Shown: one piece after another, positions 1 to 64,000 of the stretch
Position numbering within the stretch: the stretch's first letter is position 1
Layout: every line of letters starts with the position of its first letter
NCBI GenBank assembly: GCA_964304625.1
Contig: OZ199840.1
Coordinates: 51,595 to 115,594, forward strand
Reading direction: 5' to 3'
Origin: Kudoa neothunni
Lineage: Eukaryota > Animalia > Cnidaria
Length of the DNA: 64,000 nt
Notes under the pieces: generated by a model
The model's database searches: none
Seen by the model: only the letters and a program-made list of their open reading frames with translations
What the model was told of the DNA's origin: nothing
Made by a program: the position numbers and the translations under genes

Positions 1-3000
1 AGACGAATTTTAAACTTATTCAAGATATCAAAAACAACATTAATAGAAAATTAAGGTACTTTAAAAATAATGAAAACATTGAGTAAACCACTACAGCGCA
101 GAAATATTTTAGTCAACTTACGAAACCCTCTGTACGTAGTGTAGATATAATATTTTGATATAACATAGCAAAAGACAATGACAGAGTCTTATATTGAATA
201 TGGTAAACACACGATTGATTTCTACATCGTAGAACATATTACAGTAAGGTATCGGTATAGGGAGGGTTTTTAAAAATGAATAGTAATTTATCACGCAATA
301 CTGAGGGGATCGAGTATGCGCGTTATTATATTTTTTCATGGAAAAGAGTCAATTTTTTATCTTTTTTCCAGGCCGTATAATTTTATATAAAGTGTTCAAT
401 TAGGATTGGTGTGAAATAATTAGGATAGATTTTCAAATTGAATGGTTATCCAATAGTATTTATGACCGCTTTTACGTCACATTTCGTAATTATTTGACTT
501 TCTCGATGAAAATCAGCGTCAACGTTGCATTTTGTTGATCTTGCGACATTTATATAAGGTTAACTGTACATTTCTTCATGTATAACTTTGACTTACGTCA
601 ATTCCACGATCTCATTCGCGTTGGTATGTAGCAATAGAATAAAATTGAACCGACTGCATTACATACCATAAATTATTGTTTTTTCTGTATGACTAATATT
701 TACATTAAATTCGTCATAGTTTATGTTTAAAAATGTCTTCCTAAATTAATCGCGCGATTTGATATATCGGATATTTCTCGAAACAATTTCAATAGTTAGC
801 TCGTCACCATTTCCCACGTTGCCTTTAAAGTGCGAAGACGCTTAAAGACAGTATATTTAAAAATTTTCGTAGAATCATTAAATAGAAACTGATTAACGAA
901 TGATTTCCTACACTTTGACTTCAAATCATGTGTGGTTTGAAAATCTATTGATTTGGTGCCACTAGTATTCTTAGGAAGAAAGCACATTTCGATATAATTA
1001 AATTGATCAAGAATGAGATGTGTTTTTCCTTTTTATTCATTAAACTGCCTATCTATGTTTTTAACAATTTCAAAGAACAAAGCTGCGGACGTCCAGCTAT
1101 TTTTTGAAAAAGATAATTTACTGGGAGATTAGTGACACCGTAAAAACGGGGTGACTCTCTTTTTCGAGAATTTCATTCCCTTCAAATCGATTTTATTTTA
1201 TAGTGTTATATGTTCATTTGCACAACTGTTCGTAGTTGAAAGCAATCTTGTCAAAATTAATAATTTATACATTTTTTCGTCCCCGAAAATCTACAGAAAC
1301 CTTTTAGATCCATTCAAATACATTATCCATATCGGCATTCACAACCCCACCATACAATATAATGTTCTTCGAACAGTAATGAAACTTGAAATTTAGAAGC
1401 AAATCATTATTGAAGAAAATGATTAATCAATAGATTTCAGCGTTATATTATACAGATGCATTAAAAAATAACCGATAATTATCCAATGATTAAAAAATTT
1501 TTCGCCCAAAATATAATAAAAATTTGAATAAAAACCAAAATTTTTTAGACGATTTAAAAATATATCGCCCCATTATACCATTAGGAACTTAGATGCTTTT
1601 GAATTCAATAAAAATAAACGTCATATTTCCTCAATACAATCAATGTTATTCTATAACAATCTAAATAGAAAACCTAAATTGAAGTCCTGCATCTTCTCAG
1701 TTAATCCGTATAAATAAATCATAACATCATAAGAGAAGTGATTTCCGCGAATGCAAAGAAAACCAGACTCAACAATAAAGGGTGCCAAATTCATAACATT
1801 TTCTTCTATTTAAAGATTCTAAAATTAAGTATCAACGTTTGTTCAAATAATTTTTAAATTTATTTTACTTGAGTTATACCACGTAAACAGGAAAATGAGC
1901 CGGCCATGACAACATTAAATTCTTAGATAATATTAAATTCTTAAATTTAAAATAGAGAATTAATGATTCCAGAATTAAATAGATAAAATGAAAGCAGTAT
2001 TAGAATGCATTCAGAAAAAATCCGTTATATCATTATATTACTCATAAAGGATGTGTATGATAAGTAAAATCGTCAAAGACCGTATAAAATAATGTTCAAA
2101 AAGTAGATTCTTTCAATATTTAGTTATATACGAAACAAATATACATCTGTTATCGACATTATATAAATTTTCGGGTATAATCATCAAATAAAACGAAATA
2201 TCCCCATAAAATAAACGCTACAATAAACTACAAGCCATTATGATAGAAAATAAGTTTTCATTTTATTTGTACAAATATATCGGGAATTAAACGTAAAGCA
2301 ATCACAAATGTCCTTCCAATATGGCGGATAATTCCAAAAATCAACAAATAAGATTAAAAAAACGAAGCAAACCCCCAAGTTTCCCCTTTTTAAAAGAAAG
2401 GTGCATTTTATATTCCCGAAAATTAACATATAATTTTAAGGCAGCGGCTATTGGCACGATAAAATTTAATCCTAATCCATGTGTACGCATACGGATTTTT
2501 TAATCTCAACAACCATTTAAAAGCGGTTCATAGATTTAATATTTTAAAATAAGTTATATTTAATTATAGTCAAGACGAGTGTCAACTGAATATTATTTAA
2601 CATCCCAATAGCCCCTTCATAATTAATTTCAACTAATTCTTTACAACTAAATCACAACTTTAACTCAATTACAAATTTTACAAGAATTTTAACCTTCAAC
2701 TTTATCAAGAAAGGAAGTAAAACTTCATTTTTTTATTTGAACATTTTAACTTTGTGAGTGTTTTAATCATATAATTACATTTTTAAATACATCTATATTA
2801 TAATAATATAAATAATGTTTATTTGATTTTATAAAAATGAATTATGAAAATTTGTTTGTTTTATATCATGAACAATATAGATGAATATCTAATTCTACGG
2901 CAAATATAAAAAAGACTAAAAGTATCCTGCAATTAAATTTAGAATTTTGAGCTTTCAGTAAAACTAAAAAACATACACATACACATACATTAATAAGTTT

Positions 3001-3384
3001 ATTCTAAAAATGAATCTAAGAATAAAATATAATTTGATTCGTATACTATAAGGGACAGATTAATCCTTGTTGCCATTTGACACCATGTGTGTATCTTTCA
3101 AATTTTTGAAATAACTGCTCTAATTTTAGGATATTTTATATAAAATTATTTAAAATTAAACATAATGAGCGAAAAATATTTTTTGGTCACTGAATTAAAT
3201 TCGTAGTTCAAGGGGTTACTTATAAAAGTATGGAATTAGTTCCAAAAGAAAGCGCACATTTCAATATATAACAAAAACTAGTTGTGACAATTAAAGAACA
3301 GAGATATATAATACCACCAAGTGCCATTTGATTTGTTTATAAAGCAAAATTTTAGCTAATATCATTTGACCGCATCTCAATTAA

Positions 3385-3636
3385 CCCTCAGAGGACAGTC
3401 TTGGGTTTCAAGAGCCCTCCTTTCCGTTATTTTTAAAATAAATTTTATTAATAAATTTGTTGTATTTTATGTATTTTTGACAGAATTTCGCCTAATTAAA
3501 AATAAATATTACTTATCGACTAATGTAATAAAATGGGAAAAAATTCCGACGAAATTACTCAAAATGTAACCAACTACTAACTTAACAACAAAATGATATA
3601 AAGGTGTAGCATAGGGCTATGGTTGTCCTCAAAGGG
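3385..3636. mobile_element. piggyBac-like MITE
   Basis: TTAA then CCCTCAGAGGACAGTC at the left end; GGTTGTCCTCAAAGGG then TTTAA at the right end (12/16 inverted match). No coding capacity. Confidence 0.5.
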
Positions 3637-4060
3637 TTTAAATAACCTTAACTTCAATTAAGCATAACTTTAAGTGTATTTGTATTTATCACCAGCATTA
3701 ATAAAGCTATAAAAAAAGAATATACACAGCCAATTTATAATTTTAAAAAAACTTGATGGTAACGTAGATTATCCACAGCAACTTCAAATAAGCTTCGAGT
3801 ATTTATCGGATTATAGTTAAAGCTTTCCTATGATTAAAAATCATGTTGACTTAATCTGATTAGCGGAACAATTAAAATAAATTTATATATTAAATCCGGA
3901 TTAGTAATAAACTAAACTATTAATCAAAAATAAAAAGGAATATTCAAACGAACTGCTAAGTTTTTTGTTTATTGCGGAAAAGGGGTTGGTAATGGATGTT
4001 TTGCGCGCATATCATTGTTGATTGTCATTAGTGTGCTTATCAACAGCAAACTAATTGGTT

Positions 4061-6259
4061 ATGCTGGAAGAACATTTTTATGGTAATTGGTATTTTATTG
4101 ACAACCTGGGTGAAGGTTCATTTGGAAAGTAATATCCTTTCGAACGCACAGGCGAATCACTCACACACGATTGGATTTTAGTGTGAGATTGGCTAAAGAC
4201 AAAGAAACCAACGATTTGGTAGCAGTTAAAATAGTTGATCTCTCGAAAATTAAGGAGATCAAAGATATTGAAAGGGAGGTGATCATATTAAATTTGAACA
4301 CACAAGAAATTCCAATATTTTTCATTTAGATATGTATTCTAAAATTGATTAATCATAGCAGAATTGTTCGTTATTATGGTCATCGCAAAGAATCTACGCT
4401 TTACTATATATTTTTTGAATACCTCACAGGCGGAGAATTATTTAATTGGATAGGTATGGGATTGTGGTAGTTCTTCGAATACCACTAAAATATTTAATAT
4501 AATCGCACGATTATATTCTTGATAACTATAGATCCTGGTTATCCTATGGAGAATTCTCTTTGTTTCAGATTTTCATCTCAAATATTAGAGGCTATAGTAA
4601 TCAGTTTCAACAAGTGTTGAGGTTGTAATATGTTGTTTAGAATTATTTGCATTTAGTTGGAGTAGCACACAGAGATCTAAAATTAGAAAACGTCCTTTTG
4701 GATGAAAATAGTAACTTTAATTGGCGAAAAAATTTATTCAATATAAAAATAATTTAAATTATTATTTTAGATAATGTTAAATTGATCGATTTTGGATTGT
4801 CAACAATATTCCGATATAAAGGGAAAGAACGTTTTCTTGCTAAGATGTGTGGTTCAATGCCTTATACAGCTCCCGAGATTCTGTTATCAAAAGAATATCG
4901 TGCCCAACCAGCCGATATATGGTCATTTGGAGTGATATTATTTGCACTATTTACTGGCGGTGATTATCTTCATTTGGCTGTTATCAATCAACTCCAAATA
5001 TTATGAGTATTATTTTAGAGTTGCCATGGGATGCAGCTACTGACGAGTCTGCGGAATTTCGTCGTTTTAAAGTTGGCCAGCAACCTGCGGAATCTTGGGG
5101 TCGTTTAGATCAATATAAGCTAGGTTTAGATTTTCATTTAATTTTAAGGCGAGTTTTATTATACTTGATTAGATTTAATTACGCATTTATTTTGCGTAAG
5201 TCCAATTCAACGCTACACATACAAAGATGTGTGTGAGAGTTCGTGGTACAGATTGTGAGTTTTTGTTTGGATTTAAATGCACCTATTAATTTTGATTTAT
5301 TAAGCTCCCAAAAGATGGAATCCAACATAGGTAAATATATGTGCGCTTGTAATTACACAATGCTAATTATTTTTCTGAGTATAGCAATTGCAACAACACA
5401 ATCTAGTGGAGATATTAACAGTTCGAAGTATTTTATTCTCGAATAGACTAGCCTGAATTAGAGTTATTGAATTAATTTATTATGTTACAGGTATGTGACA
5501 AATAGTCAAGCGCCTAGCAATCCAAGTAGCGGCGGAGTCACTACATGTCTATCTCAGATGAATCCAACTACTGAATCGATTTCACTACTTTCCAATCATA
5601 GTCGATTCCCCAAGCAGAACGACATTGGAAATAATGCAGTGGATGCATTTTCTCAACCTATCAAGGCTGATGATTTGGTGGTGAGCCAAATGACCCAGGC
5701 CACTCAAACTTGTCAATCTACCCAGGTAAATTCTCATCGACTTTATAAGTGTTATCGCATTTCAATATATATTAATTTGAAATATGTAGAAAACGATCTT
5801 GAACAATGTGGCTAGAAAAATGACTCGTTTCTATGTCAAAAATGCTTCGGATGAATTTCTCAAACAAAGCATTGTGGAAATTCTCGACAGTTATGTGCTA
5901 CAATGGACACTTTTAAATGAATTTGGCGTATGGATTATATTCATTTATTATGACTTTGCCTAATTGATTAACTATTTTATTAAGTTTTCTGTAAATGCGA
6001 TCGATCGTCGTCGAAATCCATTGAATTTTAAAATCGAACTTCGACCTGTGTCATTACCGCCCTTAACATCTTCGAGCGAAACTAATCCGCCACCAGATAG
6101 CATTATTTTGGTGAATATAAAAAGAAACAAAGTAAATTAAATATGAAATTTACAAAATTGATTAACCTATTATAGGGTGATGGAATCGAATTTAAAAAAT
6201 TCTATCGACACATCAAGAATGACCTCAATCGATTGGTTACATGTGTGGATGTGATTTAG
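4061..6259 (+). CDS. CHEK1: Serine/threonine checkpoint kinase Chk1, multi-exon
   Basis: Manual splicing at GT-AG introns gives MLEEHFYGNWYFIDNLGEGSFGN-VRLAKDKETNDLVAVKIVD...HRDLKLEN...DFGLSTIFRYKGKERFLAKMCGSMPYTAPE...GELPWD. An SQ/TQ region follows (AFSQP, equivalent to the Chk1 S345 motif), then the Chk1 C-terminal motifs RKMTRFYV, DRRRNPLNFK and KGDGIEFKKFY. First exons: 4061-4128, 4182-4278, 4330-4453, 4532-4596, 4641-4710, 4771-4959. Last exon 6176-6259 (TAG). Middle linker exons are less certain. Confidence 0.95.
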
Positions 6260-6353
6260 GTTTAGACTGTTTTCAATTTGTCAGCTTAGTTATTGTTTGT
6301 AAGTGTTTATTTGAGAGAGTCATTTTTTATAATTCAACCCATAAAAGTAAAAA

Positions 6354-9300
6354 CTAAACAGTTGTGCTCGTAATAGTATAATTTTTTGGGTTGTTGAGAG
6401 TGGACGAATAGAAACCGTTTTGGTCGATTCGAGAAGCAAGCGAATTGTTATTGAGTTCGTTGGAGAGGGGTTTATCGTCACGGAGTAGTTTGATTAACTT
6501 AACAAGCGATTGTGTTATTTTGGCATCATACTCAACTAATTGTTTCCTATGGTTAGTATAAAAAGATTGATAACTCTCAGGTGGTTGATCCTCAAAAATA
6601 GCCATTTGAGAAGAGCAGAATTCCTCACTCAATGATAAAATGGCAAATATCCGCTAAAATACAATCAAGCTTACAAACAATAACAGACTCTATGTCTTAC
6701 TTCAATTAGATATTCGTTGTTAAGCAAAAATCCGGCTATACACTGAGCAAGGAAGTAACCGTGGTACTGTATAACTTGGTCAACATTTCTGACCTATATA
6801 AAAAGATTAAAAATTTGAAACTACTTAAAAATATGAGTTAGATGTTAGTGTAGTTACAATATTCTCATAAATAGAAAAAACTTCCTATTTTATCAAAAAT
6901 ATTTATAGAATATATTACGATAACACGTAAAAATAAATTGTATAATTTAAAATGGTGATATGTCTAATGTTCCAGTCTCCATTTTAACATTAAATTCTCT
7001 AAAATTATTTTTAAATTTTTCTTAAATCAATAAAAATTATTGTAACAACTAGAAACTATTTTTTGAAAAATATTCAAAATATAGCGTCATGGAGATGTAA
7101 TTATTTTCTCTTATTCATGTAAATTTTAAACGTAAAATAGGCATGACAAAGTTAAACATGTTTACATATTGTGAGTCAAGTTAAAATAAATGATAATTTT
7201 TACTAATATAAACAACTATTGAAGAATTATTAACTGAATTATGTTATTAGAATGGGCGAAATGCTTACTTAGATGGTATATTTTAGATTCAGAAGAATGG
7301 TTGCTTAAATTAGATATAACAGTGATTTTAGTTTATACGAAAAGCTTAATTATGATAAATGTAGCATGTGGATTATGAATGTTGTAATCCACATGTTTAA
7401 TATATTAAATTAATATTTTTATTAAGGTAATTAAAGCAAAATTTAACGTTAAAAATAAGAAATAATAAAATTTAATTTATTATATTCATATAATTCTATT
7501 CATATGAGTGGTGATAAAATGAATATGATTTTTTATTATTAAGGTGGATAAATATTGCAATGACACATGCGAAAACCATACGCTGTTTTTAAAGTTGCGT
7601 CACAATGATACAACACTTGAAGATATGAATAAATAAACATATTTAAAATTAAACTTTATGATTATAAAACTTTTAGTTCATTACTATTAAAATAACAAAA
7701 TAACTACTCAGGCTTTAGATAATTTATTGATATGTCGAAATCAACGCCATAAACTTGATTTGAACGCAAAAGAAATTGTAAAAATATCTTGGGAAAATTC
7801 AAGACTAATTTTAAGAAGTACTCAGTGCGATGCATGCGCAATGGAGAAATACAATGAAACCACGTTACATTATGAACACGAAATTTTAACTTTCTTAATA
7901 TTAAATGGCAAGTTTTTCAATATTTGACTAAGTTTAATTTTAATATTTTAAAGATAATAGATGCTTCGAAAATTAAAGAATATCATTCTACGGAAGTAAT
8001 AATAATTAAAAACACTAAATATTATAATAATTTTTAGTAAAAAATTACATTGATTGGGAAAAATTAGTGGTAAATATTAAATTAAGTAATTTCTTGCGCA
8101 TGCGAATAATTTAAGTTCCGCCGTTTATATTCCAAAAATGCGCGTAAAATATAAAGGAAATAAATTTGAATAAAATTTCTAATTTCCGAAATGAACAAAT
8201 TTTCAAATAATTGAGAGATATCTTATCCGTAACAATTATTTCAGTAACAATTAAGTAATTTAAAATTAATGCAGCAGATAATAATTGAAAGTAGTTTAAA
8301 AAAAGGATTAGTCAAAGTTATGGGGAATCTTAATATATTAACGCACGCGCACTTTATTTATTTCTACCCGCTCAAATTTTTCAACTTGATAAATAACACA
8401 TGTATCAATTTTTGAATTACTCACAATTTTTATTCAACCAAATGTATTTAAATAAATTAATCAATTTTTAGTCCAAGATCTACCTGAACAATCCTACAAA
8501 AATAAAAAATATTTTATTTAAAACACATACAATTAAATTTAATTAAATTAAATCAAGTTAAATTAAAATAAAATAAAGTATTGAGAGATTTAACACGAAA
8601 TTTAATTGTTAATACAAATAACGCGCAGTGTATTACATTTGCTAGATGATACTCCAGATTTTGCCAGTTGGGTTCGATCACTTCGAAGGCTAAATAATAC
8701 TCAAAAGTCTGTATGAAATGAAGCATTTTATTGTTGACAGAGAGCAGCATTTTGTAGAACATGAACCTAAACAAAAAAATGATAAAAGTGAGAAGATATC
8801 AATAATTAAAATTAACTACTCTTGAGGTGTATGGTAGGATTTATTGAATTGTTGCTGCACACATTTTTCCCACAATCTAAAAACAACTTCATCGTCAAAT
8901 TTATACCCATTTGAAATACTTGGTGTGAAGTCGTTCGACTCTTTTGACCAAAAAAATCAGCCTAAAAAGCATCTGGTATTTTATCAAGGATTTTCTATCC
9001 ACCACCAACGACAAAGGCCAAGCAACATCAAAGTTGAAACTAAAGGCCTCGTAGCCGAATACGGGAGTGTCGAGTGTTTTGGATTTGTCATCCCAGTTGG
9101 TGCCGATTGACCTGGCCATACTGTTTATACTGGATAGTTGAGTTCGGAGACTAGTAGGAAGTAGAACCACTCTACAGATTGAAACATTCTTATATGAAGA
9201 CATAAATAAATCAATCCGACTTGAGGTCATCCTTATGGGGGTCACTGGCACACACACTTAACGAAAGTGCGATTTCAACAGAAGATTCCAAACGATGAAT

Positions 9301-11827
9301 ATTAACGTCTATTTGGCAATTTGTAATTATAGCATCACTCACAACAACTAACCATGAATAATTTTTTCGAGTTCATTCCCCAAATTATCCATTAACAGCA
9401 CGTAAAAATCTCCTTGGTCGAACATAAAATAATGTTTCAACGATCTAATATATTAATTTTTTAAGTCATACATTAGTTACATTTAAATTTATGTGACTAT
9501 TGGCTTGTATGTTTAAAATTTTTCTACTTATTTTTATTGTATTTACCTTATTTATTATCACTCCTACTTAATTAATTAAAATTAATTTTTTTAAATATAT
9601 GTTGAGATGAATAAATTCCTCGTATTTTAATATTTTAGCCGCCATCCGATGATTAACCTTCGAAATAGAGTGGGGTAGATTTCTACCCCAAGTGAATTTT
9701 GCCAACAATACTATAGTGTATAAATGGAACATAACTCCTCTAAATTGTTCGTAATCTTTTATCGTTACGAAAACTTTCAGAATAATGAGTTGAAATTTTT
9801 TTTATCACATATCAAAAAAGTTAATGTAAAAACACCTCTCAAATAAAATTATTTAAAATATTAATACATGCGATTTTTAATAATTTAAGAAAATTCTATC
9901 GAGTAAATAATGAATAAATAACGAAACACCATACACGCGATGCCAACACGCATGCGCTCATAGATTAAGCATGTTGTTCTCTCATTATTTTTACACCAGT
10001 TATCCAATATACGACGACTTTTTATCAGTTTGCTTATTTCTACATAGTAGAAATAAACATCCCAAAACACATGTGAAAATTGTAAATCAATATTCCTAAT
10101 TTGGTATTATGGAGAACATTAAAAAGAGATATAGTATAATTGTTCAACCTTTTGACAAGTTTTGTGTTTTAGAAAGAAATTGAAAATGTATATAATAACT
10201 TATTTGTGAAATAAGCACTGTTTTCCATCATTTTATGTTTATGCGCAGTTTTACATTGCGACGTTTAAAATAAGAAACATTAATTGTCAGCTGTTATAAA
10301 TCTTGAATTAAATGTTAAAACTAAAAAATCGCGTAAATACACCTATTAATACAATCATACTCCCTGGAAATGTAACAAACATTATATGCGCGCATGCGTA
10401 CATATAATATAACTTCAATAATTTGTTATTTATTCGAAAGTTCCGCATCATTTGTCAATAAATGTTAACTTTTATTTGGAAGGTGTAAAAATTTCAGCTA
10501 CTTAAAAAATAAATACATCGGATGCTACATGGAATGAGTTAGAGTTTTTTTAACGAAATAGACATTTATCGGCAAAATGGTAGTTTAAATAGGGAAGTTC
10601 GATCAAATATACTTCGAAAACTTAGTCAAGCATACTTAATTTTAAGTCTCCACGAGCTCACCTATGCATTAAAAGCTGTTTTAATTCTGTTAAACTTTGA
10701 ATTTCACATATATTCATAAAATTTATCTTTCTTCTTTTAATTAAATTTTTAAAAATAATATTTAATTTTAATCCTTTTTTGGATGTTTTAAATCCGCCGT
10801 AAAGAAGCAGATGTAATATCGCATTTTCTTTAAGAATTCTTGTCGTATCGCTCGATTTAGCGCTTATTTGTTTGAAGTGATTAAAATGTCATCACTTCAA
10901 AGTATAACGTTTGGCGAACTTAACGACTTCTGGAAAATTTAAACGCATTAGATGAAAGTTCAACGGATAAATTGAGTAATGAGCATATTTATTCAAAAAT
11001 TCATAGTGATAAAATTGATATTTGTAATCCCTGGCTCCAGGAGTCCACGGTGATCCGCAGAGGGTTAATTAGATTCTAAAATTACAATTCAAAGTTTATA
11101 TATTCGATACAATACTTAATAATCGAGGAAAATCAATTCAATCAGATAAAAATGATTTCAAATTATAAATTTAATTTTAAAAAATATTAAGCCAACAAAA
11201 TTAAAACTCTACAAAGTTTAGCAAATAAAAAGAATATTTTTTCAAATTTATAACGACCACTTTATACATACAGTATGTTTAATAAACATTCACGCACGCG
11301 CGAAAATCTCGATATAGATAATACTTATGAAATTTAATCAGAAATAACGCAATAATTTTTGTAATCCATTAAGTAATTGTGATTAATAAAAACTTAATAT
11401 TTAAAAAATGTGAATTTTACGAATATTTATCTTCAAATTAACTGCAAACAATTTAAGCCAATAGTCAAACTTGAACAAATTAACCTCAAATATGGCAATA
11501 ATTTCTTCTCTTGGACCAACAACTGCAACAAACACGCACTAGCTTGATTGTGTGCATTTTCCACAATCGCCATGCAGGAACTGTATTCCTTGGTGAGTTG
11601 AATGGGTGAATTTGCATTTGTTTCACAGTCGAAATTTTTATCTACGCAATATTGTTCATATCAACGCGCCAATCAAAATAACCAACCAAACTGTCTTATA
11701 ACGTTTATATATTTTCCTGTGGATAGTATTTTATCTGCAATCTATCAAACAACAATAATTTAAATTAAATCAAATTAAATCAAATTAAATAATTAAATTA
11801 AATCCAAGTGGACTTATGTAAAGATAA

Positions 11828-11865
<38 letters not shown>

Positions 11866-14159
11866 GTTGAAGAAAGGATGGCGTTTTAGCCGAAGACAAC
11901 ACGTATTTCTTCTCCCAAAACACATCATTCAACTCATCTTCGACATTATTCACAGTGACATCATTACTCTCAACCATAAACTTTTGTTAATATTAATTTT
12001 AGCGAGTTAAAAATTTAAAGACCTCATCATAGGGATCATAGATTAATCCTTCGTGTATCCACTTTTGAAGAGATTCAAAAAATGGTGCGCACGCTTTATC
12101 AAGTAAATAAGTGAACAGTTCATTCGATATCCCCGCGCTATAATTATTAATGTGATTACACGCGTGAAATCATGTGCGCGACGTTTACCACTGAGAAAGT
12201 TGATAGGATTCGTAAAGAATATCGATCACTTTTTGAGCGGTTAAAGCTCCCTATTATATATTCAAAATGTCGCGCGCGCACACATTTGAATTTATACTTT
12301 GGACAATTGTTTACATAACCGTTCCAGTGGTTGCAATTGATTAATGCAGCTGTGCGCATGTGTGGCCAAACATTGCAGCGTTAGTTGTTTCTAATTATGC
12401 TTTGCTTACAATTCGCAAAACCACCAAACAACTAACTTCTTTGTGCTGGCTTTCCAACTCACAAATATATGCCATATACTCCCTGAGTAAAGTTTCAATT
12501 GCTTCAGATAACGCCTGCGCAACTCGACCCTCGTAAAGTGGAGACACATCTAGACGCACGCACAGTTTAAATTTCAATTCAATTTTTCAACAATATTGAA
12601 ATTACCATTTATAAAACTGGATATAGTTTGAAAAGATCCCACCAACGGAATCACACTTGATACTAGCTCTTTAATAGACATGTCTATTAAATATACAAGT
12701 GTTAAATGAGCCTGAGAGGAGATAATTAATTACCATACGAACTCGAAATTTTTAAAACCCAAGCATTGTTTTCATTGAACAGATGAATAAATTTGCCTTG
12801 TATTCCCTGTGTAATAAAAAAAATAAGAAGATGTTGAGAGATTAATAGAAATAGGCACTATAAAAAGAAATAATAAGTCTTCAATTGCCATTATTTCTTG
12901 AATATTGATATCCACGTCTTTAAGTTGTTGCTTTAATATTGTCTATATATATTTAGATATATATATATATAATTTAATAATGAGTAAAATAATTAAATGC
13001 TCTAACAAGCGAGAATATAATACATTTGGGGTATTTCCCAAATAAAGTTGCTCTTCATCATCAAATTCTATCAACTGATATTTCATGTATTTTCTCGCCA
13101 TAAACCATGCAGGCAACTTTGGCATTTGCGTATGCTCGTGGGCATCGTCATGTTGTTGTTGATCGTCGCCCATTTTGATAGAGATATTCAATCTAGACAT
13201 TTCTCTGTCAATCGTGGTGGTTGAGGTGCGAGACAATTTAGGTCTGTAATGATGAATGGATGAATCTCTCGATTGAATTTTAGTCTCAACTTGTGTGGAG
13301 CTGAATGTCTGCTCTTGATGACCTCCACTCTTAGAAATAGAAGACTCTTGCAGTGGAATAGTGTCTTCAGATTCTGGGATCTGCTTGGAATCCATAACCA
13401 CTTTAACACTTTTCTAAGTGGAATTTGGATGTTGATAATGAAGAAAAGTGTGAATTAATTAATGAATCGAATTACGACTGCTCACGATACTAGAATCTTA
13501 AACTAACAAACTCACCTTTATTAGAGGTGTAGATTTTTTATATCGTTTCCATGATTGGTTGGCGTCAATTTCAATACCATTCACATCGTTAGGGTGATGC
13601 TCTGTTGTTATAGGAAGTGTCGCAGATGGAATATTTTGTTGAAGATTGACTACCGCATTTGTTCGATTGTTAGTTGAGTTGTTGTTGCGATGTTCGTCAT
13701 CCAACTCACTGCCCAGAACGTACAACAAATGCGGCTGATTTTGTATGTTCGATAGAAAATAAATCAACAAATTCGCGTAATGAATACTATATCGAGATCA
13801 TTGTTAGAGGAGCTTAATGTCCAAAAATTACTCATCAACCAACAATTCTCGATACACACGACGCAACTCCTTTTTATTGATCTCTCCTTTGGAACACAAA
13901 CAGTTTATTGAATCACCCACCAAGTCCTTGTATTTATATTTTATGATATTAAAGCATTGCGAAAAATCTGCAGTTACCACATCGTAAGTAAATGTACCAA
14001 CATTCTCCAAAAGAATGTCAGTATATGTGGTCGAATCTGGCCCTCCATCCAATCTTAATTAACTTATAATAATGCAGTTTGGTTTAAGTACTGCAAATTT
14101 GAAATTAGACTGTCTACAAGAGTTTGAATTTCCTCTCTTATCACCTCACTACTTACCAT
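6354..14159 (-). CDS. TUBGCP2: Gamma-tubulin complex component 2 (GCP2/Spc97 family), multi-exon, with two ~2 kb introns
   Basis: Spliced translation shows GCP2-typical motifs: QEIMAIEDLLFLFIGIQG, YEGRVAQALSEAI, APFFESLQKWIHEGLIYDPYDEFMV, IADKILSTGKYINVIRQ, SLKHYFMFDQGDF, SDPHKDDLK, GYEAFSFNFDVAWPLSLVVDRKSLIKYQMLFR, MLHFIQTFEYYLAFEVIEPNW and RIDQNGFY. Probable ATG-only first coding exon at 14157-14159 followed by GTAAGT. The 5' structure is less certain because of an in-frame TAA at 14059-14061. Confidence 0.92.
11757..11862. repeat. Intronic simple repeats: AATTAAATCA-like tandem and (TA)n
   Basis: Directly visible inside a GCP2 intron; the (TA)n run begins at the intron donor (GTATATAT on the - strand). 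Confidence 0.9.
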
Positions 14160-14929
14160 TGGTGCAATTTTACAATAAGCTTGGGCCTGCGCACAAGGCG
14201 GGTTTATAGATTAGTTTAGTTTGTGTAGGTACTAATTCAATTTTTAGATGAAATATATATATTATTGATTGAGAGAATTTTTTTGAATATCTAATGTTTC
14301 GATTGAGATGTATTTTGATTGTAAATTTTTGTTATACGTTCTTATATATGTTGAGTTTCTGTTTAATATTTTTTTTGAAGGTGTATTTGGAAAATATGAA
14401 CTTAATTTTAAGGTCATTTATGCGTGTTCAGGGAAGATTAATAAATTCATTAACTTTAATATTGAAATATGAAGGGGGCGGATTAAATATAGTTGAACTT
14501 TCCAGATTATTTATGAAATTTAAAAAATTATTTTCATAAATATAATTAATTAAGGGGATAATTGATAGATACAGCGTTGAATATAACAAGGAGAAATAAA
14601 ATAAAGGTCTATTATAAAATGATAATTATGTTCTTATCAGTTTTGTTAGTATATTTATATTGAGGTGATTAATTATAATTAATATTTCTTAGATTGATTG
14701 TAATTTTTAGGACGAACTTTAGGATTTTGCTATTTTATACCTTAGTGGTATTATAATCACGTGAGGAAGAGAAATATTCATAAAAGACTAAAAATTTAAT
14801 TATACTATACTATTAAAAAACAAAAATAGTTATTTATAAATAAAAATGTTTTGAAAATATAACACTATTAGCTGTATAATCTAAATTTCTATGGTTAGAT
14901 TTTAGGGTAATAATTCATAAATATAGGGT

Positions 14930-17900
14930 TTAATTTTTCTTCTTGAAAACCATGAAACCAATAGCACCCATGATCATAGCACCAATAGCTGCCACTGCAA
15001 TTATTCTAAAATAATATTAGTTAAATTGTAGGAACATAATAAAGTAATACATGACCATGGTTTTAGAACTAAATAAAAAATTTAATTATTTTAAAAATAT
15101 TAATTAATAAACCTTGAACTGCTTTTGGCTCCTAAAAGTTACAATTTAAATTATTTTCGAAGTAATAATGCTTTACCTTGCTCAATCGTAGCCGTCCCAT
15201 AAACTGTTTTATCGGTGGAACTGTACACAGTCAAGTGATAATTGTTGCCATCTGCTAATCCACTGATAGTGAATGATTTGCATGAAGGGTACGTTCTACA
15301 TCCATTGTCATTTCGTCTCATGCATTTTTTAATAATTGCAATCGATTTGGTACTCGCATTACGTAATTCCCACTTACATTTGGATTTTTCATTAAGACTA
15401 GATGGTAGGGTGTTTTCTATAACAAATGATTCACCGTCCCTTGTTATGGTCACATATATTATTTTGTCGTTTTCTGTGGGATTCCCCTTTGGAGCGGCTA
15501 TTTATTTTAAATATTAATATGATGATAATATCGAAAATATTTTTACTAGCTACTAAAGTAATTTCATTTCGCTCTGATTTTCCCACTGCAGTAATAGACA
15601 CTTTATACTCTTCATTTGCATCATAGTCGTTGAATTTAATAGAACTGCACAATGGAAATGAGGAGCATGTGTTTGAATTGGCCGGGCTCGCAGTTGTATC
15701 GACTGTCGTAGTTGGAGTGACATCTGTATCAGTTTCAGTTTCAGTAGGGGTATTAGATTCAGCTCTTGCAATTTTTAATTCATTAATTTCTGATTTTAGA
15801 CTTTGAATTTGACTAGTACCAGTTTGTGGTTGGTCGGTATTAGAATTGGATTCGGCTGGTGAGCTTGGTGGAGTATTTTGAGTTTCTGGTGCAGCTGCCG
15901 GTGTCTGTGATGCTTCGCAGACGTAAACATCTTCAAACTCATCATCTTTTTTTATTTGGATTGTATAATGGCAAATGGCTTCTGGGACTTTTTTGGACAA
16001 TTGTGCATTTAATTCCAATCCTTGTTCAGTGTATTTTTGAGTTATTCTCAAGGTTGCCAGATCTAGATTGAGTTGAATAAGTTAATATTTTGATATATAT
16101 ACTCGTCGTAACATTTTCATATATGTGTTCCTTGTAATCCTTATCAGCAATGGCCTTAACGTCGTAAGAAGTGTTTGGTTCGAGATCAACAATAGTTATT
16201 GGTTCTCTACATCTTCCTCTACAGGGATTGGTTTCAGTACATTTAGCGGTGTAAAATGTATTTTTCCCAGTTGGACTTACGTAATACTCACAGTTTGGCT
16301 CTTCATTTTTATTTGTCTTTGCGTCGCCTCCAATAGCAGTTAGTGTAGTGGTTGATTCTGTTTTAGTAGGGGCGGTTACTTGAAAATTTTTATTATCCTC
16401 ATTATCTTGTAAATATTATTAGTTAAGTTAATATTAAATTTTTCGTTATTACTTGTTCTTATAAGTATTTGTTCTTTGAAGGAAGTTGGATCTGCTATGC
16501 CACTGGATTCAATTTCGATGATGTACGGTTTTCCCGGAGCTAGCCTTTGAATTACTAATTTTTCGCAATCAGTTTTGCAATCATTAGTACTACCACCACT
16601 CTTTTTAGTGGCCGCGTCACACGTAGTGGTTGATGCAGTGTGTTTAATTTTGTCAGCAGAGTAATGCTTGAGCGTACAACTAGTGAATTTAGGTTCTGAT
16701 GATGGATTTAAAAATCTCCCATCAAACGTTAAACCTTGTTTCGTATAAACAGATAATAATCCAACTCCAGTCTCAGATATTGCTAAAAAATTTATAAATT
16801 AACATCGAATTAAATAAATTACGAAATTTTTTTTGAGAAAATCCATCTAAATCACTAAGAGAAGTTTTTGAAAGATCGTGATTTCTGGTTTGAATTAGAA
16901 CATTATATATCTCTTTTTCTGCTGTTACAGTAAGCTCAACGTCTTTGCATGGTGCGTAACACTTTCCTGCAGTATTTCCACACTTTGATTCAAACGTATC
17001 AACCGATGCCGCACTTTTACCGCCTTTAATATTGAAAACGCAGATTTCAGACGACAATGTCAAATCTGTAAATTTAAGAACAACTTGATTAGGAGCTCCT
17101 GTCTTTTTAATCACATAATACTGAGGCTCGTAAATGGCCATGTTATCCTTCATATATGCATTTGGCATATTATAGAAGAAGCTTGGATAATTCAGACACC
17201 TTACTTCATAATGTGGGATCAATAAATCAAATTCAACATCATTCTCTGTGTTGTCCGCGTCACATGTTCCTCCAGCGGTACCCGCGTTGAATTGTGCGTC
17301 TTTATAGTGAATTGAGCAACCAACTGGAGGGCAAGTTTTAGTTAAGAGTTTTAGTTTTTTGCTCCCATCAACAGATATTGTTGCTTGGGGATTTATCAGC
17401 AATGCTAAATTTAATGATGATTTACCGATTAAAAATTATTTCAATTACGTATGGCCAAACCAAATACTTTCCCACCTTTGGGATAAGTCTCAGCTTTGGC
17501 AGCATTCGTATCAGTACTATCGAATACATATATGTATTTTGTTCGTGGGGTGAGTTTATTATATGTTTCTTTACTAGCTTGACTATTGCAATCTATCACA
17601 CATTTGGTGTTACTATTAGTACTATCGTACCCGGGACAGTTTTCGATTTCTACTAAGCCAGCTGCTGATGTTGAACCGAAACTGTTTGCGGATGCATTGG
17701 ATATCAATATACGACACTTTTTTCCAACGCCATAACTTGATCCGTCAAGTATATGTTTTACTTTATTTGATTTAGTAGCATCCTCGTATTCGATTTGGTA
17801 TTTGAGTGTTGCTGTGGAAGTAGACGCAGCTGGAGTTCCCGATACTGTTGCATTTTTAATCATACAAAAGAATGCGATTTGAATGACTAATAAAAATTCA

Positions 17901-17959
17901 TGATTGATAATAAGAAAATAAATACATAAGAGGCAATGCAAAAATTTATCCATAGTCAT
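14930..17959 (-). CDS. Cys-rich FN3-like repeat type I membrane protein, array copy 1 (A-type 3' flank), apparently intact, 878 aa
   Basis: Ten exons: 17959-17926, 17886-17449, 17404-16823, 16782-16453, 16405-16103, 16062-15547, 15497-15177, 15131-15113, 15068-15051, 15005-14930. They join in frame (2637 nt) with GT-AG introns of about 39-49 nt. Hydrophobic N-terminus MTMDKFLHCLLFIQIAFFCMIKNA; FN3-like motifs LTPRTKY, LAPGKPY, LEPNTSY, GLADGNNY; TM MVIIIAVAAIGAMIMGAIGFMVF; tail KKKN. Confidence 0.88.
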
Positions 17960-18016
17960 ACTAAAAGGTAAAATAAAACAACAAATAGTACTGAATAAAT
18001 GAATACTATAATTAGC

Positions 18017-18320
18017 CGATACATGTATCGAATAAAAAACCTATTGAAACGACGATATACTTAAAGTCTTAATTCTTATTTACTATTAAATTAATAATTA
18101 TGAATTTAATATAGTTATTAAAATGCTGAAAATTGCAAATTGAAACAATTATTTTATTATATAGCTCAAACAAATTCTATAATACTTATTATCTCTTGTT
18201 CAATCCGCCATAATAAAGGCAAGGAAAAAAATTAATGGGTGGAACCAACTCTTACTGGATTAAATAATGAGTTAAATAATGTTAAACTTCATAAACGATA
18301 TTTACATTGACGTCATGTAA
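18017..18320 (-). promoter_or_regulatory. Conserved upstream region of the array genes, with a 14-bp palindrome CGATACATGTATCG and a CRE-type TGACGTCA
   Basis: Palindrome at 18017-18030 and TGACGTCA at 18308-18315. Both are kept at equivalent positions upstream of copies 1-5. Regulatory function is inferred. Confidence 0.45.
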
Positions 18321-18413
18321 GGTCATCCCAGGTATAAATAATATGAATAATTGGTAAAAATATTTATTCTTCTTCATTACGAATAAATAATCATCTAGAT
18401 AAATATAAATGTT

Positions 18414-19255
18414 GGCAGTGTCTATTGGCCCGAATAAATTGTTTTATTTAATTATCGAGCTTTTTATTATAGTAAATCTATTTTGTCTGACATAAAACAA
18501 CTTGAAATTGTTTACGTAATTTTATTTTCGAAGCATATCGGACAAAAATATTTTGTATAATGTAATAAGGTTTCGATTAAATGGTCCGAAAAAACTCATT
18601 TTATTGAGTTTATGAGTTATTTATTCAAATGAACATTCTTAGTTGTAATTTAATATGTAAGTATCTAAGTAATTAAAATTTTAAATTGTAACGCGCGTTA
18701 ATTTTATTGTATTTATCCCTTAATGGTGCAATACAAAATTATTCTAAAAAAATGTAAGATTTTTCATAAGAACACAATAAAGATAAAGTATGCAGTTGTT
18801 ATTTTTCAAGATATTTGGTTATAATAAAAGAAAAAGTTTTTGAAGGATTTGTTCAATTTATGTTCACACAAATCGTACAGAAAAATGAATCGACGATGGA
18901 TAATTATATAGAAGCAACTACTGAGAAATGCAATTGTCCCTTTCGTCTTTGCATGGAACTGCCATGTCGTCACATTTTCTAGGTGCGGAAAAAACAAAAC
19001 CTTCCTCTTTTTGATAAATGTTTGTGCTTGAAGAGATGGACAAGGGAGTATTTTGTTGAAAATTCTGAACTGGCCGATGTTTATGAAACAAATAATAGTT
19101 CATCAGAGAATGGTTTGATTGCTATAAATTCATTACCAAAAACTACTGTATATTCAGAGAATAGACAATTTAATGAAGCTACTAAATTGATGGAAGATGT
19201 AGCCGCAAGAATTTCAGAAAAAAACTGGATCTGATTATGAATATTGGATCAATAA
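18414..19255 (+). mobile_element. Mutator-like (MULE) element, left part with SWIM zinc-finger remnant, right-truncated
   Basis: Left TIR GGCAGTGTCTATTGGCCCGAA is the same as in the 54462 element. Remnant translation CNCPFRLCMELPCRHIF...KRWTREYF matches the SWIM CxC..CxH pattern of MULE transposases. Confidence 0.75.
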
Positions 19256-20092
19256 ACTGGATGATCAGAATAATTTTAATCCAGTTAAAGTTTTAAAACA
19301 TAATTGTTTTTTGCAAAAATATTAATCAGGAAAATGAAAACACATTCCACATGTCAAAAATTTCATTCAATAATCCCTATACTCGGAATCATATCGCCCA
19401 TTGTATTTCCAATCTAAAGAAGTATTAAGTGTAGACAACAATCAAAAAACTATCCTTATTTAAAGCTAAAATATTTTATAGTATTTTTTATTAGATTACT
19501 GCGACTTCAACATTATTGCGAGACAATTATTACAATGTAATTTGTATCCGAGCGATACTACAGAACGTTAGCTTGAAATAATGACAAAATATTGTTTTTT
19601 AGTATTGAAAATCAAAATCAAAATCCTCTTGAATATGTAATAAGTCATAAATATATATTAAACATGCATTTATCAATTAAAAACTGTTTCATCAATGATC
19701 ATTGTAACCTTATGTACCGTAAACAATCGCATATTATAGGTCGCATCCAAATTTTTGGCGTGTAAATTGGGGGTTTTCAATAGACCTACAGATCGGTCGT
19801 TCTGGAATTTTAGATGTTGAACGCCATCCATAAAAATAAATATTCTGTTGTATTTAGCTTCATTTAAAAAATCTTCTTGTAAATATTGGAATTCTTTTAA
19901 GATAACTACAAATTAAAGACTATAAACATAATTAAAATAAAAGATTTTATTCCTTTATAATATGATCAGTTGTTATTAAATGTCAGCAGAACTAGACCCT
20001 GAGAATTCATCATTATTATTATTATCACTTTCAGGATTCAGCAACAGTTGGTCGTTTGATATTACATTGTCATTAGTGACCATATCACAGTA

Positions 20093-20635
20093 CATTCAAA
20101 CCCGAATTATCCAGAAAATTTGGGGCCGGCGAGGTTCCAGATAACCGAACATAAACAATTTTGTTCTCGCGCGCATTTTTTAAATTTCTACTTAAAGGAT
20201 TCTTTACTTGATTAATAATCAATTTTTTACTATTTATATAATGAAATTTTTTAATTTCTTACACTTAAATTAAAAATGTTGACATATCTATTAATGAAGA
20301 ATATGGAGACTTAAAGGAAAAATAATACATAATAATGGCAGTTTTTACACGTCTACAGAGGAGTAACCTATTTTTTTAAATAATAGATAATTAATTTTTG
20401 TTTATTATATCTACAGGCATGTGTTTAGATATAGTAAAAATCCATATAAGAACCGGATGCTTAATTGAAATTTTAAAAGAAAAATTAATTAATAAATAAC
20501 CTAGAAATGCCTTTATTTTAAATATTGTATGGTATATATGCTACATTGTATATGTCATACGGTGATGGGTGCTACTTTTATTCGGAAATGTGATTAAACA
20601 ATTATTCCGGTTTCCGGATAATCGAGATTCGGCTG
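20093..20635. mobile_element. pogo/Tigger-type MITE
   Basis: TA-flanked imperfect TIRs: CATTCAAACCCGAATTATCCAGAAA at the left and TTTCCGGATAATCGAGATTCGGCTG at the right. Truncated copies start near 29840 and 49466. Confidence 0.6.
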
Positions 20636-20639
20636 TAGT

Positions 20640-21810
20640 AATTCAACTCAACATCAGTTATGCCAGTTGTAATATTTTAATCATAAAACTCACTTTCCTT
20701 CATGCACGAGTTTGGAGTACTTATGTCGGTTTTTCCGTCCTCTATCTCCTTTATACTTGAGAGAGACAATTCTTTATACAGAATATAACTTTCATTTCCG
20801 TCTATAACGCCGAAGCTACCACATTTTTTAAATCATTTAATTATCAAAGTATTCGACAAATTATCTAAGGCATTTTCACCCATCCCACAACTAAGCGCGA
20901 TTCAGGTTTCTTAATTGTATCATTTTTAGTGGTGGGTTTTTTACCAGATATCATCCAAGATGCCACTATTTTCGAGTCTAACCTTTGAGTGGATCAATGA
21001 TTAACACATCCCATATTAGAAGACTTCAAGGGTTAAGAAAACTCCTGCTTTTTTCATCCATACTTCATCGAACCAATATTTAGTTAGATTTTCATCCATT
21101 CATCGTTTAGGATGTATTTTTAGAATAACACATAACAGGAAGACTCCTTTGGTATTTTTTCTATTTAATGATAATTATTGGACGCAATTTTTTCACTTAA
21201 GCTTGGTAGACTAATATAACAATATAATGTTGTCTCTCATGCTCTTATGTTTTCAAAACAACAATTTTCCGATCCTGTCAATCGTAGTGTTTCCCGGTAT
21301 ACCAATATACTTCGGAGTATCGCCTATGTTCGCAATGTTTGTTTGTAAAAATCATACATTTTGCACTCTTTCGACATAAACAATAAAATATGTACTTCTT
21401 CATCAATTACTTCCGACAGCTTTTGCATAATGTAAATTTTTTGCCGTTGTTCCAACCCAAACCTACTAGTGAATCTAGTACAACACCCTGGTGAAGACAT
21501 GGATTGAGGAATGTTGTATATTGGGCTAACTGAAAAGATTTGGTTCTTATTGAAAGTCTTGTCACAATAGGCCCATATTATATTAATTCCAAAACTCATT
21601 CAAACAATTCATTTTTAATTTTTTTATATTGAGATACTAAAAATCTGGCTTACTTGTTCGGTTTTGGTATTTCTTTAAGATTATCTTTTCGCTTTCTCCA
21701 TCGTCTTATTAACTCTCGTGAAACTCCAATCTCTTTTCTCACAAATCTAAATTCATGTTTCTCTGCATGGCATACCATTTTTAATTCATAACTGTCTTAT
21801 TGACTCTTTG
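20640..21810 (-). mobile_element. Decayed pogo (POGK-like) transposase
   Basis: Minus-strand fragments YELKMVCHAEKHEFRFVRKEIGVSRELIRRWRK (HTH), RFTSRFGL, NIGDTPKY.IPGNTTIDRIG and WMDENLTKYWFDEVW resemble POGK-type DDE transposases; many stops and frameshifts. 5' fragments recur at about 43596-43680 and 62586-62830. Confidence 0.7.
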
Positions 21811-22081
21811 TTTACCCATGACAAGGATTTACAAGTATCAAAGACGAGTGCTCAAATTATCGTAAAGTTCTCTTTGATCCAAATGTAAAGAGTTTTGTGA
21901 TAGTACTGATAAAGAATATTAAATATGATCATAATTTTGTTACGAAACTGATACATTACGTATGTTCTACAAAATGTTGCAATCAGACCTACACAGAACA
22001 TGAAAACGTAACCAGACAACGTGTAAAGAAAGAATCAAATATGTTACTCTATACATAATATAGATGCCTTAACTCCGGTTG

Positions 22082-24328
22082 TAAGGTTTAAGATCGGTTC
22101 GGTTTTTGTAAAAACCGAAATTTGAAATTCTTGTTAAGTATTTATCATATTCTAAACAAAGAAAACTTTTTAATGTATTGAATGAGTATATAATTTTCGT
22201 GGAATTGCACGTGTTTTAACGGTGATAAAATTGGTAAAAAATGGTGAGCGCTATTTGGAATTTTTTTGTTAAACTAGCCGATGAGAAGGCAACATGCAAA
22301 AAGTGCAATGCTGTACTTGTTTGCAAAAAAGGCTCAACGAGCACACTTCGTTCGCATGCCAAGACGCATGTGATTGATTCAAAATCAAAGTTATTCAGCA
22401 TTATTAATATTTTTAAATAAAAATTATAATCGTTCAAACGCAACCTATAATTAACAATTTTGTCAACAAAGATCTCTGGGAGTCAAATCTTGACTCAGTT
22501 ATCGCGAGACTGATTGCTGTCGACAATATTCCAATTTGGAAAATTGCCAGCAGTGTAACTTTAAGAAAATTGCTCAAAAAGGCACATGAAAAAGAAGTTC
22601 CAGTGTCCTATGACGCAATTTTTAATTCAATGATCATTGTGGAAAACTCAATGACAATGAAAATTAAAAAAATCATTGCTGGGTCAAACTCAAGGCCTGT
22701 ACTCTGTTGTGACGAGTGGACATCAAGGTCAAATAAACGTTTCCTTAATATCCAAGCCTATTTCGAGGGGAAAAAAATCTCTCTTGGTGTAGCAAGAGTG
22801 ACAGAAAGATACACAGGCGTAGAATTGGCTTCATTAGTAAATAAACAACTCTGCAAATTTGGAGTTAATTTGTTATGTGCACTGATGGAGCTTCGAACAT
22901 GGCAAAATGTACGTATGAGTTGGGGTTTCGGCGGATAAAATGCATGCTTCACGGCCTAAATTTGGGTAACCGTGTTGTCAAGTGACAATCCTAGAATAAC
23001 TTAACTTATAGCTGTTAAAGACATAATGTACAAAGAAACCTATAGTTTTCAGATAGAAAATACGGGAATGATAACGGAAGAGCTGGAATCTGATGAATTA
23101 GAATTTGATGAGCAGGAGTTTGTTCTTATGTCCAACTTTTTTGATGCTGTTTCTGGGGTCAGGTCAATTATCAATTTTTTTTCAAGATCTGGATTGGCTT
23201 CCGACACATTAAGGAAGTCGTGTGAGGAAAAAGGAATACAATATTTATCTCTAAACATTGATTGTGTCATAAATTGGTCCAGCTTATATCAAATGTTGAT
23301 AAAGTTTGTTCAAATGTACCAGGCAATAGAGCATACTTATTCTATTCTGGAAAAGGAATTATCAGTAAATAAGGACGAAATAATTTTCATCAATGTAATT
23401 ACTTAAATAATATTTTTATGAATGGTTTACAATAAAGGAACTAACATCATCCCCTGAAATTGTACATCGAGTTGTTCTTAAATTGTCTGAGTCGGTTATT
23501 AATTTGACGCCATGTGATTTTATATTGACAGGCGCAATAAATGAACTCACACATATTGAGGTATCAATTGCATCGAAATTAAAAGAAAGCGTCATCAAGC
23601 GCTGCAAAGAATGACGGACAATATTGTCGGACATTTTTTTGAATCCAAGTTTTGATTCAAAAATCTGTGACAAAAGCTTTTTCTACAAAAGAACGTCACG
23701 TTTTGAGATAGTGGAAGCGATAAACTTTGTTAAAACAGTTGATCAAATTGAAATTGTAGCCTCTGAGTCTAATTTGGACTTAGAAGACTTGATAATTTAC
23801 GTTTCCGAGCCCACGCGCATAAAACTTACCGACTCAAATGAAATCCTCAATTTTACATGTCATGGCGTGATGACAGATCGCTTAGAAAGAGTTCGAAAAG
23901 CCCTTTCTAACATGACCCAAAAGCATTGATTCCGAAATATGTTTTTCCTTGTGTAATCACATCATAACCCCACTTAGAATAAGATTGAGCGATTCAAAAC
24001 TCGACACTATCGTGTTTATTTATGAAGATCGAAATAATTAATTTTTGTTTGATTCCAATGATATTTGTTGTGATGCATTATGTAGAATTCTAACATAAAT
24101 AAACTATAACCACTTTTAAAAGGAAGGATCTATCATATTTAAAGAATTAAATTTTTTAAAAAGAGAATACAAAATTAATTAAGCTGTAAGATAATTTTAA
24201 ACCTTTTTTTAAAAGTATGTTTAAGAATGAATAGTTTATATTTATATTTTTTATAACTCATTAAATATTTCTTCTAAATAATTTAAAAAAATAACAAAAA
24301 ACCGAAAACCGAACCGAATTAAACCTTA
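22082..24328 (+). mobile_element. hAT DNA transposon with disrupted transposase
   Basis: TIRs TAAGGTTTAAGATCGGTTCGGTTTT and AAAACCGAACCGAATTAAACCTTA. BED finger (IWNFF...CKKC...GSTSTLRSHAKTH), CDEWTSRSNKRFL, CMLHGLNL, NWSSLYQML and C-terminal dimerisation motif SE..FSLCNHIITPLRIRLSD. Empty sites in the paralogous flanks at about 43940 and 63090. Confidence 0.92.
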
Positions 24329-24770
24329 GTTGTAAGCAGTGTGAGATATAAAAGGATTTTAAATGAATATATTATTAGTAGCATCAGATTTAACATAACG
24401 TGGATCGGTAGGATCACTTCATATTCGATTTGTGCAGAGAACACCTTACCAAAGTTTAATATACTCAGTTTTCTACTTGAATCTAAGTATGCGCACAATT
24501 ATAGTAACATTTTCGGAAAAGTTAATGTCAATCTTCAAAGGATGGTCCATAAATAGATCGCTCCCATATTTTTTGACCAAATTTTCGGTAAAAAATTGGC
24601 GACCTAAATGCGAGTATACACAATAAATATTAAATCATATTATTTGATTTAAACACTTAATAGTTTTAATTGTTGACAAATAAAAGCGTGGTTAAAAATA
24701 TTGGAGCATAAATTAGATAATCGAAATTTCTCTAACTAGATAGTAGGGAGAAATTCGTAAATATGGACTT

Positions 24771-27700
24771 TTAATGTTTCTTCTTGAAAACCACGAAACC
24801 AATAGCACCCATAATCAAAGCTCCAATAGCCGCTACAACGATTACTCTAAAATGATGTCAGTTAAATTGTAGGAAAATAATAAAGTAATACATGACCATG
24901 GTTTTAGAACTAAATAAAAAATTTATTTATTTATTTATTTTAAAAATATTAATTAATAAACCTTGAACTACTTTTGGCTCCTAAAAGTTACAATTTAAAT
25001 TATTTTCGAAGTAATAATGCTTTACCTTGCTCAATCGTAGCCGTCCCATAAACTGTTTTATCGGTGGAACTATACACAGTCAAATGATAATTGTTTCCAT
25101 CTGCTAATCCACTGATAGTGAATGATTTGCATGGGGGGAACCTTTTACATCCTTTGTCTCTTGGACTCATGCATTTTTTAATAATTGCTATCGATTTGGT
25201 ACTCGCGTTACGTAATTCCCATTTACATTTGGATTTATCATTAAGACTCGACGGAAGCGTGTTTTCTATAACAAATGATTCACCATCCCTTGTTATTGTT
25301 ACATATATTATTTTGTCGTTTTCTGTGGGATTCCCCTTTGGAGCAGCTATTTATTTTAAATATAATAATAATATTGAAAATATTTTTACTAGCTACTAAA
25401 GTAATTTCATTTCGCTCTGATTTTCCCACTGCAGTAATAGACACTTTATACTCTTCATTTGCATCATAGTCGTTGAATTTAATAGAACTGCACAATGGAA
25501 ATGAGGAGCATGTGTTTGTATTGGTCGGGCTCACAGTTGTATCGACTGTCGTAGTTGGAGTGACATCTGTATCAGTTTCAGTTTCAGTAGGGGTATTAGA
25601 TTCAGCTCTTGCAATTTTTAATTCATTAATTTCTGATTTTAGACTTTGAATTTGACTAGTACCAGTTTGTTCTTGGTCGGTATTAGAACTGGATTCGGCT
25701 GGTGAGCTTGGTGGAGTATTTTGAGTTTCTGGTGCAGCTGCCGGTGTCTGTGATGCTTCGCAGACGTAAACATCTTCAAACCTTTCATCTATTTTTATTT
25801 GGATTGTATAATGGCAAATGGCTTCTGGGACTTTTTTGGACAATTGTGCATTTAATTCCAATCCTTGCTCAGTGTATTTTTGAGTTATTCTCAAGGTCGC
25901 CAGATCTAGATTGAGTTGAATAAGTTAATATTTTGATATACATATATACTAGTTGTAACATTTTCATATATGTGTTCCTTGTAATCCTTATCAGCAATGA
26001 CCTTAACGTCGTAAGAAGTATTTGGTTCAAGATCAACAATAGTTATTGATTCTCTACATCTTCCTCTACAGGGGTTAGTTTCAGTACATTTAGCGGTGTA
26101 AAATATATTTTTTCCAGTTGGACTTATGTAATACTCACAGTTTGGCTCATTTTTCGGATCGCTTTCGTTGTTACCTCCAATGGCTGTTAGTATAGTTGTT
26201 GATTCTGTTTTAGTAGGGGCGGTTGCTTGAAAATTTTTATTCACCTCATTATCTTGTAAATATTATTAGTTAAGTTAATATTAAATTTTTTGTTATTACT
26301 TGTTCTTATAAGTATTTTTTCTTTGAAGGAAGCTGGATCTGGTATGTCAGATTCAATTTCAATTATATATGGTTTCCCTGGTGATAGTTGTTCAATTACT
26401 AATTTTTCGCAACCAGTTTTGCATTCGGCGCTGCTGCCACTATCAGCCTTTTTAGTGGCCGCGTCACACGTAGTGGTTGATGCAGTGTGTTTAATTTTGT
26501 CAGCAGGATAATGTTTGAGTGTACAAGTAGAAAATTTGGTCCCAGAACCTTGTTTTAACAGTGTTCCGTCAAAAGATACACCTTGCTTGGTATAATCTGA
26601 CAATAATACGTTTTCAGTCTCGGATATTGCTAAATAATTTATAAATTAACACCGAATTAAATAAATTACGAAATTTATTTTGAGAAAACCCATCTAATTC
26701 ACTAATAGAAATTTTTGAAAGATCGTGATTTCTGGTTTGAATTAGAACATTATATATTTCTTTTTCTGCAGTTAGAGTAAGCTCAACGTCTTTGCATGGT
26801 GCGTAACACTTTCCTGCAGTATTTCCACACTTTGATTCAAAGGCATCACCCGATGCTGCACTTTTAGCGTCCTTAATGCCAAAAACACAGATCTCAGACG
26901 ATAACGTTAAATCTGTAAATTTAAGAACAACTTGATTAGGAGCTCCTGTCTTTTTAGTCACATAATACTGAGGCTCGTAAATGGCCATATTATTCTTCAT
27001 ATATGCATTTGGCATATTATAGAAGAAGCTTGGATAATTCAGACACCTTATTTCATAATGAGGAATCAATAAGTCAAATTCAACATCATTAATTGTGTTG
27101 TCCGCGTCACATGTTGCTCCTGCGTTACCCCCCTTGAATTGTGCATCTTTATAGTGAATAGGGCACGCAACCGGAGGGCAAGTTTTAGTTAAGAGTTTTA
27201 GTTTTTTGCTGTCATCAACAGATATTTTTGCTTGGGGATTTACCAACAACGCTAAATTTAATAATGATTTATCGAATAAAAATTATTTAAACTACGTATG
27301 GCCAAACCAAATACTTTTCCACCATTTGGATATGTCTCTGCTTTAGCAGTGGCCTCATCACCATTATCAAATACATACATGTATTTTGTTCTTGGGGAAA
27401 TCTTATCGTATGGAACTTTGCTATCTTGTTTATTGCAAGCAATTACGCAATAATTGTTATTATTAGTGGTAATATATCCAGGGCAGCTCGTTATTTCTTC
27501 ATATACAGCTGCCCTTGTTTGGCTACCATCGTTTGCGGATGCGTTGGATATCAGTATACGACACTTTTTTCCATCGCCATAACTTGATCCGTCAAGTATA
27601 TGTTTCACTTTATTAGATTTGCTCTCATCATCGTACTCAATTTGGTATTTGAGTGTAGCTGTGGGAGTAGATGTAGCTGTAGATTTAGGCACTGTTGCAT

Positions 27701-27806
27701 TTTTAATCATACAAAAGAATGCGATTTGCATGACTAATAAAAATTCATGATTGATAATAAAAAAATAGATACATAAGAGGCAAAGCAAAAATTTATCTTT
27801 AACCAT
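24771..27806 (-). CDS. Cys-rich FN3-like repeat membrane protein, array copy 2 (B-type 3' flank), apparently intact
   Basis: Same exon-intron layout as copy 1. Exon ORFs are open (27258-27806, 26614-27249, 26241-26603, 25906-26244, 25280-25894). Starts MVKDKFLLCLLFMQIAFFCMIKNA and ends FKKKH-TAA. Confidence 0.86.
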
Positions 27807-30243
27807 TATAAAAGGTAAAGAAAAACAACAAATTGAACTGAATAAATGAATACTATAATAAGCCGATACATGTATCGAATAAAAAGCCTATTGAAACGAC
27901 TATATACTTAAAGTCTTAATTCTTATTTACTATTAAATTAATAATTATGAATTTAATATAGTTATTAAAATGCTCAAAATTTCAACTTGAAACAATTATT
28001 TTATTATATAGCTCAAACAAATTCGATAGTACTTATTATATCTCGTTCACTTCGCCATAATAAAGGCAAGGAAAAAATTAATCGATTGGACCAACCATTA
28101 GTGGATTCACAAACGAGTTAAATAATGTTAAACTTCATGAACGATATTTACATTGACGTCATGTAAGGTCATCCTAGGTATAAATAATATGAATAATTGG
28201 TAAAAATATTTATTCGTATTCATTACGAATAAATCAATCATCTAGATAGATACAAATGTTAGACGAGTTGTGTTACGTTTGTGTGTCAATATTGAGATCA
28301 TTATAAATTTTGAAATTTTTTACTGTAAACATTATTTTCATTAAATATATTTGTAACAACCTATAATTTTAAGTAATTATAGATCAATATGTTGCAACCT
28401 TAATTTCTAACCAACATACATACAAGATAAAGTAATTAAGTCATATTTTTCCTTACTAGAATTATCTATAGTCCCCACTTTGGTTTTTGGGGATCACTTT
28501 TATAATATTTTGGTTAATTATATGCGTAAGTATTTAAAAAAAATTATATAGCCATAAATGGAAGAAATCCTATTTTTATAGAAATATCAAAGTATTGTCG
28601 TATGGTTGGAAAATAAAAATGAAGTTGTTTATCGGATCCTATTTAATCTTGCGATTTCCGACGTTATTATATGCACATGTAATAACTTCCATGATATTCT
28701 ATCATAATTTTTCCTTTTATATTAATTCCATTTTTATAAATATAAATTGAATTTTACTTTAATTGAGATGGTTAACATTATTTCACAATCCGTTCATACA
28801 TTGACCTAAATATTATGGTCTAATTTATTTGTCACATCACATTCCAAGTATTGTTCCAATTATACTTTAAAGCTATTTAAAGTGTTACTATATCGAGCTC
28901 TTTTATATTCGAAAAATAATTATATTTTTTGAATATCCCATGAAAAGATCAATAAACTGGATGATCAAAATAATTTTAATCCAGTTAAGTATTAAAACAT
29001 AATTTTCAAATTTATGCGTACAAAATAGCGTTTTCATTTCAAATTAAAATTGTTATTATCTAAAATATTGACCAGAAAAACGAAATACATTCCATATGTC
29101 AAATATTTCATTCATTAATTATATTACTCGAAATCATATCGCCCATTGTATTTCCAATCTAAAGAAGTATTAGGTGTAGACAACAATTAAAAAACAGTTC
29201 CTATGTAAAGCTAAAATGATTTATGATATTTCTTATTAGATTACTGCGACTCCAACATTATTTCGAGATAATTATTACAATGTAATTTGTATCCAAGCGA
29301 TACTACAGAACGTTAGCTTGAAATAATGACAAAATATTGTTTTTTAGTATTGAAAATCAAAATCAAAATCCTCTTGAATATGTAATAAGTCATAAATATA
29401 TATTAAACATGCATTTATCAATTAAAAACTGTTTCATCAATGATCATTGTAAACTTATGAACCGTAAACAATCGCATATTATAGGTCGCATCCAAATTTT
29501 TGGCGTGTAAATTGGGGGTATTCACTAGACCTACAGATCGGTCGCTCTGAAATTTTAGATGTTGAGCGCCATCCATAAAAATAAATGTTCTGTTGTATTT
29601 AGCTTCATTGAAAAAATCTTCTTGTAAATATTGGAATGCTTTTAAGATAACTACGAATTATAAGACTATAAAACGTAATTAAAATAAAAGATTTTATTCC
29701 TTTATAATATGATCAGTTGTTATTAAATGTCAGCAGAACTAGACCCTGAGAATTCATCATTATTATTATTATCACTTTTAGGATTCAGCAACAGTTGGTC
29801 GTTTGATATTACATTGCCATTAGTGACCATATCACAATACATTCAAACCCGGATTATCCAGAAAATTTGAGGCCGGCGAGGTTCCAGATAACCGAACATA
29901 AACAATTTCGTTCTCGCGCGCATTTTTTAAATTTCTACTTAAAGGATTCTTTACTTGATTAATAATCAATTTTTTATTATTTACTAAGTAAAATACTTTA
30001 ATTTTTTCTACTCTAATGTAAAATGTTGACATATCTATTTATGAAGAATATGGAGACTTAAAGGAAAAATAGTACATAACAATGGCAGTTTTTACACGTC
30101 TACAGAGGAGTAACTTACTTTTTTAAATAATAGATATTTAATTTTTGTTTATTATATCTAATGGCATGTGCTTAGATATAGCAAAAATTAATATAAGAAT
30201 TTGATGCATAATTTAGGGTTTAAAAGATAAATTTATTACTAAA

Positions 30244-31453
30244 CTAGCTGGAACTGCCCAGCGTTGCTTGGGGAAGATTTCACCTAGAGGCATTTTTTAA
30301 TAGCATTCAAAAAATATATTGAAATCTCGAATTAACCCATAGAAACAAAATAACTAAAAATTTTTATGCAACTTACTATAACGATTTGGATTTTTCAATT
30401 TAAATTATGATAATTTCTGTGAAGGAAAGTATCAATCCCTGTGTCCATTTAAAAATTCCGTGACTCGGCCCCAACGCTAAACAAGTTAAGGTTAGCGTTG
30501 TATTTTTTTCATTCCTAATTATTTAAATCCCGTTAAAGTGTTATCTAAAACGTTATTTTTTGGCCTGGAGGATTTTTAAAAGTCGAATTCTGATCCGGCT
30601 CGGTAACTGTGTGCACCACTAACTTTTTAAGAGATAAAAAAATAGAAAAATTAAAAGAGATAGAAGAAAACTTATGATAATTGGCCGATATTGCTAAAAT
30701 TAGCATCGTTTAGCTCGGCATAAACCTACATGCGCTTTAATCATAAACAACCACAAATCGCTTCGACTTCAACATAAACAATTTAAATAATTTGGTGAAA
30801 TAAAAGTACAACCATCCGCATTGAATTTAATCTCGTAAACTAAAACTTAGCGGACGATCTAATGAAACCTGTGAACGCAGTATTTCTATATAACGCTTCA
30901 ATCAATGTAACTTTAACGTTCTCCACGAATTCGTTATTTATGAAACATATATAGATTTTTTACCACATTGAAAACCATTAATAGAACTTATAAAATATAC
31001 TTATCAAGTCATATACGTTAAAACTCCGAAAATAAGGAGTGTGTTTAAACAGACACCCAAATAGAAACGCCAACCATATATATATATATATATATATATA
31101 TAAAGATAGATAGATAGATAGATAGAAGCAATTAATGAACATATGATGGAGCATATAAAGGAGATCGTTAACTTCAACCGACCATAACCATGAAATAAGC
31201 AATTGCTAATTCTATAGTTGAACTCATTTAATCCGAAAAAACAAACTTTAAATCGACAAAATCACTATTTTATAAATACTTTTTGGAAACTTTCGTAGCC
31301 TGAAAACAATTAAACGATTTTTTTAAATATCGCAAATTTATAAAAATTTTATATATGGCTCTCTATAAGGAAAAAATTATCTGCACATGCGTACTTGGGG
31401 GCATGCACACACGAACAAACATACAGACAGTCCGATTTTATATATATAAAAGA
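30244..31453 (-). mobile_element. Non-autonomous Helitron
   Basis: On the - strand the 5' end is TCTTTTATATATATAAAATCGGACTGTCTGTATGTTTG. The 3' end is a hairpin CCCAAGC-AAC-GCTGGG followed by about 9 nt and CTAG before T. Internal (TA)n(GATA)n at 31076-31125. Confidence 0.75.
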
Positions 31454-31700
31454 ATTTCTTAGATTGATTGTAATTTTTAGGACGAATTTTAGGATTTTGA
31501 TATTTTATACCTTAGTGGTATTATAACCATGTGGGGAAGAGAAATATTAATAAAAGACTAAAAATTTAATTATACTATATTATTAAAAAACAATAATAGT
31601 TATTTTAAAATAAAAAGGTTTTGAAAATATAACACTATTAGCTGTATAATCTAAATTTCTATGGTTAGATTTTAGGGTAATAATTCGTAAATATGAGCGT

Positions 31701-34700
31701 TTATTTTTTCTTCCTGAAAACCACGAAACCAATAGCACCCATGATCATAGCTCCAATAGCGGCTACTGCAATGATTCTAAAACAATATCAGTTAAATTAT
31801 AAAAACACAATAAATTAATACATGACCATGGTTTTAGAACTAAATGTAAAATTTATTTATGTTAAAAATATTAATTAATAAACCTTGAACTGCTTTTTGC
31901 TCCTAAAAGTTACAATTTAAATTATTTTCGAAGTAACAATGTTTTACCTTGCTCAATAGTAGCGGTCCCATAAACTGTTTTATCGGTGGAACTGTACACA
32001 GTCAAATGATAATTGTTGCCATCTGCTAATCCACTGATAGTGAATGATTTGCATGGGGGGAATCTTTTACATCCTTTATCCCTTGGACTCATGCATTTTT
32101 TAATAATTGCTATCGATTTGGTACTCGCGTTACGTAATTCCCATTTACATTTGGATTTTTCATTAAGACTAGATGGTAGGGTGTTTTCTATAACAAATGA
32201 ATCACCATCCCTTGTTATTGTTACATATATTATTTTGTCGTTTTCTGTGGGATTCCCCTTTGGAGCAGCTATTTATTTTAAATATAATAATAATATTGAA
32301 AATATTTTTACTAGCTACTAAAGTAATTTCATTTCGCTCTGATTTTCCCACTGCAGTAATAGACACTTTATACTCTTCATTTGCATCATAGTCGTTGAAT
32401 TTAATAGAACTGCACAATGGAAACGAAGAGCATGTGTTTGAATTGACCGGGCTCGCAGTTGTATCGACTGTCGTAGTTGGAGTGACATCTGTATCAGTTT
32501 CAATTTGGGTATTAGATTCAGATCTTGCAATTTTTAATCCATTAACTTCTGATTTTAGACTTTGAATTTGACTATTATCAGTTTGTCCTTGGTCGGTATT
32601 AGGACTGGATTCGGCTGGTGAGCTTGGTGGAGTATTTTGAGTTTCTGGTGCAGCTGCCGGTGCCTGTGATGCTTCGCAGACGTAAACATCTTCAAACCCG
32701 TCATCTTTTTTTATTTGGATAGTATAATGGCAAATGGCTTCTGGGACTTTTTTGGACAATTGTGCATTCAATTCCAATCCTTGCTCAGTGTATTTTTGAG
32801 TTATTCTCAAGGTCGCCAGATCTAGATTGAGTTGAATAAGTTAATATTTTGATATACATATATACTAGTTGTAACATTTTCATATATGTGTTCCTTGTAA
32901 TCCTTATCAGCAATGACCTTAACGTCGTAAGAAGTATTTGGTTCAAGATCAACAATAGTTATTGATTCTCTACATCTTCCTCTACAGGGGTTAGTTTCAG
33001 TACATTTAGCGGTGTAAAATGTATTTTTCCCAGTTGGACTTATGTAATACTCACAGTTTGGCTCATCTTTCTTATCAGTTCTTGCCGTATCTCCAATAGC
33101 TGTTAGTGTAGTTGTTGATTCTGTCTTAGTGGGCGCAGTTGCTTGGAAATTTTTATCATCCGTTTTATCTTTTAATGATTATTAGTTTTGTTGACTTTTA
33201 ATTTCGAATTATTACTTGTCCATATCAATATTTTTTCGTTTAACGAAGTTGGATTGCTGCCACCAGTTAATGCGATTTCAAGAATATAAGGTTTTCCTGC
33301 GGTTAACCCTTCAATTATTAATTTTTCGCAATCAGTTTTGCAATCATTAGTACTACCACCACTATTTTTAGTGGTCGCGTCACACATAGTGGTTGATGCA
33401 GTGTGTTTAATTTTGTCAGCAGAGTAGTGCTTGAGCGTACAAGTAGAAAATGTGGTCCCAGGCCCTTGTTTTAAAAATGTTCCGTCAAAAGATACACCTT
33501 GCTTGGTATACGCAGATAATAAACCAACTCCAGTCTCAGTTATTGCTACAATTTTTGTAAAAGTTAATACTGACTAAAATAAAATACGAAATTTTTGTTG
33601 GAAAAATCCATTTGAATCGACTTGGTGGGTTTTGAAAGATCGTGATGTCTGGTTTGGATTAAGACGCTGTAAACATCTTTTGTTGCAGTCAGAGTAAGCT
33701 CAACATCTTTGCATGGTGCGTAACATTTTCCATCCTGATTTCCACAGTTTGATTCGAATTGTTTGCTATTTCCTGCAGATGTACCATCTTTAATACCAAA
33801 AACACAGATCTCAGATGATAAACGTTAAATCTGTGAATTTAAGACCAACTTGATTAGGAGCTTCTGTCTTTTTAGTCACATAATACTGAGGCTCGTAAAT
33901 GGCCATATTATTCTTCATATATGCATTTGGCATATTATAGAGAGAAGCTTGGATAATTCAGGACACCTATTTCATAATGAGGAATCAATAAGTCAAATTC
34001 AACATCATTAATTGTGTTGTCCGCGTCACATGTTCCTACAGCGGTACCCGCGTTGAATTGTGCGTCTTTATAGTGAATAGGGCACGCAACTGGAGGACAA
34101 GTTTTAGTTAAGAGTTTTAGTTTTTTGCTCTCATCAACAGATATTTTTGTTTGGGATTTACCAGTAACGCTAAGTTGAATAAAATAAGCTATCAATTCAA
34201 ATTTATCTAGATTACGTATGGTCAAACCAAATACTTTTCCACCTTTGGGATAAGTCGCAGCTTTGGCAGCACTCGTATCAGTACTATCGAATACATATAT
34301 GGTATTTTGTTCTTGGAGAAAGTTTATCGTATGGAACTTTGCTATCTTGTTTATTGCAATCTATCACGTATTTGGTGTTACTCTCAGTATTATCGTGCCC
34401 TGGACAGTTTTCGATTTCTTCTAAGCCAGCTGCTGACGTCGAACCGAAACTGTTTGCTGCTGCATTGGATATCAATATACGACACTTTTTTCTCATCGCC
34501 ATAACTTGATCCGTCAAGTATATGTTTTACTTTATTTGAATTATTAGCATCACCGTATTCAATTTGGTATTTGAGTGTTGCTGTGGGAGTAGATGTAGCT
34601 GTAGATTTAGGCACTGTTGCATTTTTAATCATACAAAAGAATGCGATTTGCATGACTAATAAAAATTCATGATTGATAATAAAAAAATAGATACATAAGA

Positions 34701-34728
34701 GGCAAAGCAAAAATTTATCTTTAACCAT
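31701..34728 (-). pseudogene. Array copy 3 (A-type flank); frameshifted as assembled (pseudogene or consensus errors)
   Basis: Full-length paralogue with 1-nt insertions relative to copies 1/2 near 34492, 34301, 33941 and 33821. Ends FRKKK-TAA. Confidence 0.7.
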
Positions 34729-35510
34729 TATAAAAGGTAAAGAAAAACAACAAATTGAACTGAATAAATGAATACTATAATAAGCCGATACATGTATCGA
34801 ATAAAAAGCCTATTGAAACGACTATATACTTAAAGTCTTAATTCTTATTTACTATTAAATTAATAATTATCGAATTTATTATAGTTATTAAAATGCTAAA
34901 AATTTCAAATTGAAACAATTATTTTATTATATAGCTCAAATAAATTCGATAATACTTATTATATCTCGTTCACTCCGCCATAATAAATCCAAGGAAAAAA
35001 TTAATCGATTGGACCAACTCTTACTGGATTAAAAAATGAGTTAAATAATGTTAAACTTCATGAACTATATTTACATTGACGTCATGTAAGGTCATCCTAG
35101 GTATAAATAATATGAATAATTGGTAAAAATATTTATTCGTATTCATTACGAATAAATCAATCATCTAGATAGATACAAATGTTAGACGAGTTGTGTTACG
35201 TTTGTGTGTCAATATTGAGATCATTATAAATTTTGAAATTTTTTACTGTAAACATTATTTTCATTAAATATATTTGTAAAAACCTATAATTTTAAGTAAT
35301 TATAGATCAATATGTTGCAATCTTAATTTCTAACCAACATACATACAAGATAAAGTAATTAAGTCATATTTTTCCTTACCAGAATTATCTATAGTCCCCC
35401 ACTTGGTTTTTGGGGATCTCTTTTATAATATTTTGGTTAATTATATCCATAAGCATTTTGAAAAAAAATTATATAGCCAGAAATGGAAGAAATCCAATTT
35501 TTATAGAAAT

Positions 35511-37063
35511 CGAATGGAGAAAGATTCCACGCGCGTGCGCGAATGCAAAAAATACGTCAACCGTAATTTTATTTTAATTTCCAATCATACGTTTTAGATA
35601 TAGCTTCTACATAAAATGTACCATAATAGGAACTATAATTCGAGCTTATCTCCTTCAATTTTTCAATTTTTATTTCCGTCTTTTTGTTCTGATTTGTTGT
35701 ATTTGGATTACATAGCTGATTCATAATTTCCTGTTCAATCGAACTTTGTTGCTCTTTTAGATTTGTGATGAATGTGACTAATCCTGAATGTGATTGTTCA
35801 AAGCGGGAATAAAAGTGGCGATTGAATATTTCTGCGTTGTTAGATGTTAGCTTTACATTGTTCAGCACTCTTTGGTACGCATTCCATGATTCAATGGGAT
35901 ACTTTTTGCTTCTAATAAAGTTTTTTTCAAAGTATATTAAGAATAATTGAAGATTAGGAATCTGAAATTTTTCAGCAGAAATACACAATTTTTTTAATTC
36001 AGCTTCAACAAAATCTTTAGGAACAAATGCGGGTGACATAACGCAATTAATGAAAACTTTAAAATCTAGGTCATTTTGGTATTCCTCGGAAAGTCCAAGT
36101 GATTAAATGTTTCGGTAATTACATTGTCCGAAATGAAACAAACAAAATTGTACATCATGTTTTGATGCTTTTTCAAAAGCATTATATGCTGCTACTTCAA
36201 AGTCAATAATTATTGATTTCGGTAACTCCATATTACCCTTTTCCTTGATTATTTCAATAATCTTCGTGTAATTTTTCTCAGACTTGTCCGACATTAAAAC
36301 AAAAGCTAGTGGAAAAACCCTGTTGAATACATTACCGTGAATAGCATATAACTGAAAAAAATCCTTCGGCGCAACGTTAAAGTTCCATCCGCAATCAAAA
36401 AATCTGAATTTTTCAGATGTAAAAGGTTTTTCTCTTTAGAAAACATGATTATTCTGTTTTCGTCATCAGAACCTGAATTGAACAAACAAAAGGATTCATC
36501 TCTCAGAGTCTTAATTTCATTACAAACACTTGTCGCTGAATCAATTTGAATATTGTTTCTTTTATTAAAATTTCTTATGTTTTTGTATACAAAAGATTTA
36601 GGAATAATCGGAAATTCATTAATGTTTTCTTCGCTGGTTGCAATACTATACACTTTGTTTGTAGGATGTAAAGTAGTTTCTGCTAAGAGTTTTATTTTAT
36701 TGTGGAATATTTTTTTATTTTTGTCCTCCTCCGATACGGAGCGTGATTGTGAAATCCAATTTTTTCAATGTTTTCCGTATCATCAAGAGTTGTTATTCTT
36801 AATCTTCCTCTACACTGTCTAACTTGACACCTCCAATATTGAATTTCATTTTTTTGCGAATCTTGACGTAAAAACTAATCTTCATAAAGCATCGTGTCGG
36901 TATTTTTGTTAGTCTTAAGTATAATAATATCTTTATTTGGATTTCCACTCACCCTGGGTCCTTTAGCCACTCTTGTGCAGTTAATATGCGTTAAAAATGG
37001 GGTTTTATCCATGTTTGCACGTGCGCGAGCAATCTTTCTCCACCGGCAAAATTTCTCCATACC
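35511..37063 (-). mobile_element. MULE transposon with FLYWCH-like N-terminus and disrupted DDE transposase
   Basis: Fragments YWRCQVRQCRGRL...HNH, IADGT, FPLAFVLMSDKSEKNYTKI, IIIDFEVAAYNAF, CLFHFGQC and TSNNAEIFNRHF. Inverted termini TGGAGAAAGATT..CGCGC at about 35514 and 37024-37042. Confidence 0.88.
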
Positions 37064-37588
37064 ATTTTGATGAATTATATAGCCATAAATTGAAGAAATC
37101 CTATTTTTATAGAAATATCAAAGTATTGTCGTATGGTTGGAAAATAAAAATGAAGTTGTTTATCGGATCCTATTTAATCTTGCGATTTCCGACGTTATTA
37201 TATGCACATGTAATAACTTCCATGATATTCTATCATAATTTTTCCTTTCATATTAATTCCATTTTTATAAATATAAATTGAATTTTACTTTAATTGAGAT
37301 GGTTAACATTATTTCACAATCCGTTTATACACTTACCTAAATAGCTTGGTCTAATTTATTTGTCACATCACATTCCATGTATTGTACTAATTAATATTAT
37401 AAAGTTTTTTTTAAATATTACTATATCGAGCTCTTTTATATTCGAAAAATAATTATTTATTTTTTAAGAAATCCATGAAAAGATCAATAAACTGGATACT
37501 CCAAATAATTTTAATCCAGTTAAGTATTAAAACATAATTTCCAAATTTATGCGTACAAAATAACGTTTTCATTTTAAATTAAAATTGT

Positions 37589-40500
37589 GCTAATTATAAA
37601 GCCTGTGACTCATGAAAAACATCCCTTTCTGCATCTTTTTTGTCTCTAATTTTTAACGATTCTTATTGATAAAATAAATAAATATAGAAAGGAAAAATTT
37701 AGGGTATACCAAAATAACTTCTAAATTTTAACCAAATCCGATTTCGAGCAAAATCGTCCCCACGTGTAATCTCCCTGTTGTTTACAAAAACTTGCCAATC
37801 TCATTATTTGTCACATATTTTAATATATTCGCTATATTAAATCGCCTAAATGATTTTCTGGCATTAAGAAATAAACGTATTTGCTAAATCCGCGTTTATT
37901 AACACGTGCTAGTCCAAAATGGAGTCGTTAAGTTATAAAGTCGATGGTGACTTTTATTTACTCATTAATGATTAAGAAAAGTTATTCCATGTACGTGTTG
38001 CTAAAGGTTATCTTTACAAAGCTCCAACTCGCTGTAGAAATTACAGGAATTTCGATTGCTTCATCCTTAGAAAGCTCAAATTAAATGATGTCAGGCCGAT
38101 AACTAAACTGTCCGCCAGTATTGGCATAGTATACGACTACGAAAATTCGGCCTCATATCGTTCTAATTTTTTATTACTTTATTATAGGTCGTTATTATTA
38201 GATTATAAAAATGGAAATGCCAAAAATTTGTTTAAAATTTAAAATTCTACCGCTTTCTCATCATTCTACCTTAATCCTCATTATGTTAGTGTAAGTTGAA
38301 TTATGTCAACGTTCTTTAATTTTAAAAAGTTTTTTTAAATTAATCTAATAGCTCGTTTGGATTCTTATAAAAATTAAATATATTGAAGAATTTTTTAATG
38401 TCATTTTGAGTTGCACTCAATCATCCTCTCTACATCTTAAGTGAATTTGAGGTATGAAGAAAGCTTACAATAGCAGGTAAAAGTCATCTATAATTTTTTT
38501 AATTTATATATTTTTTATGACAATTTTATTGTTTATTTGTGAAGTTATTGAATTATTTTTGCTGAAAAATTCGTTGGAGTTTTTGTAATTATAATATTTT
38601 TCATCATTTAATGTTGTATTCGGTAGATTATCATTAGATAAAAATCTTACGCCATAATTTATGTTATTTTGTCGTACGATAGTACGAAACCTATTCAAGG
38701 TCATGAATTCGAAATTCATTATAATTCTTATGTTTTAGTTTATTCGTAGTATATAACATAACACATTCAATGTGTGATTTTTTTTTAAATAATATAATCC
38801 CTCGAAAATCATTGAGCTTTAAAATTTTCATTTTATATAGATTTTTTCAATGATTATAAATGTAACAGTTTTATTATTCTTGATTTATTATTCATTTTTT
38901 CATAATCAGTTTGATTAAATCATTATTTCAATATATAAATTAATTAAATTAATTATTAACATTTTGTCGAATTTATTTAGCAAATATAAACATTATTTAA
39001 TAATTTTAATAATATTTATTTATGTTTTCAAAAAGATTGTTTAATAATTGGAACTTATTTCCATATATTTAGCGGACCCATTCTTCTTGTAAATAGCTCT
39101 CAAATTCGATATCACTTACTCCTCTTCTGATTCCCAATATTTTAAGTTTCAATTTGCCTCAACAGGGTTCTATCGTATTTGAGTGCTACCGTTGATACAA
39201 TAGCGTAATGAATGATTAACAGTAATGTGATTGTAACCCAATTCATCCTATTTTTGATAGGCTTTCCATTCGTCACAGTAGATCATGGTACCCTTGATAA
39301 CTTCGTTTTGACTTATAGGAAGTAATGTTTTCTTTATTTCATCTTTCAACCTTAAAATATCTGAACTCCTTAAGTTGTCTTTTTCCGTGGCTATCGACAG
39401 AGCATAAGCATAGACCAAAGACCCACGGACCATCAATCCTATTACCGTATTTTACGCGACGCGAACAATGAGTTAATTAGTTTTTAGAGAGTAAGATTAA
39501 AATCATATATACACATTCCCTCCTCGGATAATTCTTCCAGCATTTGGTTGATATTCACTGATACTACTATTTAACTAAAAATAGTCTAGTTAACCTTTTC
39601 GCATGTAATACTCGATACATCGGCTTTATGAGACAAGATTTCCTTATTTACAGAATACTACCACTTATCTCCTTTAAGATATTTACCCATGTTATTATTT
39701 CTTTTCCCTTGAAGTAAGCTTTCGTCGATTTCGACCACAAATCCTTCTCCGCCAAACGGTCTCCTATCCCTAAAGCCGCCCGAACAAATATATCGTACAT
39801 TTTTAAACCAGTTTATCCCCGTAATTTTGGATATATGTACCAATGAGCATGTGGATTCTATTTTATTATTCATAAGCCAATAATAAATTACCTTCATTAT
39901 CTGTTTTACGGTTATTTTAGAAATTTTTTTCCGACACCTCTCGAAAAGAAAGATCTTAAAGGGTGAAGACTTGGTTTTACAGCTATTACTTATGGAAAAA
40001 GTATAAAATCGTTTTATTTTATTACTCTCTACATACATGAATAGTTTTGTATTTATCAGTGCCAACAGAAAGATAGTCCTCATTAATAGTGATTTCTTTC
40101 CTATTTTTTCTTCTGGAAACGTAGAACTAATTGTGACATCTACAATTTCTACATCTCGTTGGAATTCTATTTATGAGATTTTTCGAACAAAGAAAATCGC
40201 ATAGAAGATCGCTATTATTAATCAACACAAAAAACTGATCGTCACTATCATCATTAACCATAATGAATATATACGATTTAAAGAGCTCTCATTACACTCC
40301 AACTATATCTCAAACAATGAAATACTAAAATAATATGATATTTAAAATTGTTAACCTCAAATAAAAGTTTAAAAAGCTAAATTAAGAAGTTCTATTGAAT
40401 TGAATGTAAGTAAAAGCGCACGAATTAATTCACTGAAAGTCACAGCTGTCCCAAAACACATAATGAGGATTAAGGTCGAATATTGAGCAAACAGAAGAAT

Positions 40501-42789
40501 TGTAAATTTAAAAAAAATTTGTGTCTCCGTTATTTTTTAAAATCAAATAATAACGATCTGTAACAAAATCGTAAAAAATGAGAACGATATGAGGTCGAAT
40601 TTTCGTAGCCGTATGTTATCAATACAAGTCCGTCTATGACAGAAATAACATCGATTATTCCTTCACATACCTATGTAAAAAGTAATATTTTATCTCAATT
40701 CGTTGCTTTAAATACAATTGGTGTAAAACTATTCTCCCCTCCCCCAAAATGGAACATTTTTTCAAACTCTCTTATACGCGTCCCGTCCCAAAACCCAACA
40801 TTGATATGATGTTTTTAAAATATAATATCGCTGGTGTATAGATGAAACTATTATAACTACAATTAAAAAAGATTAGTTAAGTATGTCTACAGTTTTAGCG
40901 TGGTTCAAAAAATCCGACAACTCTGCAAATCACCCTTCGAGAACAGAAACAAAATTGGTGGATAAGGTTTCATTGTAGAAATTGATGAATGCCTCCTTCA
41001 CGAAAGAAGAAAATAAAATCGGGGTCGAATTCTTAACGGAGATGCATGGAAAACGTCTCAAAATAAAGAATTCTTAGAGTCAAGTACTGAATCTCGAATT
41101 TGATATAATGAATTATATAACGTATTTCTTTTACTTAGTAGATGCCGACGATGGAGGTGTTAGCGATTATTTCCCTTCAGAAGTTGAATTTTTTGATAAA
41201 TCCTTCGACAGTATTTTATGATGTCACCATTTTATTAAATAACGTAAATAGAAGCGGAATTCGGCGACACTTTTGCCCATAATCGAAAGAGAAATCCACA
41301 AAGGATCAACCTTAGCCAGTGATGAATGGTCCACCAATAATGGTACACGTGAACTTGGCTATGATCATGTTAAGGTCAACCACTCGAAGGGATACGTGCA
41401 GAATGGCCCCAATACAAATACTATCGAACGATGCCGGGGGAGGCTAAAAACAAAATTTCTTCGCGTGAAACGGGGAGTATCATTCTCAAATTTTGTGGAA
41501 TACCTTATTGAAGAATGATACCAATTTATCATGGGCGAAGAAATAAATCTTTTCAACAACTTTTTAAGAACAATTTATCTTTGTTTTAATTAGATTATTG
41601 TAAATTTGTTTTTAAAAATATTCATATTTAAGTCTTTTTTTCTATGTTCAAATGTCGATGTTAACATAAATGGATAAATAAACTATTCCAATACGATAGG
41701 TTAGTTATTTAAGAATTCATTATATAAACTAATATTTACCACAACATTTTCTGAATTTAATTAGGGCAAAATTTTAATAAGTGAACAATTTTTATATAAA
41801 AATAATTAAATGCTTATGTACACTTAGGAAATCAACCAGCTGAATAACGTCATTTAAAAATATCACAGAAAATTTTGTATAATGGAAGAATTTTTCTTTT
41901 AAATTCACTAACATGGAGATTTGGAAATCTGATATGGATTATTTGACGAAAGATTCAAAAAATTATATAGTTCATTTATGACACTTGAATAATTCTATAT
42001 TCGCATCCTCGAAAAAATATTATATTTACATAATATCAGTTATTAAGTGTTATTATAAAATGTTTTTCCAACGTTTCAGATTTTTTAAATTTACTCAAAT
42101 AGAGTAGTCGAGAATCTTGTGTATGACACTTTATTATTAATATTGGAATAATCTACATAACCTTAAAAATCGTCAATTTTATATTTGGTATAATTGCTGT
42201 ATTATATTAATTATTTCATGACAAACTTAACAGTTTATAATTTTTTTTAGAAGATAATGGACACATTAAAATGTCAACTTTTAAAGTTAAATAATATTTA
42301 AATATTTCATGATCGCATTTTCATACAAATGCAGTCATTTAAATTTATTGAGGAAATATAAATTTACAAAAAAAAATTAAAAACTAAACATGATGTTTTA
42401 GCATAATAAATCACTATGAGATTTACATTTCATCGATTGGATATGAGCAAATTGATTTGCTCAGTGAGTAAAATGTAACACCATTTTAATGAGTATTTAA
42501 ATTATCTTTTTGGTCAAATAATTATCTTAAAAATAATTTAAGTGATTTAATATAACGAATATGTTAAAATATGCGACAAATGATGAAATTCGCTAATTTT
42601 TGTAAACAAATGGGAGATTACACGTAGGGACGATTTTGATCAAAGTGAGATATGGTTAAAATTTAGAAGTTATTTTTTATACCTAAATTTTTCCCTTCTA
42701 TATTTATTTATTTTATTAATAAGAATCGTAAAAAATTAGAGACAACAAAGATGCGCAAAGGGGTGTTTTTAGGAGTCGCAGTCTTTATA
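37589..42789 (+). mobile_element. Merlin/IS1595(ISXO2)-like element with ~270 bp TIRs, interrupted by a nested element
   Basis: 37589-37860 is an imperfect inverted repeat of about 42530-42789. Plus-strand remnants KIGG.GFIVEIDECL, LLPIIEREIHKGSTLASDEWS, HVKVNHSKGYV and NTNTIER are ISXO2-type DDE motifs. Confidence 0.85.
38135..40610 (-). mobile_element. Second Merlin-like element nested in the opposite orientation
   Basis: ~150 bp inverted repeats at 38135-38287 and 40459-40610 (GGCTACGAAAATTCGACCTC terminus). Minus-strand ORFs GGEGFVVEIDESLLQGKR and LLPISQNEVIKGTMIYCDEWKAY. Confidence 0.8.
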
Positions 42790-43590
42790 CAGTCGGTGAT
42801 CACTAATTCGTAATGGGGCTTGTGCGCGCGCAATAAAAATAAAATGAAAGGCTGACTTTTATTGATTCATCGATTTAAGAATATTCATAATTTAGATCAA
42901 AACTAAAAAATAATAAAGCACTCTTTGGCGAGCCAAAAATAATTGTTATAATGGAAATAATATTATTAAGAACTTTTGGGTTTCATCTGATGTATGTAAA
43001 ACAATTTATTCGAAACAAAAATAACCATGTTTTGGAATCATTTACGAGGCGTTAATTAATAGAACTGCGCGGTCTTATCGACACTATATATTTGATCCTC
43101 GTAATTTTCAAGCATTTAAAGAAGTTGAGTGTTCTAATCTGAAATGATTCCTATGGGTACCACGCTAGCTTCGACATGAAAACTGTTTTTTTTAACTTGA
43201 ACCTATTTTTAAAGCCACGAATCTAATCTATAGCTAACATTTTTGAAATCATTTCCAGAAGAATCAATCTCATTTCGTTTGTTAATTATTTCGATGAACG
43301 ATAATTCGATACTTTTCGACCTCATCGAAACGAACCACTCACACACACGTTGATCAGCATGTTCATCTTTTCCATTCTGCATTGATCTTCGTATAGCTAG
43401 ATGCAATTTACTTACAAATGCCTGTTCAATTTGAGTCTTATCTAAAATGCCATTTAAAGTTGAAATATAATCTATTTTGAAGTGTTTAATAGTTTGCATC
43501 ATTCTATTTGTTAAGTATTTGTTTATGTATTCATAAACTTCGCTAAAGTTAGAACACTTTTGCTAATCTGAACGCGGTCCATTTTTAATC
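42790..43590 (-). mobile_element. Tigger/pogo remnant (CENP-B-type HTH)
   Basis: Begins TA-CAGTC at the Merlin terminus. ORF 43209-43502 contains HADQRVCEWFVSMRSKSIELSFIEIINK...DSWL. Absent from the paralogous spacer at 62585. Confidence 0.6.
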
Positions 43591-44416
43591 TGTGTTTTTC
43601 TCACAAATCTACATACATATTTCTCTGTATGGCCTACCCTTTTTAACTCATAGCTGTCTTATTGACTATTTATTTTACCCATGACCAGGATTTACAAGTA
43701 TCAAAGACGAGTGCTCAAATTATCGTAAAGTCCCCTTTGATCTAAATATAATTAGTTTTGTGCTAGTACTGATAAATAATATTAAATATGATCATAATTT
43801 TGTTACGAAACTGATTCATTACATTTGTTCTACAAAATGTTACAATCAGACATGCACGGAACTTGTAAACGTAGCCAATCAACGTGTAAAAAAAGAATCA
43901 AATATATTGCTCTATACATAATATAGATGTTTTAATTCCGGCTGTAAACAATGTGAAATATAAAAGGATTTTAAATGAATGTATACTGCATTTTTATTAT
44001 AATAAATGTATATATTACTAGTAATATCAGATTTAACATAACGTTGTGGATCGGTAGGATCACTTCATATTCAATTTGTGCAGAGGTCACCTTACCATTA
44101 CATAACGAACTCAATCTGATACTTGAATCTAAGTATACGCACAATTATAGTAACATTTTCGGAAAAGCTCATGCAAATCTACAATGTATGGCCAATAAAT
44201 AGATCGCGCCCTTATTTTTTGACGAAATATTTGGTAAAAAGTTTGCGACCAAAACGCGATTATATACAATAAATATTAAATCAGATTTTTTGATCTGAAC
44301 ACTTAATAATTTGAATTATTGATAAATAAAGGCGTGGTTAAAAATATCGGAGCATAAATTAAATAATCGAAATTTCACTAACTAGATAGTAGGGAAAAAT
44401 TCGTAAATATGGGAGT

Positions 44417-47400
44417 TTATTTTTTCTTCTTGAAAACCACGAAACCAATAGCACCCATGATCATAGCTCCAATAGCGGCTACTGCAATTATTCTAAAACA
44501 ATACCAGTTAAATTGTAAGAACACAATAAATTAATACATGACCATGGTTTTAGAACTAAATACAAAATTTATTTATTTTAAAAATATTAATTAATAAACC
44601 TTGAACTGCTTTTTTGCTCCTAAAAGTTACAATTTAAATTATTTTCGAAGTAATAATGCTTTACTTGCTCAATCGTAGCCGTCCCATAAACTGTTTTATC
44701 GGTGGAACTGTACACAGTCAAATGATAATTGTTGCCATCTGCTAATCCACTGATAGTGAATGATTTGCATGGGGGGAATCTTTTACATCCTTTATCCCTT
44801 GGACTCATGCATTTTTTAATAATTGCTATCGATTTGGTACTCGCGTTACGTAATTCCCATTTACATTTGGATTTTTCATTAAGACTAGATGGTAGGGTGT
44901 TTTCTATAACAAATGAATCACCATCCCTTGTTATTGTTACATATATTATTTTGTCGTTTTCTGTGGGATTCCCCTTTGGAGCAGCTATTTATTTTAAATA
45001 TTACATATAATAATAATAATATCGAAAATATTTTTACTAGCTACTAAAGTAATTTCATTTCTCTCTGATTTTCCCACTGCAGTAATAGACACTTTATACT
45101 CTTCATTTGCATCATAGTCGTTGAATTTAATAGAGCTGCACAATGGAAACGAAGAGCATGTGTTTGAATTGACCGGGCTCGCAGTTGTATCGACTGTCGT
45201 AGTTGGAGTGACATCTGTATCAGTTTCAATTTGGGTATTAGATTCAGATCTTGCAATTTTTAATCCATTAACTTCTGATTTTAGACTTTGAATTTTACTA
45301 GTACCAGTTTGTGGTTGGTCGGTATTAGAATTGGATTCGGCTGGTGAGCTTGGTGGAGTATTTTGAGTTTCTGGTGCAGCTGCCGGTGCCTGTGATGCTT
45401 CGCAGACGTAAACATCTTCAAACCCGTCATCTTTTTTTATTTGGATTGTATAATGACAAATGGCTTCTGGGACTTTTTTGGACAATTGTGCATTTAATTC
45501 CAATCCTTGCTCAGTGTATTTTTGAGTTATTCTCAAGGTCGCCAGATCTAGATTGAGTTGAATAAGTTAATATTTTGATATACATATATACTAGTTGTAA
45601 CATTTTCATATATGTGTTCCTTGTAATCCTTATCAGCAATGACCTTAACGTCGTAAGAAGTATTTGGTTCAAGATCAACAATAGTTATTGATTCTCTACA
45701 TCTTCCTCTACAGGGGTTAGTTTCAGTACATTTAGCGGTGGTGAAAATGTATTTTTCCCAGTTGGACTTATATAATACTCACAGTTTGGTTCTTCATTTT
45801 TATTTGTCCTCTGGTTCGCCTCCAATAGCAGTTAGTGTAGTTCTAGATTCTGTCATAGCAGGGGCAGTTTCTTGGAAATTTTTATCTTCCGTTTTATCTA
45901 TTAATGATTATTAGTTTTAATGCTTTTTAATTTCAAATTATTACTTGTCCATATCAATATTTGTTCGTTTAAGGAAGTTGGATTGCTGTTACCAGTTAAT
46001 GCGACTTCAAGAATATAAGGTTTTCCTGCAGTTAATCCTTCAATTACTAATTTTTCGCAGCTAGCTTTACAATCATTATTATTAGTACTTCTGTAATTTT
46101 CGCCACATTGAGTGATAGATGGATCTTTTTTAATATTGTCAGCTGGGTAATGTTTTAAAGTGCAACCAGTAAACTGTGTGCCTGATCCTGGCTTAAAAAC
46201 TGCTGCGTCAAAAGATACACCTTTATTGGTATAATCTGACAACAAACCGTTTCCAGTCTCCGATATTGCTAAAAAATTTATAAAAGTTAATATTGACTAA
46301 AATAAATTACGAAATTTATTTTGAGAAAACCCATCTAATTCACTAATAGAAATTTTGAAAGATCGTGATTTCTGGTTTGAATTAGAACATTATATATTTC
46401 TTTTTCTGCAGTTAGAGTAAGCTCAACGTCTTTGCATGGTGCGTAACACTTTCCTGCAGTATTTCCACAGTTTGATTCGAATTGTTGGCTATTTTCTGCA
46501 GATGTACCATCTTTAATACCAAAAACACAGATCTCAGATGATAGTGTTAAATCTGTGAATTTAAGAACAACTTGATTAGGAGCTCCTGTCTTTTTAGTCA
46601 CATAATACTGAGGTTCATAAATAGCCATATTTTTCTTCATATATTCGTTTGGCATATGATAAAAAAAACTTGGATAATTCTGACACCTCATCTCATAATG
46701 AGGAACTAGTGTATCAAACTCCACAGTGTTTTGTTGATTATCCCCGTCGCAACTTGATCCTACGGCTCCTCCCGCGAACGTGGCGTCTTTGTAATGGATG
46801 GGGCACGCAACTGGAGGACAAGTTTTTGATAAGAGTTTAAGTTTTTTGTTCTCATCAACAGATATTATTGCTTGGGGATTTACCAGTAACGCTAAATTGA
46901 ATAATATTATTTATTGATTCATATTTTTTTAGATTACGTATGGCCAATCCAAACACTTTTCCACCTTTTGGATATGTGTCTTCTTTAACTGTAGCCTCAA
47001 TAGTATTATCATATACATACATGTATTTTGTTCTTGGAGAGAACTTATTGTATGAAACTTTGCTAGCTTGACTATTGCAATCTATCACGCATTTGGTGTT
47101 TTCACCATTATTATTCCCAGGGCACTCAGTTATTTCTCCATACGCGGCTGCTTCTGTCGATCCACCCACGTTTGCTGCTGTATTGGATATCAATATACGA
47201 CACTTTTTTCCTTCGCCATAACTTGACCCAACAAGTATATGTTTTACTTTATTTGAATTACTAGCATCACCGTATTCAATTTGGTATTTGAGTGTAGCTG
47301 TAGATTCAGGCACTGTCGCATTTTTAATCATACAAAAGAATGCGACTTGCATGACTAATAAAAATTCATGATTGATAATAAAAAATTAGATACATAAGAG

Positions 47401-47427
47401 GCAAAGCAAAAATTTATCTTTAACCAT
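44417..47427 (-). pseudogene. Array copy 4 (B-type flank); frameshifted as assembled
   Basis: Full-length paralogue with small indels near 46870, 46730-46770, 46352, 45740 and 44664. Ends FKKKK-TAA. Confidence 0.7.
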
Positions 47428-49873
47428 TATAAAGGTAAAGAAAAACAACAAATAGAACTGAATAAAATGAATACTATAATAAGCCGATACATGTATCGAA
47501 TAAAAAGCCTATTGAAACGACAATATAGTTAAAATCTTAATTCTTATTTACTATTAAATTAATAATTATGAATTTTATATAGCTATTAAAATGCTGAAAA
47601 TTGCAAATTGAAACAATTATTTTATTATATAGCTCAAATAAATTCGATAATACTTATTATCTCTTGTTCACTCCGCCATAATAAATCCAAGGAAAAAATT
47701 AATCGATTGGACCAACCATTAGTGGATTCACAAACGAGTTAAATAATGTTAAATTTCATGAACGATATTTACATTGACGTCATATAAGGTCATCCCAGGT
47801 ATAAATAATATGAATAATTGGTAAAAATATTTATTCTTCTTCATTACGAATAAATCAATCATCTAGATAGATACAAATATTAGACGACTTGTGTTACGTT
47901 TGTGTGTCAATATTGAGATCATTATAAATTTTGAAATTTGTTACTGTAAACATTATTTTCATTAAATATATTTGTAACAACCTATAATTTTAAGTAATTA
48001 TAGATCAACATGTTGCAACCTTAATTTCTAACCAACATACATACAAGATAAATTAATTAAGTCATATTTTCCCTTACCAGAATTATCTATAGTCCCCACT
48101 TTGGTTTTTGGGGATCACTTTTATAATATTTTGGGTTAATTATATCCGTAAGTATTTATAAAAAATTATATAGCCATAAATGGAAGAAATCCTATTTTTA
48201 TAGAAATATCAAAGTATTTTCGTACGGTTGAAAAATAAAAAGGAAGTTGTTTATCGGATCCTATTTAATCTTGCGATTTCCGACGTTTTTATATGCACAT
48301 ATAATAACTTCCATGATATTCTATCATAATTTTTCCTTTTATATTAATTCCATTTTTATAAATATAAATTGAATTTTACTTTAATTGAGATGGTTAACAT
48401 TATTTCACAATCCGTTTATACACTTACCTAAATAGCTTGGTCTAATTTATTTGTCACATCACATTCCATGTATTGTTCTAATTAATATTATAAAGTTTTT
48501 TTTAAATATTACTATACCAAGCTCTTTTATATTCGAAAAATAATTATTTATTTTTTAAGAAATCCCATGAAAAGATCAATAAACTGGATACTCCAAATAA
48601 TTTTAATCCAGTTAAAATTTTAAAAAATAATTTACAAATTTTATATTTACAAAATAACGTTTTCGTTTTAAATTAAAATTTTATTATCTAAAATATTGAC
48701 CAGAAAAACGAAATACATTCCATATGTCAAATATTTCATTCAATAATTCCTATACTCGAAATCATATCGGCCATTGTATTTCCAATCTAAAGAAGTATTA
48801 AGTGTAGACAACAATCAAAAAACTATCCTTATTTAAAGCTAAAATATTTTATAGTATTTCTTATTAGATTACTGCGACTCCAACATTATTGCGAGACAAT
48901 TATTAAAATGTAATTTGTATCCAAGCGATACTACAGAACGTTAGCTTGAAATAATGACAAAATATTGTTTTTTAGTATTGAAAATCAAAATCAAATCTCT
49001 TGAATATGTAATAAGTCATAAATATATATTAAACATGCATTTATCAATTAAAAACTGTTTCATCAATGATCATTGTAACCTTATGAACCGTAAACAATCG
49101 CGTATTATAGGTCGCAATCCAAATTATTGGTGTGTAAATTGGGGGTTTTCAATAGACCTACAGATCGGTCGTTCTGGAATTTTAGATGTTGAACGCCATC
49201 CATAAAATAAATATTCTGTTGTATTTAGCTTCATTTAAAAAATCTTCTTGTAAATATTAGAATGCTTTTAAGATAACTACAAATTATAAGACTATAAAAC
49301 GTAATTAAAATAAAAGATTTTATTTCTTTATAATATGATCAGTTGTTATTAAAAGTCAGCAGAACTGGACTTTGAGAATTCATCATTATTATTATTATCA
49401 CTTTCAGGATTCAGCAACAGTTGGTCGTTTGATATTACATTGTCATTAGTGACCATATCACAGTACATTCAAACCCGGATTATCCAGAAAATTTGGGGCC
49501 GCGAGGTTCCAGATAACCGAACATAAACAATTTCGTTCTCGCGCGCATTTTTTAAATTTCTACTTAAAGGATTCTTTACTTGATTAATAATCAATTTTTT
49601 ACTATTTATATAATGAAATTTTTTTAATTTCTTACACTTAAATTCAAAATGTTGACATATCTATTAATGAAGAATAAGGAGGCTTGATTTAAAGGAAAAA
49701 TAGTACATAATAATGGCAGTTTTTACACGTCTACAGAGGAGTAACGTATTTTTTTAACAATCGATATTTAATTTTTGTTTATTATATCTACAGGCATGTG
49801 CTTAGATATAGTAAAAATTAATATAAGAACTGGATGCTTAATTTAAGTTTTAAAAGATAAATTTATTACTAAA

Positions 49874-50734
49874 CTAGCTGGGAACTGCCCAGCGTTGCTT
49901 GGGGATGATTTCGCCTAGAGGCATTTTTTAATAGCATTCAAAAAATATATTGAAATCTCGAATTAATCCATAGAAACAAAATAACTAAAAATTTTTAAGC
50001 AAATTACTATAACGATTTGGATTTTGCAATTTAAATTATGGTAATTTCTGTGAAGGAAAGTATCAATCCCTGTGTCCATTTAAAAATTCCGTGACTCGGC
50101 CCCAACTCTAAACAAGTTAAGGTCAGCGTTGTATTTTTTTCATTCCTAATTATTTAAATCCCGTTAAAGTGTTATCTAAAACGTTATTTTTTGGCCTGGA
50201 GGATTTTTAAAAGTCGAATTCTGATCCGGCTCGGTAACTGTGTGTACCACTAACTTTTTAAGAGATAAAAAAATAGAAAAAATAAAAGAGATAGAAGAAA
50301 ACTTACGAAAATTAATCGATATTGCTAAAATTAGCATCGTTTAGCTCGGAATAAACCTACATGCGCTTTTATCATAAACAACCACAAATCGCGTCGACTT
50401 CAACATAAACAATTTAAATAATTTGGTGAAATAAAAGTACAACCATCCGCATTGAATTTAATCTCGTCAACTAAAACTTAGCAGACGATCTAATGAAACC
50501 TATGAACGCAGTATTTCTATTATAACGCTTCAATCAATGTAACTTTAACGTTCTCCACGAATTCGTTATTTATGAAACATATATAGATTTTTTACCACAT
50601 TGAAAACAATTAATAGAACTTATAAAATATACTTATCAAGTCATATACGTTAAAACTCCGCAAATAAGGAGTGTGTTTAAACAGACACCCAAATAGAAAT
50701 GCCAACCTTTATATATATATATATATATAAAGGA
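49874..50734 (-). mobile_element. Helitron, second copy with internal deletion
   Basis: Near-identical to 30244-31080, then jumps from the internal (TA)n to the terminal TA run. Confidence 0.75.
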
Positions 50735-50980
50735 TTTCTTAGATTGATTATAATTTTTAGGACGAATTTTAGGATTTTGATATTTTATACCTTAGTGGTA
50801 TTATAATCACGTGAGGAAGAGAAATATTCATAAAAGACTAAAAATTGAATTATACTATACTATTAAAAAACAAAAATAGTTATTTATAAATAAAAATGTT
50901 TTGAAAATATAACACTATTAGCTGTATAATCTAAATTTCTATGGTTAGATTTTAGGGTAATAATTCGTAAATATGAGCGT

Positions 50981-53900
50981 TTATTTTTTCTTCTTGAAAA
51001 CCACGAAACCAATAGCACCCATAATCAAAGCTCCAATAGCCGCTACAACGATTACTCTAAAATGATGTCAGTTAAATTGTAAGAACATAATAAAGTAATA
51101 CATGACCATGGTTTTAGAACTAAATGCAAAATTTATTTATTTATTTTAAAAATATTAATTAATAAACCTTGAACTGCTTTTGGCTCCTAAAAGTTACAAT
51201 TTAAATTATTTTCGAAGTAATAATGCTTTACCTTGCTCAATCGTAGCCGTCCCATAAACTGTTTTATCGGTGGCACTGTATACAATTAAGTGATAATTGT
51301 TGCCATCTGCTAATCCACTGATAGTGAATGATTTACATGAAGGGTACGTTCTACATCCATTGTCATTTCGTCTCATGCATTTTTTAATAATTGCTATCGA
51401 TTTGGTACTCGCGTTACGTAATTCCCATTTACATTTGGATTTTTCATTAAGACTAGATGGTAGGGTGTTTTCTATAACAAATGATTCACCATCCCTTGTT
51501 ATGGTCACATATATTATTTTGTCGTTTTCTGTTGGATTCCCCTTTGGAGCAGCTATTTATTTTAAATATTATAATAATATTGAAAATATTTTTACTAGCT
51601 ACTAAAGTAATTTCATTTCGCTCTGATTTTTCCCACTGCAGTAATAGACACTTTATACTCTTCATTTGCATCATAGTCGTTGAATTTAATAGAACTGCAC
51701 AATGGAAATGAGGAGCATGTGTTTGAATTGACCGGGCTCGCAGTTGTATCAACTGTTGTAGCTGGGGCAACATTTGTGTCAGTTTCAGTTTGAGTAATAG
51801 ATTCAGCTCTTGCAATTTTTAATTCATTAATTTCTGATTTTAGACTTTGAATTTTACTAGTACCAGTTTGTCCTTGGTCGGGATTAGGACTGGATTAGGC
51901 TGGTGAGCTTGTTGGAGTATTTTGAGTTTCTGGCGCAGCTGCCGGTGTCTGTGATGCTTCGCAGACGTAAACATCTTCAAACCTTTCATCTTTTTTTATT
52001 TGGATTGTATAATGGCAAATGGCTTCTGGGACTTTTTTGGACAATTGTGCATTCAATTCCAATCCTTGCTCAGTGTATTTTTGAGTTATTCTCAAGGTTG
52101 CCAGATCTAGATTGAGTTAATAAGTTAACTTTTTGAGAAATATACTCGTCGTAACATTTTCATATATGTGTTCTTTGTACTCCCTTATCAGCAATGACCT
52201 TAACGTCGTAAGAAGAGTTTGGTTCAAGGTCAATTATTGTTATTGATTCTCTACATCTTCCTCTACAGGGATTGGTTTCAGTACATTTAGCGGTGTAAAA
52301 TGTATTTTTCCCCGGCTGGACTTATATAATACTCACAGTTTGGTTCATCTTTCTTATCAGTTTCTGCCGTACCTCCAATAGCTGTTAGTATAGTTGTTGA
52401 TTCTGTTTTGGTAGGGGTAGTTGCTTGGAAATTTTTATTCGCCTCATTATCTTGTAAATATTATTAGTTAAGTTAATATTAAATTATTAGTTATTACTTG
52501 TTCTTATGAGTATTTTTTCTTTGAAGGAAGCTGGATCTGTTATACCAGATTCAATTTCGATGATGTATGGTTTCCCCTGGTGATAATTGTTCAATTACTA
52601 ATTTTTCGCAATCAGTTTTACAATCACCACTACTATCAGTCTTTTTAGTGGCCGTGTTACATTTAGTGATTGATGCAGTGTGTTTTATTTTGTCAGCTGC
52701 GTAATGTTTCAGAGTACAACTAGTGAACTGTGTGCCTGATCCTGGCTTAAAAACTGCTGCGTCAAAAGATACACCATTATTGGTATAATCTGACAATAAA
52801 CCTTTTCCAGTCTCCAATATCGCTAATTATTAAATATATAATCTTATTAAATTTAATAAGATACCAAATTTTTTTTGAGAAAATCCATCTAAATCACCAA
52901 TAGAAGTCTTTGATAGGTCGTGATGCCTGGTTTGTACTAAGACGTTGTAAATATCTTTTGTTGCAGTCAGAGTAAGCTCAACATCTTTGCATGGTGCGTA
53001 ACATTTTCCATCCTGATTTCCACAGTTTGATTCGAATTGTTGGTTATTTCCTGCAGATGTACCATCTTTAATACCAAAAACACAGATCTCAGATGATAGT
53101 GTTAAATCTGTGAATTTAAGAACAACGTGATTAGCAGCTCCTGTCTTTTTAGTAATATAATACTGAGGCTCGTAAATGGCCATATTATTCTTCATATATG
53201 CATTTGGCATATTATAGAAGAAGCTTGGATAATTCAGACACCTTATTTCATAATGAGGAACTAATTTATCAAACTCCACAGTGTTTTGTTGATTATCCCC
53301 GTCGCAACTTGATCCTACGGTTCCTCCCGCGAACGTGGCGTCTTTGTAATGGATGGGGCACGCAACTGGAGGACAAGTTTTTGATAAGAGTTTAAGTTTT
53401 TTGTTCTCATCAACAGATATTATTGCTTGGGGATTTACCAGTAACGCTAAATTGAATAATATTATTTATTGATTCATATTTTTTTAGATTACGTATGGCC
53501 AATCCAAACACTTTTCCACCTTTTGGATATGTGTCTTCTTTAACTGTAGCCTCAATAGTATTATCATATACATACATGTATTTTGTTCTTGGGGAAACCT
53601 TATCGTATGGAACTTTGCTATCTTGTTTATTGCAAGCAATTACGCAATAATTGTTGTTATTATTAGTGGTAATATATCCAGGGCAGCTCGTTATTTCTTC
53701 ATATACAGCTGCCCCTGTTTGGCTACCATCGTTTGCTGCTGCATTTGGATATCAATATACGACACTTTTTTCCATCGCCATAACTTGAGCCGTCAAGTAT
53801 ATGTTTTACTTTATTTGATTTTACTAACAACATCGTATTCGATTTGGTATTTGAGTATAGCTGTGGGAGTAGAAGTAGCTGTAGATTCAGGCACTGTTGC

Positions 53901-54009
53901 ATTTTTAATCATACAAAAGAATGCGATTTGCATGACTAATAAAGATTCATGATTGATAATAAAAAAAATAGATACATAAGAGGCAAAGCAAAAATTTATC
54001 TTTAACCAT
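50981..54009 (-). pseudogene. Array copy 5 (A-type flank); frameshifted as assembled
   Basis: Full-length paralogue with several 1-nt indels (near 53522, 52575, 52182, 51630) and an in-frame stop in exon 6 at about 51895. Ends FKKKK-TAA. Confidence 0.7.
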
Positions 54010-54461
54010 TATAAAAAGTAAAGAAAAACAACAAATACAACTGAAGAAATGAATACTATAATAAGCCGATACATGTATCGAATAAAAAGCCTATTGAAAC
54101 GACAGTATAGTTAAAATCTTAATTTATTTACTATTAAATTAATAATTATGAATTTAATATAGTTATTAAAATGCTCAAAATTGCAAATTGAAACAATTAT
54201 TTTATTATATAGCTCAAATAAATTCGATAATACTTATTATCTCTTGTTCACTCCGCCATAATAAATCCAAGGAAAAAATTAATCGATTGGACCAACCATT
54301 AGTGGATTCACAAACGAGTTAAATAATGTTAAATTTCATGAACGATATTTACATTGACGTCATATAAGGTCATCCCAGGTATAAATAATATGAATAATTG
54401 GTAAAAATATTTATTCTTCTTCATTACGAATAAATCAATCATCTAGATAAATATAAATGTT

Positions 54462-56584
54462 GGCAGTGTCTATTGGCCCGAACAAATTGTTTTATTTAAT
54501 TATCGAGCTTTTTATTATAGTAAATCTATTTTGTCTGATATAAAACACCTTGCAATTGTTTACGTAATTTTATTTTCTAGGTGCGGAAAAAACAAAACCT
54601 ACCTCTTTTTGATAAATTTTTGTGCTTTAAGAGATGGACAAGGGAGTATTTTGTTGAAAATTCTGAACTGGCCGATGTTTATGAAACAAATAATAGTTCA
54701 TCAGAGAATGGTTTGATTGCTATAAATTCATTACCAAAAACTATTGTCTATTTAGAGAATAGAAAATTTAATGAAGCTACTAAATTGATGGAAGATGTAG
54801 CCGCAAGAATTTCAGAAAAAAACTGGATCTGATTATGAATATTGGATCAATAAATTAAATAGATAGTGAAACAAAAGGGAAAAACCATAATCTAACGAAG
54901 TAAAATGCATACCAAATTATAATTATTATTCTCTTAATAGACAATCATATAATAATGAGAAATCGCCGCCTTGTTGTCTTGAGGCCAACAAAGTTTCAGA
55001 TAAAGTTATTTCTATAACGTGTTTGAGTTGGCATTATTAGAATTAGTTTTACCCTCAAAAATAAAACGAAGAGGTCGCCCGAAGGGTTCATCAAGTACAG
55101 TGATTGGTTTAAACGTTAAAATTTATTTTCCCAATCGTTTTGTAATCTAACAGGAAAACAAAAATTTTCTAATAAGTAAAATACATTTTGTTTATTTTTA
55201 ACAATTACTAGAAATGCTTTGTTGGTTTGTTGATAAGAAGGTAACTGTTAGAATGTTAAGGGTGGAACAGTTATCGACGAAAATGATGTCGAGGTTTTTT
55301 CTGGTTATGTAAGTGATGCCTTCCTTGACCCAAGAATTAATATTGAACAAATCTTTCCATACTTTTCTAAAGATTCTCTATTTAACATACAAACAATAAT
55401 ATCTCAGAAGAAAGCTACTGGCTACAGATATTCTGTATGCAAAGAAACTTTTAAAAACAATGAGTCCATAGGCTACGACATGTCTTCAACGGAACCATTT
55501 TGAATGTCAACAGATTAAAATGAGCTCATCGTCAAAATATTGGTGTTGTCTGAATTGTAAATCAAAAAAATGAGAGTAAGAGAAATTATGATAAAAAAGT
55601 TTCCATTTTAATTCATATGCTATTTAGATATCTGACACAATCGTGAATATGTACTTTACAAATCCATAAGATAGAATTTATGTTACAACGATTTAAAATG
55701 ATTTGTTTATCAAATTCGTTCAATAAGTATTTTTCAAAATTCAACATAGCCATAGTCTTGTAGTAAAATTCACGGGAACATCTGTGAGATGCATAGCTTG
55801 GTGAAAAGTCTGTCCAACAATTTTTGAATAAAATCACCAATAAAAAATTGTATATTTAAATGTTGAAAATAACATTTCAAATATGAATAAAATCTGTGTA
55901 GTGGATAATCAAATTTTAATATTTTAATTGAGAACATTAAATTTCAACTAATATCGTCCAAATTCAGTTTGTATACAAAGTCATTATAAAGGAGTATGCT
56001 AAGTATTATGATTAGGCGGCATTAAATAAGGTATAAATCAATAAACTGGATTCATTTTCAAAAAGAAAATCGTATTTACAGCATATACTTAAATTGAGTG
56101 ATTTTAAACCGATATAAAATATATCAATATAGGCGTTTGACGCCATTTGGAGTTTTGGGTTAACGACAATCACATATACGAGTCAAATCAATTCAAAAAT
56201 ATTTAAAACACCAAATGACATGATTAAATGATTAAACTCATTTTTTCAATTAATATAACACGGATACATCATACCAGAAAATTATTATTGCATAATACGT
56301 GAAGCGAATACCTTTCCTAGTGATAAAAAGTCACAAAAACATTTAATTTAAATTTTAAAACAAGTTTATAAATGAAATAGAGTATTTATTGCATTAAATT
56401 ACAAGAATGATGAGGTTTGGTTTTTCTTTAATAGCGCCTTATATCACAGGTTCCTAATAACCATTGTCTTTTATTTTTTTTTCATTAGTATATAATCCAC
56501 TGTAATAATTTTCTGGTCTATTAAAACTTAAAAAGAATCCCTTAAATAAGTAAAAACAATTTTTTCGGGTCAATAGACACTTCC
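54462..56584 (+). mobile_element. MULE derivative with both TIRs and a 9-bp target duplication
   Basis: TIRs GGCAGTGTCTATTGGCCCGAA and TTCGGGTCAATAGACACTTCC. Flanked by ATAAATGTT and GTGAATGTT; the empty site is ACAAATGTT-AGACG at about 28260 and 35182. Remnants KRWTREYF, KRRGRPKGS and a C-terminal Cys-rich finger. Confidence 0.85.
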
Positions 56585-57363
56585 GTGAATGTTAGACGAC
56601 ACGTATTACGTTTGTGGTTTAATTTTGAGATCATTATAAATTTTGAAATTTTTTATTGTAGACATTATTTCCATTAAATATACTTGTAATAACCTATAGT
56701 TTTAAGTAATTATAGATCAACATGTTGCAGCCTTAATTTCTAACCATCATACATACAACATAAAGTAATTTAGTCATATTTTTCCTTACCAGAATTAATT
56801 ATGGTCGCAACTTTGGTTTTTGGGGATTACTTTTATAATATTTTGATTAATTATATCCATAAGCATTTTGAAAAAAATTATATAGCCAGAAATGGAAGAA
56901 ACCCAATTTTTAGAGAAATATCAAAGTATTTTCGTATGGTTGGAAAATAAAAATGAAATTGTTTATCGGATCCTATTTAATCTTGTGATTTCCGCCGTTT
57001 TATATGCACATATAATAACTTCTATGATATTCTATCATAATTTTTTTCCATTTATATTAGATCCATTTTTATAAATTTTAATATAAATTGAACTTTATTT
57101 TAATTGAGGCGGTTAACATTATTTCACAATCCGTTTATACATTGACCTAAATATCTTGGTCAAATTTATTTGTCACATCACATTCGAAGTATTACTATAT
57201 CGAACTCTTTTATATTCGAAAAATAATTATATTTTTTTAAGAAATCCCATTAAAAGATCAATAACCTAGATGATCAAAATAACTTTAATCAAGATAAAGC
57301 TTTAAAACATTATTTTCAAATTTATGCGTACAAAATGGCGTTTCCATTTTAAATTAAAATTGT

Positions 57364-60300
57364 GGTAATTATAAAGCCTGTGACACATGAAAAACACCCC
57401 TTCCGAATCCTTTTCGTCGCTATTCTTTTACGATTCTCATTAATAAAATAAATAAATATGGAAAGGAAAAATTCAGCCCTAATAAATTACTTCTAAATTT
57501 TAACCAAATCCCATTCCGAGCAAAATCGACCCCACGTGTAATCTCCCTTTTGTTTACAAAAACTTGCCAATTTAATTATTTGTCATATATGTTAACATAT
57601 TCGATATATTAAATCGCTTAAATTATTTTTTTGCGTTAAGGATAAGCGTATTTGCTCATTAATGATTACGAAAAGTTCTTCCGTGTACGTGCTGCTAAGG
57701 GTTATCTTCACAAAGCTCCAACTCGCTGTGGCAATTGCAGGAATTCCAATCGATTCATGCTTAGAAAGCGCAAATTTAATGTTGTCAAGCCGATAACTGA
57801 ACCGTCCGCCGGTATTGGTATAGTACACGGCTACGAAAATTCGACCTCATTGCGTTCTCATTTCTTTACGAATTTGTTACAGATCGTTATTATTAGATTT
57901 AAAAATGACGAAGAAAACAAATTTTTTAAAATTTACAATTCTACCATTTGCTCAACATTCTATCTTAATCTTCATTATGTCAGTGTAAGTTGAATTATGT
58001 CAACGTTCTTTGTTTTTAATAAGTTATTTTAAATTAATCTAATAGCTCGTTTGGATTATTTTAAAAATTAAATGTATTTAAGAATGTTTTAATGTCATCT
58101 TGAGTTGCACTCAATCATCCTCTCTACACCTTAACTTTAGTGAATTTGAAGTATGAAGAAAGCTTACAATAGCAGATAAAAGTAATCTAATTTTTTAATT
58201 TTTTTATGTCATTTTTATTGCTTATTTCTGAAATTATTGAATTATTTGTGCTGAAAGATTCGTTGGAGCTTTTGTAATTATAAAATTTTTCATCATTTAT
58301 TGTTTTATTTGGTAGATTATTATTAGAAAAAAATTTTTAGCCATAAATTATATTATTTTGTCGTGCGAAACCTATTCAAGGTCATGAATTCGAAACTCAA
58401 TATAATTCTTATGTTTTAGTTTATTCGTAATATATAACATTATACATTCAATGAGTGATATTTTTTTAAAAATAATATAATCCCTTAAAAATCATATAGC
58501 TTTAAAATCTTCATTTTATTTAGATATTTCCATAATTATAAATGTAACAGTATTATTAATCATTTTCTCATAATCAGTTTAATTAAATCATTATTTACAT
58601 TACGATAAATTCATTGCTAACATTTTGTCGAATTTACTTCGCGAATATAAACACTACTTAATAATTTCAATAATATTCATTTATTTTTTCAAAAAGATTG
58701 TTTAATAATTGGAACTTATTTCCATATATTTAGCGGACCCATTCTTCTTGTAAATAGCTCTCAAATTCGATATCACTTACTCCTCTTCTGATTCCCAATA
58801 TTTTAAGTTTCAATTTGCCTCAACAGGGTTCTATCGTATTTGAGTGCTTACCGTTGATACAATAGCGTAATGAATGATTAACAGTAATGTGATTGTAACC
58901 CAATTCATCCTATTTTTGATAGGCTTTCCATTCGTCACAGTAGATCATGGTACCCTTGATAACTTCGTTTTGACTTATAGGAAGTAATGTTTCTTTATTT
59001 CATCTTTCAACCTTAAAATATCTGAACTCCTTAAGTTGTCTTTTTCCGTGGCTATCGACAGAGCATAAGCATAGACCAAAGACCCACGGACCATCAATCC
59101 TATTACCGTATTTTACGCGACGCGAACAATGAGTTAATTAGTTTTTAGAGAGTAAGATTAAAATCATATATACACATTCCCTCCTCGGATAATTCTTCAG
59201 CATTTGGTTGATATTCACTGATACTACTATTTAACTAAAAATAGTCTAGTTAACCTTTTCGCATGTAATACTCGATACATCGGCTTTATGAGACAAGATT
59301 TCCTTACTTACAGAATACTACCATTTATCTCCTTTAAGATATTTACCCCTGTTATTATTTCTTTTCCCTTGAAATAAGCTTTCGTCGATTTCGACCACAA
59401 ATCCTTCTCCGCCAAACGGTCTCCTATCCTTAAAGCCGCCCGAACAAATATATCGTACATTTTTAAACCAGTTTATCCCCGTAATTTTGGATATATGTAC
59501 CAATGAGCATGTGGATTCTATTTTATTATTCATAAGCCAATAATAAATTACCTTCATTATCTGTTTTACGGTTATTTTAGAAATTTTTTTCCGACACCTC
59601 TCGAAAAGAAAGATCTTAAAGGGTGAAGACTTGGTTTTACAGCTATTACTTATGGAAAAAGTATAAAATCGATTTATTTTATTACTTTCTACATACATGA
59701 ATAGTTTTGTATTTATCAGTGCCAACAGAAAGATAGTCCTCATTAATAGTGATTTCTTTCCTATTTTTTCTTCTGGAAACAGAACTAATTGTGACATCTA
59801 CAATTTCTACATCTCGTTGGAATTCTATTTATGAGATTTTTCGAACAAAGAAAATCGCATAGAAGATCGCTATTATTAATCAACACAAAAAACTGATCGT
59901 CACTATCAACATTAACCATTTGAATATATACGATTTAAAAAACTCTCACTACATTCCAACTTTATTTCAAATAATGAAATACTAAAATAATATAATATTT
60001 AAAATTATTAACCTCAAATAAAAGTTTAAAAAGCTAAATTACGAAGTTCTATCGAATTAAATGAAAATTAAAAAGACGCACGAATTAATTCGTTGAAGGT
60101 CATCGCTGTTCCAAATACACATAATGAGGATTAAGGTCGAATTTTGAGCAAACTGAAGAATTGTAGATTTTAGACAAAATTTTTGGCTACACCATTTTTA
60201 AAAATCAAATAATAATGATCTGTAACAAAATCGTAAAAAATTAAGACCCTATGAAGTCGAATTTACGTAGTTTCATATTACATCAGAACGAGTCCGCCTA

Positions 60301-62585
60301 TGACAGAAATAACGTCGATTATTCTTTCACATATTTATTTAAAAAGTGATAGTTTATCTCAAGTCCCTGCTTTTAAAAAGAAAAGGTGTAAAACTATTTT
60401 TTCTTCTAAAATGAAACATTTTTTAAACTCTCCTATAGGCGGTACGTCCCAAAACCCAACATTGATATAATATTTTAAAAATATTATATCGCTGGTGTAT
60501 GAATGAAACTATTTTAACTACAACCAAAAAAGATAAGTTAAGTACGCCTAAAGTTTCAGCGTGATTCAAAAAAATCCGACAACTCTGCAAATCACCCTTC
60601 GAGAACAGAAACAAGCTTAATGGGAAGGTTTCATTGTAGAAATTGATGAATGCCTCCTTCACGAAAGAAGAAAATATAATCGGGGTCGGATTCTTAATGG
60701 AGATGCACGGAAGACGTCTCAAAATAAAGAATTCTTAGAGTCAAGTACTGAATCTCGAATTTGATATAATGAATTATATAACGTATTTCTTTTACTTAGT
60801 AGATGCCGACGATGGAGGTGTTAGCGATTATTTCCCTTCAGAAGTTGAATTTTTTGATAAATCCTTCGATAATATTTTATGATGTCACCATTTTATTAAA
60901 TAACGTAAATAGAAGCTGCATTAACAAAAGGAAAATATGATGGAAGGGTTGACGGTCCCCGGATTTTTGAATTGTCTCAATGTAAATTTGACGACATGGG
61001 AAAGAGGACTCTCGTAGGAGTGAGGTACTTCTATGTATAGAAGCGGAATTCGGCGACACTTTTGCCCATAATCGAAAGAGAAATCCACAAAGGATCAACC
61101 ATAGCCAGTGACGAATGGTCCACAAATAATGGTACACGTGAGCTTGGCTATGATCATGTTAAGGTCAACCACTCGAAGGGATACCTGCAGAATGACCCCC
61201 ATACAAATACTATCGAACGATGCTGGGGAGGCTGAAAACAAAATTTATTCGCATGAAACGGGGGGTATCATTCTCAAATCTTTTGGAATACCTTATTGAA
61301 GAATGGTACCAATTCATCATGGGCGAAGAAATAAATCTTTTCAACAACATTTTAAAAACAATTTATCTTTGTTTTAATTAGATTATTGTAAATTTGTTTT
61401 TAAAAATATTCATATTTTAGTCTTTTTTTCTATGTACAAAAAATCGATGTTAACATAAATGGACAAATAAACTATTCTAATAACGATAGGCTGGTTATTT
61501 AATAATTCATTAGATAAACTAATATTTACCACACAATATTTTCTGAATTTAGTTAAGGCGAAATTTTAATATGTGAACAATTTTTATATAAAAATAATTA
61601 AATGCTTGGGTACACTTAGAAAATCGATTAGCTGAATAATTTTATTAAAAAAATATCCCAGAGAATTTGTTATAGCGGAAGAATTATTCTTATAAATTCA
61701 CTAAAATGGATATTATGAAATCAGATAAGGATTATTTGAAGATAAATTCAAAAAATTATATTTTTCATTTACGGAACTTGAATAATTCAATATTCACATT
61801 CTCGACAAAATATCACGTTTATAAAAACTTAGTTATTAAATATTATTAAAAAATCTTTTTTCCAACATTTGAGATTTTTTAAATTTACTCAAATAGAGTA
61901 TTTTGAGAAATTTGCATATAATACTTTATTATCCTGATTGAATTTATTTACATAACCTTAAAAATATTCTATTTAATATTTTGATAAATGCTGTATTATA
62001 TTTATTATTTTATGACATATATAACAATTAATAATTTTTTTTGAAGATAATGGACACATTTAAACGGCAACTTTAAAAAATAAATAATATTAAAATTTTT
62101 CATGATCGCATTTTCAAACAAATTCAGTCATATGACTTTATCCAGTAAATATAAATTTACGAAAAAAAATTAAAAACTAAACATGATGTTTTAGCATAAT
62201 AAATCACCATGAGATTTACATTTCATCGATTGGATATGAGCAAATTGATTTGCTCAGTGAGTAAAATGTAACACCATTTTAATGAGTATTTAAATTATCT
62301 TTTTGGTCAAATAATTATCTTAAAAAATAATTTAAATGATTTAATATAACGAATATGTTAAAATATGTGACAAATAATGAAATTGGCAAATTTTTGTAAA
62401 CAAAAGGGAGATTAGACGTGGGGATGATTTTGATCAAAGTGGGATATGGTTAAAATTTAGAAGTTATTTCTTAAGGAAGAATTTTTACTCAACATATTTA
62501 TTGAATTAATAAGAATTATAAAAAATTAGAGACAACAAAGACGCGCAAGGGGGTGTTTTCAGGTGTTACAGGCTTTATAATTACC
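57364..62585 (+). mobile_element. Duplicate of the nested Merlin-in-Merlin composite (inner element about 57829-60272)
   Basis: Termini GGTAATTATAAAGCCTGT and ACAGGCTTTATAATTACC. Inner ORF 59318-59797 is nearly identical to 39658-40083. N-terminal CxxC remnant in ORF 57652-57993. Confidence 0.85.
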
Positions 62586-63527
62586 GCCCCTTGTTTATTA
62601 ATTCCAAAGCTCATTCAAACAATTCTTTTTTAATTTCTTTATATTAAGATACTAAAAATCTAGTTGATTTTTTCGATTTTGACATTTCTTTAAGATTAGC
62701 TTTTCGCTTTCTCCATCGTCTCATTAACTTTCGTGGAACTCCAAACTCTTTTCTCACAAATCTACATTCATGTTCATTTGCATGGTCAATCACTTTAAAC
62801 TCATAGCTGTCTAATTGATTCTTTGTTTATCCATAACAAGGATTTACGAGTATCAAAAACGAATGCTCAAATTATCGTATAGTTCCCTATGATCTGAATG
62901 TAAAGAGGTTTGTGCTAGTAATGATAAAGAATATTAAATATAATCTTAATTTTGTTACGAAACTGATACATTACATATGTTCTATAAAATTTTACATTCA
63001 GACCTACACGGAATTTGAAAAAGTAATCATACTACGTGTAAAAAAAGAATCAAATATATTGCTCTATACATAATATAGATGTCTAATTCCAGCTGTAAAC
63101 AATGTGAAATATAAAAGGATTTTAAATGAATTTATACTGCATTTTTATTATAATAAATGTATATATTACTAGTGGCATCATTTTTAACATAACGCTCTGG
63201 TTCGGTAGGATCACTTCATATTCGATTTGTGCAGAGGACACCTTACCAATATATAACGAACCCAATCTGATACTTGAATCTAAGTATACGCACAATCATA
63301 GTAACATTTTTGGAAAAGTTAATGTCAATCTTCAAAGTATGGCCGATAAAAAGTTTTCGACCAAAACGAGATTATATACAATAAATATTAAATCATATTT
63401 TTTGATTTGAACACTTAATAGTTTGAATTATTGATAAATAAAAGCAGGATTAAAAATATCGGAGCATGAATTAAATAATCGAAATTTCTCTAACTAGATA
63501 GTAGGGAAAAATTCGTAAATATAGGGT

Positions 63528-64000
63528 TTAATTTTTCTTCTTGAAAACCACGAAACCAATAGCACCCATGATCATAGCACCAATAGCCGCCACTGCAATT
63601 ATTCTAAAACAATATTAGTTAAATTGTAGGAACATAATAAAGTAATACATGACCATGGTTTTAGAACTAAATAAAAAATTTAATTATTTTAAAAATATTA
63701 ATTAATAAACCTTGAACTGCTTTTGGCTCCTAAAAGTTACAGTTTTAATTATTTTCGAAGTAATAATGTTTTACCTTGCTCAATAGTGGCTGTCCCATAA
63801 ATTGTTGGATTGATAGAACTGTACACAGTCAAATGATAATTGTTGCCATCTGCTAATCCACTGATAGTGAATGATTTGCATGGGGGGAACCTTTTACATC
63901 CTTTATCCCTTGGACTCATGCATTTTTTAATAATTGCAATCGATTTGGTACTCGCGTTACGTAATTCCCACTTACATTTGGATTTTTCATTAAGACTCGA
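63528..64000 (-). CDS. Array copy 6 (B-type flank); 3' part only (exon 7 to TM exon), truncated by the window edge
   Basis: Contains KCKWELRNASTKSIAIIKKCMSPRDKGCKRFPPCKSFTISGLADGNNY, both micro-exons and the TM exon ending FKKKN-TAA. Confidence 0.85.

What the first reader, a model, noticed from the sequence alone, without database searches (positions are those of the whole stretch)
14930..64000. Candidate variant surface-antigen locus: tandem paralogues that are segmental mosaics of each other
Seen: no single tree explains the copies. In exon 2, copy 3 starts identical to copy 2 (VPKSTATSTPTAT), switches to copy-1 type (NSFGSTSAAGL.EIENCPG), then copy-2 type (NKQDSKVPYDK), then copy-1 type (DSTDT.AAKA). 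Copy 5 is copy-2 type (NDGSQT.AAVYEEITSCPGYITT) and then copy-4 type (YDNTIEATVKEDTY). Exon 4 shuffles the blocks FDAAVFKPGSGTQF (copies 4,5), SGGSTNDCKTDC (1,3), EQLSPG (2,5) and EGLTAGKPYILE (3,4). Exon 7 has two variants, RRNDNGCRTYPS (1,5) and SPRDKGCKRFPP (2,3,4,6), while the TM exon groups copies 2 and 5. Established: segmental gene conversion diversifies trypanosome VSG, Borrelia vls and Anaplasma msp2 antigens. Inference: this is a conversion-driven immune-evasion, host-recognition or self/non-self repertoire in a compact-genome animal. I do not recognise the family.
Basis: partly seen in the sequence, partly recalled or inferred. Interest (0 to 1): 0.88.

Follow-up and report, generated by a model that had tools for sequence, protein, structure and literature searches.

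The report
Recombining surface-protein gene array in Kudoa
Six tandem genes of a fish-muscle parasite (a myxozoan, almost certainly Kudoa neothunni) encode a large, undescribed family of membrane proteins whose copies are real patchworks of one another, but whether the parasite uses this to evade immunity is untested.

Summary
The window carries six tandem minus-strand copies (the sixth cut by the window end) of a 9-exon gene. It encodes an ~863-aa type I membrane protein: signal peptide, seven 4-Cys FN3-like modules, a Thr/Pro-rich linker, a TM helix and a 4-residue basic tail.

The mosaicism is strongly significant:
- PHI z = -42, and at least 57 recombination events.
- 22 of 28 pairs share significant tracts of 60-320 nt. 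These cross introns and also link to an array 2.7 Mb away.
- Every segment's data reject every other segment's tree.

The genome matches the published Kudoa neothunni assembly, a cnidarian parasite of yellowfin tuna. The family has at least 150, possibly ~480, members. It has no Pfam match and no named relative, and the genome paper does not mention it.

- Copies 3-5 carry 1-nt frameshifts as assembled. These are probably errors kept by a ~7x HiFi assembly, not true pseudogenes.
- pN/pS is 0.2-0.5 almost everywhere, so there is no sign of diversifying selection.

Best reading: a lineage-specific family reshuffled by ectopic gene conversion and probably at the parasite surface. Antigenic variation remains a hypothesis, with no expression or localisation data. 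First-stage notes flag the same family in six other windows of this genome, none checked.

The parts
14930..17959 (-). Copy 1, intact 9-exon gene (863 aa). Exons: 17959-17926, 17886-17449, 17404-16823, 16782-16453, 16378-16103, 16062-15547, 15497-15177, 15131-15113, 15005-14930.
   Evidence: Model and translation. All internal exons are phase 1-1. There are 30 Cys, 4 per module, 5 N-glycosylation sequons and a TM at residues 840-858.
24771..27806 (-). Copy 2, intact 9-exon gene (863 aa).
   Evidence: same exon structure, only in-frame indels, no stops.
31701..34728 (-). Copy 3, with six 1-nt frameshifts in exons 2-3 as assembled (34493, 34302, 34155, 33942, 33822, 33633). No nonsense codon in register.
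   Evidence: Contigs built from the source reads show the frame-restoring state at all six sites, three of them on contigs that otherwise match copy 3 exactly in segments unique to copy 3.
44417..47427 (-). Copy 4. As assembled: a 1-nt deletion in exon 3, +1/+2 insertions in exon 5, and a compensated -1/+1 across the exon 7/8 junction.
50981..54009 (-). Copy 5, with six +1 insertions as assembled and one in-register TAA in exon 6 (codon 624).
63528..64000 (-). Copy 6, 3' part only (exons 7-9). The gene continues beyond the window end.
   Evidence: The rest lies in G000:C3:114970-118670 (L026).
17960..18420 (-). Conserved upstream (putative promoter/5'UTR) region, repeated before every copy. 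It is also mosaic: copies 1 and 5 share one distal flank type, copies 2, 3 and 4 the other.
   Evidence: Repeat families D3, D6, D15, D18; alignment; nearest-neighbour scan.
14679..14929 (-). 3' flank. Two alternating types (copies 1, 3, 5 against 2, 4, 6) indicate an ancestral two-gene duplication unit of about 19.3-19.6 kb.
   Evidence: Last alignment block; spacings of families D17 and D19.
22241..23929 (+). hAT-like transposon remnant (BED zinc finger ORF plus following ORFs) inserted in the copy 1 - copy 2 spacer. Not part of the gene family.
   Evidence: Pfam zf-BED E = 8e-8; ORFs.

Best explanation
This is one tandem array of a very large gene family restricted to the Kudoa lineage, in the myxozoan parasite Kudoa neothunni.

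The protein. Each gene encodes an ~860-aa type I membrane glycoprotein:
- a signal peptide;
- seven modules with four conserved cysteines each, roughly one module per phase 1-1 exon (two in exon 3, and one split by the linker in exon 6), of which the one that could be modelled is FN3-like;
- a Thr/Pro-rich mucin-like linker;
- one TM helix and a 4-residue basic tail.

How it evolves. The array grew by duplication of a two-gene unit. The copies then kept exchanging 60-320 bp DNA tracts by ectopic gene conversion or unequal crossing-over, both inside the array and with a sister array 2.7 Mb away. This has two effects:
- It homogenises the membrane-proximal half (pS 0.08-0.16).
- It reshuffles a limited set of old, deeply diverged sequence types in the distal half (pS 0.3-0.4).
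Almost all variation is therefore shared in new combinations, and little is private to a copy. The genes are under purifying selection.

Function (inferred, not shown). The proteins coat or decorate the parasite surface and act in host or cell contact. Combinatorial reshuffling supplies repertoire diversity on an evolutionary time scale.
For: Gene model and intact ORFs.

Modular 4-Cys pattern, sequons, TM and tail.

FN3-like fold of exon 3:
- AlphaFold pLDDT 70.
- Foldseek probability 1.0 to IL-17RA, CD45 d1-d2 and cytokine receptors.
- VIA Z 6.2-7.0, rmsd about 3 A over about 80 residues, all top hits FN3 domains.

Family size: exon 3 gives 482 candidates, of which 150 were scored, all at E < 1e-48, and 144 of those 150 have no stop. 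Exon 7 gives 318 candidates.

Lineage restriction:
- 18 unnamed fragments among 1.84 billion representative proteins.
- Collinear homologues at 30-44% identity in other samples.
- No Pfam match and no Atlas match.

Recombination:
- Nearest-neighbour switching.
- PHI and Rm.
- Tracts that cross introns and link the two arrays.
- AU tests.
- Only 15-23 private coding substitutions per copy, against about 10-14% pairwise divergence.

Purifying selection and the distal-to-proximal gradient.

Organism:
- Three chromosomes of 17.15, 12.04 and 11.05 Mb plus an 18.2-kb mitochondrial contig.
- The mitochondrial contig reads TGA as Trp and has no tRNA genes.
- (TAAACC)n is found at only one chromosome end.
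- All of this matches PMC12239612.
Against: - No transcript, protein or localisation evidence exists. The signal peptide and TM are read from sequence only.
- The tail (KKKN, KKKH, KKKK) fits the KKXX di-lysine ER-retrieval consensus, so the protein might not reach the surface.
- The N-terminal 'tip' domain could not be modelled (pLDDT 34).
- FN3 assignment rests on a medium-confidence model. Pfam fn3 scores only E = 0.14 on exon 7.
- Three of five full copies are frame-disrupted in the assembly. If those frameshifts are real, the array is partly decaying.
- The assembly has only about 7x coverage from a single infected fish.
Confidence: 0.62

Rival explanations
1. A true antigenic-variation system. 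One or a few copies are expressed at a time. New chimeras arise somatically (mitotically) during infection by segmental conversion from the other copies, as with VSG, vlsE, msp2 or var, letting the parasite escape fish antibodies.
For: - Large archive enriched towards chromosome ends.
- Short-tract mosaicism.
- Predicted surface topology.
- Variability concentrated in the membrane-distal modules.
- Antigenic change has been proposed for other myxozoans (10.64898/2026.02.11.705288).
Against: - No expression data.
- No distinguishable expression site: all copies have the same upstream region, signal peptide and TM.
- pN/pS is below 1 in the variable loops.
- The 'silent pseudogene' copies are probably sequencing artefacts.
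- K. neothunni grows inside muscle fibres, a site with little antibody exposure (established biology, not tested here).
Confidence: 0.1
2. An ordinary adhesion, recognition or structural family, for example parasite cell-to-cell contacts in the cell-in-cell stages, or spore or plasmodium coat proteins. The mosaicism is then a neutral by-product of concerted evolution in tandem arrays, with no role for diversity as such.
For: - FN3-type ectodomains are typical animal adhesion modules.
- Purifying selection throughout.
- Strong homogenisation of the proximal half.
- Tandem-array architecture with unequal crossing-over signatures in the flanks.
Against: - At least 150 and possibly ~480 members in a genome annotated with about 5,300 genes (PMC12239612) is far more than structural needs suggest.
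- Old divergent types are retained in the distal modules instead of being homogenised away.
- The 4-residue tail gives no link to cytoskeleton or signalling.
Confidence: 0.2
3. An assembly artefact. The patchwork and the frameshifts arise from collapsed or chimeric assembly of near-identical repeats at low coverage.
For: - Only about 7x k-mer coverage, assembled with hifiasm-meta.
- Frameshifts look like read errors.
- A 98-100% identical two-gene duplicate elsewhere on C3 may be an unpurged haplotig.
Against: - Mosaic blocks are 60-320 bp, far shorter than HiFi reads. An assembler that stitches whole 10-20 kb reads cannot create dozens of sub-kb switches (inference).
- Copies differ by 10-14% and sit in distinct spacers.
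- The same discrete types recur in arrays megabases apart.
- Copies 1 and 2 are flawless ORFs.
Confidence: 0.03
4. An intracellular (ER or secretory-pathway) membrane protein family retained by a C-terminal di-lysine signal, and so never exposed to the host.
For: The tails KKKN, KKKH and KKKK match KKXX at the extreme C-terminus of a type I protein. The motif's role is established knowledge of COPI retrieval signals.
Against: - Copy 3 ends RKKK, so the motif is not strictly kept.
- Short basic tails are also the rule in surface-displayed diplomonad VSPs.
- Hundreds of diversified, glycosylated, mucin-linked ectodomains are hard to explain for an ER resident.
Confidence: 0.05

Closest known systems
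Plasmodium falciparum var / rif (and Babesia ves, Giardia vsp) multigene families
   Same: Hundreds of complete genes, each with its own promoter. They are clustered and enriched near chromosome ends, encode single-pass surface-type proteins, and are diversified by ectopic recombination that yields segmental mosaics of a limited set of homology blocks.
   Different: Unrelated protein folds (DBL/CIDR, 2TM, CXXC-rich) against FN3-like 4-Cys modules. The organism is an animal, not a protist. Exclusive expression, surface display and immune recognition are all unshown here. Cys content is 3.5% with no CXXC, so it is not a Giardia-type VSP.
Trypanosoma brucei VSG, Borrelia vlsE, Anaplasma msp2
   Same: Short-tract, segmental conversion between paralogous sequences produces chimeric coding regions.
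   Different: Those systems feed one expression site from silent, often truncated cassettes. Here every copy is full-length with signal peptide, TM and the same upstream region. No expression site is discernible, and the frame-disrupted copies are doubtful.
Hydractinia Alr allorecognition gene complex (cnidarian; Huene et al. 2022, cited in PMC11792419)
   Same: A cnidarian lineage. A tandem cluster of type I membrane proteins whose beta-sandwich domains escape sequence-based detection. Variants are shaped by recombination among neighbours.
   Different: Alr ectodomains are Ig-like (V-set/I-set-like) and the proteins have signalling tails. This family is FN3-like with a 4-residue tail. No sequence similarity was found and homology was not tested.
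Sphaerospora molnari 'VSP', 'RIFIN/STEVOR' and 'ETRAMP'-like families (bioRxiv 10.64898/2026.02.11.705288; PMC11792419)
   Same: Lineage-specific, duplicated membrane-protein families in a myxozoan, proposed to serve immune evasion. Short basic C-terminal motifs.
   Different: Those have 10-27 genes per family and are defined by CXXC richness or similarity to protist families. They are reported as specific to S. molnari. The Kudoa family is at least 150 genes, FN3-like, and not mentioned in either paper or in the K. neothunni genome paper.
Cysteine-bearing FN3 ectodomains of CD45, IL-17RA and class I cytokine receptors
   Same: Best structural matches for the exon-3 tandem domain. Disulfide-stapled FN3-like sandwiches in a type I membrane protein.
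   Different: Only a fold-level resemblance (6-18% identity, Z at most 7). No cytoplasmic domain, no WSXWS-type motif tested, and no implication of shared function.

Membership tests
Fibronectin type III (FN3) fold | Seven-stranded beta-sandwich of about 90-100 residues recognisable by structure comparison | tested here: met
   In the exon-3 model, residues 91-193 align to many FN3 domains (monobodies, fibronectin, LEP-R, gp130) at Z 6.2-7.0, rmsd about 3 A, 77-85 residues. Foldseek probability is 1.0 to tandem-FN3 receptors. The model is only medium confidence (pLDDT 70).
Fibronectin type III (FN3) fold | Match to the Pfam fn3 profile (PF00041) above its cut-off | tested here: not met
   Exon 7 scores E = 0.14, 12.8 bits, against a cut-off of 25. 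The other exons have no hit.
Antigenic-variation system (VSG / vlsE / msp2 / var type) | Archive of many variant copies | tested here: met
   At least 150 scored copies of the exon-3 domain and 482 candidates. Six copies lie in this window.
Antigenic-variation system (VSG / vlsE / msp2 / var type) | Segmental exchange between copies | tested here: met
   PHI, Rm, GENECONV-like and AU tests.
Antigenic-variation system (VSG / vlsE / msp2 / var type) | Mutually exclusive or switching expression, with new variants arising within an infection | not testable with these tools
   No RNA run holds the locus. The source paper reports very few parasite RNA reads.
Antigenic-variation system (VSG / vlsE / msp2 / var type) | Exposure on the parasite surface and recognition by host antibody | not testable with these tools
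   Only the predicted signal peptide, TM and sequons are available. The KKXX-like tail is a caveat.
Antigenic-variation system (VSG / vlsE / msp2 / var type) | Diversifying selection on exposed parts | tested here: not met
   Pooled pN/pS is 0.2-0.6 in all 30-codon windows of the folded domains. It reaches 1 or more only in the low-complexity linker. This is a window-level test, so single sites were not resolved.
Antigenic-variation system (VSG / vlsE / msp2 / var type) | Silent pseudogene donors | tested here: inconclusive
   Copies 3-5 are frameshifted in the assembly. Over 22 copies there are about 55 frameshifts against 1 nonsense codon. The indels are insertion-biased and homopolymer-rich. 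Read-derived contigs restore the frame at all six copy-3 sites.
Giardia-type variant-specific surface protein (VSP) | More than 10% cysteine with many CXXC/CXC motifs | tested here: not met
   3.5% Cys, 0 CXXC, 0 CXC in copy 1.
Giardia-type variant-specific surface protein (VSP) | Type I topology with a very short conserved basic C-terminal tail | tested here: met
   A TM helix followed by KKKN, KKKH, RKKK or KKKK.

The most novel reading that the evidence does not exclude
A metazoan (cnidarian) parasite runs a genuine antigenic- or phase-variation system. One or a few of several hundred FN3-like surface genes are expressed at a time. New chimeras, and perhaps in-frame/out-of-frame homopolymer variants (both states were seen in reads at some sites), arise mitotically during infection. 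This would parallel var/VSG biology, but in an animal and on an animal-type adhesion fold.
Probability: 0.08. Interest if true: 0.9.

Novelty: new member of a known kind. Interest (0 to 1): 0.58.

Why it matters
Myxozoans are economically important fish parasites, and K. neothunni causes post-mortem 'jelly meat' in tuna. Their genomes are full of uncharacterised orphan genes.

This family may be the largest in the Kudoa genome: at least 150 and possibly ~480 members, against about 5,300 annotated genes. It is invisible to Pfam and to homology-hint annotation. It was probably counted among the 45.6% 'repeats' and is not mentioned in the genome paper (the link to repeat masking is an inference).

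The family gives a concrete, testable candidate for the parasite-host interface, for diagnostics or vaccine antigens, and for asking whether an animal parasite has evolved a recombining contingency-gene repertoire like those of protists.

It is also a warning for low-coverage HiFi cobiont assemblies: apparent pseudogenes may be uncorrected read errors.

Tried and rejected
- Nematode origin. Rejected: the nematode-specific TTR-52 family was not found (though the control did not ring either), and the mitochondrial and telomere features fit Kudoa.
- Sphaerospora molnari, which has the same 40-Mb genome size. Rejected: it has a 14-kb mitogenome, 40 contigs and 7 chromosome pairs.
- Pfam on all large exons gave nothing above cut-off.
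- The ESM Atlas feature search gave only scores below 0.9.
- AlphaFold of the N-terminal exon-2 domain failed (pLDDT 34), so nothing can be said about the tip fold.
- The profile search of 1.84 billion representatives gave only 18 unnamed fragments.
- Looking for family relics in the spacers found none.
- Testing whether the window is a duplicate of the array at C3:2.8 Mb: it is not. The first 14 kb match only dispersed repeats.
- Testing for relaxed constraint in copies 3-5 through private substitutions: counts are too small to tell (N/S 1.5-4.0 against 2.0-2.2 in intact copies and 3.35 for random change).
- RNA evidence.
- The joined (spliced) protein was never sent to a search tool. Exons were searched one by one by reference, and spliced models were used only inside scripts.
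Full report
WHAT IS THERE

Direct-repeat analysis finds six copies of a ~3.5-kb unit, starting near 14.9, 24.7, 31.7, 44.4, 51.0 and 63.5 kb. The coding strand is the minus strand.

From the ORFs and the sequence I built a 9-exon model with GT..AG introns of 39-107 nt. Copy 2 is equally intact.

The protein has:
- a hydrophobic N-terminus;
- 28 ectodomain cysteines arranged as seven groups of four, roughly one group per exon (two in exon 3, and one split by the linker in exon 6);
- five N-x-S/T sequons;
- a Thr/Pro/Ser-rich stretch in exon 6;
- one strongly hydrophobic helix;
- the tail KKKN.

All internal exons are phase 1-1, the classic arrangement of animal extracellular-domain exons.

THE MOSAIC IS REAL

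A nearest-neighbour scan shows each copy changing its closest relative every 100-300 nt, with several blocks at 100% identity:
- copies 4 and 5 over about 270 nt spanning intron 2;
- copies 2, 3 and 4 over about 240 nt in exon 5;
- copies 3 and 4 over about 320 nt in exon 7.

Statistics:
- PHI on copies 1-5 is 0.316, against 0.570 +/- 0.006 in permutations (0 of 1000 as low). Rm is at least 57. With three further close copies from elsewhere on C3, Rm is at least 111.
- A GENECONV-like permutation gives globally significant tracts for 22 of 28 pairs, 60-320 nt long. Some cross exon-intron borders. Several link this array to copies at C3:2.82-2.84 Mb.
- ML trees of six gene segments differ, and each segment's data reject all five other trees (AU p < 0.05 in 30 of 30).
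- Each copy has only 15-23 private coding substitutions, although pairs differ by 10-14%. So almost all variation is old and shared in different combinations.
- The 3' flanks alternate between two types (copies 1, 3, 5 against 2, 4, 6) and repeat spacings show a ~19.5-kb two-gene period. The array therefore grew by duplicating a gene pair and was later scrambled.

WHOSE GENOME

G000 has three contigs of 17.15, 12.04 and 11.05 Mb plus an 18.2-kb contig. The small contig is mitochondrial-like: GC 44%, TGA must be read as Trp, and ARAGORN finds no tRNA gene. That is the signature of Kudoa mitochondria.

The published Kudoa neothunni assembly (Weber, Paulini and Blaxter 2025, PMC12239612) was extracted from yellowfin-tuna HiFi data. 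It has 40.2 Mb, three chromosomes, a circular mitogenome, 30.4% GC, a 49-nt median intron and a (TAAACC)n telomere at one chromosome end only. In G000 that repeat occurs only at the right end of C2.

The coded sequencing runs fit a host-species label: huge WGS runs, RAD-seq and metatranscriptomes. I take the identification as near certain, although no tool named the organism.

THE FAMILY

Search results:
- Exon 3 (193 aa) gives 482 first-look candidates. The 150 that were scored are all at E < 1e-48, and 144 of them have no stop.
- Exon 7 gives 318 candidates.
- Hits are enriched toward chromosome ends, for example the first 0.7 Mb of C3 and the last 1 Mb of C1, but they also occur internally (my count).

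The window lies 52-116 kb from the left end of the C3 scaffold, which has no telomere repeat.

A profile of 17 paralogous exon-3 domains finds only 18 proteins among 1.84 billion representatives. All are short, unnamed ORFs from metagenome or Logan contigs. Two of these contigs are collinear homologues at 30-40% identity with some introns missing, so related species carry the family.

Pfam finds nothing and the ESM Atlas nothing. The K. neothunni paper does not mention gene families, paralogues or surface proteins. It annotated with protein hints only and reports 45.6% repeats. My inference is that the family was missed or masked.

FOLD

The exon-3 domain models as an all-beta tandem (pLDDT 70).
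- Foldseek's best matches are IL-17RA, CD45 d1-d2 and class I cytokine receptors (E about 1e-4, probability 1.0).
- VIA-align places residues 91-193 on dozens of FN3 domains at Z 6.2-7.0.

This is a fold-level statement only. The exon-2 'tip' could not be modelled.

THE FRAMESHIFTS

As assembled, copies 3, 4 and 5 are broken by 1-nt indels. I do not think they are established pseudogenes, for four reasons:
1. Over 22 copies there are about 55 frameshifting indels but a single in-register nonsense codon. About 5% of random base changes would be nonsense.
2. The indels are mostly +1 and mostly in short homopolymers. The same A-run in exon 5 is hit in three unrelated copies.
3. A copy with 15 frameshifts (C3:34-38 kb) is 98.4% identical to an intact copy at 2.79 Mb. 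They differ by 24 indels against 58 substitutions.
4. Contigs built independently from the four source runs show the frame-restoring state at all six copy-3 sites. At three sites they do so on contigs that otherwise match copy 3 perfectly over 167-224 nt, in segments with no other copy above 89% in the genome.

The assembly's state is also seen at some sites, so heterozygous or mixed-population alleles cannot be excluded.

hifiasm-meta stitches contigs from individual corrected reads, and coverage was about 7x. Uncorrected read errors are therefore expected. The same logic argues that sub-kb mosaics cannot be assembly products (inference).

SELECTION

Pooled Nei-Gojobori estimates give pN/pS of 0.2-0.5 for every exon and below 1 for every 30-codon window of the folded domains. 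The ratio exceeds 1 only in the low-complexity linker, on few changes.

Both pN and pS are several-fold higher in exons 2-4 (pS 0.30-0.40) than in exons 6-7 (0.08-0.16). The 'variable tip, constant base' pattern therefore reflects different depths of coalescence, that is different homogenisation, rather than amino-acid-level positive selection.

INTERPRETATION

- Shown: an array of complete genes of a huge, lineage-specific, FN3-like type I membrane protein family, reshuffled by ectopic gene conversion and unequal crossing-over and kept under purifying selection.
- Inferred: display at the parasite surface and a role in host or cell contact.
- Not shown: any form of antigenic variation.

It is families of complete genes that recombine ectopically, such as var/rif. 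Against surface display stands the KKXX-like tail, although diplomonad VSPs, which are surface proteins, also end in short basic motifs.

PRIOR NOTES

First-stage notes of this scan describe the same kind of family in six other windows of this genome, and this stretch twice. None had been followed up.

Noticed in passing
G000:C3:34269-50755 versus G000:C3:2789353-2805845 (L024/L025 versus L031/L032): A two-gene segment just left of the window is duplicated 2.75 Mb away, in the same order and spacing. One gene pair is identical apart from 1 substitution and 3 indels (two of 1 nt, one of 15 nt). The other is 98.4% identical, with 24 mostly homopolymer indels and 15 frameshifts in the distal copy. 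This is either a very recent segmental duplication or an unpurged, lower-quality haplotig placed at the scaffold end.
   Followed up: partly
window 22241-23929 (+): BED-zinc-finger ORF (Pfam zf-BED, E = 8e-8) followed by ORFs without Pfam hits, lying in the copy 1 - copy 2 spacer. Probably a hAT-type transposon remnant, which would account for this spacer being longer than the homologous copy 2-3 and copy 4-5 spacers.
   Followed up: partly
window 8901-9257 (-): An exon matching the gamma-tubulin complex component C-terminal domain (PF04130, E = 6e-12). It is an ordinary housekeeping gene directly beside the array.
   Followed up: no
window 240-1420, 2740-3218, 9650-10500: Three dispersed repeat families with dozens of copies at 72-87% identity on all three chromosomes. 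Probably transposable elements.
   Followed up: no
G000:C4:1-18219 (L047, L048): An 18.2-kb mitochondrial-like contig with GC 44%, far above the 30% of the nuclear genome. Open frames appear only when TGA is read as Trp. ARAGORN finds no tRNA genes under either the standard or the metazoan mitochondrial setting.
   Followed up: partly
G000:C2:12039536-12040069: The (TAAACC)n telomere-type repeat is present at one chromosome end only. The other five scaffold ends, including the C3 end next to this window, lack it, so 'subtelomeric' here is by scaffold position only.
   Followed up: partly
window 52313 (copy 5 exon 5); L024 and L029 at the homologous place: Three unrelated copies (copy 5, and the copies at C3:37 kb and C3:144 kb) are frameshifted at the same short G/A run in exon 5. 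This is either a sequencing-error hot spot or a slippage-prone site.
   Followed up: partly
window 18282-18377 (-), repeated upstream of every copy: A small conserved ORF (31 aa, hydrophobic start) lies about 330 nt upstream of the start codon, inside the conserved upstream block. It could be an alternative first exon or a uORF.
   Followed up: no
L045 (Logan contig) and L041 (Logan contig, GC 17%): Collinear homologues from other public samples have exon 2+3, or exon 3+4, fused without an intron. Intron positions in the family therefore vary between species. L041 is extremely AT-rich.
   Followed up: partly
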